From Malacoraja senta (Eukaryota): a DNA stretch of 64,000 nt. A program made the position numbers and the translations under genes. Under the pieces are notes generated by a model. That model was not told the DNA's origin. It did not search any database and was given only the letters and a program-made list of their open reading frames with translations. Below are positions 1 through 64,000 of this stretch, piece by piece (position 1 is the first letter of the stretch; every line of letters begins with the position of its first letter). The DNA is taken from positions 11,718,001-11,782,000 of the forward strand of contig CM075988.1 in the NCBI GenBank assembly GCA_038087875.1. Direction: 5' to 3'.

Positions 1-1401
1 AGGTGTAGGGAGGGTCAACATTGTGACAAATTGAAGTGGCACAGCATGCATTCAACAACAGTAAGCTTAAGAGAGTGTTTCAGGATTAAAGCTTGCCAAA
101 ATAACAAAGTCATTGCCAGAATTCTTTCTCCCATTTTTATCCAGCTGTGCCGTATGATCAACTTTAGTAACATGGCAAGTTGCCACTTCCTGTAAGTGTC
201 AATTTTGATGTTAATGCACTAATTTATCTCTCTTCGCCCCTCTCTTTACATTTGAGTTAAGATTCCGTAGCGAACAATGTCACATTTTTATTGTCTCTTT
301 TAAATATGTGATGCACTCTATTAGTTCCCTCCTTATCCAGTTGATCTTCTGCAGAAACATATGCGAGAGATAATTGTTGGATTTTCACATTCCTCAGAGG
401 TCCTGCAGCATCTGTTTATTTACCAATATCGCTAACTAGAATATTTCCACATTAGTGGAATTTCACTCAGGATGCCAATGTTGATATTTTTGCGTCCATG
501 TATTGATTTTCATGCTAACATCTGCCCAACGTTTAATGTCAATTTGTAGTAAACGCAATTATTTTGTGGTAAAATATTCAGGCTGAACGAGTCCTGCATG
601 GGTGGTTAAGTGGATTTAACATAACCTTTTGTCATAGCTGTTATAGTCCAACAAGCACATAAAGACAGCTCTGCACTTGTACTCTCATATCCACCGCTGC
701 AGTTAATGCCTGATTAACAACATTAATGCTCACATGGCAAGGTATTATTGCTTGGAATTAATTTTACTGTTACCCGTGTAGAAATTGTTCAGAAATAATT
801 TCACTTTCTACCTAGCTCATTTGATCTCAAAGTTCCTGATTAAGTTATAGATCGGAGCAAACTTTACCATAAAAGTTTGTTTTCCCTGGGAACCTGATTG
901 ATCAAAACATGTCTTATCCTTGCATTCATCCCACCTCATCCACACAAAATTCATTCTGCATTGATGATAACAGTCACATTGAGCAGAGTAAAAACAGATC
1001 TCAAGGGTTTCCACTTATTAGGTTAAAATTATCTTGTTTAACTGCTGTTCTTTCCTCTCGGGTTCATGGTTTTAATCCAGTTTCGGATTAACCTATCTCC
1101 TTTTGTAATGATTGACAGTATTCTAAGTAAATTTGAGCTTCATCAACAGTCCCAATTTCCATTGACAATGGCATCACGGCACAAAATTATCTATAATTTA
1201 GAACTAACTGAATAATAAACATCTCATCCAGAAAGTCATAAGAATTACTGGAGCATGAAATAGAAATCTTGCTGAATGTGGAGCAGGTGTCTCATTGAAA
1301 TATGGGTTCAAGTACATAGCTGGGGTCATCAGAAGAAACTTTAACTTACATCTGACCCAGGATATGTATCACTAGGGATGGCTCAATATACTTGCCGCCA
1401 T

Positions 1402-1765
1402 TAGAAACATAGAAAATAGGTGCAGGAGTAAGCAATTTGGCCCTTCGAGCCAGCACCACCATTCAATATGATTATGGCTGATCATCCAGAATCCGTACCC
1501 TGTTCCTGCTTTCTCCCCGTATCCCTTGATTCCGTTAGCCCTAAGAGCTATACCTAACTCTCTCTTGAATACATCCAGTGAATTGGCCTCCACTGCCTTC
1601 TGTGGCAGAGAATTCCACAGATTCACATCTCTCTGGCTGAAAAGATTTTTCCCCATCTCAGTCCTTATTCTTAAACTGTGACCCCCTAGTTCTGGACTCC
1701 CCCAACATGCGGAACATGTTGCCTGTCCAATCTCTTAAGAATTTAATGTTTCTATACAATCTATC
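1402..1765 (-). mobile_element. CR1 LINE 3' fragment (ORF2 C-terminus and 3'UTR)
   Basis: ORF 1372..1656 has the CR1 C-terminal motif FSQRxVNLWNSLPQKAVEA. The CATAGAAA-type tail at 1402-1415 matches the end of the long CR1 at 39316. Confidence 0.9.
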
Positions 1766-3907
1766 AGGTGTTTCCATTAGCAACATCCCTGTGTTTCTTC
1801 CCGCAAGATAAAGCTGAATAAAAATTAAAAATGAGAAAAACCTTGTATATGCGGGATAACTAAAATAAAAACAGGAAATATTGGGAGCAATCAGTTGAAG
1901 AAATCCAGCTGGAAATGATTTTGATTAGAGCCCACTCCCAGAACGACTGCCTGACCTGAGTTTATAGCATTTTCTATACTATTTTTATCTACCAGAATAA
2001 TCTTCACTGGTTTTAGAATATTGGCATCAGTAAAAGACCCATCCATACAATTGGCATCGCTGCACATGGCAAGATTGGATGTAAGGTTTGTTGTTTCTCA
2101 GTCAATGTGCCATTTCAAATTTAATGTCAGATAAATAGATATCTGCATCAACTCCATTTGACCTCAATTTCTACATGAATACCATTGCCTCTGTCGTACC
2201 GTAAAAGGCGGTGGTAATTGTTATTTAATCAAAGAAACACATTACACTATAAACTAGTGTAATCACTGTAAAAGTATATTGCATTCTATTGTTTATATAG
2301 TGTTAGGATAAAATAACGTTGAGCTAGAAGGAATCTAGAGATTGATTATAACTTCTGATTCCACTAACCACTATTGCTCAACTTTCTGCTGTATAAAGAC
2401 AGTCTGAATGCTTGAAGCTTCAAAGCTCCCCTGCCATTGCATTTCCTTATCTCTAACAATTGTGGTGCTTTAGGATTTCTACTTGCAATTATTTCTTCCT
2501 GAAGCACATCAAAATTGGAGGAGACGCTGATATTTCTATTTCTGTGGCAAATCGCTGATAAGCAGTGCCGAATTACTTATCACTTGCTGGAGAATAGACA
2601 CATCAGTTCTCATTTTATACCAGTCTTGCAACCTGTCACTGAACAGGAACATCTGAATGATGTCCCTTTATCTGTGACTGTCCCACACAATTATGTGTTG
2701 GTACATACAGTGAATGTGCCTCTGTGAAGTTTGTATAATTTCTGCGTTGCTTTAGAAGCCTTGCAGAGGAGATAAAGCTCAAAATCTAATCTATTATATT
2801 GAGCAAAAGGATGGGACTTTGCACAGTTTATCAAATACACTTTACCTACTTTTAAGCACGTTATTTTCTAACCCCTGTATAATTCAGCAACCAAATTATT
2901 AACAATGAGCAAAAGAACTGCCACTGATGATCAATTAAATTTCCATATAGCACTTCATAATAGACAGGAGCATCATGCTGGAAAGAAATAAGTTATATTC
3001 CAAAAAATCCTGACTAGATGTTTATGGGTGGTCTTCTCCAGATATCTTTCCATAGGTTTGAATAATGAGCATTGGAAACCCAAGAAAACAAATCTAAATG
3101 TTCTATGCATCATGTTTTCATGAACTCGACATCCAGACTGGAAGAGCACTACTTACATTGCATAGCTGTATCTGTGAAAGGAATCAATTCCTGGGCCACT
3201 ATTCTGCTTACTCGGTTTGCTCCAGTTCTTATCACTCTATATTGCACTGTCCACAGTCATTTAAGTACGAGGTTCCCAGATGTACATTGTACATGCCTTG
3301 TGAGTGGAAAGGAGGAAGAACTTTTAGTTGTTCAGCTGGAACAAAGGAGGGGATGCTGCTTCAAGGTAAACTGCTGTACAATGGGGTAAAAATACAGGAA
3401 GGCAGCCATCAAGGTGCAGATCACCTCCTCTCGCCAGACAGACTACATTAACTCCACAGTATGAGCTGTCATTTCAGCAGCTTATGTGGGCTTGTAGCCT
3501 GCGGGCATTTTCATCCTTCACCTTTCGACCACAAACACTCGGGAAAACGTTAAAAAGTCTGGCTCCCAGCACGATTGTTCTTTGAGGCTATTGTCATGTT
3601 TCTGGAGATGTTGTCAAATCATGAGAGCGTTCGAATTTTGAACCATCAGAGGGTCAAACATAGGCTCATTCAATCATTTATTTAATTTTAGCTCGTAAAA
3701 ATGCGTCCATGAAAGGTTTTATTTTGTTCTGATTTCTTCTTTTGATAGAATCTTCCCAAATTCAGAATATAAAGTTGAAAAGATTACTCTACAATATTGA
3801 GTATGGAAGTGTAAGATAGTCAACAATAAATTCAACAGAAGAACCTCTTTAAACAATGATTGGATCTCATCAACAAGAGTAATTGAAGCAAGTCGCATAG
3901 ATGATTA

Positions 3908-4198
3908 TACAGTTCAGAGATACAGCACGGAAACAGGCCCTTTCGGCCCACGCCGACCAGCGATCCCCGCACATTAACACTATCCTACACACACGAGGGA
4001 CAATTTACAATTTTACCGAGCCAATTTACCTACAAACCTGTATGCCTGTGGAATATGGGAGGAAACCAGAGCACCCGGAGAAAACCCACGTCGGTCACTG
4101 GGAGAGCGCACAAACTCCGTACAGACAGCACCGCAGTCAGGATCGAACCCGGGTCTCTGGCGCTGTGAGGCAGCAACTACCGATGTACCACTGTGCCA
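3908..4198 (-). mobile_element. tRNA-derived SINE (HE1/V-SINE-like), near full length
   Basis: On the minus strand there is a GGCACAGTGG head, a B-box GGGTTCGATCC (4140-4150), a central GGTTTCCTCCCA domain and a CR1-like 3' end (GGGCCTGTTTCCGTGCTGTATCTCT). Confidence 0.85.
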
Positions 4199-5185
4199 GC
4201 AAAGGTAGAAAAAAGACAAATAGAAGGATCTGCTGAAAGGGTTGTACTTAAAACAAAAAGAGGTGAGAGGTGTTTCACGTGGAGCTCAGAGAAATGGCAT
4301 GGACCACTTGCACTACATTCTATGAATACAGATGAGAGGAAAATTTAAGTGGAAGTAATTTTCACAGGAAATGCTCTCTTTCAACCACAGCAGCATTTTA
4401 ATTTGATGTGACCTATTATCCATTGATAATTTAAGCTTTTGCATTGATTCAGGAGCTTAATACTGCAGTGCTTAGAAATTCAATGTTATACTAATATGTT
4501 TTTTAATGTTATGCAGCTAAAAATAGATTTTGTTTTATCCGGAGCAAAATAACTATTTCATGACGTTTCACTTTATTCTGGAAATTTAACTAGCTACCTT
4601 CTGACGTCAATCGCACTCTCGTTCCTGATATGATCTTTTCACACTTGATTGTCTCAGTATCTCTCTCATTTCCTCTTTAAGACACTAGAGGATAGTCTAC
4701 AAAGCGAACAAAGTGCTGGATTAATAATAGGTACAAACAGAAAGCCCGAGCATCATCTCTGCTGTGGCCAGACTTCTGACTGGTTGCTGCAAAAACTCGG
4801 GACAATGCCGAGATCAGTTGTCACATGTTGCAGTTCATAGAATGGTACTAAACAATAATAAATTAATTACATTACTCCTTTAATCATTTTTAAAAAGAAC
4901 AAAGAAAACCAAGGCACGGATTTAAAATATTAGTCCTGTCTCTGTCCACTTTACCTTGAGGCAGTCTTCCTAGTAATTGAATTGATGGATTTTATTTCAA
5001 AATCTTAATATGAATCGTATTAGTGGTGGTCCTGAATCCTATTATGTTTTTATGAATCGTAATAGTGGTGGTTCTCCAGTGTCTGTGTTGTCCTCACTCT
5101 GCAAGGTCATGTTGCATCCTCAAAGTTTTTCAGATGTACAAACATAGAACTGCAGAATTTGGTTTACACAAAGAGACCCAAAGTA

Positions 5186-5545
5186 GAGTCAAGAGAGAGT
5201 TTATTGTCATGTGTCCCAGATAGGACAATGGAATTCTTGCTTGCTGCAGCACAACAGAGTATTGTAAGCATAAATACAGATCAGTTCAGTGTGTCTCTGT
5301 AGCATAGACCATATATATATATACACATAAATAAACAAATAAAGTGCAATAGGCTGTTATAGTTCAGAGTTTGTTTGTTGGTGAGTTTAATAGCCTGATG
5401 GCTGTGGGGAAGTAGCTGTTCCTGAACCTTGATGTTCCAGATTTCAGGCTCCTGTACCTTCTACCTGATGGCAGCGGAGAGATGAGTGTGGCCATGATGG
5501 TGTGGGTCCTTGATGATGTTGCAGCCTTTTTAAGGCAGCGACTAA
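5186..5545 (-). mobile_element. Rex1/Babar-type LINE 3' fragment
   Basis: ORF 5364..5549 has LPSGRRYRSL..TSRFRNSYFPTAIRLLN, typical of the Rex1/Babar ORF end. The 3' end is a stem-loop, AATAAA and short repeat tail. Confidence 0.8.
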
Positions 5546-5550
5546 GCACT

Positions 5551-5675
5551 AGAGTAATTCAGCAGGTCAGGCAGCATCCTTAGTCTGAAGAAAGGTCCCA
5601 ACCCAAAAACGTCACCGATCCATGTTCTCCTGGGATGCTGCCTGACACATTCAGTTAGTCCAGCACTTTGTGCCT
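5551..5675 (+). mobile_element. Penelope pLTR-derived short element with decayed hammerhead motif
   Basis: GTCTGAAGAAAGGTCCCAACCCAAAAACGTCACC at about 5583-5616, with a partial inverted arm at 5551-5580. Similar to the PLE 3' end at 48741-48830. Confidence 0.7.
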
Positions 5676-6257
5676 TCTCCCGATGTGCATCTCCGCAGTC
5701 GCCCTCCTGAGATGGTGCTTATTCCGCTGATATAAATAACCCCATCTGTGTATTGAGCTCATATGGTCTGGAGCTGGTGTATGTCTAGTCACCACTGCCT
5801 CTGTGATATCTTGATATGGGACTTCAACCTTATTGTGCCTGCTGCTATGTGAAATGGCAGATTCAAGGCATCTCTTTTGCAGCCGTGTATCTGTCTTGGC
5901 TGCCTACTTTTCTCTTCCAATACTCCTTCTTTGTTGTGGGAGTAGAGTTTTAGTTTTATGAGTCTCCCGTTGCCTACCATCCCTTATCTGTAGATTTACA
6001 CAAAGCCACAATGCTAAGATGGGGACCTGATGACTTTACTCTCCTCAGCATTGTCTTGGCCACCTCAATGTCATTTACTGCCTTTACAGTATAGAAAGTG
6101 AAACAATGGTGTCTCGTGATCAAACTGGCAGTCCTCTCAGAATCTGAAAGTTATGTTCCGTCAACTGTGGCCCGTTGCTCTTGCCCTGCACCTGAGGATG
6201 TTGTAGTGAGTTCAGATAGATTCTTAGATTGCCACTTGACTCATCACACACCTTAAT

Positions 6258-6580
6258 TATGAGAGGCAAAGAGAAGGTCGACAGTCAGAATATGTTTCTC
6301 AGGATTGAAATGTCAAAGACTAGAGGACATAGCCTTAAGGTGAAAGTGCAAATATTTAAAGGAGATGTGCGGGACAAGTGTTGCGTGTGCCTGGAAGAAG
6401 CTGCCAGGGTTGATGGTGGAGATGAATGTGATAGTGGCATTTAAGCGGCTTTTAGATCAGCACATAAATGTTCAGGGAACAGAGGGCTATGGATCACATC
6501 AGGCAGGGGAGGTTAGTTTAACTTGACTTTGTGTTCGGCATGGACATTGTTGGCGATAGGGCCCGTTTCTGTGTTGTACT
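6258..6580 (+). mobile_element. CR1 LINE 3' fragment (decayed)
   Basis: ORF 6229..6444 has SKTRGHSLKV..FKGDVR. The segment ends in GGGCCCGTTTCTGTGTTGTA. Confidence 0.75.
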
Positions 6581-6696
6581 ATTTTGGGTTGTAACTGGTC
6601 ACCATATTGAGGAAAGGGCATGATTGCAATTGACAAGTTGCAGAGGATGTTAGCTGAGGTGTGAAGTGTTTAATTTCCTTCTTAAGGCTCTTGATT

Positions 6697-8870
6697 TATT
6701 GAATTGAATACATTTTATTAGCCAAGTATGTATACATACAAGGAATTTGCCTTGGTGCTTTGTTCGCAAGTAACAACACGATATACAGTAAACAATTAAG
6801 AAAAAAACATTATTATTTAAACATGTGAAGAATTAAATAAAATACCAGAGCAAAAGGAGGCTACAGACCGTTGGTTGTTAAGTAGAGCTACTGCTCATGG
6901 AAAAAAGTTCCTGTGGCAGTCCGGAGTGACCTTCCGGAGGGAATTGCTTCAAAGAGTTTGTGGCCAGGGTGAGAGGGGTCAGAGATGATCTTACCTGCTC
7001 GCTTCTTGGTCCTTGCAGTGTACAATATGTCGATGGGGAAAAGGTTGCAGCCAACAACCTTCTCAGCTGATCGAATGATGCGCTGCAGCCTCCGGATGTC
7101 ATGCTTGGTGGCTGAGCCAAACCAGACCATGATGGACATCCTCTGTTGGGACTTTTTGACTGTGGAGTCGATGGTAGCCCCCCATTTAAGGTCCCTGGAG
7201 ATGATTGTTCCCAGGAACTTAAATGACTCCACAGATGTGACTGTGGTGTTGTTGATGGTGAGTGGGAGGAGGGGAGGGGGAGCTCTCCTAAAGTTTACTA
7301 TCAATTCCACCGTCTTCAGAGCATTGAGCTCCAGGTTGTTGCGATGGCACCAGGACGCCAGCTGTTTCACTTCCTGTCTGTAGGCAGATTCCTCCCCATC
7401 CTGGATCAGTCCAATCAGGGTTGTGACATCCGCAAACTTGAGAAGCTTGACAGAGGAGTCTGCGGAGGTGCAGTCATTGGTGTAGAGAGAATAAAGGAGA
7501 GGGGAGAGTATGCAGCCTTGCTGTGCTCCCATGCTGAGTGTCAGCGGGTCAGAGATGTGCTTTCCCAGCCTCTCATGCTGCTTCCTGTCTGTCAGAAAGT
7601 TGGTGACCCATTGACGGAGGGGTTCAGGCACAACTTGGAGAGTTTGGAGTGTAGTAGCACTGGCACAATGGTGTTGAATGTAGAGCTAAAATCCACAAAC
7701 AATTCTTGCATAGGTCCCCTGGCGGTCCAGGTGCTGGAGGATGAAGCGCAGGCCGAGGTTGACTGCGTCATCCGGTACCCGGACGTGGCGTCGAAGGACG
7801 AGAAGCCGAAGAAAAGAAGTCGAAGCCAAATAACCGAAAGCAAACAAAGCCGAAACGACAACGAACCGAAAGGGCGGGACGCCTAAAAGCCAACTAACCT
7901 TAAGGCTGCATTGTCTACAAGCCAACTAACCGAATGCCGCTCTGCCGAAAAGTCAAATAACGGACATGACGTCGTCAGGGGGCGGGACTTGTCAGCGATT
8001 GTTCCAAACCCCCGTGTCCATCGCATCACTGGCTGGCGGAGACGGGAGGGTGGGGGACATTTTCCCACACAAGCCATTATTTGACGTTTCGACAGAGCAG
8101 CATTCGGTTAGTTGGCTTGTAGGCGACGCAGCCTTTTGGTTAGTTGGCTTTTAGCCGTCCCGCCCTTTCCATTCGTTGGCTTTTCGGCTTCGTATACTTT
8201 TGGTTATTTGCCGTTTTGGCTTCAGTTCCATTCGGCTATTTGGCTTTGACTTCTCTTTACTTCGGCTTCTCGTCCTTCGGCATGGCGTCATTCACTGATC
8301 GATTGGCCCGATATGCAAACTGCAGGGGGTCCAGCAGGGGGTTTGTGATATTTTTCAGGTGGGACAGCACAAGTCTTTTAAAGGTTCTTCATGATTACAG
8401 AGATCAGTTTGACAGGCCTGTAGTCATTAAGACCAGTAATCCTTGGCTTTTTGGGTACAGGAACAATAGTGCGGACATTGAAGCAGGCAGGGTCAGTACA
8501 GGTTTGCAGGGACTGGTTGAAAATGTCTGTGTAGACCGGTGCCAGTTGTTCGGCACAGAGCTTGAGGGGGAAACATTGTTTGGCCCTGGAGATTTCTGGC
8601 TTTTCTGTCTCCTAAATAGCTTCTCCACCTCCTCAATTTCTATTGTTAGTGATGAGAAGTGGCCAGACTGATGTTGGGCAGCAAGGAGGGGGTGGGTATT
8701 GGACGAGGGCCCAGTCTTTGTGGACTTGAGTCGGGCTGTGAGTAGGTGTGAATTGTTGATTGCTGAGGAGTGGGAGGGGGGGAGGGGGATTAGGTACCGG
8801 GGTTATGTTTCTTTCTACCGAACCTGCAGTAGAACTCCTTCAGGTCGTTGGTCAGCTAACAATTGATGAG
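6697..8870 (-). mobile_element. Rex1/Babar-type non-LTR retrotransposon, 5'-truncated RT region, interrupted by a MITE
   Basis: Minus-strand RT motifs: [65 protein letters not shown] (ORFs 6888..7631, 7592..7861, 7686..7925). The 3' end is AATAAA plus a (TTCAA)n tail at about 6697-6719. The frame is broken by frameshifts. Confidence 0.9.
7774..8284. mobile_element. Foldback/MITE with long TIRs and 9-bp TSD (Mutator-like)
   Basis: Inverted arms at about 7791-7961 and 8077-8280 are built from GCCGAA/GCCAA subrepeats. TSD GCGTCATCC (7765-7773) / GCGTCATTC (8285-8293). Removing the element restores the LINE RT frame. Confidence 0.8.
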
Positions 8871-9997
8871 TTATGAGGTGAGACTAGAGGCTGGGTTTGC
8901 TTTTGTTGGAGCAGAGAAAATGCATGATTTTCATGATTGGTACATGATTGAGTTATGCAAAATTGTGAGGGCCATAGTCAGGAAAGAATCATGAGAGAAG
9001 GAAGTAAATGGCTCATTCAGCCTCCAATCTGAAATCAGATAGGTGTGATGGGAATTGCAGATTAGTGTCAACAATAGGTACTGTAAGGGTGGTTAGGCAC
9101 TGTTATCTCAATCTTTCATAGTGTTTTCAGAGAAAGGCATTGGAAATTAATGGCTGTGAAGACTAAGGTGAGTCGGCTTCATTATATATTTGACAATTCG
9201 TTACTTTGATAATTCTGTGATGTTTAAAACAGTATTGAAGCCCAACACCAACAAATGCCACATCTTCTTCTGTATTTTCTAACGTTTGACAATGACTGAA
9301 TTACCCCACAGTAATGTTTCAGATTTCTTGCATTGAAAGTGAAAACAGCAAGGCAATGCTGCAAATATTCAGCAGGTCTGTATAAGTGAGAGAGTGAGAG
9401 AGAGATCCACACTCAGGTTAGTGGTCTGAGCATTAATCCCATCTGACTCTCAACAGATGCTCCCTGACTTGGTGAATGGGTACAGCATTTTCTATTTACA
9501 ATGAGCAGGTTACTTGCTCTTTCACTCCTTTCTGAGATAAATTCACTGAGTGCCATTAATTTATCCAACATTTCATGCTGAGGCTTGCCATCCTCTGTGA
9601 GCCACAGGGGAAGATGGTCAAGAATTTGATGTTCTTCCACCATTCTGTGCCTGCTTCAAATCATTCTCCTCATATGATCCCTGATGATTGTTGCTGGATG
9701 TGAATAATTTGATGCAGGTGGGTGTACTTGCCTGCAATGAGGTAGAAGTGGAGTGGATAGGGGTATGTGATCTTGTGCTGTGGGCAGTCTGTATGTCTGG
9801 AAGGTTCAATGCTGGTGTCCCTAACATTCTGCATTGGATCTTGATTCCCCATTAACTCCAGCAGGAAAGTGGCAGCAGGTGAAAAAGTGAATTGACAATT
9901 CACCGCATTGCAAAGAGGACTGGTGAGCAAATTGTCACCCTCATTCATTTCACTGGAGATCATTCTCGCTGTGCTAAAAGATGAGTGGTTTACATTA

Positions 9998-10096
9998 GAT
10001 AGACACAAAGTACTGGAGTAACTCAGCAGGTCAGTTGCTCCAGCACTTTGTGTTTATCTTCGGTATATACCAACATCTGCAGTTCCGTTCTACACA
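9998..10096. mobile_element. Penelope pLTR-derived short inverted element
   Basis: AGACACAAAGTACTGGAG...CTCCAGCACTTTGTGT inverted pair followed by a CATCTGCAGTTCC tail. TTTACATTAG occurs on both flanks. Confidence 0.65.
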
Positions 10097-10746
10097 CTCT
10101 TTTACATTAGTTCACTTTCAAGTATTTGACTATTAGTCATTTAAGGTGATGCAATATTTTGATATTATTCACATTTTGATTACTGGAATCTATTTCAATA
10201 AATTGTAATGTCTCTGATCTGAGTTTTCGGTTTATGCTACCCTACTAACCCTGAACACTACACATTAGTTGCCGAGATACTGATACTTTTCTATCCATAC
10301 ACACTCTGTGTTAGTGACAATTAAACATTGTTATCCCACCAACCTTGCACTACCTATGTTAGTGCACAGGGACAATAAGCTTCCAACATTAAACAACCCA
10401 TATTATTGGTGAAGAGGCATCCCTCCAACCCAGCACACCCATGTTACTGGCACTGGGATTCCCCTCCACAACCTTAAATATTCCTGTTTAGTGATACCAG
10501 GACTTGAAGCCAGTAAGCTTGTGGGCTAGGCTTCTGCCTGAGGGCCACTGACTCCAAGACAGGTGGGCTAAATGTCCTTATATGTCCCCAGCAGTTAGCA
10601 AAGCTGGGGTTGAGCTTTGTGGCAATAAAACCTTCAATTGATTTTCATGTTTTTTAAATGACTTCAAGAATCATTCGCAAACTATTCTCATTGAACTAAA
10701 TGATTTTAAGAAATTAATTTTCTTAAGAGTTGAAAACATTAACTAA

Positions 10747-11054
10747 AGGGCCTGTCCCACTGTACGAGGTAATTCAAGAGTTCCCCCCAAGTTTCCCCTG
10801 ATTCGAACTCGGAGAATTATGGTAATAGCCGCTCGTATGTACTTGGGGCTCTCGTGGACATTTTTCAACGTAGAAAAAATCATCATGAGCTTACCGTATT
10901 TCCCGAGTACCTGCCGTTAGCGTTACGAGCCGCTAAGAGATGTCCCGAGCTCTGACGTACCCGCTACGTACATTTTATGTACTTACCACGAGTTTTATTT
11001 TTTTATTTAACTCGGGAGAGATCTTGAATTACCTCGTACAGTGGGACAGGCCCT
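10747..11054. mobile_element. PIF/Harbinger-type MITE
   Basis: Perfect 33-bp TIR AGGGCCTGTCCCACTGTACGAGGTAATTCAAGA, with TAA/TTA (TWA) flanks and no ORF. Confidence 0.88.
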
Positions 11055-11242
11055 TTAAAGTTCAAGAAGTACAAAATATAAAAGGAAAGTGACATCATAA
11101 AATGTGTTGGAGGAAGCTATCTTCCCCTTTACCTCTCAAATTTGTATCAAGCACTTCCATTTGCAAGCAGTGGAGGGGGTTCCACCTTCTCTGACATGGC
11201 ACACAGCAGGAGGGACAATTAGTCAGCATAATCCTGGCGATC

Positions 11243-11490
11243 TTAGAAAGGAGGTGAGGAGGAACCTCTTTAGTCGGGGGTAGTTAATCTGTGGAACATT
11301 GCCACAGTGGGCTGCGGAGGTCAAGTCAGTGGATATTTTCAAGGCAGAGATAGACAAATTATTGATTAGAACTGGTGTTATGGGGAGAAGGCAGGAAAAT
11401 GGGATTTAGAGGAAGAGATCAGTCATGATTCAGTAGAGGAGTAGACACGATGGGCAAAATGGCCTAATTCTACTCCCACAACGTGAACTT
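11243..11490 (+). mobile_element. CR1 LINE 3' fragment
   Basis: GGTAGTTAATCTGTGGAA...GGTGTTATGGGGAGAAGGCAGGAA...ATGGCCTAATTCTACTCC corresponds to the CR1 3' end seen elsewhere in the window. Confidence 0.75.
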
Positions 11491-12142
11491 GTGAGTGACA
11501 AGTTCTGCCTTCCAAGATGGTAGCAGCTCCTGGATTTCACACTGTGGGGAAATCTGGAGCTGCCCACTGTTTCAACAGCTGGAGGTTTCAAACCTCATGA
11601 TTTCAAAGGAAAGAAATGCATAGCTGAAAACTGTGATTTGATTTAAATGTTCTGATAATGGCAATGTCACAGGAAATATTCAGTACATGTGAGGAGACAA
11701 ACAGAATTAATGCATCTGGTCAATGACCACATCTTTTACTTTTTGAGTGGTTAATGTTTTAATTATTTGCAGATCATTACAAACTTATTTTGGATCACGA
11801 TCACTCTCGGATAAATTTTGCAGAGGATCTGCCTTATTAGGATTCTTTTCAGCTCTAGCTCACAAGCCCAAGGCAAAACGCTAATCTGTTATTTAGCCAC
11901 CTTTAGCTATTGCATTAATGCAATGTCTCTGTAAACTTATGATTAGAAATGGTAACACCTTGCATCTTCAGTTCAAAATATCACAATGAATGCATTATCA
12001 ACATCCATTCCCTCTAGTTGTATGTTTGCAGGTACTCTTCCACCTGGCTTCTTGTCAATTAAAATAATAAAGCTACTTCAACTCTAATAAAAGTTAATTC
12101 TTTATGTGTAACTGAAATAATGCACACATTAATTATTTTACT

Positions 12143-12321
12143 GAAGGTAGACAAAAATGCTGGAGAAACTCAGCGGGTGAGGCAGCATCTATGCAGCGAA
12201 GGAAATAGGCAATGTTTCGGGTCAAAACCCTTCTTCGCTCCATAGTTGCTGCCTCACCCGCTGAGTTTCTCCAGCATTTTTGTCTACCTTCGATTTTCCA
12301 GCATCTGCAGTTCCTTCTTAA
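12143..12321. mobile_element. Penelope pLTR-derived hairpin element with 19-bp flanking duplication
   Basis: About 50-bp inverted arms (12143-12193 / 12241-12291) with a 30-nt unpaired tail. ACATTAATTATTTTACTGA is duplicated at 12126-12144 and 12322-12340. Confidence 0.8.
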
Positions 12322-13987
12322 ACATTAATTATTTTACTGATATTCCTTTCCAATGTGAGACCCCAAATAATCTACAAACTTGCAAAACTTTTAGCAAGAT
12401 TTTGTTTTATTGAGGTTTGCAAACGTGTTCTTCAGACATGGCAGACAAAATGTTGCCAATGTTGGGAAACAAAACGCAAAAGGCAGCAAGCATGCCCATT
12501 GATACAATGAGGTAGTGAGAAATGGATGTTAGAAAAGCTTAAAGGGAAGATTGGAACTAATTGTATAATAATTTCACTGCCTGGCATCAACATACTCATT
12601 TGACTGGTCTTCTTCCACAGCACAGCAGTCAGAATCGGAAGGACAGAATTTAAAAAATATATAAATCCAGAATTTTTGTCTTGAATGTCAGGTAATTTGA
12701 AGAGACTTTGAATCCTACAAAGACAAAAATTAATTAAATATGGTAATCGTCTGCTGAAACCTCTCTCTGTAATGTTAGAAAAAAATAAGCATGGTAGAGA
12801 AATCTAGATTACTTCATAAATGGTGCATATTTCTATTAAGATTTAAAGCAATTCAAATACAATTTTTACCATCAATACCTTATTATCTGCAGCTACTCGT
12901 TAGGTGAGATGAAAATGTGGTTATGAAGTCTTCACTGCAAATTGCAAATCATTCATTCAGTATCTTTCAAAGGTAATTTTATGGTTATCAATGCTTTTAA
13001 CGTAATTCAATTCTTCTTTCTGCAAAATTTACAAATGTTTTGCGTGATGGCCTGTCCAGGATAGCACAGATGCCAATAGCCTGATTCTTTTACTTTCCTT
13101 CCACTTAGCTTTATTGTATCTTTGCAAAAATGAAAAGTGTGTGTGTGTGAGAGAGATTATGGATTGAAAATAGAAGGAATGTACTTGTAGCATTAAGTTC
13201 CCTGGAAAATCTTGCATTGCAATACAGTTTCAGATATTGCTTGAAAAAGTTCTCATCTGCCTAATGCGATCAAAAATCCAATCATGAGCAGATACTGACT
13301 AAAGACTAGTAATGACCAGCTACTTATTTACACCAGTTGCAGTAATGGATCACACCTAAAACATGAATTTTCTTCAGATTCTCAACAGCCCATTACACAT
13401 TTCCATTGCCTAACAATTTTATTTGAAGGTTTCTCATCATCATTATTTTTGTGTCTTATTTATATGCGTGACTGGAAATAGATCCAAATAGGGAAATGGA
13501 AGTGACAATTTTGCTCTTTGATTTACTTGTATGAAGGTAGCAGTTTTCTTGTGCCATTTCCGTGAATACAGTCGCGGGTGGACATTAGGGTTACAGTAAT
13601 CTGATCATTCGCAAGCCTACATCTATAACAGGCAACTGATGGGTGGATACTGGTGAGGTGAATTAAATTGACAAATGGGCCGAGAGAGAGAAACAAAAGA
13701 TGTTAGGGTGTCGGGTAAGGAGAGAAGAGGAGAAGTGAAATTTAAAGCTGGTGGGAGGGATATGGTGGAAGAAGACAATGTGTGAGAGAGCGGATCAAAG
13801 GGAAATGGAGGCTCAGGGGTGGGAGATGAGTGTATGGAGGAGGGGAGAGGAGCAGCACCCAGCAGCAGGGTGACTGGGATAGGGAGGGTGGGCAATGAGA
13901 GATGTTGGGAGAATTGTCTGCACATTAGAGTGAGTTGGACACAAGAAATGGAGGGTAGGGGGAGATATTACTTGCATTTCAAGTAAT

Positions 13988-14301
13988 ATTTAGTTTAGTT
14001 TAGAAATCCAGCAGGTAAACGGGTCCTTCTGCCCACTGGGTTTGCGCCATCCAGCGATCCCCGCACATTAACACTATCCTACACACACTAGGGACAATTT
14101 TATAATTTTGTACCAAAGCCAATCAACTTACAAACCTGTACATCATTGGAATGTGGGAGGAAACTGGAACTCCAAGAGAAAACCCACGCAGTTCTTGAGG
14201 AGAACATACAAAATCCGTACAGACAGCATTCATTAGTCAAGATCGAACCCGCGTCTCTGGCGCCGTAAGGCAGCAACTCCACTGCTGCACCACCATGCCG
14301 C
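13988..14301 (-). mobile_element. tRNA-derived SINE (HE1/V-SINE-like)
   Basis: GGCGGCATGGTGGTGCAGC head, GGGTTCGATC B-box and (CTAAA)n tail. Collinear with 3908-4198. Confidence 0.88.
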
Positions 14302-15689
14302 CAAATGTCTAGTAACTTCTTTCAAATGTCCTGGCACTGTTTTCATGGAGAAGCTACCAATTAGTTCCATGTTATTGGTCTTTCCCCAGAGAAGTGTACT
14401 TTTTTTTCCTCCCATTTTTTTATCGCAATCCAAGTTGCGTTTTGAAAATTGACGCAAATATTTAATGTAACCATGTTCTGTAGATATTAAAAATTAATAG
14501 ATCATCATCACTATATATGTCCTGAGCTTGCAAGTTCTTGTGCAGGTAAATTGTAAGCATGCCAGTTCCACGGCCATATCTTACCCAGTAGGCACTGTTC
14601 CTGTCTGAGTATCACTCATGGGAGTTGCTGGTTTTTCTACCTTTGGTTGTGTATCAGGTGAGTCGATTCCACCTATTGATTGCCAGCATCATAAATTGGA
14701 TACTAACAGAGACGGGTACAGTACAGGAATGGGCCCTTCAGCCCACAATGTTTGCATCTAACCATGATCATGACCATTTTGTATCTCACTAACAAGTTAA
14801 GATTGTGGCATTGAAAGAAACATGGAGGACATGAATTATACCACAGATCTTTCTGGATCAACTGATATTGACCATTAAAACTTAGACTTCAGTAGTCTAC
14901 AGATCCATATGCCCATCAAGATTGCATTCAACTATTTAAATATGATTTTTTGTAGCTATAAAGCTACCAGATGACTCTGCTCTCCAATAAATCTACTTCT
15001 ATTTACATGCACGGAGAGCTGAATATATTGTCCAATCATTAATTGGTCTTTGAACGCATCCATATTATTGAGGAGATTTGTGTTATCTTCTGCAAGTTTA
15101 TGGTTCCACTTACTCTGAGCTTTTTCTTTAATTTCCAAATGCAGCAAGAATTTTGAAGAACATCTCCTGCATGTTATGAGTTCAATAATCCTCTTTTTTT
15201 TGAATGCATGTCTCTAATGCAGAGCTTAGTAGATTGAATGGTGTATGAGAACCTCTAACTCCATTAATTGATAGAGTGCTTTGATAGAGGATTTGTGACA
15301 CACAGCTGCCATTTAAACCAGAGATGAAGCATTTACCTGTTTAACCATCCTCATCACCATCTGCAATATGTTGATCTGTACAATCAAATTTCACATTGAA
15401 TAATCACACAGCTGAAGTCAGCAATTTGCAAAAGGAAAGACAAATTATTTACATAAGGAATAGTTGTGTAGTTTGGTGTTGTGAGACTGAAATGCATTGG
15501 CAGAATATTAATGCTAAAATGAGAATGAATTAGCATAAAATACCGAGACATATTAAACAGCATGCGTTGGAATGATAAGGGGATTAAGGAATTCTGCAGG
15601 GACTTTTCCAAGAATATATCTTTAAGTGGATAAATGGTGGCAAGATTCTTTAGAAAATGTGTGAATATGGAGCAAATAAAGCTTGGGGA

Positions 15690-16240
15690 CACTGGAGACT
15701 ACAGATGCTGTCATCTGGAGCAAAAACTCAATTGCTGGAGGAATTCAGCGCGTTGGGCGGCGTCAATGGAGGAAAATGGGCAGCCCGAGTTTCAGGGTGG
15801 AACCTTTTATCAAGAACAGTAAAGAGGAGCTAGCTGGTAGGAAGAGGTGACAGGGAGGGTTGGAGCTGGCATGGGATATGTGAATCTAATTAAGGACAAG
15901 TTTGTTGGCAGAGGAGTTTGTGGGTGGAGATGGTCACCAAGATTGGAGATGATAAGTGGAGAACCTAAAGGGCTGCAGGAGGTGAAATCTGATGAGTGAA
16001 ATGTGAAATCAGAGGGAGGGATGGTGGGTAGATGGAACATGGGAGGGGGGGAAGGGAGGGGGGAGGGGATACCCCTAAGGGATGTGTGATGAACTAAAGG
16101 AGGAGGAGAAAAGAACTGAGATGGGGCATAGCAGAAGTAAAAAATTAAAGGTGTGTGTGAGAGGAGCTGGTTAGTTCAGAAGGAGAAAATGGTGGAAACC
16201 TCAGAATTGAATGTTCATACTGCTGGGTTGTAGACTGTGT
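15690..16240 (-). mobile_element. Penelope-like element 3' fragment (decayed)
   Basis: AATTGAATGTTCATACTGCTGGGTTGTAGACT (about 16206-16236) is the reverse complement of the GIY-YIG C-terminus (SLQPSSMNIQF). A purine-rich UTR follows, with a pLTR at about 15695-15810. Confidence 0.6.
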
Positions 16241-16248
16241 CCAAAGCA

Positions 16249-16470
16249 GATAGACACAAAATGCTGGATTAACTCAGCGGATCAGGCGGCATCTCTGGTG
16301 AAAAGGAATCGGTGACATTTTGGGTCGGAAGCATTGTCCAGTCAGAAGAAGGGTTCCAACCAGAAATGTTACCTATTCGTTTTCTCAAGAGATGCTGGCT
16401 GATCCGCTGAGTTACTCCAGCATTTATCTTTGGTGTCTATCTTCAGTATAAACCAGCATTTGCAGTTCCT
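16249..16470. mobile_element. Penelope pLTR-derived inverted element
   Basis: TAGACACAAAATGCTGG..TCAGCGGATCAG arm and its reverse complement CTGATCCGCTGAGTTACTCCAGCA flank two back-to-back hammerhead remnants (about 16311-16375). Confidence 0.75.
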
Positions 16471-17039
16471 TCGTAGATGGGAGACACTGTTCTATGATGA
16501 CACGGTAGAGGCAGCGGAACAAAGAGGACCTGAGTGTTCCTATTTCTACAGTGAGCAAGGTAACAGAGGCACTGTCAAGGAACTGGAGGGAGAGAGGTGT
16601 AGAAATCTATGCCACGTCACATCTCGAGGCCTTGACTGCAGTGTCACAAAATGTTCAGCGAATATGTTTGTTTGGTCAAGGTCAAATGCATCGACAAATG
16701 CAATCATGGTTTTATATTCTGCCTAACCCACCGTATCCATAATCCCTACCAGAAAACATTTAATTTGACTCTGTCTATCATAAGGATTTGAATAGTTCAT
16801 GAAGGTAGTAACGTAGAATTTCAAATGAATAACATTATGGAGAAAGGAGCACTAAGATTTTAATCTTTTGCTGTTTCCTCAGGCAAGTTATCGCATAAAC
16901 ATTACCAAAAGTTGAATTATTCTTTATAACTGATAATAACAGAATCGGTATTAAATAATCTTGTACTCTACAATACTGCATGCATGGTGAATTGAGAATA
17001 ACCTGAATAAAAAAGAGTTAATCTGTCTATTGAAAAGAT

Positions 17040-17240
17040 TATAAAATTTCAGCTCTTTGGAAGAATTTAGTGACGCAGGAAAGCTAATTAATGGCGTCTA
17101 GGCACAAATACTTGATGCCTAAGTTGCTATGGATACTCTGCTAGGTTTTTGCCTCCCTATAGTTTCATTTATTCACGAGGATTATAATTTTCATTTGATT
17201 GTGATAGGCGTTGATTAAGATTTTCTGGGGACATTTGTGT
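17040..17240. promoter_or_regulatory. Putative enhancer-like non-repeat block with RFX X-box
   Basis: GTTGCTATGGATAC (17123-17136) fits the RFX X-box. TGACGCA and TAATTA lie nearby. This is a motif match only. Confidence 0.25.
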
Positions 17241-18607
17241 TTCCTTAAAAAAAAAACTGAATGCCAAAGCTATGAAGTAGAATATACATACAGCTGTTTC
17301 TGACAATGGAATGAGACCATTAATGGTTTCATCTCTGATTCTTTATTACTGTACATTGAAAAGTAAGCAAGGTCCCTCTGTACCATCACAAAATTAAAAT
17401 AGGGCTTGCACGCAAGTAGGTGGGGAGAATAGGAGAGGGAAACAAAACAAATTGCAGAATCCTTTATGGATTTAGTGGTTAGATATCATACAGTGAAGGA
17501 AATTAACAGAGAGGTAGAAACAGAATGATTGTAAACAGAGTTAATCCTAATGAAATCATTCATAACCATTAGAAGAACAACTTTGGGTGAAGGTAACCAA
17601 ATAATAATCAACACACTTGAGAAATATTGACAGCAAATCTTCAGGAGATTGGAGAACTGGATACAATAACAGTTGTTTGGGTCAATGTGTTGCAAGGCCT
17701 AGCTGGAAGGTAAGGTTTTTTTCTTGAAGGTCGGTAGTTGAAAGGAGGTGTAAAAATCGAAGCTGAAGAATTCTGCTGGCAAATGGGAGGGTCTGATCAA
17801 ACACCAAGAAAGAAGCTCAGCAAAGTGCTTGCCTATTCTGTGTTTGATCTCCTTGTTATAATGGGCACTTTTACAGGATCATTGAGTTGAAGAGAAGAAC
17901 AAATAAGCTGAAGGGTGAAGGCAATCCTGCCCCTTAAAGCCATCCATTTTCAAATAGACTGGAATGATTGTTTAACTCGGCCTCCTCACTGCACTAATAC
18001 CATATGCCTTGATTCCCTTAATGCACACAAATCTATCAATCTCTTTCAAATTGCTTTTATCTATCTAATTAAATTATGTTAAAATTTTAAGTGCATCAAT
18101 CACATCAACTTGGAAACTCAATGACTCCTTGCTCATTTATAAAACTTGTTCTCAAGATTTAACAAACTCTTCATGTCATTCAGATGAGAACCCAAAATCA
18201 CAAATATGTTTTTAAAAAATTGGTGGAAGGAAAATATTCAAATTCATTAAAAAAAAAACAGAATGAAAGTAAACAAATACTAGTTCAGAAGGAAGGGAAC
18301 AATGGCTTTATGCATAATAAGCCTGTGTCAGAAACTAGTTGTAGGTTGCAACATTGAGAAACCACTAGATTGGAGATTGTGGAATGAAAAGATGAGAGAT
18401 AAATGTCTAGGAAATTATAACTTGCTATTTGTTTCCAGATTCAAAGACAGTAAGTTAAAAAAAAATAACATTGAGTTCATGCAGAGGCATGGACAATTTT
18501 ATTTCTATTGTGTAATTTTTGTCACAAGGTGTGAAGGCACAACATACATGCATACCTTTACTCCTAGAAGGGCCTGTGTACCTGTACCCCTAGATCCCTC
18601 CACTCCT

Positions 18608-19260
18608 AGAGCAATGGGACTGAGCAATTTAAGTACAGCATTGCTCATAGATAGATGGTGAAGAAGGCTTTGGATATGTTGGCCTTCATCAATTCGGCAA
18701 TTGAGTATTAAAGGCAGGTCATTATGTTACAGTTGTACAACATGTTAGTCAGGTTGCACTTGGAATACTGTATTCAGTTTGGTGACCCTGCCATGCGACA
18801 GATACGATTAAGCTGGAAAGAGTTCAGAGAATATTCACATTGCTGGGACTTTGGGCCTGAGCTATAGGGAGAGTTGGGTAGGCTAGGATATTATTCCGAG
18901 GGGTGATCTTGCAGAGTGAATAAAATCAAAAGGGGAATAGATGGAGTGAATGCACAGTCTTTTACTATAGGGTATTGAAATAAAGAACCAAAGGGGATGG
19001 GTTAAAGGTGAGTGGGGAAAGATTGAATAGAAACTGAGGGGTAGCATTTTCACAGGATGGTGGGTACATGGAACGAGCTGGCATAAGTAGTAGTTGAGGA
19101 AGGTTCAATAACAACATTTAGAAGACATTTGGACAGCTACATGGATAGAAAAGATTCAGAGTGATTTGGATGAAATGGAGGCAAATTGGATTAGCTTGGG
19201 CAGGGCATCTTGATTGCATGGAAATGTTGAGCCGAAGGGCCTATTTCTGTGCTGTAGTAC
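18608..19260 (+). mobile_element. CR1 LINE 3' fragment (decayed)
   Basis: Decayed LQLYxxLVRxHLEYCIQF-type coding sequence. Ends in GCCGAAGGGCCTATTTCTGTGCTGTA. Confidence 0.8.
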
Positions 19261-19614
19261 TTTAAAATAGTAAATTGGGTGGAAGATGATGGCCAAAACG
19301 TCCTGCTACATAATATAATATTCTTTGTGTTGCACAGTATACATTTATTTAAACATGGCAACTAACAAAAATGAGTGCCTAATTTGTAGATGAAATGAAC
19401 TGCGTCAACATTTTCTTCAATACAAAAGCATTTAGGATAATTTGTCCTTTCACCCATGCATGGGGATTAATAACGAGTATAGGCTTTAACAATGAGGCCG
19501 GGTTTTAACAAAATGGTTGAGCCTGCTCTTGAGAAGGTTAACAAGTCCATTCCTATCTAGGCTGCTGCCAGAGAGACTCAATAAGAAATGATTTGTTTTC
19601 TTTTGGATAAGTTA

Positions 19615-19790
19615 AGGGCCTGTCCCACTTGGGCGTCATTTGCACGACATCATTTATGCGTCACGACGCGCGCGTGGTGGCGTAGGCAGTGACGCGCGGT
19701 CGCGTCCAGCGCCCCAGGATTTTGGGATTCACAAAATCTTCGCCCGTCACCTGCGTGACATGCGAATGACGCCCAAGTGGGGCAGGCCCT
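19615..19790. mobile_element. PIF/Harbinger-type MITE
   Basis: About 30-bp TIR beginning AGGGCCTGTCCCACTTGGGCGTCATT, with TTA TSD at 19612-19614 and 19791-19793. Confidence 0.88.
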
Positions 19791-20909
19791 TTACTGTTTT
19801 AGCCACATAGCCTATAGCTGTACTCCATAGTTATCGTGAATGTTTTCGCATTTGTTCCGTTGTCTATTGATATAACTGGCTGAAGACTCTGCTCAAAAAT
19901 GTAAATTACCTCGGCATTAATTCCATTATACAACTACATTTGAGGTGGTCATTATATTTAAAGAGTGGTAGCCTTGAGTAATGCTTTGATATCACGGATT
20001 TTCATTCCAGAATAAATTTTGAAACGTGCTGTGTCTTTTAACATCAGATCAACTTACTAATGGCTGCCTGAGGGGGAGAATTAACAAGTGAAAAAATAGC
20101 TTTGTGCAAAGAGACATGACAAACTAACTGTTAACCCATGAAATGATTTCAGTATAAGTATTTTGTTTATTTTGCTCAAGGTTTGGCCCTTTTCCTGTCA
20201 GTGTCGTGCAGCCAGAAAAAAAGCGTCAGGAAATGTTGATGCATCTTTTTTGACACCAGTGGCTTGAGGGAGCACTGGGAAGCTTTACAGAATTGCTGAG
20301 TATCAACAGACTTACACAGATTGTTGCCATGTACAAACAGTCTGAGAATAAATTTCAATAAACAAGAGGCAGAATTCAGGTAGCAAGGTAGGCACGTGTT
20401 CCACAGCTTTACATAAGGTATTTTGTATAAACATTTGGGACTATTACAGAATACAAAGGTGCAGTCATGAAATATACTGTATGGGTTGTCATGGAAGGAT
20501 GTGTGAACCCGTGTCTCAAAAGTCTGGTAGCATCAGCAGCAAAACCCAAATCTCCCAAATTGTTCTTGACATCCAATGTGCCAACATCTTTTGGTGTTCA
20601 CATTGTACACGTAGAGGCAACCCAATATAAACCATACTTAATCAAGTCTGTTAATGCATCCTGTACCTTCAAACCCCTCTTTATAGACCCCTTGTGCCTC
20701 TGGACCTTAAAATACCTTTGTACCCCTCCACCTCAGTGAGCTGTGGGCTCGTCATGTGGTGGAGCTCTTCTGTCACCTCCATCTCCAGGTCTATTGCAAT
20801 GGGAAGGAGTTCTCATCTTCTAGCAATGACCACTTCTCCCCCTGTTCTTGGACCACCCCCCCCCCCCTCCCTCCATTATGACTTTTAACCCTTACCAGAG
20901 CTAAACCCA

Positions 20910-21052
20910 TCTGAAGAAAACATACTTGGCTAATAAAGTATTATTGTGATTGTGATTGATTGTGAAGAAAGGACCTGACCTGAAACTTCACCTATCCATG
21001 TTCTCCAGAAGCTGCCTGACCTGCTGAGTTATTCTAGCACTTTGTGTCCTTT
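20910..21052 (+). mobile_element. Penelope pLTR remnant with a 43-bp LINE-tail insertion
   Basis: CTGAAGAAA...GGACCTGACCTGAAACTTCACC pLTR. The insert at 20920-20962 is flanked by a TGAAGAAA duplication. Confidence 0.65.
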
Positions 21053-21628
21053 TCAGTTAACGCTTTCCTTGTCTTGTGGTGATTAGATATTGCCATAGAG
21101 TCGCAGAGCATGGAAACAGCCTCTTTGGCCCAACTTATCCGTGCCAACCAAGATGCCTCATCCAAGCTGGTCCCATTTATGAATCATAAAGTCAGAGCTA
21201 TACAGAGTCTCAAAATCATACAGCTATAAAGCTGTAAATTTGCAGATGACATTCTTGTAAATCGTCTCAGCGCTCTTCCCAGCTTAATGGCATCTTCACA
21301 ATATCAAGGTGAACAAGTCTCACAAGGAATGTGTCACTGCATTAAAATGATTCACTTTGGCGACAGATAATTAATAAATGTGATCCTATTCCAAACAGTA
21401 TTTTACAAAACCCAGAATTTTTCAACACAGAGTTTGTATGTAAAAGACAAATATAATGATAGTTATGAACGACATACTGCAAATATTCCAGATGTCTTTT
21501 ATTCATTGAATTAGGTAAGTATTCTTGTGAGTACATTCAAAGGCCATGCAGGGTGGGACAGTCAGTGTCCTTGGGACATTCCACTTCAATAACTTGATGC
21601 AGTTGTCACCATCATGAGGATCATGGTA

Positions 21629-22483
21629 AATTACAATTACAATTTTGTTTATTTGTCTTTTGGACAAATTTGTCGTTTGGACCTCAATGTCGTTTCTGCA
21701 GCCATACATCACAAAACGAAGAAGACCCGAGACACAACACAATTTACACATACATCCATCCCAGCGCTGTGATGGAAGGCAAAAACACTTATCTCTCCAC
21801 TGCACTCCCCCCCCCCCCCGATGTCAGAGTCAAAGTCAAAGCCCCTGGCGGGCGATGGTGATTATCCCGCGGCCATTAAAGCCACGCCGGTTAATGCAGG
21901 GTCGCGCACCGGGTCTTGGTGTTAGAGCCCCGGCGCGCGCTCGCAAAGTCCGGCGGCCATTCCAAGCCGCGCGGGGGGATAAAGCCCCGCTGCAGGTGCT
22001 CTTCAACCCCGCAACTCGGGCGGGAGAAGTCGCCGCTGCGGAAGCCCCGAAAAGAGGTCTCCCACCAGGGGACCCCGCGGGCTTCCGGTGTTGCTGTCCG
22101 CCAGACCCGCGGTTGTAGCCTCCGAATCTCCGTGGGTCGGGTCGCAGCAGCGCTCCACCACAGCTCCACCCGCTCCGGACTCGGCCAGCCCCGCGACGGT
22201 GAGTAGTCCGCAGCTCCGCAACTGGAGCCCCAGGTCGTTCCTGCTGGAGGCCGCTCCACGTTGCCCAGCCCCAACGACAACGGAGACCCGACAAAGAAAA
22301 GGTCGGGTCTCCCGTGCAGGGGAAAGATTTCAAAGTCCCCCCCCCCCACCCCACCCCCACCCCCCCCCCACACACATACCCCGACAAAAATAAATTAAAA
22401 AAACTACATAAAACGAGACAAAAATAATTAAAAAACAGACGGACTGCAGAGGCCGCTGCAAACGAGAGTCGCGCCGCCCACCG
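21629..22483 (-). mobile_element. GC/CpG-rich non-coding retroposon (copy A)
   Basis: Minus-strand order: CGGTGGGCGGCGC start, T-rich tract, G-tract, GC-rich body, hairpin (21755-21776), stem-loop, AATAAA, (TTGTAA)n tail. Confidence 0.75.
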
Positions 22484-23294
22484 ATTATTGAGCCATCAGT
22501 CATAAACTGAGAGAAAATGTGATGTGAGAGGTGAACCAGTGCCTGCATATGACCATGCTTGTCCAATCTACTCATCTGCCCAGCTTCATATTGTTGTGAA
22601 TGCTGGAGGTTTTATTTGAGGCTGTCAAATAACGTTTGACCAGATTGAACTCGATCCAATTTTGCTCTCCAGATTTGCTATCTGTAATGCCAACATGCCC
22701 AGAGAAACCACAGACAGCTGGTTAAGCGGATTGTCCATTCCTGAGAACTACCCAGTGTTGTGAGCAATAACTCTGCCTCAAGTGGCAAATCTTAGGCTAC
22801 AGGGAGAGTTGGGAATCTTCAACGCTGTTCCCGCTGCTAACAAAGACCTTGGAGACATTTAGAAATGGATTCACCAACACAAAACTATTGATAAAAATAA
22901 ATTCTAAATAATCACTTATTCCCACTTAACCTTGTAACTCAAAGTTGGCGACACCATTCAAATGATCAGGATTTCAGTGCCTACCCACAGTGGAAGGTGA
23001 GTTTGAAGTGCATCTGATCCATCTGCTCAGCAGTTTCCTGCTTCACTGCCTGGCTCTGTTGCGATTCCAGGAGCAGACTAGACAGTCCAATGACCTCTGC
23101 TTGTCTCCGAATTCTGAGTTTCAAAACAGATGTGGAGGGGTTGTCATGAGATGAAGATCACATGATAGATAAATGTCTGTTCTTGAAAGAACTGCTGATG
23201 AAAGGGTAGTATGACCAGGTTATATGCTCTGCCACCGGATGGAGAAAATGCTGAAGTGTCAAACACTGCAAAGGAAGACTAAAATTTCTTAGAT

Positions 23295-24113
23295 CAATAC
23301 AATACAATACAATACAATACAATACAATACGGTTTTATTCGTCACATTGCACATAAAGTGCAAGTGAAATGAATTTGCCAGCAGCGGTACAATGATAAAG
23401 AACACACAAAAACACAATAAAAATTTAACACAAACATCCACCACAGCATTCATCACTGTGGTGGAAGGCACAAAATTTGGCCAGTCCTCCTCCATTTCCC
23501 CCCGTGGTCGGGACCTCAACCCTCCGCAGCCACCACTGCCGGCCCGCGGCCTACTTCTACCTGCGGGCGTCCAGATATGCAGACAGGTAAATGTCCAGGT
23601 AAGCCCAGAGTCAGCTCTTCCCCACCGGAGACTGCGGCTTTAAGTTGATGTAGGCCGCAGGCCGGCGGTCGAAGATTTAAAGTCCCCGCCGCGCCGCAGC
23701 CAGAAGCACCGCAGACCGCAGGGCCGGCGGTCGAAGCTCCCCTCCAGGGGTGATGGTAAGCCCACACCGGGCCCGCGGTAGAAGTAGGCCGCGGGCCGGC
23801 AGTGGTGGCTTCTCGTTCTCCCGGGTCCCCCACGAGGAGCTCCGCAGACCGCGACTTCAGGCTGCCGCGGGCCAGCGAAATGGAGCGCTCACCTCTGGCG
23901 AGCCCCGGCGAGGGCTTGCCCGCTCCACACCGAGAGTCCACGCTGCGCCCGCCGCTGAAGCCCCGGGCGCGTCTCCGGGAAAGGCCTCACCGATCCTTGC
24001 TGTTAGGCCACGGGGGAGGCGCCATGGAAAAAGTTGCCTCTCCGTGGAGGAGGCGACCGAAGCGGTTTCCCCCTCACCCTCCCACACCACCCCCACACAC
24101 AAAGAAACATTAA
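23295..24113 (-). mobile_element. GC/CpG-rich non-coding retroposon (copy B, 5'-truncated)
   Basis: Collinear with 57670-58378 in the opposite orientation. The 3' end is a stem-loop, AATAAA and (GTATT)7 at 23296-23330. Confidence 0.8.
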
Positions 24114-24387
24114 CAAAGAGAACAATGGTTTGCAAATGTTGGTTTGTCTGCCCATGAAGGTGCATGAACGTATGAATAAAGAGCAGGAGCTAGCCATTTG
24201 ATTTGTGATATTTCGAAGAAGAATTCCAAAGACCCATGACTCTCTGAGAGAATCAAAATTCCCCTCGTCTTTGTTTTAAATGGGAAACTTTTTTTAAAGT
24301 AGTGACCCTTGATTCTAACTTTTCCCACAACAGGAAACATCCCTTCTACCTTGGCTAAATCCTTCAGGATGCCAACCTTTCTCACAT

Positions 24388-24612
24388 GGGTGGCAAAGTG
24401 ACGCCGCGGTAGGATTGTTGCCTTTCTGCGCTAGAGATCCGGGTTCGATCCTGACTACGGGTACTGTCCGTACAGAGTTTGTACATTCTCCCTGTTACTG
24501 CCTGGGTTTTCTCTGGGTACTCCGGTTTCCTCCCACACTCCAAAGATGTGTAGGTTACTTGGCTTCAGTAAAATTGCAAATTGTCTCTTGTGTATAGTAC
24601 AGTGCTTATGGG
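24388..24612 (+). mobile_element. tRNA-derived SINE (HE1/V-SINE-like), 3'-truncated
   Basis: GGGTGGCAAAGTG head, B-box GGGTTCGATCC at 24441-24451, and CCGGTTTCCTCCCACACTCCAAAGA core. Confidence 0.85.
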
Positions 24613-24659
24613 GTGCCTTGAGAGGCAATGTGTAAGCTAACTTTCTTTAAGTGTGGGAT

Positions 24660-25850
24660 CTCAAGAGAATAAGGTTGGTGAATTACTACCAGGGAACAAA
24701 GAAAAAGGCAGCTCTGCTAATTGTTTTTGCTTCAGTCTTTGCAATGGAGGACACTCAAATATCCTGAAGATAAAGATGGACTAATTAGCAATAACATGGA
24801 AAAAATCCCAGTGAGAAGGGAATATGTATTTTTTTTTAAACTAACAGCAGAAAGCAGGGGGGAAAACTGAGACCAAATTGCTTGCACCCAAGGGTTTTAA
24901 AGGAGGTAGCTGCACCAATATTGCACCATTTGTTGACACTTTTCAAAATATGCTAAATTATGGGAAGGGACCAGAAGATTGGAGGAGAAGTTGTGATTCA
25001 CTTGTTAAGAAAGGGAGGAAGACAGGAGAAATGTAGGCCAATTAGTTTAATCTATTCTTTGCAAGATGCTGGAGTCAATATTCTAAGAGGAAATAATTAA
25101 TCATCGTGGAAAACAGAATATCATCAATCTCGTCAAAATGGTTTAATGAAAGGTAAATCATGTTTACAAATTTTCTCTTCCTTTGAAGATATGTCAGTGT
25201 TGTTGGAGTATTTAGATTTCCAAAGGGAATTTAACAAGGTGCCACATGAGAAGCTGATATATAAATTAAGAGCCCTAGAAAGCGTGTAAGGATACCATAG
25301 AATAACAACTGGCTACCACGTTGAAAGGAGATGGAATAAATGGATCATTTTTAGGCTGGACGTAGTGAAATAGGCCATTGGCATGTTGGCCTATGTTGCA
25401 AAAGAGTTGGAGGTTACAGATTGGGTGGTTTCATTACAGTTGTACTGGCTGTTGGTGAGGCCAGTCCTGGAATAAGATGCATATAGTCATAGATTGACAC
25501 AGTGTGGAAAAAGGCCCTTCAGCCCAACTTGCCCACACCAGCCAACATATCTCAGCTACACTGGTCCCATCTGCCTGCGCTTGGTCCATATAAACTTGCC
25601 CTATCCATGTAAATGTTCTTAGTTCTTATTCTTTAATCTAAAAAAATTAAGTAACTTTGGAGGTTGTCCAAAGGAGATTCACCAGGCTATTTCTTGGGAT
25701 GAGATGGTTATCTTACCAAGAGACACTTAAGAGTTTGGTTCTGTATTCCTTGGAGTTTAGAAGAATGTGAGTGACATTAACCAAGCATGCAAGATCCCAA
25801 GGAGGCCTGACAAGGTGGGCGTTGAGATGTTTTCTTGAATGAGAATCACT
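24660..25850 (+). mobile_element. Old, highly decayed CR1 ORF2 with a nested minus-strand CR1 tail (about 25485-25617)
   Basis: Remnant YLDFQ (TATTTAGATTTCCAAAGG..AACAAGGTGCCACA), GGTTTAATGAAAGGTAAATCATG and GTCCAAAGGAGATTCACCAGG segments. Confidence 0.65.
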
Positions 25851-26239
25851 AATAAGGAGACACAGATACAACAAAAAAATGTTGCTATCAGAGAGTAGTG
25901 AATATCTAGAATGGACAAATGCATGCATGATTCCATTTGTCTGTTTTCTATGTGGTGCAGAGGATAGCCAACTGTGGTGGTGCCAGTGTTTGCCTCTTGC
26001 TCTGAAATTGGTATTGGGAATGGAGAGTCATGACCTGGCTGGCAGCCATTATTTTGCAAATGCTTTGGCTTTTGAAAGATAAGGTTGGCACACACCTTGC
26101 ACATCCTGCGGGCTTCATGCGGGTGCCTGTTGTTCAATCTTGTGGCCTCACTAGGGGCTGGTGAGAACAGCTTCTGGCAGTCACCATCATGATCGATGGA
26201 TGGACACACAAAACTTAGAAAAGGATATGGAATCGGAGA

Positions 26240-26680
26240 TTTAAGAGGATGTTGCCTGGACTGGAGGGCCTCAGCAATGGCTTGAGGTTGGACAAGCTAG
26301 GATTTTATCCTTTGGAGTGCAGGAGAGGTGTAGAAAATCATCAGAGGAATGAATAGTGAATACATGTAGTCTTTTATCTAGTGTAGGGGAGTCAAGAACC
26401 AGAGGATGTTGACTTAAAGTGAGAGGGCAAAGATTTAATAGGAAGTTGGGGGGAACTCAGATGGTGGTGGGTATATGGAACGGTCTGGCAGAAGATGTAG
26501 ATGAGGCAGGTATTATAACCAACATTTAAAATGTATTTGGAGAGGTACATGGATAGGTAACGTTTAGAGGGATATGGGACAAATACTGACAAATAAGACT
26601 GGCTTAGATGGGGCATCTTGGTTGGCATGGACAACTTAGACCAAAGGGAGTGTTTCTATACTATCTGACTCTGTAACTCT
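26240..26680 (+). mobile_element. CR1 LINE 3' fragment
   Basis: AGGATGTTGCCTGGACTGGAGGG...GGTACATGGATAGG...GGGCATCTTGGTTGGCATGGAC matches the CR1 3' end. Confidence 0.75.
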
Positions 26681-27651
26681 AAATAGGAGGTTTGTGACCC
26701 TCTGGATGTAATAGTTTAGCCACTTTTTCCATTAATCTCTCAGTTTGACTTGCACAAGATGCAATCTAAGTTCCAAGCCACTTGCAATTCAAGAGTCACC
26801 AGCCTTATCAGCCAGATATGAGTGTGAAACTCTGCTAAATCTTTCTCAGATGAGTTATTGAGGAGTTCATCTCAGTTTTGCAGTTAACATGGGATCCAAT
26901 TCAATCCATATCATTCAGCACTGGTTTAATTACACTTGTCTTCTGGATATATAGTTTATAGGACTGGCTAGCAGGACTACACATCACTTGGAAGTTGTTG
27001 ACCAGGTAATGATAAAAGCGAGCCATGAAATGGGCCAAGCAGGCCTCTGAGAAATTCTGCATTGGTGTTCTGTAGCCCATTTATCAGCTTTCTTGCATTA
27101 AACAGCATCGGCACGCTATCAGCCATTATTCATTCAGGAGATATATTTAACATTATGAATGCCAGCTATGCAGCTAGAATATGCAATAGTGCAGCTTTTT
27201 TTTTCTTTTCTGAAAAGCTGTCTCTAAAACTGCAAAAATGATTTTTCCAGGCACACATCACTATTTGTCATTTATGTCTCATTAATTTTTATTTTGTTTT
27301 GCTCGCTTAATTCGCATCCATGATAATCTATCGGGTCACCAACTTTAGGATTTGTTTTGTGTTCCGACCTGGTAATATTTGTTGAATTCTTTGCAGCCTT
27401 GTTTTCTGAGCAAGGATTGCCTCGGTGAGGAATGCAGTTCCATGTACTTGGTCTGAGCTAATTGTACAGAAGAAACGCTTGTATGAATGGCATCCCATGC
27501 TGGAAACAGAATTGCTGGAGCTGAAGAGAATGTCAAAGAGAAAGAGTGTGGCTGCAGCCGATGCCAACATGTTTGTTGCAAATGTATACCATTTTGGTTC
27601 CGTGAGTGATGCTTTGCTGGTGAAGGCAATAAATTCAAGGAAATTGAAAAT

Positions 27652-28215
27652 TGAACAGTGCAGTGCAGGAACAGGCCCTTTAGCCCATAATGTCTGTGCC
27701 AAACATGAAGCTAAGACCAACCCTTAACTGCATGTACATATTTTATATCCCTCCATTCCCTGCATATCCATGTGTCTATCCAAAAGCCTCTTAAATGCCT
27801 CAGAGTCATAGAGTGGTACAGTGTGGAAATGGGTCCTTCAGCCCAACTTGCCTACACCGGCTAACATGTCCCAGCTTCACTGGCCCCACCTGCCTGCGTT
27901 TGGTCCATATCCCTCCAAACCTGTCCTATCCATGTAATTGCCTCCCCCACCTTGTATCTGCTCTCTTGAACATCCTCTCTTGTATCTGCCTCCACCACCA
28001 CCCCCTGCAGCTGGTGCCAGATACTCGCTGCTCTCTGTGTTTAAACCAAAATTGGGGGGGAAAAAAATCTCCTTTAAACTTTGCCCCTCACATATTGAAG
28101 CTATGCCCTCTAGTATTCGATATTTTGAACTTGGGATACAGGTTCGGATTGACTTCCCTATCTATGCCTAATAAATTTATATACTTCTATCGGGTTTCCC
28201 CTCAACCTCTGCCGC
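27652..28215 (-). mobile_element. Two nested CR1 3' fragments
   Basis: Two CR1 3' termini (ACAGTGCAGGAACAGGCCCTT at about 27660; CATAGAGTGGTACAGTGTGGAAA at about 27808) followed by UTR sequence. Confidence 0.7.
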
Positions 28216-28867
28216 TCTATGTTCTTGCACCTTCAATCTAGATCCGTTGTGTCAGCTTACAAAAATATTATCTTGGTGAAATAAATGATCAAATATCAAT
28301 TCCATACCAAGTAACGTCAGAAATTGAAGAAAGCACTTCAGTTGAATGCCATTAAATGGGAGGAATTGATAGTTTATTAATTATTCATGTATGTTCCTAC
28401 ACAGTGCATGTTGACCTTGTACTTAAGTGATAACTCCCACCTATTACATGCACACTTGACTCCGACATAATTTCTCTCCAGTAATTGTGAAAATTATCGA
28501 CATTGACTCGGTTACTGAAAATGCTCGCCCTTGATAAAACTATTGCCAGAGTGTGGAAATCTGCAGAGAGAAAATTAAAAGCACCGAGAGTGTAAAAATA
28601 TATTGTTTCATTGAATCTGTTCAAAGATTGAATCAATTTATCAGGTGGCACACACGTTAACTTCCATGTCGCTTTTTAAAATATTAGTAAAAGAGAGAGG
28701 AGAAAAAAGCCAATTCTTTTCAATATATCTTGAAGGAGCTGCCAGCGACAGAAACAATAACTTGAGAAAGAACGTCAGCCATAATCTTAACTCACCCAGG
28801 AATCAAATAAACAATAGTTCTCTAGAAAATCTTTGTTGGGTGGTTGCCATATTATGTGGTAAATCAA

Positions 28868-29010
28868 AGATGGACAGAAAGTGCTGGAGTAACTCAGCAG
28901 GTCAGGCAGCATCTCTGGAGAGAAAGGATGGGTGACGTTTTGGGTCGGGGCCCTGCTTCAGACTGAAAGTGGAGGGGAGGGAACTGGAGGTAAGAAAAGG
29001 CCAAAACCAA
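28868..29010 (-). mobile_element. Penelope pLTR solo copy with hammerhead remnant
   Basis: The reverse complement of 28931-28964 is AGTCTGAAGCAGGGCCCCGACCCAAAACGTCACC. Confidence 0.75.
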
Positions 29011-29799
29011 GGTAAATCAGTTTGCTGCATTCTAGTTCAACTTCATTCCTCTTGCTATATCGTGTATATATTACCACTAATCAGGCCACATTTCTGTCGG
29101 GTCTTGGTTTCTTAAAACATGAGGCTAAATCTCAAACATATTTCAGTGCAATGCCTCAACAGAGTTGGGCTGGGTGGGGATGGGGTTGGTGAGTAATATT
29201 TATTTTAATTGTCTTTGGAGAATTAATTATTTGTAGATTTAATACATGCATGATAGTTTGCTGCCAGCTGCCACTGATTCTAAACATTAAGTTCAAAGGA
29301 CATCAGATAAAATGAATGTCTGCATATGAGAAGAACCAGCAGATACACATGCATCAAGTGCATGTTCTGTGGTTGTGTCTGAAAGTAACTTTCCTTTTGT
29401 CAATCTTGTCAATTTTGTCAAATGATAAACTATATTGTAGGAAATAAAATATTTATTTTCAATGGGAAACTAGTTGGTAGTCTATACAGTGGTTTGGTGT
29501 GTCTGGAGTTGAGAAAGGAGTCAAACCATATTTATTTGAGTGTTACTTCATTGTTGAGAGCTGCACATTCACAGCTGAATATGATATGTTGTGCATTGCA
29601 GAGTGAATATCTATTTTTAAAACAATAAATACCCAAGTATAACTGGCAGCAATCATCATGAGAGTCGATCAGCTGCTTTTCACCGTGGTTTCCCATTCTC
29701 TCTGACCCAAATCACTATTCCCGATAGGTCCCTCAAATATATACAAATACAAAGCTAATGGCCAAAGGACCATCCTGGAATGTAAAGATAGCAGTAGAT

Positions 29800-30920
29800 C
29801 TTCCTGATAACAAACCACCATCTTCAACCATCCATCTGAGCCTTGCACTCCTCAATCTTGAGCAACAAATGCAGCGAGCTATTTTATATGGGCTCGAGGA
29901 CTATGATTCAGCCACCTCTCCCACTTTCCTCCCATCCTCGATCCACCAGGCCAAATTATCCATCATGTTCCTTGCTCTTTCCACAATGAATGAACAATTC
30001 CATGTTCCTTCCACAATGAATGCCCATACTTCTTGAGATGTTATGTCAACTTCCATTGTCATCCTTTTAAGAACATCTTGTCCATGCTGCCCAACTCCTG
30101 CTCTCTCTGTTATTTTTCATAGCACACCAACCTAACAACTTGGTTCCAAGTTAACATCCCAAAACTGATCCTGATCCTTCTGTTTCTCTCGCCCTTCCAA
30201 AAGTCCTTGAATGTCAGCTTTCTCAAGTCCATGGTTTTGTGCTCTGTTCCAAACTAAACGCTGTATTAAGATCCACCTCTTTTTTTGTAATTCTTGCAGG
30301 GCCTTGCCCCTCATTAGCTTTTTAAACTATAATATTATTTGTTAACATGGTAAGCTCTGGCTGTTGCATCACACCATCCTTCCCCAAAACCACCATTCTG
30401 CTGATGCACTGCCCCTCTAAGTCTCGAACCTTAAGCCACACCATGTCCCTTTCAATCATCACGCATTTTCTTGTCACACCGGCTCCTTGTCTTGCAATCA
30501 TTGTGTTTACAATTTTTGTCCTTATTGTCAAAGGGCGGCACGGTGGCACAGCAGTACAGTTCTCCCCGTGACCTGCGTCGGTTTTCTTCCACACTCCAAA
30601 GATGTACAGGTTTGCAGGTTAATTGGTTTGGTATAAATATAAAAATTGTCCTTGGTGTAGGACAGTGTTAGTGTGCGGGGATCGCTGGTCTGTGTGGACC
30701 CGTTTCCAAGCTATATCTCTAAACTAAACTAAATCCCGTCCACTGCTCTCCCATCTTGTAATCTCTAACCTTATTGGACTTTGAGATCTTGCAGCTCTCC
30801 AACTAAAAAATAAATCTCCTGGCCATAATCTCTGAAACTTTCTGCATAGGCTATCTACTTCTCCATCTCACTTTCATTTAAAATACTCATTAAAACATTA
30901 TTTCTGTGGTACACTGTGTA
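29800..30920 (+). mobile_element. Possible ancient L2-type LINE remnant (interrupted by a SINE)
   Basis: Pyrimidine-rich decayed sequence with CCTTCCAAAAGTCCTTGAA (SKVLE-like) and CACACCATCCT (HTIL-like) traces. Weak support. Confidence 0.35.
30532..30733 (+). mobile_element. tRNA-derived SINE, internally deleted
   Basis: GGGCGGCACGGTGGCACAGC head joined directly to the core domain, with a (CTAAA)n tail at about 30719-30733. Confidence 0.8.
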
Positions 30921-31952
30921 ATTTTGATTCATTACCTTTTCCAGCAAATTGTGATATTTGCAAGTTTTCTTGGCCAAGTCTGGTAGACCAAGTCATCACT
31001 AAAAGGTTTTCAAGGCAATGATATGTCACAGATTGCTTGAAACATATGATGACTGTATTTTCAGAAATGTACATACAATCTTCATGGTTTGCTACATTTG
31101 AAAGCTACCGTAAAGTAAATAATTCAAAATACAAAATTATGGAATGGTACATGCTTCACATGAATGTTTACAGGAGTGGTTACAGAAGCTTTTTCAGCAA
31201 AGCTTTGAAGATGCATGCATTTCCTTGTCACTTTATGCATTAGAAAGCCGAAATGGGCGTAACAATTTTAGCCAAATAATTGCAATAATAATGTCTGGTG
31301 CTGAACTCGAACACCAAGCTGTGCTGAAGATGTTGAGATTGATATTGTGTTGATTACGTCATGACATAAAATCCATTAGTGAACTTTATAAACCATTAAA
31401 GAAGACGGTCTGAGGTGACCACAATGCCCTTATAAAGGTCATTTGAGAAAATTACAATTGGGAATGAATAAAAGCATAGGAAAATCTATGAAATGCCAGC
31501 TGCCAGTGAGTGACTAAGAGTTGGAATAACACTGTTGGAGACCTCTGAATTGACAGTTCTTGTTTCGTCATCTAAAATGCTGTCTTTCGAAGGGTATGGG
31601 TTAGATTTGCGACCCTGAACATGCTGTCCTGATATTGAGCCACACAAACGCTTAGCAATGAGCTGAATGAGTTTGCGTGAATGACTGCACACATTTATGC
31701 TGAAACATAAATGAATAATGGTGTGGTTATTGGATAGAGTGAATTGAGGCTGCATTAGTTACAGGGCTCTGCTGTAGTATTTATAGAATGCTGTTCAACC
31801 CCGCAAATGGATTTGGAATAACGACACAGTCCAGGAGAAGGAAGAAAAACAAAGAAACCGGGATGAAACAAAATGCTGCAGAAAGTAGTGGAGAAATTAT
31901 TTTCCAGCATCATTTCAATACATATGCCTTTGTACTTGCTAATATTTGAGGG

Positions 31953-32337
31953 AAGGTAGACACAAAATGCTGGAGTAACTCAGCGGGTGAGGCAGCATCT
32001 CACCTTATTGGACTTTGAGATCTTGCAGCTCTCCAACTGAAAAATAAATCTCCTGGCCATAAGCTCAGAAGGAATGGGCAACGTCCTCAGAAGGAATGGG
32101 CAACGTTTCGGGTCAAGACCATTCCTCAGACTGATGTGTTGAACTCTCGTCGGAGAGAGGAGAACTTCTTCAAAGTAGACATACCTTGAGGAGATTTCAC
32201 AGTAGAGTGGACAAAATGTGTGAGAAAGAAATGCAGATGCTCGAGAGAGAAAGAGATGCTGTCTCACCCGCTGAGTTACTCCAGCATTTTGCACCTACCT
32301 TTGATTTAAACCAGCATCTGCAGTTCTTTCTTACACA
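31953..32337. mobile_element. Penelope pLTR-derived inverted element containing a templated 61-bp insertion
   Basis: Inverted arms AGGTAGACACAAAATGCTGGAGTAACTCAGCGGGTGAG / CTCACCCGCTGAGTTACTCCAGCATTTT. 32002-32062 duplicates 30768-30828. Confidence 0.8.
32101..32131 (-). ncRNA. Minimal type-I hammerhead ribozyme motif (best-preserved core in the window)
   Basis: The minus strand reads GU-CUGAGGA-AU-GGUC-UU-GACC-C-GAAA-CGUU-G. Both core boxes are intact and stem III is the palindromic ACGU. Activity is not shown. Confidence 0.55.
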
Positions 32338-33674
32338 TAATTTGAAGGGATGTACAATAGTTCTTCCATATTCCAACAGTGTATGCATTCCACACAGAAA
32401 AAGAAAAACTGCATCAAAAGCAGCATTGGGAGAAAATAAAGGTTTTGTGTGGTTGGGTGAATTAATAGCTCCATTAAGTGGTCCCACATTGGATGGAAAA
32501 TTAACAGTGAATTTTAAAAAACATTCAGTGGTTTGTGGTAGAGAAATATTAAATAGTTAGATCCAACTGATCCAAGCTTGCTGCCCAGATTTATTGCCTG
32601 TGCGCTCCCTAACCTCCTAGATACAGAGGGCTGCAGGAGGTGACCACGCACCCAAGCTGGACAGTCAAAGGCTTTTCAACTGTTTTGGAACAGTTGTCGG
32701 AGACTTTTAGTGACTGTCCAAACAGATTTAATTCATTAGATAACATGAGCATGATTTTAAAAATTAAGCATATTGTAAACCACTCTTCAATAATTAAAAT
32801 TTGTAAGCACTTATCTTTTTTCCCATAGGATTGCAAAAAGCATTTGAGATGAATAGGGTCATCCATATGCAGCTCTTACCCTGGCTTAAAGCTCGGGCGC
32901 AGTTGCATCCTCCCTCAGCACTTCAATCCACCACCACTCTTTTGTAGCTTGAGTGAAGTTGGGAGAAAAAGAACATGCATTGTTAGTGGCTGGTGCTGCT
33001 CTCTGAATTTTTGCTGGTGTGTCAATCACAGTTAGCCAGAACAACTCGGGCAAGCTGCAATTAAACACAAAGCTTTTAGACCACGTGCCATTCAAGCAAT
33101 TACGTAATGGCTTAATTACTACATGGAACTTGAAGGAAGCTGACTGAATATGTTATAAATCATTCATTTCTTTTGGTTTGTTTTATCTCCTCGTCTGCAA
33201 ATACTTCCAAATGTCTCATCAACATCTTTCAGAAATTAGCCACCAAAAAATGTGCTACATGGGGCATGGAGTTCTGGTTTTGGTTTTCCATTCCTCGCTG
33301 CTGGTGATAATGGAGTTGACGTAAAATGCACATGGACATGAATAGACTCTTGAATCTGACCTGTTGCGGGACAGTATGTGTCAAGTAGCTGCATCAACCA
33401 CGACCTTCAGTAAATAATCACTTGGGAATGTCCTCAGCTCATAACAATGTTGGCACTGTTCCATTTCTGCCCCAGCCTGAGGGCCTGATTCTTGGGCTTA
33501 AAAAAGGAGGCCCTTGTTCCCCAAATTTCTTATTGAGTAGGGATCTTCTTCTGTGTTACTCCACAAAAAAAATAAAAGCAAAGAAACAAAATGGAGGTGG
33601 TGGGAGAATTGTGGAAGGGCTGGGTGGGTGGTGGGTGTGGGGGGGGGGGGAGATGTGGAGGAGAGAAGAGGGTA

Positions 33675-34075
33675 TTACATGAATTTGGATAATTCGCTGT
33701 TCATACCATTGGGTTGTAGACTGCTCAAGTAGAATATGTAATACTGTTCTTCCAGTTTGCAAGTGGTCTCATTCTGCCCATGGAAGCCAAGGCCAGTATA
33801 GGAATGGGACAAAGAGTTAAAGTGGGTAGCAAACAGGAGCTGCAGCAGGCCTTGGCTGACAAAGGGGCAGTTTTCGGCAGAACCAGTCGCCTTGTCATGA
33901 TTTGGTCTCCCAATGCAGAGGGGCCACATTGGGAGCACAGAGTGCAACAGATAAGCTTGGAAGAGATGCATGTGAAATTCTTGCTCACCTGGAAGGTATT
34001 TTGGGGTCAATTGAAGTGAGAGAGGAGGAGTAACATGTCCGACGGCTGCAGGGACGGGGAGCTGGGAGAAAGGTC
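33675..34075 (-). mobile_element. Penelope-like element GIY-YIG fragment
   Basis: ORF 33675..34079 has THFNSLSHS..QNETTCKLEEQYYIFYLSSLQPNGMN, homologous to ORF 48371..48868. Confidence 0.8.
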
Positions 34076-34782
34076 TCAAATGCTACCACCAATGTTCATG
34101 AGCCACGACTTTTTTGGGGGGACCATGGAGCCAGGTACCTCAATCAAGCCCTTGATTAGCCATTGAATTGCAATTGCAGATCCACATACTCGCAAGGTCG
34201 AGTGCATTCCGGGAATATTGGTGAATGCCGCATATTACTCCTGAGCCATCTCCAGTGAGTCTTGTTTGCCACGAGAAGGATTATATTGATGTTTTGTGAT
34301 GATAGATGGTGAAATATCATTGGTCATTGTATGATGGGAACTGCTTTGGGTACACCCACAGCCAGTCTGCTTTGACAAGCCTAAACCTGCAAGCTGAAAC
34401 TTGCATTGAAATTGTCATCTATGTAGGATGGATATTAATGGTCCTTTCATGTCTGTTCCACTGCCCTTCATGGTATCTGTGGGATGTTGGTGTCCTTATG
34501 TCTCACCAATAATGAGTTAATATAAAGTATTTACAGCCAAGAGCGAATCTGCTTTATCAAGCACAACGTCCCCAAAAGAAACAAGCTATAATTTCTTATG
34601 GTCCACTTTCAACTCCTGCAGCATTGTTAATTAGTTCATTAATTATTCCCTGTTATTTAATGACGTATGTATTCTTCCCGATAACTCTTAGATTATCCCT
34701 GAAGAAGAGTAATCTTAAGGGAGCTGTGACTTCTCAGAATGTTGCATGTAATGTTTCTCAATAAGGTTGATGGCCCATCTAT

Positions 34783-35087
34783 CGAAGAAGCAAAAAACAA
34801 ACTGCTGGCGGAACTCGGCAGGTCAAGCAGCATCCATGAGGGGAAAGGAGAGCAGTTTTGGGTTGAGATTGTGCATTAGAACTGAGTGGAGGTTGAAGAT
34901 GGCTTGTATGAAGAGGAGAGGGATGGGGCTGAGGGGTTTCTACCCCTCCAGTCTCAGTCCTGATGCAGGTCCCCACCCCAAACATCAACAATTCCACTTC
35001 TCCCATATACACTGCTCTCCCCATTAAATTCCACCAGCAGTTTGATTTTTCCTCCAGATCCCAGCAGCTGCAGTCTCGTGTGTCCCT
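34783..35087. mobile_element. Decayed Penelope pLTR inverted element
   Basis: AACTGCTGGCGGAACTCGGCAGGTCAAGCAGCATC arm, a partial reverse arm and a CAGCAGCTGCAGTC tail. Confidence 0.55.
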
Positions 35088-35745
35088 GTGAAAGAAGCAA
35101 AATATATAACTCAAAGTAATGGTCGTTAATCAAAAATTTGTTCCTTTAAAAAGAATATTCCAAGATTAGAAGTACCAAGGAGAGATGATTGACAGTTCAG
35201 TACAAGATAGATGTAGTCATAACTTCTGACAAATGAAGAACAAAGTCACCTTCTCAGAAACGGATGAGGTAAATGAATGCTGCATTTAGCTGTATTGGCC
35301 AAGCAGGTAACACACTACAAAACACCATGCTGGTGAAATTGTTCTCTTAAAAAAAAGTTGTAGTTGTTAATCCTGCCTGATTCCCCAGAGATCAAGGCAG
35401 TGTCCCATTGTCGTGGTAAAGGTTTGTGTGCAATGGATCTCATCCTTACAATGAACTTTCTATGGCAGACGCAGCAACTTCTGTAGTGAACACCATGGAG
35501 GGAAATGAGAGGGAGCAAAAATTACTCTACACTACAATCCTGCCCACACATTCATTCCCATGCTCTAAACCATAGTGATTTGTCTCTCTGTAATGGTGAC
35601 AGGGGTCAGTATTGTATTCTACCGTGAAACTCTGCTGTGGGCACTCAAACTCACAGACCTAATCTGCTAACGAAGTTGACGAGTGGCGAGCCAAACAAAC
35701 ACAATATGGAAGCAAAAGGTTAATGTTCCTTTTAGAAAACCGTAA

Positions 35746-36062
35746 TTTAGTTTTGTTTTTAGTTTAGAGATACAGTGCGAAAACAGGCCCTTCATCCCAC
35801 CGTGTCTGCACTGACCTGCGATCCCCCTCACATTAACACATGGCTGTACACACTAAGGACAATTTACAATTGATACCAAGTCAATTAACTTATACGTCTT
35901 TGGAGTGTGGGAGGAAACCGTAGATCACAGAGAAAACCCACGCGGTCACAAGGAGAACGTACGAACTCCATACAGACAGCACCTGTAGTCGGGATCGAAC
36001 ATTTGTCTTCGGCGCTGCAAGCACTGAAAAGCAGCAACTACCACTGCGCCACCATGCTGCCC
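35746..36062 (-). mobile_element. tRNA-derived SINE (HE1/V-SINE-like)
   Basis: GGGCAGCATGGTGGCGCAGTGG head, GTTCGATCC B-box and (CTAAA)n-type tail. Confidence 0.88.
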
Positions 36063-37009
36063 TTAAATCATACATGTTTTGGGGCTTAGTGCAGAGTGGC
36101 CCTTGTTTTAATGCAAATAAAAAGCATGTTTATAGGGTGCATATTTTTGCACCCTATACTGTAAGTGTTTTTTTTGGGCAAATTAGCATTTTGTGCATTG
36201 ATGATATCAGGTGTGGGTAAAAGTCCTGAGGAAAGTAAACTTTGCAAATGTGAATTATGTGTAAAGTATCTTGTCCAATTTCTCTTTTGGTGGGGCTTAG
36301 ACAGGAAGTGAGAACAATTGCAATAAAACATGTGCATCTGGGTCCCAACACTTAGCAGCAAGGTCTCCACTGAGTGATTAAAAAAAAAATATTGCACTGC
36401 AATTGAACTGCAGCTTTGTGCTATTTACAGCAGATTTGTAAGAGTTCCAAAAGCAGATTATAAATTACAATTATGGTTGAATGTATTAATTATGTTACAT
36501 TTTGCACTTATTATTTTAAATATTCCTGTCAAACTATTGCCACATCTCTTTCTCTCTCTCTCTTGTCTGTTTCTAACCTTTTTTTAATGGTGGAACACTG
36601 TTCTATGCCTTTCATTAATTGTCATCCTTTTGTCAAGTCAGAATGCATTGCTTTCTGATCATAATTGCAAATGGCTCCCTTTCAAATATAAAAAGATTAG
36701 CTTTGTTACTGCACATGAATATTAAATCAAGTGGCACTTGTCTTCAGGATTTTGGCGCCAGGCAATTTAACTATTATGTTACCATTTATTTACACAATAC
36801 TTCCTTCTGTGATGACAATCAGACATCCTGTCATCCTGGGCTTTCAATCTGGTTCTTCGAAGTCTTAAAATATCAGAGAAATAGTTGACCTTCCAAATAG
36901 GCACATTGCCACAGATACAAAGAATAAGTGAACGGTGCTGATTTTTGTAATTGTATTGTCTGTCCCCTTTTCGGTCCTCTGGAGCCAATCAGCATTTCAA
37001 ACAAAGGTC

Positions 37010-37228
37010 AAGACACCAAGTGCTGGAAGGACTCAGCAAGTCAGGCAGCATCTGTGGAAGGAATAGATAGGCAATGTTTCGGGTCGGAATCTTTCAATTG
37101 ATTCTTGTAGAGGGGATAAAGCTGGAGAAGAGACAGCTGTCACCTGTACATTCCCTTTACTGATGCTGCTTGACCACTGAATTCTTCCAGCATTTCAAGC
37201 TTCCAGCACCTGCTGTTGCTTCTCTATC
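37010..37228. mobile_element. Penelope pLTR inverted element
   Basis: AGACACCAAGTGCTGGAAGGACTCAG arm and reverse arm CTGAATTCTTCCAGCA, with a hammerhead remnant (GTTTCGGGTC). TTTCAAAC occurs on both flanks. Confidence 0.65.
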
Positions 37229-37486
37229 CTTTCAAACCAATGTATTGGCCAGAGGGAGAAACTGCTTCCAGAATTTGATTAATTTTCATAGAAGTAGTGG
37301 TGGAAACAATGTGGTACTGATATGACTGGACCACTCTGTGCCATCCCATACTACTTACAGGAGCGTGTTATACATCAGTTTTGATGCTGGTTCCAATGAG
37401 TTGGCTTTGCTGGAGAATTGTGTATGTGCAAGCTGTCATCACATAGATTCTGTTCTGAACAATGTCATTGCATTGTTCTGAAAGCA

Positions 37487-37766
37487 GAGTTGCTGCCAAA
37501 CAGTGCTTACAGAGCCAGAGACCTGGGTTTGATTCTGGCTACGGGTGCTTGTCTGTACAGAGTTTGTACGTTCTCCCCATGAACTGTGTGGGTATACTCC
37601 AAGAACTTCAGTTCCCTCCCACACTCCAAAGACGTACAGTTAATTGACTTGGTATAAATGTAAGAATTGTTGCCAGTGCAGCATAGTGTTAATGTGCAGG
37701 GATCACTGGTCGGTGCGGACTGGGTGGGCTGAAGCACTGTATCTCTAATCTAAATTGAAATTGAAA
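37487..37766 (+). mobile_element. tRNA-derived SINE (HE1/V-SINE-like)
   Basis: GAGTTGCTGCC..AGAGACCTGGGTTTGATTC head, CTCCCACACTCCAAAGACGTACAG core and CTGTATCTCTAA end. Confidence 0.8.
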
Positions 37767-38176
37767 AGGACATAATTTGATATGATTTTTGAGGAGCTAA
37801 CAGAAGTTCACACCTTAAAATGTTTTCAGGATTGTTGAGCATGATGCTTTGGGTAATGTATGGAAAGGGCCAAGTAAGTGCAATCCCTAATCCCTCTCTT
37901 TGTAAATCAACTCAATATTAAGGCAGAGGAGCCACATTCTTTCAATAGCTTTAACTGGCAATACCCCGTAGCTTGTGATCCACATTGTGTTTTTGATTTG
38001 ATGTATTTTTAATCAAACAAGGGCAGAGTGGAGAAGATGAGGCAGAAGGATACAGACTGATGTTGCAACTATGATAAATCTTTCCACAATATTCTTCTTT
38101 CGATTATGTTATGTTTCAATCTTCTGTTATAGCGAGAAAGGAAGAATGGTATATGTGAAGGTTCATGAGTGAGTTA

Positions 38177-38424
38177 AGGGCCTGTCCCACTTGACGATTT
38201 TTCTCGGCGACTGCCGGCGTCATTGACTGGCGTACCAGGGTTGCCGAAAGATTTTGAACATTTCAAAATCCAGCGTCGACAAAAAAAATGTTGCCACACT
38301 TGAGGAAACACCGCACGGCAATACATCGCACCGCCGCATCACTGTCGCAACTTTTTCGGTGACCTGATACGTCGGTCAATGAAGCCGGCAGTCGCCGAAA
38401 AAATCGCCAAGTGGGACAGACCCT
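38177..38424. mobile_element. PIF/Harbinger-type MITE
   Basis: About 70-bp imperfect TIR beginning AGGGCCTGTCCCACTTG, with TTA TSD at 38174-38176 and 38425-38427. Confidence 0.88.
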
Positions 38425-39315
38425 TTAGGTGTTTGAGAAGCAACGGTGAAGCAGTCAAAATAGTTTGTGAATTGTACGTGAGGTGCCAATTGTTATTCAG
38501 ATGAGCACTTGAGATGCCATTATAACAGGTTGATGGTCGAAGATAAAATACATTTTCTTGACTGGCTTACATGCATTCAGTTGAATGTTCCATTTCTGTG
38601 CCATATATCCAGCCGTTCTGTGACACATACTTGGAGATGGGGTTCACAGCACAATGTGAAGTAAAATGTGCAATTTTGTTTGAACTAATTTAGCGTTGAT
38701 TTTGCTGTGTCAGCCAATTTGCAATTTTTTTTTTTGATTAGCAGATGTGTCTTTTCTGAAAATGTTATGGATGCCTGTTTTGAGTTGATGTTCGAAACAA
38801 TGGATATGTGCAGTGGCTGGGCTGAATATGGGTGGCAATGGGAAAGATGGTTATCCACAGTGCAGTGATTGCAGTTGTTATTTGGAGGGCAAGCGTGAAA
38901 TAAGATGCCTTCTAGATGAGAGAAATCAGGAGGTTCGTGACAGATCAAGTATCCGGTGGAATGACTGCTGCATGTGCAATTGTCCGTGTGCCAGGCCAGT
39001 AAAGTAATTAAAAGGTACAGCACTGGTCAACTATGGGGATTAGTGGGTAAAATGAAAAAGTAAAGCTTCAGGCAGACAAAAGTTTTTTTGAAAATGCTTT
39101 TGCTACGACAGGATGCTGGATTAGTGGGTTCCTGACCAAGGGAATTGCAATGCTGATGAGGAACAATAATATGAGCTAGCTTCCATTTTGTCATAAGAGT
39201 TGTACAGTCCAGAAACAGGACCGTCAACCCACTTTCAAAAGGATAACAGGTTGTATTATTACTTGTATTGGTAGATAGTAAGTGACCATCCAATTTACCA
39301 GGACTTGGTCTGTGA

Positions 39316-41850
39316 ACATAGAAAATAGGTGCAGGAGTAGGCCATTCGGCCCCGAGCCTGCACCGCCATTCAATATGTTCATGGCTGATCATCCAACTCA
39401 GTATCCTGTACCTGCCTTCTCTCTAACTTCCTCTTAAATATAGCCAATGAACTGGCCTCAACTACCTTCTGTGGCAGAGAATTCCACAGATTCACCACTC
39501 TCTGTGTAAAAAATGATTTTCTCATCTCGGTCCTAAAAGACTTCCCCCTTATCCTTAAACTGTGACCCCTTGTTCTGGACTTCCCCAACACCGGGAATAA
39601 TCTTCCTGCATCTAGCCTGTCCAACCCCTTAAGAATTTTGTAAGTTTTTATAAGATCCCCCCTCAATCTTCTAAATTCTAGCGAGTACAAGCCAAGTCTA
39701 TCCAGTCTTTCTTCATATGAAAGTCATGCCATCCCAGGAATCAGTCTGGTGAACCTTCTCTGTACTCCCTCTATGGCAAGAATGTATTTCCTCAGATTAG
39801 GAGACCAAAACTGTACGCAATACTCCAGGTGTGGTCTCACCAAGATCCTGTACAACTGCAGTAGAACCTCCCTGCTCTTATACTCAAATCCTTTTGCTAT
39901 GAATGCTAACATACCATTCGCTTTCTTCACGGCCTGCTGCACCTGCATGCCTACTTTCAATGATTGATGTACCATGACAACCAGGTCTCGTTGCATCACC
40001 CCTTTTCCTAATCGGCCACCATTCAGATAATAGTCTACTTTCCTGTTTTTGCCACCAAAGTGGATAACCTCACATTTATCCACATTATACTGCATCTGCC
40101 ATGCATTTGCCCACTCACCCAACCTATCCAAGTCACCTTGCAGCCTCCTAGCATCCTCCTCACAGCTAACACTGCCCCCCAGCTTCGTGTCATCCGCAAA
40201 CTTGCATTCAATTCCCTCATCCAGGTCATTAATATATATTGTAAATGGCTGGGGTCCCAGCACTGAGCCTTGCAGTACCCCACTAGTCACTGCCTGCCAT
40301 TCTGAAAAGGACCCGTTTACTCCTACTCTTTGCTTCCTGTCTGCCAGCCAGTTCTCTATCCACATCAATACTGAACCCCCAATACCATGTGCTTTAAGTT
40401 TGCATACTAATCTCTTATGTGGGACCGTGTCGAAAGCCTTCTGAAAGTCCAGATATAACACATCCACTGGTTCTCCCTTATCCACTCTACTAGTTACATC
40501 CTTGAAAAATTCTATAAGATTCGTCAGACATGATTTACCTTTCCATGCTGACTTTGTCCAATAAATTCACCACTTTCCAAATGTGCTGCTATCTCATCTT
40601 TAATAACTGACTCTAGCATTTCCCCACTACCGATGTTAGACTAACTGGTCTGTAATTCCCCGTTTTCTCTCTCCCTCCCTTTTTAAAAAGTGGGGTTACA
40701 TTAGCTACCCTCCAATCCTCAGGAACTACTCCAGAATCTAAAGAGTTCTGAAAAATTATCACTAATGCATCCACTATTTCTGGGGCCACTTCCTTAAGTA
40801 CTCTGGGATTCAACTTATCTGGCCATGGGGATTTATCGGCCTTTAATCCATTCAATTTACCTAACACCACTTCCCGACTAACCTGGATTTCAATCAGTTC
40901 CTCCATCTCATTGGACCCCCGGTCCCCTGCTATTTCCGGCAGATTATTTATGTCTTCCTTAGTGAAGACAGAACGAAAGTAGTTATTCAATTGGTCTGCC
41001 ATGTCCTTGATCCCCATGATCAATTAGCCTGTTTCTGACTGCAAGGGACCTACATTGGTTTTAATTAATCTTTTTCTCTTCACATATCTATAAAAACTTT
41101 TGCAGTCAGTTTTTATGTTCCCTGCCAGTTTTCTTTCATAATCTATTTTCCCTTTCCTAATTAAGCCCTTTGTCCTCCTCTGCTGGACTCTGAATTTCTC
41201 CCAGTCCCCTGGTAGGCTGCTTTTTCTGGCTAATTTGAAATCTTCATCTTTGGTTTTGATACTATCCCTGATTTCCCTTGTTATCCACGGATGCACTACC
41301 TTCCCTGATTTATTCTTTTGCCAAACTGGGATGAACAATTGTTGTAGTTCATCCATGCAGTCTTTAAATGCCTTCCATTGCATATCCACCGTCAATCCTT
41401 TAAGAATCAATTGCCAGTCTATCTTGGCCAATTCACGTTTCATACCTTCAAAGTTGCCTTTCTTTAAGTTCAGGACCCTTGTTTCTGAATTAACAATGTC
41501 ACTCTCCATCCTAATGAAGAACAACCATATTATGGTCACTCTTGCTCAAGGGGCCACGCACAACAAGACTGCTAACTAACCCTTCCTCATTACTCAATAT
41601 CCAGTCTAGAATAGCCTGCTCTGTCGTTAGTTCCTCTACATGTTGGTTTAGAAAACTATCCCACATACATTCCAAGATATCCTCTTCCTCAGCACCCCTG
41701 CCAATTTGATTCACCCAATCTATATGTAGATTGAAGTCACCCATTATAACTGTTTTACCTTTGTTGCACGCATTTCTAATTTCCTGTTTGATGCCATCCC
41801 CAACTCCACTACTACTGATAGGTGGCCTGTACACAACTCCCACTAGCATT
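39316..41850 (-). mobile_element. CR1 LINE (HER1-like), 5'-truncated ORF2: APE C-terminus and reverse transcriptase
   Basis: APE motifs VYRPP, IMGDFN, ILDWIL, SDHN (41511..41849). RT motifs GNYRPVSLTS, YLDFQKAFD, QGSVLGP, KFADD, RPHLEYCVQFW (40613..41023, 39724..40485). 3'UTR and CATAGAAA tail at 39316. Stops and frameshifts are present. Confidence 0.97.
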
Positions 41851-42596
41851 TTCTAGTGTTTTCTAGCGTTTTCAAAACTTCTATCTCTGAGCAATTCAGG
41901 TACTCATCCAATTTTGTCAACTCGCTGGCAATTTGAAATTTGTTCTCCAAGTCTGTAGGTTTGAAAAGTACATCAACCCACTGACTGAACAACAGGTTCT
42001 TGTGTGGTTCCTGGGATGGTGAGTTTTTGGGAAGGAAGAGGAAAAACATGTCATGTGGTTCCATGCATGGAAGGACTAACAATTTCACAATTTATAATGT
42101 CAATTAGGAATGAAATTTTGGCAACTTTAAATTGCTCCGGTATCCAATGTTGGCAGGTATATAAGTTGATTTAATTTAGTTCAGTCTGAGATCTACATTA
42201 AAATGGGGAGGGGGAGGGAAGATTCTGAAAAGGGAGAATGACAGTGGCTGATAATGAGTGCTTATGGATTCATTACTCAGTCAGCTCAATTGAGTGTATT
42301 GGAATGTATCTCCCACAGTGGTGTGACCTAGACCTCATTAGCAGCACTTAATCTGTCTTTGGTTTATCAGAATCTGATACAAAAAGATCCAATTAATCCC
42401 TTGACAAAATAAAATTAGAGAAGTACTTTTCTCTGCAAAAGTCAATTACGTTCAAAATTTCAAGTGGTCCTATAGCATGGGTCTGCCTTTCATTCAGATA
42501 ACCCGTAAAACTGTGCAAACATCCGATAAAGAAAAATTCTTCCTGATTTCACATCTCGTTGAATGTCCTACTGATATGTATATTTTATTTGAAATA

Positions 42597-42827
42597 CACT
42601 TTTTCACACAAAGCCTCGTATGTGTATGGAACAAGCTGCCAGAGGAGGTAGTTGAGGCTGGGACTATCCCAACGTTTAAGAAACAGTTAGACAGGTACAT
42701 GGATAAGACAAGTTTGGTGGGATATGGACCAAACGCAGGTGGGATTAGTGTAGCCAAGACATGTTGGCCAATATGCATAAGTTGGGCCGAAGGGCCTGTT
42801 TCCACACTGTATCACTCTATGACTCTA
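42597..42827 (+). mobile_element. CR1 LINE 3' fragment
   Basis: FFTQ..VWNKLPEEVVEAGTIPTFKKQLDRYMD in ORF 42477..42848, with a CTCTATGA-type tail. Confidence 0.85.
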
Positions 42828-43271
42828 AGATACTGCCATGTGTTTTAACTCCTTAAAAGTCAATCTAAGTGTGTATAAATGCATGAAAGATTACAAGATA
42901 GGTAAGTCCTATTGGGAAGCTTCAATAATATCCAACCTTGAGTGATGTTAATATCATAATTACAAACACAAAACCAACTGCATATTCTACAATTAGCACA
43001 AGATAACTATTTTATTTGCAGGTTGATCCTAGATGACTTTCTAATTTTTGAACAATGTGGCATGATGTGTCCACAAGAGACATCTGCTTTGTTGTTTTCA
43101 GATGAATGTATTCTTCAGATAACTTCAGGTAATATTCGTTAGGCATTTGTGAATTTTGGATTGAAATCGCAAAATCAGAGAATGGTCAATTTGAGTCATC
43201 TAAAACCTTAACAAGAGGCTGCATTAAATAATTTCAAATAACCACTCTTACCACAAGTAAGAAATCAATCT

Positions 43272-43605
43272 TATAACCATATAACCATATAACCATTACA
43301 GCACGGAAACAGGCCATCTCGGCCCTTCAATTCCGTGCCGAACATTTTATTTTTTATTTTTTTTAAATAAATACTTCCCCCTAGTCCCATCTACCTGCAC
43401 TCAGACCATAACCCTCCATTCCTTTCCCGTCCATATACCCATCCAATCTATTTTTAAAAGATAAAATCGAACCAGCCTCCACCACTTCCACTGGAAGCTC
43501 ATGCCACACAGCTACCACTCTCTGAGTAAAGAAGTTCCCCCTAATGTTACCCCTAAACTTCTGTCCCTTAATTCTCAAGTCATGTCCCCTTGTTTGAATC
43601 TTCCC
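43272..43605 (-). mobile_element. CR1 LINE 3' fragment
   Basis: TRGHDLRIKG..FFTQRVVAVWHELP in ORF 43381..43647, with an (ACCATATA)n tail at about 43273-43298. Confidence 0.88.
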
Positions 43606-43894
43606 TGTATGAAGCAACATCACAGGCATATAAGTGCAAGTAAACATCTAATGTTTGTATTCTGTGCCCCAATCACTTTATACACTCAAATGATATTGCA
43701 CATTTGCTAAGTCTTTCTGCAGGTCAATATTTCTCCTTCTTATAAAGGATTTTCTCTTGGAATAGGGAGAAAGATATTAGCCAAACAAAGGACTAGCTTG
43801 GATGGAGCATTTTGGTCAGCATGGATGGATTATAACTCTATAACTCCATAATATATTTGTTCAAATTGTTGTGAAGGGATACAGTTGAAATGAT

Positions 43895-44165
43895 ATGTAA
43901 GGAGGAACTGCAGATGCAGGTTTACACCGAAGATAGACACAAAAAGGAATAAGAATAGGAATACTTTATTATCACATGTGACAAGGCACAGTGAGATTCT
44001 TTGCTGCATACCCAATGTATACAAATAGCAGCCACCTACAGCGCTGACAAGGTTACAAAGCATGCTGGCTTTAACTCATAATGTGGGAGTAACTCAGCAG
44101 GTAAGGCAGTATCTCTGGAGAAAAGGAATAGGTGATGTTTTGGATTGAGACTCTTCATCAGACTG
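43895..44165 (-). mobile_element. Penelope pLTR with a nested Rex-type 3' fragment (about 43946-44060)
   Basis: TGTAAGGAGGAACTGCAGATGC...TAGACACAAA is interrupted by GAATAAGAATAGGAATACTTTATTATCACATGTGAC.... A hammerhead remnant lies at 44131-44164. Confidence 0.7.
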
Positions 44166-44321
44166 GGTTGAAATAACATCTGGTCTTTACTTTGGCCAAC
44201 ACCTGCATCACCAGCTGTTTATTGGAGAGTTAAGCATGCTGGCATGTGAAGAGAGTGTGGTTATTTGGAAATGGCTATTTTCCTTATTTTAAAAAGAAGG
44301 AAACGGTTCAATTCCTAATAT

Positions 44322-44583
44322 TCTACTCAATCAGGATAAATAATCTTGAGGATACTTTCGCAAATTGTATGCTGCTCCTTGGATTTCAAATCATATTCAA
44401 ACTCAGCAACATCAGAGCAGTAGCATTTATTTAAAACCAACTGTGACAACAGTGTACCTTGTTGAATCCACTTTGTTCGAGTAAATTAGATGCATTTTTA
44501 CAATTATGCATCTGTAACATTCAATTTTTTGCATGTTATTTTCAATATCATAACTAGCCTCGGGTAGAGTTTAAAATCTTACA
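44322..44583 (+). repeat. 5' LTR-like direct repeat
   Basis: Near-identical to 46021-46268 apart from substitutions and one indel of about 13 bp. Ends in CA, followed by TAGTGAC (possible decayed PBS). Confidence 0.7.
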
Positions 44584-46020
44584 TAGTGACAATGTGACGC
44601 GTGACAATCTGATACCCATACATAAGCCTTGGGACCGTCCATGCCTTCTATAGGTCCCCACGACAAGCATTAACCCCTCAACAATCGCCTAAACCCCCAG
44701 GGAGGGTAACTGATCATCTAGTTAATAACTGTGGTAATTGTGGTGGCTCACACCAGAAACTTCGTGAGCAATGCCCCGCTTATGGCAAATCTTGTCTATT
44801 GTAAAAAGAAAGGCCACTTTATCTGGTGCTGCCATGCTCGTACCAACCGGGACCAGTCACAACAATCTCTCTATAAACTTGAACCCACACTCTCCCATGA
44901 GGCACTGACTGAAACAACAGAACCACAACCGCAGCACCTGCAAGAAGTCAGCCAAAACATACATTCTTGTATTCCAGATTCTGTGGCTCCAGACAGTGAT
45001 CCCATGACAATGCTCAGTATCAACAACACCAAGGTTGCCGCTAAGATAGACACGGGGCAAGGTGTAACGTGATCTCGCTGGCAGATTTCCAAAGAATTCA
45101 CAACAACGAAACTGTTCTGAAAACAAACTCGAAGTTACATCCATTTGGTGGAGGGGAATTGCAACCAGTTGGTACGGTTACACTACAATGCCATACGGCG
45201 TCTCAAGTTTACAACTTGGAATTTTTTATCATAAGGGGAAGTGCCGCTCCTTCTGGGCAATGGTGCATGCCGTAATATGAACCTAGTTTTCTTCGGCAAA
45301 ACTGTGTATCAGCTGTCGACCTCTCAAAGTCCGACCCAACAACTACTCGAACTATACAAAGAACGTTAAGACAATCAGCTGGGCAAGCTTCCCACAGAAT
45401 ACAGCATTGTAACCGACAAGGAAGTTATACCTGTCGTTCTTTCTCCTCACAAAATCCCACATGCAATGATGGACCGCGTCAAAGCTGAATTAGACAGAAT
45501 GGAATCGCTGGGTGTAATAGCCCCTGTCAACGACCCCTCCGCCTGGGTCTTCACCATGGTTCCAGCTGTCAAGAAGAACAAAGACAAAATAAGAATCTGC
45601 ATCAACCCTAAGGATTTAAATACTGCCATCAAACGGCCACACCACATCACGGTCGAAACTGATCACCAGCCCCTGGTATCCTCAGTAAGCCGATCCACAT
45701 GGCACCAGCGTGCTTACAACGCATGATGATGGAACTACAGAGATATGACATCAGACTAACCTACAAGCGTTGTAAGAACATGCACTTCTGACACCATGTT
45801 TATCGGCGGCCCAATACGAAAAACACACTCATGGTGAAATCCAACTTTATTCCATTGAATACACAGGAACATTTCAATAGCCAGCTGCTTGCATCTGGCT
45901 TTACTGACTAGTGTGCCCGAGAGAGAGGGAATCTTTGTGTGGTACCGTAATACCATGTAAAGGGTGGCATGCTCATATGTGTGGTGAAGGTTATAAATGG
46001 CATGAATTAATAAGGGTTAA

Positions 46021-46268
46021 TCTACAAATCAGGATAAATAATCTTGAGGATACTTTCACAAGTTGTATGCTGCTCCTTGGATTTCAAGTCATATTCAAAC
46101 TCAGCAACATCAGAGCAGTAGCATTTATTTAAAACCAACTGTGACAACATTGTACCTTGCTAAATCCACTTTGTTCGAGTAAATTAGATGCATTTTTACA
46201 ATTACTCAATTTTTTGCATGTTATTTTCAATATCACAACTAGCCTCGGGTAGAGTTTAAAATCTTATA
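46021..46268 (+). repeat. 3' LTR-like direct repeat
   Basis: Copy of 44322-44583. A purine tract GAGAGAGAGGGAA lies upstream at about 45919-45931. Confidence 0.7.
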
Positions 46269-47710
46269 ATGGCATAATTAATGAATCAGCAGAATTAGTT
46301 ATTATACTTCCCACCGCATCATTTCCCAGCCCCGCACAGCCCGTTTTTACGTTCTCCCCAAAATCCACAAACACAACTGCCCTGGCAGACCCATTGTTTC
46401 TGCCTGCTCCTGTCCCACGGAAATGATTTCCACGTACCTTGACCATCCTATCCCCCCCCCCCCCCCCCCCCGGTCCAATCTCTCTCAACCTATGTCAAAG
46501 GTACCTCATGTGCCCTTTGTCTCTTTAATGACTTCCGCTTTCCGAGTCCCCACTCCCTCATCTTTACTATGGACGTTCTGTCACTCTACACCTCCATCCC
46601 CCACCAGGAAGGCCTTAAAGCCCTCTGTTTCTTCCTCGACTGCAGAACATCCAATTTCCCTCTATTAACACTCTACTATGCCTAGCGGAGCTGGTCCTCG
46701 CCAGCAACAACTTCTCTTTTGACTCCTCCCAGTTCCTCTAAGTCCAAGGCATAGCTATGGGGACCAGCATATGCCTGCCTCTTTGTAGGATAGGCTGAAC
46801 AATCCATGTTCCAGGCATACACTGGCCCTATCCCCGAACTCTAACTCTGTTACATTGATGACTGCATCGATGCTACCTCCTGCACCCGTGCAGAACTCAT
46901 GGACTTCATCAACTTCACCACCAGTTTTCATCCTGCACTCAAATTTACTTGGACCATCTCTGATACCTCCCTCCTCTTTCTTGATCTCCATATCCATCAC
47001 AAGAAATAGATTAGTTACTGACGTCTATTACAAATCCACTGATTCCCACAACTATCTTGACTACACATCTTCCCACCCTACTTCCTGCAAAGACTCTATC
47101 CCCTACTCTCAATTCCTCCGTCTACGCTGCATCAGCGCCCAAATGAGGTGTTCCACACTAGAACATCCGAGATGTCCTCATTCTTTAGGAAACGTGTGTT
47201 CCCTTTCCCATCATAGATGAGACCCTCACTCATGTCTCCCCGGTACCCCACAGCTCCGCCCTTGCTCCCCATCCCCTAGTCACAACAGAGACAGAGTCCC
47301 CCTAGTCCTTACCTTCCACCCCATCAGCCGTCGCATACAACACATAATCCTCCAAAATTTCTGCCACCTCCAACGTGATCCCACCACTAGCCACATTTTC
47401 CCATCTCCACCCCTTTCCTCCTTCCGCAGAGACAGTTCCCTCCGCAACTCCCTGGTTCACTCATCCCTTCCCACCCAAACCACCTTCTCCCAAGGCACCT
47501 TCCCCTGCAACCGCAGAAGATGTAACACCTGTCGCTATACCTCCTCTCTCGACTCTGTCCAGGGACACTGACAGTCCTTTCAGATTAGGCAGAGGTTCAC
47601 TTGCAACTCCTCCGACCTCATCTAATGTATCCGCTGTTCAAGATGTGGACTCTTATACATCGGCGAGACCAAACCCAGACTGGGCGATCGTTTCTGGGTG
47701 AAATAACCAT

Positions 47711-48352
47711 CGGGTGGCGTCAGCAATGGCTGCCTCACCAACAGTCTGTCTGTATCTTTCTTTTTTTTAAGTATGTGTTAAATGTATGTGTTTAGTGTTC
47801 TTTAGCTTGTTTTTATGTGGAGGGTGGAGGAGGGGTTTGGGGGAAACTTTTTCAAATTTCTTCCCTCGACGAAGATGCGATTTTTTTCCATTTCGTATCA
47901 CCGTCCGCACTGCCGCCTAACATTGAGGAGTTGGCGGCCTTTGCTGGAGACCAACTTTGAGAGCTCCACCGCGGGAGCCTGCGGGTCTTTAACATCGTGG
48001 AGCTCGCGGTCTCTTGTCAGAGACCGACTTTGGGAACTCCAAGCCGTGGGAGCTTCGACTGCCCCGACACGGGGGCTTCTACTGCCCCGACGCGGGATTT
48101 TTGATCGGCCCCACGTGGGAGCTTCGATCACCCCGACGGATGGTTCGACTGCCCCGACCGTGGGAGAAAAATGAGGGAGCATTAGACCTCATGATCTTCC
48201 ATCACATTGAGGAAAGTGGGGAATCCGCTGTGTTGGATGTTTATGTTAACTTTTATGCTTGTGTGTGTTCTTGCTTTTTTTAGTATGGCCGTATGGTAAT
48301 TTGCATATCACTGTTCCTTATTTGGTACCCGTGACAATAAAAGACCTTTGAA
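47711..48352 (+). mobile_element. GC/CpG-rich non-coding retroposon (copy C) inserted in the PLE endonuclease
   Basis: It splits the GDRF|EHL coding sequence. CGGGTGGCGTCAGC start, T tract, G tract, hairpin at 48198-48237, stem-loop and AATAAA. Confidence 0.75.
48048..48165 (+). repeat. Tandem array of five units of about 21-24 bp (GGGAGCTTCGACTGCCCCGAC)
   Basis: Units start at about 48048, 48071, 48094, 48117 and 48138, with no unique spacers. Confidence 0.8.
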
Positions 48353-49219
48353 CACCTTCGCTCAGCCCGCGTGAACCAACCTGATCTCCCGGTTGCTGGA
48401 CACTTTAAATCTCCTTCCAATTCCTCCACAGAGCTTTCTGTCCTCTCTCTCCTCCATTGTCAGAATGAGGCTAAACGCAAATTTAAGGACCAGCATCTCA
48501 TATTTTGCTTGGGCAGCTTACAGCTCAGTGGTATGAATTGTGATTTCTCTCACTCAGATAGTCCTGGCATTCCCACTCTATCTCTCCCTCACCCAGGTCG
48601 CGCCAGCTTCTCATTTTCACCCTACAAACAGCTTACAATGGCCTGTTTCCTTTACCATTGTTACCTTTTTGCATATCTTTCATTCATTGTTCTTTATCTC
48701 TCCACATCACAGTCTATATCTCTCGTTTCACTTATCCCTACAGTCTCGACCCGAAACGTCACCTATTCCTTCTCTCCAGAGATGCTGCCTGTCCCGTTGA
48801 GTTACTCCACCTTTTTGTGTCTATCTTTAGTTTATTCAAGTGCTTATTTTAGTTTTGTTATCCATTGAAATACTTAGCATTATTCTTGTCCAAATATATC
48901 GACATTCTGTCTTTGCAGACAGAAGAGTCTTTACAACTTGCAGCCTTGATAAGATATAATTACTTGCCAGCACAGCTTCTTAGATCGGAATCAATGAAAC
49001 TGGGCACAATAGGTCTGCTTAATCTATATTTGTTAGTATAGCTTGATGGTTTAATCATGGAAGAGTTCAAAACCTACTTTACATGCATTCAACTGCAGTT
49101 TTTTTTTTACCATTCTGATACCTTGTTGAAAAACCTCTTCTTCGGTAATTGATTCTCTGGGGGGGAAAAGTTACACCATTAGGAAGTCAAGATGAAATGA
49201 AGTTGCTTATTGAAAAAGA

Positions 49220-49412
49220 AGATAGACACAAAAAGCTGGAGTAACTCAGCGGGACGGGCAGCATCTGTGGAGAGAAGGAATGGGTGACGTTTTGGGTCGA
49301 GACCGTTCTTCAGACTGGTTAGGAATAAGGGAAACGAGAGATATACTGTAGATGGTGATGAGGAGAGATAAAGAACAAGGAATGAAAGATATATTAAAAT
49401 GTTACGATGATA
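49220..49412 (-). mobile_element. Penelope pLTR/3'UTR fragment with hammerhead motif
   Basis: The reverse complement of 49283-49316 is AGTCTGAAGAACGGTCTCGACCCAAAACGTCACC. The adjacent UTR matches 48655-48740. Confidence 0.85.
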
Positions 49413-50847
49413 AAGTTACTGCCTCCATATGCGCACACTACCCTGAATTCAACATTCAAAGCATGAAGATGGTTCAATAAGAAGAAAGTTATGATGGAAG
49501 ATTAATAATACTGCAGCCATCAATTTATGAAAATAAGATGAACAACAGTGCAGATATGATGGTCATAAAATGAGGGGGGGGGGGGGGTGGGGTGGTGGTC
49601 TGCTTCTTGTAAGTTATTTACCAGAAGGCCTAATATGAAGTTTTTCACAAAATGGATGAAGAGATAGTTTGAGGGCATGGATTTTGCTTGACTAGGGACA
49701 GATGCAGAAATGAAATGGATCAAAGCTCAAGTTTCTTTTTGAGTCTCAATGTAACACTGAAAACAACAGGCCAAATAACCACTTACTGTAATGTGACACG
49801 TCACCTCTTTCTCAAAACAATCAGACAGCAAGCTCTGCATTAAAAATAAATGGTTTCATATTTAGATCAATGCAAACTGCAGTGTCAGACAAGAATAGAA
49901 CATGGAATTATACTTAGCCAAGCAAGATTGTGTCTCTGGTATTATCCATTTACACATTTATTCCTGTTTCCATCTACATATATTAGAGATTTCTCTTGGC
50001 AATAGCACCTGACAAATAGTTGTCTGTTTTATGACTTTTTTCCTCTATAGTAGTTACAAGGTAATGCCAACGACTTCACAATAAATGGCTGACTGCCTCC
50101 ATTGAAATAGCTGACAAACACTTAAATTTCATTTTAAAGTTCTCTGGGAAATGCTACCCACTTTCTCTGCTTTCTGTATGTATTTGTCACTATCCTCTTT
50201 TGACCCATGTTCTCTGAGCCTCCACCGCCATTTTTTATATCCCAGTCCCTTTTGTCCCTCAGCAATAAAATAATCTGTCAAATTCTTCTTTCACCAACCC
50301 CTTTCTCTTTCTCAAACACTTTTCTTGATAACCCCTTTGTCTCACTACCCTCTTCTGCTTGCTACCATCTTCAGAATCTGTTCTGAACATGCTAATCCCA
50401 CAGAAACCTCTTCAATACCCTCTTTCTGATGACCAACCCCTCTAAGCTCTCTCTCACTCAACACTCTCCTCATCTTGTTACCAAACTGTATATTTCTCCA
50501 CCTAGCCATTGCATATGGCTCTGTTCTCCCTTCTTGTGCTGAACCATTCATTCCTCCAGTTCCTATATTCTAATTTACATTCATCACTTTCCTCCCATTC
50601 TCAAATCTCTAAATTAATTTTGACTCTCTCACCTCTTCACAAAATTGAATCTAAGTACAATGTCCCTTTGCTTTCTTAATCTTTTCCCCACTCAAAATCC
50701 TCACCACTGTATCACAATCATGCCTCAATTCACCATATGTGCACAGCCTTCAACAGCCTTTATCAACAGTCCCAACTTAAATCCACCTTTCAAACTTCGT
50801 AAACCCAATTCCTTCCTTGGGTTTTGTAATACCAAATTACTAAATTG

Positions 50848-51635
50848 TCATAGAGTGATACAGTGTGGAAACAGGCACTTCAGCCCAACTTGCCGACATG
50901 GGCTAACATGTCAACCGGCTACACCCGTCCTAACTGCCTGCATTTGGTCCATATCCCTCCAAACCTGTCCTGTCCATGTACCTGTCTAACTTTTTCTTAT
51001 ACGTTGGGATAGTCCCTGCCTCAACTACCTCCTCTGGCAACTTGTTTCATACACCCACAACCCTTTGTGTGAAAAAGTGACCCCTCGGGTTCCTATTCAA
51101 TCTTTTCCCCTTCACCTTAAACCTATATCCTCTGGTCCTCTATTCACCTACACTGGGCAAGAGACTCTGCATCTAACCAATCTATTCCTCTTAAGATTTT
51201 ATACACCGATAAGATCACCCCTCATCTTCTTGCACTCCAAGGAATAGAGTCCCAGCCTACACAACCTCTGCCTAGAGCTCAGGCCCTCTAGTCCTGGCAA
51301 CATTCTCATAGATCCTCCCTGTATCCTTTGCAGCTTGATCACATCTTTCCTATAACATAATGCCCAGAACTGAACACAATACTCTAAATGTGGTCTCACC
51401 TGCGTCAACTGCAACATGATCTCCCAACTTCGATACGCAATACTCTGTCTGATGAAGGCCAATGTGCCAAAAGCCTTTTTGACCACCTTATCTACCTGCA
51501 ACTCGTCCTTCAAGGAACCACGCACCTGCACTCCTAAATCTCACTGCTCAACAACACTCCCCAGACCCCTACCATTCACTGCGTATGTTCTGCCCTTGTT
51601 AGACTTCCCAAAATGCAACACCTCACATTTCTTTG
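50848..51635 (-). mobile_element. CR1 LINE 3' fragment
   Basis: ORF 51199..51531 has VKKAFGTLAFI..VRPHLEYCVQFW. The 3'UTR starts CATAGAGTGATACAGTGTGGAAACAGGC. Confidence 0.9.
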
Positions 51636-54171
51636 TGATGAAGTATATATCTTCTTGCCCATAAGCACAGCATTTTCTTTGCCTGTATTTTCTCTTTCAA
51701 TCCTTCATATAAGTCTCTTATTTTTGGAAATGTCATTTTGCACATGAATCTCACAAATCCCTTTCTTCCCACTTTATCTCCATCACTGTATTTTTCCCCT
51801 CTCCTTCCTTCATTATCTCTATCTAACTATCTCATCCCTTTTATCTAAGCCTCTTCACCAGACTCTCCTCAGATCTTCTGTGTCTTTCTCTGTCAACCTC
51901 CGTCGCATGCCATGTTGCCACAACCCCCTCAGCGCTCTCAGCCCCTCTCCTCTGTCTCAGGCAGTGAAGATGCAAATTAGTTCCAGGGAAGTAATTCTGT
52001 TCCCCAGGCAACCTCCCATTCATTGTTAATTAATTCTCCCACTGGCCCAGAAGTCCAGCATAAATAACGCACTCAAATGTTCTTAAATTGTTCGGCAAGA
52101 AAAGCATTGTTGAAGCGAGAAAGTAATAAGGAGAGAAAGTAATGGTACGAAATATAATCCAATTCATGAGAATAAATAATTTGTTTTCGGAGTGCTGATA
52201 AAAAATGTGGAAATTCTAAAAGTGGCATTTCTTCCAACAGCATACTCACACCCATACTAAAAAAAAACATCAATTTGTATTCAAGACAAATTTTCATTCA
52301 GCAAAAACATACCAATTAGAATAAAAACGAATTTGTTTCATTTGGATGGCCTTGCATGTTTACACATGACTGATGTTAAATACTGGGTCAACTCTGCAGA
52401 AGCCAGTAAGGTTTGCAAACCCACTGGTCATTTTGACATGCAGTTGCCAGACTCAAATGTTTAATAAAAATAAGTTCATTATTTGGCTTTGAATTAAATT
52501 GAGTAAAATTCTGTCAGTATGATGGATGTATTTGCATAGTTTTCATAGCTTGCTGAAAGCACTAAATGGCAGAAAACTTATCAAACCAAACAGGATATGT
52601 AATAGAATAAAATTGAAATATTTCCAAGACAAACTTCCCATTTTGCTGCAATAGAGGATATTAAAACTGGAGTGAGAATCCAGTTGCCAGGATTACTAAA
52701 ACAACAGTTCCAAACTGAAATTCTATGTTTAATACTTTGTGTATTTGCAGTTCAATTATTTGGAAAATTGGAAATTAGTTTTTTTTCATCATGTACAGAT
52801 TTTTTTGGATTGTTTTGAAACTTCTCTCGGCTTGGTATTCTTACATGGTTTCACCTGTTTCCACAGTCTGAACATGGTAAACATTTGGTCATGCTCTGTA
52901 GTATTTGAACAATAAGTAAGCATAACATCCTTTTAATCTTTGTATTTCTTCATTTCACTTCTCACAAATTTTTCTTTCTCTCCCCCCCCCCCTCCCCATA
53001 ATTACTTTCTCACACCCTGCACTTAAATTCTACATTGCCCTACAAATTTAGATGGCCATCTTTGTCAGCATGGAAGTGTTGGGCCGAATGGCCTGTGTCT
53101 GTGATGTATGACTGATGGAAGCAATCTTTACTTCTAATCTTTAAAGTAATTGGTGTAAGATTTTTCTGCTGCCCAAAATGTTTTGTAAATAAATTAGCTT
53201 TTTAAAAGTCCAGCCATTTTTCTTCACTGTTCATTGAACGATTTTAGGAAAGATTTCTTGGCGTCTAGATGTATGATCTTTATGTCTCTCGTGCACAAAG
53301 CACTTGACCAGGGTACATCATTACAAATTATTTATAACACAAAAGTACCTGTGATGAGGGGTTAGACGAGTTTAAAAGAGAGATTTGATTGATGAATTCT
53401 CATCTTTATGTGATCTCTAAAATGTATAAATCAAGCACCTCTCAAATAGTCAAAAGCAGTTGTGAAAAGTTGTCAGATACTTAATGTGTCTCAGTAGCTG
53501 GTAACTACTCCATTGATTATAATGTTTGGAAAGGCAAGCAGCCTTGAGGGAAGGCTGAGAACATGTACTTCAGTTCTCTCCTGTCACACCTCCATACCCT
53601 GAATCCTTCAATCATTTCGGAAAGTCTGGAAAAGACTCCGTTAATGCATCTTTAAAAAACGCAGATTTCATCCCAACAATATTTTGTGCTGGAAACTTTA
53701 GTTGACAAATTGATTCTTATAATGCCCTCAAGTGTTCTAAGTACACTCCAAAATATCATTAGACTTGTGAGTAACTAAAGTGGAACGGGTTGTTTCTTGC
53801 CCAAATCAATGCCTGAGGATTTTACTCCTGTTTTGATATGCTAAATGGCTGCAAATTTTTTCCCTGATGCCAAATTGAGGACCACCAATAAAAATATGTA
53901 AATGGAATATCCTTACTTTCTGAAACCCAACTTGCTTTGATCTCTTCATGGCAACCACTCTGGTGTAATGGATCCGAGGAAAACCAGCAGCGTGGCATTT
54001 GGAGGTTTGAGGAAGGTAGAAGGTGGAGCTGGGGAGGGAGATAGAAGAAGGAAAGATCTGTGCAAAAGAGGTTTAGCGGTGGAATGATGGAAGGCCCTTA
54101 TCCTATCCCATGACAGAATCGGTATCATGACTGAACTGCTATTATTACCTGGCTTCACTACTCCAATAACA

Positions 54172-54565
54172 TCAAACATAAAACATAGAACAGTACAGCA
54201 CAGGAACGGGCTCTTTGGCTCACAATGTTTGTGCTGAACACAATGTCAAGTTAAACTAATTTCATCTGCCTGCACATGATCTGTATCCATCTATTCTCTA
54301 CACATCCATGTGCCTATCTCAAAGCCTCTTAAAAAACAGTTAAGTATCTCTCTCCACTACCACCCCAGGCAATGTGTTCCAGGCCCTCAACATACTCTGT
54401 GTTTAAAAAAAAAACTTGCCCCCCACATCTCTATTAAACTTTCCCCCCTCTCATTTTATGGTTATGCCCTCTGGTATTAGACATTTCCACCCTGGGGGAA
54501 ATAGAAGGTTCTGACTGTCTACCCTATTTTTGCCCCTCATAATTTTATATTCTTCTATCAAATCT
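54172..54565 (-). mobile_element. CR1 LINE 3' fragment
   Basis: AACATAAAACATAGAACAGTACAGCACAGGAAC tail followed by CR1 UTR/ORF-end sequence. Confidence 0.8.
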
Positions 54566-54656
54566 CTGACCTCCATTACTCAGTATTAAAATCATTGTGA
54601 CCAGGTGCTAGAAAATGAATGGTAAGGATGAGTGCAGTGCTTGTTTATGTCACAAG

Positions 54657-54959
54657 GGACTTTGGAGAAACAGCGCAGAAATAGGCCCTTCAGCCCACCG
54701 AGTCCGTGCCAACATGCGATCACCCCGTACACTAGCACTATCCTACCTAGTAGGGCCAATTTACAATTTTTACCAAAGCCAACTAACCTGCAAAGCTATA
54801 CATCTTTGGAGGGTGGAAAGAAACCAGGACAGCCGGAAAAAATCCACGCGGTCATATGGAGAACGTACAAACTCCATACAGATGGCACTCATAGTCAGGA
54901 TCGAACCCGGGTCTCTGGTGTTGTAAGACAGCAACTACTGCTGTGCCACCTTGCCACCC
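54657..54959 (-). mobile_element. tRNA-derived SINE (HE1/V-SINE-like)
   Basis: GGGTGGCAAGGTGGCACAGC head and GGGTTCGATCC B-box. Collinear with the other copies. Confidence 0.87.
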
Positions 54960-55365
54960 ACAAGGAGGGAACTGATCTTTGCTGTACCATGGATTTCATC
55001 AAGTCCTGTCCAGGGCTCTGGAAACGATTGTGACCTGAAGATATCAGCAGAAAAATGCTTTGATCTGTACTGAGGGTGCAGCAATGAGACAGTCAATGCA
55101 TTAAACTGACAGGCACAGATTTATGAAATATAAAACAAGTGTTTGGACCAAGTCCCATTAATTCATGCATGATCCACAACCTTCGGCACAATACACTTGT
55201 TGAAATGTGAACTGATGCTGAAGGATGCAACTGTTTTAATCCATTTTCTGTTGATGAGTAATCAATGGGCACCATGCATGATGATGACATTGTACCTGCT
55301 CAAAGTATGATGGGTAAACTCCATTGTTGGTTGGGTTCATTGTGACGGAGTGCCTGGTCTAATGC

Positions 55366-55937
55366 ATAGAAAATAAAAGAGTACAGCACAAGAACTGGCC
55401 CCTTTGACCCATAATGTCTGTGCCAAACATGATGCCAAGAATATCTAGTATTAGATAGTATACTGCATAACCACCCATTCCCTGCATATCTATATGCTTA
55501 TATAAAAACCTCTTAAATGCCACAATTCTGCCTCAACCACCAACACTGGCAGTGCGTTCCAATCACTTGCCATCCTCTGTGTATGAAAGTAAAACCTGCC
55601 CCGCATGTTCCTTTAAGCTTTGCCCCTCTCATCTTAAACCTTTGCCTTCTAGTATTTGATTTTTCCATCCTGGGACTGCCTACCCTATCTGTGCCTCTGA
55701 TAATTTCATACACATCTCTTCGCAACCTCCAGAGATGACAATCCAAGTTTGTCCAAACTCTCCCTGCAGCTAATCGCCCCAAATGCAGGCAACGTTCTGG
55801 AAAACCACCTCTACACCCTTGCCAAAGTCTCCACATCCTCCTTGTAATTGGGCAGCCAGAACTGCATGCAATATTCCAAATGTGGCCTAACTAATGTCCC
55901 ATAACGCTGTGTCATGGCAAGCTGCCTCTTGTACTCT
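55366..55937 (-). mobile_element. CR1 LINE 3' fragment
   Basis: ORF 55513..55836 has EKSNTRRQRFKMRGAKLKG. The CR1 3' end is at 55366-55410. Confidence 0.8.
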
Positions 55938-56099
55938 CCCCGGAGCCCATGCCCATCCCGCTGAGCCACCTTCAACTTCAGAGCCAAACAAAAAACACAG
56001 AGTGCTGGAGGAACTCAGCGGGCAAGGCGGCTGCTGAGTTTCTCCGGCATTTTTGTCTACCGCAAAACGTCAATGATTCCGGGAATGCCGAGGCGACAG

Positions 56100-56192
56100 G
56101 GTGAGAGAGAGGGAGTGAGAGAGCTAGAGAGAGACGAGATGGGGAGAGATAGAGCGTGAGAGAGAGAGGGAGGGAGAGAGAGAAAGACAGAG
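56100..56192. repeat. Imperfect (GA)n microsatellite
   Basis: Directly visible GAGAGA-rich tract. Confidence 0.85.
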
Positions 56193-56335
56193 TCACAACG
56201 TAGGTTGGTAGGTGAATGACTAACCTGCACACCAGAATGGCCTTCGGTCAGAGCAAGGCAAAGTCTTTTTCTACCCAGCCTATGTCTGGAATGGTTTGAG
56301 AGGAAGCCATTGGAAAGAGGACTGTCCTGCTTGGG

Positions 56336-56545
56336 GTTTGGTTTAGTTTATTGTCACGTGTACCGAGATACAGTGAAAAGCTTTTTGTTGTGTGCTAATC
56401 AGTCAGCAGAGAGACAATACATGATTACCATTGACCCATTCACAGTGTATGGATAGAAGCGTGGAGCAATTATAATGTGTGATTGCAGATCCTCTTCTGG
56501 GATCAGCGTGCAGAGAGTCGCCTGTCATGGATGGTGCCATCTTTG
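56336..56545 (-). mobile_element. Short (about 210 bp) bipartite non-autonomous retroposon with Rex-type tail
   Basis: The minus strand begins CAAAGATGGCACC and ends TTTCACTGTATCTCGGTACACGTGACAATAAACTAAACCAAAC. Confidence 0.6.
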
Positions 56546-57190
56546 CCACACCTTGCACTTTGCATTCTCTCCTGGAGCTCAGAGCAATCCAGTGGATTGT
56601 ATGCCTGCCTTTCCATTCTACATTTGAAGACGTGGAACTGAAATCCAGTATGCCCGTTTGATGTTGGAGGTGGGGGCGGAAATCCCATGGCATTAAACAG
56701 ATTAGAGATTTGAACCAGGCTCAATCAACCTCCACCTTGAAAAACAAAACCCAATCTATTTGTCATTAGTTGTTTGTGGCAACTTCTCAGGAACAAATTG
56801 GCTGCCACTTTGCTTACATTAGAAGTGATTGCATTTCATGCGTTTCATCAGTTATACTTCATTGGGCAAAGTAAAACGTGCTGGTGCACTATATACAGTA
56901 CATGCAAATACTTGCCTTCATCAGGCTATGCTGGATTTTATCCATCATACACAATTTCATTCGAAAAGAAGGCTGTGTGAGAAGTAGCATTCAAGAACCA
57001 TTGTTTTGAAACTCCAGTTGATTCTCCAATACTTTTTTATATAAGCTTACATTTCCAAATGTAGCTGACAAAAGTGACACCATTAATTTTAGACTTTACA
57101 TAGATACGTAAAGTACTTTAGACTTTACATAGATACGGTGCAGGAGTAGGCCATTCGGCCCTTCGAGCCAGCACCACCATTCAATGTGAT

Positions 57191-57570
57191 CATAGAATCA
57201 TAGAATCATAGAAAGTAGGTGCGAGAGCAGACCACCAGGTCCATCGAGCCCGCACCGCCATTCGCTCATGGCTGAACACCAAACAAACAAACACCCCCAC
57301 CCACAAACAGTAGACACAAGACACAGAACACAAGACACTACCCTCCCCTTTATAGCGCTATCACCCCTCTCCACCCCAAGAACCGAGTGATCTCCTGGGG
57401 GAGGCAAAAAACCGGATAAAAACCCAGGTCCAATTCAGGAAAAAAATCCGGGAAATTCCTCTCCGACCCCAATCCAGGCGATCGACACTTGTCCAGGAGA
57501 TCACTCAGGTCTTACTATACTAACCTTACCTAGGTCCATATCCCTGCCCTCTCCCCGTAGCCCCTTATCC
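57191..57570 (-). mobile_element. 3' fragment of a second CR1-like family
   Basis: (CATAGAAT)n tail and AGGTGCGAGAG..CCATCGAGCCCGCACCGCCATTC, a CR1-type terminus with a different UTR. Confidence 0.65.
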
Positions 57571-57577
57571 GTTGTCT

Positions 57578-58491
57578 GTAGGGGGCGCTGCTCTGGCAGC
57601 AGCCATGTCAGCAGTGCGTCAGTTTTTTCAACTTTATTTTTTATTTTTAGTATGTTTTAAAATGTGTAATTAATGTTTCTTTGTATGTCTTGTGTGGGGG
57701 GTGGTGTGGGGGGGTAAGGGGGAAACCGCTTCGGTCGCCTCCTCCATGGAGAGGCGACTTTTCCAGGTCGCCTCCCCCGTGGCCTAACATCAAGGATCGG
57801 CGCGGCCTTTCCCGGAGACGTGACCGGGCTTCAGCGGCGGGCGCAGCGTGGACTCTCGGCGTGGAGCGGGTGAACCCTCGCTGGGGCTCGCTGGAGGGGA
57901 GCGCTCCGTTTCGCTGGCCCGGGGCAGCCGGCAGCCTGAAGTCGCAGCCTGAAGCCGCGGTCTGCAAAGCTCCAGCTGGTGCGGCGTCTACAGCCCAGGA
58001 TCCCTCTTGGGGGACCCGGGGGAAGAAGAAGAAGCCATCATTGCCGGCCCGCGGCCAACTTCTACCGTGGGGCCGGCATGGACTTACCATCACCCCTGGA
58101 GGGGAGCTTCGACCGCCGGCCCTGCAGTCTACGGTGCTTCTGGCTGCGGCAGGGAACCTTAAATCTTGACCGCCGGCCTGCGGCCCACAACAATCTAAAG
58201 CCGCGGTCTCCGGTGAGGAAGAGCCGATCCTGGACTGACTTGGACTCTGGTCCTGTCCACGGGGGGGAAATGGAGGAGGACTGGCCAAATTTTTGTGCCT
58301 TCCACCACAGTGATGAATGCTGTGGTGGATGTTTGTGTTACTTTTTGTGTGTTCTTTTTATTGTATCGCTGCTGACAACCCAATCCATTGCCGGGTCGCT
58401 GCTCATGCGGTCGACCGGTCGGTGCAGATTAAATGTATTGTTTGTTTAAATTGCCCCTCGGGGACAAATAAAGTGCTTGGTAATTGGTAAT
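57578..58491 (+). mobile_element. GC/CpG-rich non-coding retroposon (copy D, apparently full length)
   Basis: GTAGGGGGCGCTGC start, T tract, G tract, a body homologous to 23375-24113, hairpin at 58301-58329, CCCCTCGGGG stem-loop, AATAAA and (TTGGTAA)2. Confidence 0.8.
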
Positions 58492-59741
58492 CCCCTTGGC
58501 TGATCATTAACAATCAGTACCCCCGTTCCTGCCTTTCCCCCCATATCCCTTGATTCTGCTTGACCTAAGAGCTTGGTCTAACACTCTTTTGAATGCATCC
58601 AGAGAATTCCACATATTCACAACTCTCTGGGAGAAAAAGTATTTCCTCATCTCCGTTCTAAATGGCCTACCCCTTATTCTTAAACTGTGGCACCGCTTCT
58701 GGGCTCCCCCAACATCAGGAACATGTTTCCTGCATCTAGCATGTCCAATCCCTTAATAATTTTCTACATTTTTATAAGAAACCCTCTCATCCTTCTAAAT
58801 CCCAGACGTTCCATTCTTTCATCATATGACAGTCCTGCCATACCGGGAATTAACCTCGTGAATCTATGCTGCACTCCCTCAAGAGCAAGAATGTCCATCC
58901 ACAAATTAGGAGGCCAAAACTGCACACAATACTCCAGGTGCGGTCTCACCAGAGCCCTGTACAACTGCAGAAGGTCCTCTTTGCTCCTATACTCAACTCC
59001 TCTTGTTATGAAGGCCAACATGTCATTAGCATTCTTCACTGCCTGCTGACTTTTAGTGACTGATGTATGAGGACACCCAGTTCTTGTTGCAATTCCTATT
59101 TTCTAAGGACACCATTCAGATAATAATCTCCCTTCTTGTTCTTGCCACCAAAGTGGATAGCCGCACATTTATCCACATTATACTGCATCTGCCATGCATC
59201 TGCTCACTCACCCAACCTATCCAAGTCACCCTGCATCCTCATAGCATGCTCATCACAGTTCACACTGCCTCCCAGGTTTGTGTCATCTGCAAATTTGCTA
59301 ATGTTTCTTTTCATTCCTTCATCTAAACCATTAATGTATATTGTAAATAGCTGCGGTCCCAGCACTGAGCCTTGCGGCACCCCACAAGTCACTACCTGCC
59401 ATTCTAAAAGGGACCTGTTAATTCCTACTCTTTGTTTCCTGTCTGCCAACCAATTTTCTATCCATGTCAATACCCTATCCCCAATACCATGTGCTCTAAT
59501 TTTGCCGACTAATCTCCCGTGTGGGACCTTATCAAATGCTTTCTGAAAGTCCAGATACACTACATCCACTGGCTATCCCTTATCCATTTTTCTTGTTACA
59601 TCCTCAAAAAATTCCAGAAGACTAGTCAAGCAAGATTTCCCCTTCGTAAATCCATGCTGACTTCGACTGATCCTGTTACTGCTTTCCAAATGCGTTGCTA
59701 TTACATCTTTAATAATTGACTTCAGCTTCTTCCCCTCCACC

Positions 59742-60040
59742 TTTACTTTAGACTTTACAGATACAGTGCAGAAACAGGCCCTTCGACCCACCTAGTCCGC
59801 ACTTACCAGTGATCAACTTGTGTACTAACATTATCCTACATACTCAAGATTATTTTTTTGCAACTTTCCAAAGCCAATTAACTACAAACCTGTACATCTT
59901 GGGAATGTGGGAGGAAACGGGAGCACCTGGAGAAAGTTTGTGGCCACAGGGAGATCGTACAAACTCTGTATAGACACCATCTGTAGTCAGGAATGAACCC
60001 GGGTCTCTGGCGTTGTGAGGCAGCAAATATGTGCCACTGC
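59742..60040 (-). mobile_element. tRNA-derived SINE (HE1/V-SINE-like)
   Basis: GCAGTGGCAC head, GGGTTCATTCC B-box variant and (CTAAAGT)n-type tail. Confidence 0.83.
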
Positions 60041-60748
60041 TCCCCCCTTGATTGATATTTGCACAACATCTGGACCTCAGCAGAATATTTTCCTCCTCAT
60101 CTTGCAAAACTACAGCTTGAGATATGGTCCTGACGCTCGTTTGTCACTGGGAAGGATTGTAATTATCCACATTTTGAAATTCATTAGAGTTAGAAGTTCC
60201 CACTAGGGTGTACTCTTGGAAAACTACAGAAACTTAAGGACTGTCTGAGGCAGAACAGATTGAATGCTCTCTGGTGATCTGGCACTTCGAGGACTGATAC
60301 TTTTAAGCATCTTAACAGCAGCATTTAAAATAGGATAGAATTCTTAAGTTTATACTCACATTTCCACTTTCCACATGATATTATTTTGATGGATTGTTTT
60401 TAATTTTAAATATTTATACTGCTTGCAGCGAGTTACATTACATTTTATATTTTATAGCAGGAACGGTGTTATTTAACAGGCAATTCATTATCTGTTTTAT
60501 AATTATAAGCAAATAAATTGGACCAGATTTGAGCTAGCCTTCTGGCCAAAACCATTAGTATTCATGGTGAATGGGCAACAGGATGTTTGCGCGTTGTTTA
60601 ATCTCAGTTTTGTTGTATTGAAGGTACTTCAGCAGCACATTGTTGTATTATGTGAGAATTTCAGGAAGGATGTGATTACACGACTTTATTGGAACCCACT
60701 TGATAAGTTTGAGGATATATAGATAGGACATGGCTAGCATGTAAGTAT

Positions 60749-60962
60749 ATAGAAAAGTACAGCACAGGAACAGCCCCTTCAGCCCACAATGTCTGTGCCA
60801 TACATAATGCCAAGATAAACTAATATAATCTGCCAGCATATGATCCATATACCTTAATTCCCTGCATGTCCATATGTCTATCTAAAAATGTTAAATGCTC
60901 CACTGTATCTGCTTTTACCAGCACCTCTTGGCAGCACGTTCCAGACACCCACCACCCTCTGG
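60749..60962 (-). mobile_element. CR1 LINE 3'UTR fragment
   Basis: TAGAAAAGTACAGCACAGGAACAGCCCCTTCAGCCCAC terminus. Confidence 0.75.
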
Positions 60963-61156
60963 CCTGCATCCATTTGGTGCCAGGCTTCATGAACTCAAAA
61001 TCAATGAGAGCGCACTAGGGTGTGAAGGATAGTTAGAGGGAGGTTAGTGGGTGCATGAGACCAGATTTCTGCTTCAAAGGAGTAGAAGCAGGCCTGAGCA
61101 GTGAATATGGATGAAGATAGGATCAATCTTTGGAGCAGGTTTGGTGCTAGTCAGGG

Positions 61157-61346
61157 TGAATGAATGAATGATTATTTTATTGTCGCAGAGAAACTCTTTG
61201 CATGCATACCTCATGTATGCAAATAGTCTCCATATAAAGGGCGCTTACCCAGCTGTAAGGTATCCTGTGCCGGGTCCCCCTTTGTTCTTCACCCCCCCCC
61301 CAATCACTCACAGCTGTCCCCCCCAGGCCGGGTCATCCATTGTTCC
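61157..61346 (-). mobile_element. Rex-type 3' fragment with (ATTC)n tail
   Basis: GAATGAATGAATG..TTTATTGTC.. is similar to 43946-44060 (CTTTGC..GCATACC..TGTAT.CAAATAG). Confidence 0.55.
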
Positions 61347-61911
61347 AGATTGGGTGTGTGGAGGTGGGGTAGACTGAGAGCATCTGGGGTTGGATTGTAA
61401 AATAATTAGACGTTTGCCAGAACAATGGTTAGAAAGAGCAATGGTAGGGGTTGATCATATTTGATCAGCGGGGAAAGCTATGATCAGAATGGGCCTGAGG
61501 ATGTTGACGTAGGATGAGTAGGCAGTGGGAGAACTTGTCAGTAAGACGCTGGGCCTCTCGGACATTGTGATAATTGAACAGTGCGCATTGGACATCTTGT
61601 AATCGATAGCATAACAAGCATCAATCCCCTGGTTAGGGGCGCTTTACTGAAGCATGCAATGTTTGGGGTGGGGGGGGGGTTCTCGCCTTCATGCAATATT
61701 TTTTTCCTCAATGTCAAAGCATTCTTATTCACTTCACTAAGCATGTCTCGTGGCCACTGAGTTTGTTTGTATAATGGCTGGCAGCTAACCCCAATTAAAA
61801 ACCCCAAGGCACATCCCATTCAGATTTTTCTTTAATCAAATTTCATTGCATTGCACACAACCTTTAGCTGTGCAAAGAAATGGAATGGCCCATCTGCTAA
61901 TCAACAGAAGA

Positions 61912-62240
61912 ATCTGAAGAATCAATCTGAAGAAGGGTCTCAACACAAAACGTCACCCATTCCTTCTCTCCGGAGATGCAGCCTGTCCCGCTGAGTTATT
62001 CCAGCATTTTGTGCCTATCCTTCATTTAACACAGCATCTGCAGTTCCTTCCTGCACACTGCACAATCAACCCCCCCCCCCCCCCCCCCCCCCCATCCACA
62101 TGCATCTACCTATCACTTGCCAGGCTTTGTCCTGCCTCCATCTCTTTTACAACTTCCTCTTTGAAACTACAATCAGTCTGAAGAAGGCTCCTGACCTGAA
62201 ATGTTGCCCATACATCTTCTCCATAGACACTGCCTGACAT
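61912..62240 (+). mobile_element. Tandem Penelope pLTR remnants with two hammerhead motifs
   Basis: CTGAAGAAGGGTCTCAACACAAAACGTC at 61927-61954 and CTGAAGAAGGCTCCTGACCTGAAATGTT at 62178-62205, separated by a poly-C tract. Confidence 0.75.
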
Positions 62241-62717
62241 GTGGCCTCAAACACGGAGGTTTAATGTTTAAAGGTATTTTTAAGATACTATTTTACACAC
62301 AAAAAAAATTAAAACAAATTATGATGCAAATTCCTCGGTACTAGAAAACTGGACCAGTCAGTTTGTGCTGCAATGATTCTGTGGGTCTATGACTGCTAAT
62401 TGAGATGAGCCCACACTCAGCAGTTTTGAGCTTGCAGCCCTGCAGGGAATCTGCTTTTTATGGTGCTCCCCTGCCACTTTATCTATAATAAGAAATATCT
62501 GCTAAATATGTGCCCGTCTAGATCTCCTTGTGATCTTCTTTTCTCATTTAACGTCCTTCCAGCTGAATGCATCTTCATATTATTAACAAACTTGTCAGCT
62601 GGTCCCCTGATGCCTTCATTTAGAGGAGAAAGATCCACAAGTCTAATATTAACTGCTGCAGAACACCTCCAGTTACTGGTTCTCCCACGTCTCGACATAT
62701 TTTAAAAATAATAATGG

Positions 62718-62972
62718 ACTTTTTGTTAGTTTAGTTTTGAGATACAGTGTGAAAACCGAATCTATACTGACCTGTGATTCCCACACATTAACACAACCCG
62801 AAGATAGGAAATGTTGGAGTATCTCAGCGGGACCGTCAGCATCTCTGGAGAGAAGGAATGGGTGAAGTTTTGGGTCGAATTTTACATTTGTACATTTATA
62901 CCAAGCCAGTTAACCTACAAAGCTGTATGTCTTTGGAGTGTTTGAGGAAACTGAAGGTGTGGGAGGAAACCT
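62718..62972 (-). mobile_element. Partial tRNA-SINE with a nested pLTR fragment (about 62797-62878)
   Basis: TTAGTTTAGTTTTGAGATACAGTGTGAAA tail and CTTTGGAGTG..GGAGGAAAC core, interrupted by TGTTGGAGTATCTCAGCGGGAC. Confidence 0.65.
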
Positions 62973-64000
62973 AAGAGAATTCTATGAGAATGCCAAAAAT
63001 TTCTTCTTCAATCACAATTTCCTGTTACTCTAACTGTCCGTGACACTGTTCAGATCTGCACTATCACCAGGCCTTCAGCATTGAAAATGGATCGAACAAA
63101 AGTTTTAAATGGTGGTGTTTCCATGAATAGTGTGAGATTGGTGCACCATTTGGCAAGTTGGTAAGATGGCAACAGAAATTTGTATCAGTTAAAGCAAAAA
63201 GATAAGGGGAAGCGTAACACAGAAAGCTTATTGAAATGGGTTAAGGCAGTCCAATGATGTCTGAGCAGTTATGTTGAGAGTATTGGATCACATGGTTACT
63301 ATTAATATAATACCCATTAAACATTTCAGATGTTGCCTTCTCACCTGAAACTAGGGAGACCTTGTGTATCAAAGTGAATCGCTGTCAAATCTTTGGCGCA
63401 GATTGCAATATTATTTTAATTTTTATTAGCATTGCTGACGCTGCTTCCAGCTCTCAGCTGCCGATCAGGAATGACACAAATAATGGGGAAAACATATTTT
63501 ATGATGTTTTTTTTAGAAGAACATAAGTATCAGAAATGGAAACAGGCTTCAGTGTTTCATGAGATGAGAACTGGTTGAGATGAGAACTATGTTGTAATAC
63601 TACATTCTTGCCAGCTCCCCATAAGTCTTGACACTGCTAACTTGCTGTTGCAAACCATAAACATTTGAGGAGACATTTTCTTTTCCCTTGAATGAGCCTG
63701 CGGGCTTTTTCATCTTGCACAAATTGAACATTATTTTATGTGTACCTTACAGTCTTGGCAGCATTTTTCTTCAGTCCTGTAGGACCTTCTGGCAATCTCA
63801 CTTTGGGGAGGTGAAGATGAGGAGGAGGGGAAGGAGGAAAAAGTGATTATCCTTTGGGTGAGCAAACAGAAGGAGACATACTTGGAATTGTTCCTATCCT
63901 TCTGGAGTCTCAAGATATTCTCAGATAGAGAGCATAAGTTGGCTTCAATTCTCTAGTGACAACATGGCAGGTTGGGTTCATTGTAACCAGCTGTCAGAGC

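Follow-up and report, generated by a model that had tools for sequence, protein, structure and literature searches.

A diversified, abundant and recently active family of gene-less retroposons with LINE-like tails in a skate-like genome

Introduction

To our knowledge, nearly all LINE-parasitic repeats described in non-mammalian vertebrates are short Pol III SINEs. The hominoid composite retroposons SVA and LAVA are ORF-less, non-tRNA elements of about 1 kb or more, presumed to be Pol II transcripts with AATAAA, in which conserved ends flank a variable GC/CpG-rich tandem-repeat body; a LINE mobilises them in trans, and some copies are 5'-truncated. All of this holds for four elements, A to D, found in a 64,000-nucleotide stretch of DNA that we refer to as the window, mobilisation in trans being predicted in their case. 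Their logic is SVA-like. Whereas SVA has a poly(A) end, depends on the relaxed L1 machinery and makes target-site duplications of 5-20 bp, A to D have tails of the stringent type, made of a hairpin and a microsatellite, and their target-site duplications are absent or short. They contain no Alu-like or SINE-R part and have no sequence relation to SVA.

At the 3' end, the comparison is with UnaSINE1/UnaL2 and HE1/HER1, where, as in A to D, a stem-loop is followed by short tandem repeats; these are recognised stringently by the reverse transcriptase of the partner LINE (PMC3747384). The (TTGTAA)n and (GTATT)n tails found here are akin to the (TGTAA)n of UnaL2 (PMC3747384). Unlike stringent CR1-group SINEs, A to D lack both a Pol III promoter and a head of tRNA, 5S or 7SL origin, contain T-runs that would stop Pol III, are three to five times longer and have a CpG-rich body unlike any SINE core. 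Rex1/Babar LINEs, which are most abundant in rays (PMC13343379), share with A to D a 3'UTR layout that is conserved and leads into an oligonucleotide repeat whose length varies (PMC6274825, PMC13343379); unlike them, A to D carry no reverse transcriptase or endonuclease, and Rex1-like sequence in the window is limited to the last ~30 nt of C. HAL1 and RIME/SIDER also have LINE-type ends without enzyme genes, but these align along their whole length to a parent LINE, and no LINE carrying the 5' block, body or 3' module of A to D was seen in the window.

Results and Discussion

An earlier sequence-only reading had proposed four elements of one architecture, and we located all four within 0-14 nt of the positions it had assigned. 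The bounds are as follows.

21631..22483, minus strand: element A, full length, 853 bp, bounded by an empty site in a sister species
23287..24116, minus strand: element B, 5'-truncated, beginning at about nt 93 of D, from an empty site and BLAST to D
47697..48349, plus strand: element C, bounded by the reading frame of its host
57578..58491, plus strand: element D, full length

The elements are 0.65-0.9 kb long and GC-rich (GC 0.49-0.60, against 0.42 for the window). Their common plan opens with a GC box, passes by way of a T-rich tract and a G-tract to a first hairpin, continues through a CpG-rich, minisatellite-like body, and closes with a second hairpin and GGATGTTTGTGTT; after these come a short hairpin in the tail and GACAATAAA, followed in A, B and D, but not in C, by a microsatellite. 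The individual parts are these.

22374..22483, minus strand: A head, 5' end CGGTGGGCGGCG (GC box), then T-rich tract
22337..22369, minus strand: A G-tract, which fits a G-quadruplex motif
22278..22316, minus strand: A hairpin 1, GGAGACCCGAC / GTCGGGTCTCC, -22 kcal/mol
21746..21779, minus strand: A hairpin 2 and GGATGTATGTGT
21631..21745, minus strand: A tail, two copies of a 17-nt tandem unit, GACAAATAAA, then (TTGTAA)n
24008..24046, minus strand: B hairpin 1, with two mismatches beside the loop
23528..23810, minus strand: B body, with a perfect 34-nt inverted repeat (23528-23561 / 23777-23810)
23428..23468, minus strand: B hairpin 2, CCACCACAG / CTGTGGTGG, and GGATGTTTGTGT
23295..23379, minus strand: B tail, GGCAAATTC, hairpin TCACTTGCAC / GTGCAATGTGA, GACGAATAAAA, then (GTATT)7
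47867..47906, plus strand: C hairpin 1, GAAGATGCGA / TCGTATCACC
48045..48158, plus strand: C body, five copies of a ~23-nt unit, CGTGGGAGCTTCGACTGCCCCGAC, minisatellite-like
48195..48246, plus strand: C hairpin 2 region and GGATGTTTATGT
48296..48349, plus strand: C tail, ...GGTACCCGTGACAATAAAAGACCTTT, without a microsatellite
57745..57782, plus strand: D hairpin 1, GGAGAGGCGAC / GTCGCCTCCCC
58298..58338, plus strand: D hairpin 2 and GGATGTTTGTGT
58375..58491, plus strand: D compound tail, an old B-like remnant GTGCAGATTAAATGTATTGTTTG, then a second tail AAATTGCCCCTCGGGGACAAATAAA and (TTGGTAA)n

Alignment upheld the proposed architecture and the proposed relationships, with B and D close (79-85% identity) and A and C divergent. 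Neither A nor C gives a BLAST alignment to B or D, and yet similarity extends over the head, the block formed by the G-tract and the first hairpin, and the 3' module, with local-alignment z values of 3-15 against dinucleotide shuffles (for the head, 7.2 between A and D and 3.0 between A and C). The GC-rich bodies cannot be aligned between subfamilies (z 0.8 between A and D). As in SVA, a VNTR-type GC-rich middle lies between unrelated conserved modules. Besides the 23-nt unit of C, B has three copies of a 15-nt unit, two of them exact and one at 87%, and short repeats of a related kind occur in D; the inverted repeat of B is absent from D. Contigs from sequencing runs jump variable lengths within the bodies. 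Searches of the 64-kb window with nhmmer and with a covariance model of hairpin 1 returned no fifth copy.

Hairpin 1 shows signs of being conserved as structure. Across the alignment, pairing covers 82.7% of cells, compared with 32-50% once the partner is slid, and two pairs have changed on both sides (GC/CG/UA and GC/CG/GU). This covariation, drawn from four sequences in three lineages, was matched by 7 of 500 shuffles.

The lack of a credible ORF and of a tRNA A/B-box head, both asserted from the letters alone, held up. There is no conserved ORF in A to D: homologous stretches of B and D shift frame, the ORFs present are composition artefacts rich in G, R, A and P, and a protein search with the longest found no match. 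No reverse transcriptase or endonuclease occurs in the elements, RVT_1 being confined to neighbouring LINE pieces, and we therefore rejected an autonomous Rex1/Babar LINE as an identity for them. ARAGORN found 0 tRNA genes, Rfam gave no family for A to D at the gathering threshold or at E<=1, and no A or B box was found at up to two mismatches, save for a G-tract artefact in C. Each copy has 4-9 runs of at least four T, the first at nt 46-51 in full-length copies. A classical Pol III SINE derived from tRNA, 5S or 7SL was rejected on these grounds: no small-RNA head, no boxes and early T-runs.

That the elements are mobile, previously argued from C and D lying within other transposable elements, is confirmed by several lines of evidence. 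The unique flanks of A and B differ by ~5% in a sister species that has empty sites for both. At A, a 349-nt sister-species contig of depth 30.6 places 250 letters on 22484-22756, and a second piece of equal depth at ~21531-21630 accounts for the other 99; the empty site is thus deduced by arithmetic on contig pieces, the joint itself not being listed. At B, a sister-species contig joins 23286 to 24117 with four letters between. Because contigs bridge both empty sites, the insertions are young: A and B landed after the split from the sister species. B also confirms the proposed 5' truncation, since its BLAST match begins only at about position 93 of D. C splits a decayed Penelope-like ORF, interrupting the host frame ...YIGETKPRLGDRF | EHLRSARVNQPDLPVAGHFNSPS, while a paralogue at 33700-34000 (minus strand) is uninterrupted; its 5' junction has 14 extra nt (47697-47710), and the core opens with CGGGTGGCG at 47711. 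D lies between CR1-type LINE ends and adjoins the 3' end of one. The start of D may instead be 57567, should the CCCCTT found at 57561-57566 and again at 58492-58497 represent a target-site duplication.

The family thus displays hallmarks of retroposition, namely a fixed 3' end, variable 5' truncation, and filled and empty sites. That possible 6-bp duplication, the size of 0.65-0.9 kb and an internal AATAAA are what would be expected if the elements were solo LTRs or derivatives of DNA transposons. We regard such an origin as extremely improbable: A to D lack both TG..CA ends and terminal inverted repeats, B has lost its 5' end and kept its 3' end, the tails are microsatellites, and the empty site at A has no target-site duplication.

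The family is extremely abundant and recently active. In two matching runs, consisting of contigs only and guessed to be RNA, 19,073 contigs from the element's own species and 30,122 from a relative were placed on the 3 kb around A and B, and 3,792 of the own-species contigs are at least 99% alike. In both species, contig coverage of A and B is thousands of times that of the flanks. Summed word depth, which is not a copy number, reaches 6e4-1.3e6 over the elements and ~30 on the flanks. Coverage is deepest over the hairpin 2 stretch of B, and depth over the bodies equals depth over the 3' ends. 31-mers of the stretch also occur in runs from at least seven other organisms.

An ORF-less sequence with a defined 5' end and AATAAA near its 3' end might also arise as a retropseudogene, and A to D could in principle be chance products of LINE enzymes acting on the transcripts of a host non-coding RNA gene, or of a few such genes. 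Tens of thousands of matching contigs, many at least 99% alike, make this very unlikely, as do several deeply diverged subfamilies, ends made of microsatellite instead of poly(A), and the exchange of tails between subfamilies.

All four tails combine a short hairpin with a GACAATAAA-type motif, GAC(A/G)A(A)TAAA, and in three of them a repeat of 5-7 nt follows. The tails are subfamily-specific, with (TTGTAA)n, (GTATT)n, (TTGGTAA)n or no repeat and no poly(A), so that one conserved core is coupled to several unrelated tails. B and D part sharply just past GCTGCTG, and D has two tails in series. Judged by sequence, the tails have the architecture of stringent-type CR1-group LINE ends. Candidate LINEs in the window include Rex1 pieces at 5198-5558 and 6712-8700 (minus strand).

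6712..7631, minus strand: Rex1-type LINE fragment, reverse transcriptase ORF and 3'UTR ending GGCAAATTCCTTG...GGCTAATAAA and short repeats
5198..5558, minus strand: second Rex1-type LINE end, C-terminus LPSGRRYRS..NSYFPTAIRLLN, 3'UTR ending GGGACACATGACAATAAA

The first fragment contains Pfam RVT_1 and is 50% identical to the P0012 reverse transcriptase and C-terminus; the motif FVDFSSTFNT of a Rex1-type LINE lies at 7592-7861 (minus strand). Neither BLAST nor nhmmer aligned any tail significantly with the 3' end of a LINE in the window. The last ~30 nt of C resemble Rex1-type ends at 56345-56475 (minus strand; z 8.1) and 5198-5392 (minus strand; z 5.3), with an nhmmer E of 3.1 and no BLAST match, and the tail of B shares with the Rex1 3'UTR at 6712-6887 a 12-nt match, GGCAAATTCATT, below significance. 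No partner LINE for the A, B or D tails was found in the window. The (TTGTAA)n tail of A resembles the L2-type (TGTAA)n of UnaL2, and an L2-type partner would fit it as well. The suggestion that Rex1/Babar LINEs drive the family may be right: the tails have the form of LINE ends, but in the window a resemblance to Rex1 (z 5-8) is confined to the end of C. A Rex1-type LINE is a plausible candidate partner, and the data support A to D being non-autonomous, LINE-dependent retroposons.

GC-rich, repetitive 5'UTR promoters are known in other LINEs, for example the monomers of mouse L1. The elements might be an internally deleted autonomous LINE, most likely Rex1, in which loss of the ORF joined the 5'UTR to the 3'UTR; in that case the conserved 5' block is the promoter of the LINE, and A to D are no independent lineage, as in HAL1 and SIDER/RIME. 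Rex1 lacks ORF1 (PMC13343379), so a single deletion would suffice, and the last ~100 nt of the elements follow the layout of the window's Rex1 3'UTRs (T-rich, ..GCTGC.GCAA.., hairpin, AATAAA). We nevertheless consider this origin unlikely. Neither hairpin 2 nor the GGATGT module is present in the window's two Rex1 3'UTRs, and the 5' block and body are unmatched elsewhere in 64 kb that hold several LINE pieces. A 3'UTR common to truncated LINEs should exceed the body in depth, which it does not, and one conserved core is joined to several unrelated tails.

In our preferred reading, which we hold to be probable, A to D belong to a superfamily of non-tRNA, ORF-less retroposons that is very abundant and recently active in a skate-like genome, modular and mobilised by LINEs; the alignment, ORF, tRNA and Rfam results all agree with the diversified family originally proposed. 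Each element comprises a conserved 5' block of ~250 nt (GC/GT-box start, T-rich tract, G-tract and covarying hairpin), a fast-changing CpG-rich body of degenerate ~23-nt units, a conserved 3' part (a 9-10 bp hairpin and GGATGTTTGTGTT) and a subfamily-specific tail shaped like a stringent-type CR1-group LINE end. The 5' block would contain an internal promoter from which RNA polymerase II transcribes the element. A LINE reverse transcriptase, most likely of Rex1 type, would act in trans, binding the hairpin and repeat of the tail and inserting a copy of the RNA by target-primed reverse transcription. Early stops would yield 5' truncation, as in B, and integration would leave a short target-site duplication or none. 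New partners may be acquired by tail swapping or, as in D, by placing a second tail after the first.

More tentatively, and with the odds somewhat against it, the family may be a cartilaginous-fish counterpart of SVA: an active Pol II superfamily built on structured RNA, with its own promoter and hairpin core, that hijacks successive LINE lineages by swapping or stacking tails and scatters tens of thousands of CpG-island-like, G-quadruplex-prone, kilobase-sized units in skates. If so, a gene-less, partner-switching element of apparent Pol II type and kilobase size that rides stringent-type LINEs and is still inserting would widen the range of LINE parasitism. With CpG- and G-rich copies in the tens of thousands, methylation maps and the calling of promoters and CpG islands in skates and rays would be affected, as would genome assembly and the masking of repeats. 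A and B, both species-specific insertions, show that copies can be used as presence/absence markers between closely related skates.

CpG retention had been put forward as setting the family apart from neighbouring repeats. The observed/expected ratio is indeed high in A to D (0.80-0.96, against 0.39 for the window), but this is not unique to them: ratios of ~1 occur in MITE-like palindromes too (7760-8290 and 19610-19790). Youth explains the retention as well as protection does, and it suffices, since A and B are younger than the ~5% species split.

Four copies with a shared, modular plan

The four CpG-rich, ORF-less retroposon copies have the following bounds:

21631-22483, minus strand: element A
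23287-24116, minus strand: element B
47697-48349, plus strand: element C
57578-58491, plus strand: element D

They stand out from the window overall (GC 42%, CpG observed/expected 0.39) with a GC content of 49-60% and a CpG observed/expected ratio of 0.80-0.96. B and D are 79-85% identical across most of their length, and B starts at about nt 93 of D, indicating that B is 5'-truncated. A and C did not reach BLAST significance against B or D. A single plan is nonetheless visible in a multiple alignment of all four: a GC-box head, T-rich tract, G-tract, hairpin 1, CpG-rich body, hairpin 2 with a GGATGT module, and tail. We tested this plan segment by segment, scoring local alignments against dinucleotide-preserving shuffles. 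The head scored z 7.2 for A-D, 4.8 for C-D and 3.0 for A-C; the G-tract with hairpin 1 scored 15 for C-D, 8.1 for A-C and 2.7 for A-D; and the 3' module scored 8-11 for all three pairs. The GC-rich bodies showed no likeness between subfamilies (A-D z 0.8, C-D z 2.4). By these scores the family is modular: its ends are conserved and its middle is quick to change. The sequence-only reading had proposed one architecture for the four, with B and D close, A and C divergent and B lacking its start, and all of this holds.

A common 5' start, marked by a GC/GT box, is seen in all three full-length copies: CGGTGGGCGG in A, CGGGTGGCG in C and ..GGGGGCG in D. The body of C is minisatellite-like, with five copies of a unit of about 23 nt, CGTGGGAGCTTCGACTGCCCCGAC; the bodies of B and D hold related CTTCGACCGCCGGCC units, and contigs derived from other copies leave out stretches of varying length within the bodies. 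B's body also carries a perfect 34-nt inverted repeat (23528-23561 and 23777-23810, arms 215 nt apart) that is partial in D; it has the look of a recent inverted duplication within B's body and might fold into a long hairpin. Neither a four-copy profile nor a covariance model of hairpin 1 found a fifth copy in the window. Runs of 19-24 G or C at 46452-46471, 49574-49598 and 62070-62093, each inside another repeat, were rejected as family members.

Directly behind the G-tract lies hairpin 1, whose arms are GGAGACCCGAC/GTCGGGTCTCC (A), GGAGAGGCGAC/GTCGCCTCCCC (D) and GAAGATGCGA/TCGTATCACC (C). In its alignment 82.7% of cells are paired; sliding the partner by 1-3 columns lowers this to 32-50%. 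Of the 11 core pairs, two are altered on both sides (GC/CG/UA and GC/CG/GU), a degree of covariation attained in 7 of 500 shuffles; coming from four sequences of three lineages, it is suggestive of a conserved structure and is not proof. Conservation is also strong in hairpin 2 (CCACCACAG/CTGTGGTGG), whose one compensatory change (CG to UA) does not rise above shuffles.

In all four tails GAC(A/G)A(A)TAAA comes after a short hairpin. The repeats in the tails differ:

Tail repeats of the four elements
A: (TTGTAA)n
B: (GTATT)7
D: (TTGGTAA)n
C: none

B and D belong to one type as far as ...CGCTGCTG, past which they show no relation; behind a B-like old end (GTGCAGATTAAATGTATTGTTTG), D has gained a second tail. 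Judged by this break and by D's stacked tails, tail exchange is real. In A, a 17-nt unit is tandemly duplicated at 21651-21684, immediately ahead of the AATAAA and microsatellite; on the element strand it reads (GTCCAAA[C/A]GACAAAT)x2.

Insertion sites and abundance

We compared the 3-kb stretch that contains A and B with contigs of a sister species, whose unique flanks differ by about 5%. One sister contig (record 27) shows the site of B empty: only four letters separate its 22909-23286 part from its 24117-24398 part. For A, 250 letters of a 349-nt contig (record 25, depth 30.6) were placed on 22484-22756, and a second piece of equal depth, lying on about 21531-21630 with one base omitted, corresponds to the missing 99 letters of record 25; the empty site for A is thus deduced from length arithmetic, with no listed joint. 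The empty sites indicate that both insertions are younger than the species split. No target-site duplication was found at A. The two elements, though of different subfamilies, lie in the same orientation about 800 bp apart and are both absent from the sister species; their proximity may reflect a local hot spot or coincidence.

C splits a decayed ORF between ...CGLLYIGETKPRLGDRF and EHLRSARVNQPDLPVAGHFNSPS. From the motif LLYIGET..RLGDRF/EHLRS we take this ORF to belong to a Penelope-like element, in its endonuclease region; a GIY-YIG domain was not confirmed there by Pfam. An uninterrupted paralogue at 33.7-34.0 kb defines the inserted block as 47697-48349, including 14 nt of extra sequence at the 5' junction. 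D is flanked at 57188-57577 by a 390-bp CR1-type end on the minus strand, which bears a (ATTCTATG)n tail, and on its other side by the 3' part of another LINE, with RT at 59204-59569 on the minus strand. CCCCTT on either side of D may be a 6-bp target-site duplication. The empty sites and the ORF split by C bear out the proposal that the copies are mobile; as for C and D sitting inside other transposable elements, C does interrupt a putative Penelope-like ORF, and D lies between LINE ends. The CR1-type ends around D (57120-57577 and 58497-59600) are stacked on the minus strand with D at the junction, the 390-bp truncated copy lying about 70 nt from the 3' end of a LINE of the same kind; they have paralogues at 1407-1744 and 39316-39995.

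Words from this 3-kb stretch are shared with runs from at least seven further organisms. Contigs matching this stretch at 88% likeness or more number 19,073 in the species' own run, where 3,792 are at least 99% alike, and 30,122 in that of the sister species. Summed word depth is 6e4-1.3e6 on the elements and about 30 on the unique flanks and spacer; such depth is not copy number, and the contrast amounts to three to four orders of magnitude. A metagenome scan with the 3'-module pattern hit one bacterial gene, a coincidence with no bearing on the family.

The elements are neither coding nor Pol III SINEs

Long ORFs occur on either strand of the elements, rich in G, R, A and P. The frame changes between B and D within homologous stretches, and a protein search with D's longest (antisense) ORF returned no match, in keeping with the earlier view that no ORF is credible. 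ARAGORN found no tRNA genes, A and B boxes are absent from the elements, and Rfam, searched both at gathering thresholds and with E<=1, yielded nothing but a single sub-threshold miRNA-like match, upholding the claim that a tRNA-type head is lacking. That match, to mir-2067 in the body of B, scored 28.9 bits where gathering requires 70 and was taken as chance. All copies contain multiple stretches of at least four T, beginning at nt 46-51 in the full-length copies, and these would stop RNA polymerase III. The elements are neither coding nor Pol III SINEs. An autonomous Pol II transcript, if made, would be expected to start at CGGTGGGCGG and end after GACAATAAA on the element strand. The case for transcription is weak, as the short matching contigs in two runs are only guessed to be RNA.

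A CR1-group LINE as the likely partner

Two LINE ends in the window served for comparison:

6712-7631, minus strand: Rex1-type end with an RT ORF (6888-7631), a 3'UTR (6712-6887) and an FVDFSSTFNT motif further upstream
5198-5558, minus strand: Rex1-type end with a 3'UTR down to 5198 and the C-terminus LPSGRRYRS..NSYFPTAIRLLN

The Rex1 name of both is our assignment, presumed from motifs typical of Rex1 and not from a tree. The sequence-only reading had named Rex1/Babar as the probable driver. The 3'UTR layout of both ends matches the last ~100 nt of the elements, and the end of C (GGTACCCGTGACAATAAA) is similar to the LINE ends at 56345-56475 (minus strand; z 8.1) and 5198-5392 (minus strand; z 5.3). 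Against this, BLAST and nhmmer searches of the window with element heads and tails returned no significant LINE 3' end or 5' region; the best nhmmer value between C's end and the Rex1-type ends was E 3.1, and B has 12 nt and no more in common with the Rex1 UTR. A's repeat resembles (TGTAA)n, from the L2 element UnaL2 (PMC3747384), just as closely. A stringent-type CR1-group partner is therefore well supported in kind. Rex1, the most abundant CR1-group LINE in rays (PMC13343379), is the best candidate for what is so far a putative pairing.

Alternatively, the elements could be deletion derivatives of a LINE, its 5'UTR joined to its 3'UTR. We consider this improbable: hairpin 2 and the GGATGT module are missing from both Rex1 3'UTRs in the window, contig depth over the bodies equals that over the 3' ends, and a single conserved core is paired with several unrelated tails. 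Literature searches found no published description of the family. As a LINE-dependent composite retroposon it would be SVA-like in logic, by analogy; unlike SVA, it ends not in poly(A) but in hairpin-and-microsatellite tails of the stringent type.

At 20928-20965 (plus strand) lies a severely truncated Rex1-type end (..ACATACTTGGCTAATAAA) whose last 18 nt are identical to 6712-6730 (minus strand) and whose repeat, (ATTGTG)n, is unlike that of the LINE there, indicating that one LINE 3' end can bear different microsatellites.

CpG retention

The elements do keep their CpGs, as first noticed, but this does not set them apart, since MITE-like palindromes in the window also have a CpG observed/expected ratio of about 1. 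The youth of A and B, together with the many near-identical contigs, explains the retention without protection from methylation, although such protection may also play a part. One of the CpG-rich palindromes (7760-8290; observed/expected about 1.0) has inserted into the RT region of a Rex1-type LINE; it has long inverted arms (...GGACGAGAAGCCGAAG... and ...CTTCGGCTTCTCGTCC...) and contains 32-nt repeats. Two copies of a small CpG-rich MITE, with terminal inverted repeats GGGCCTGTCCCACTTGGGCG... and ...CGCCCAAGTGGGGCAGGCCC, lie at 19610-19790 and 38200-38430.
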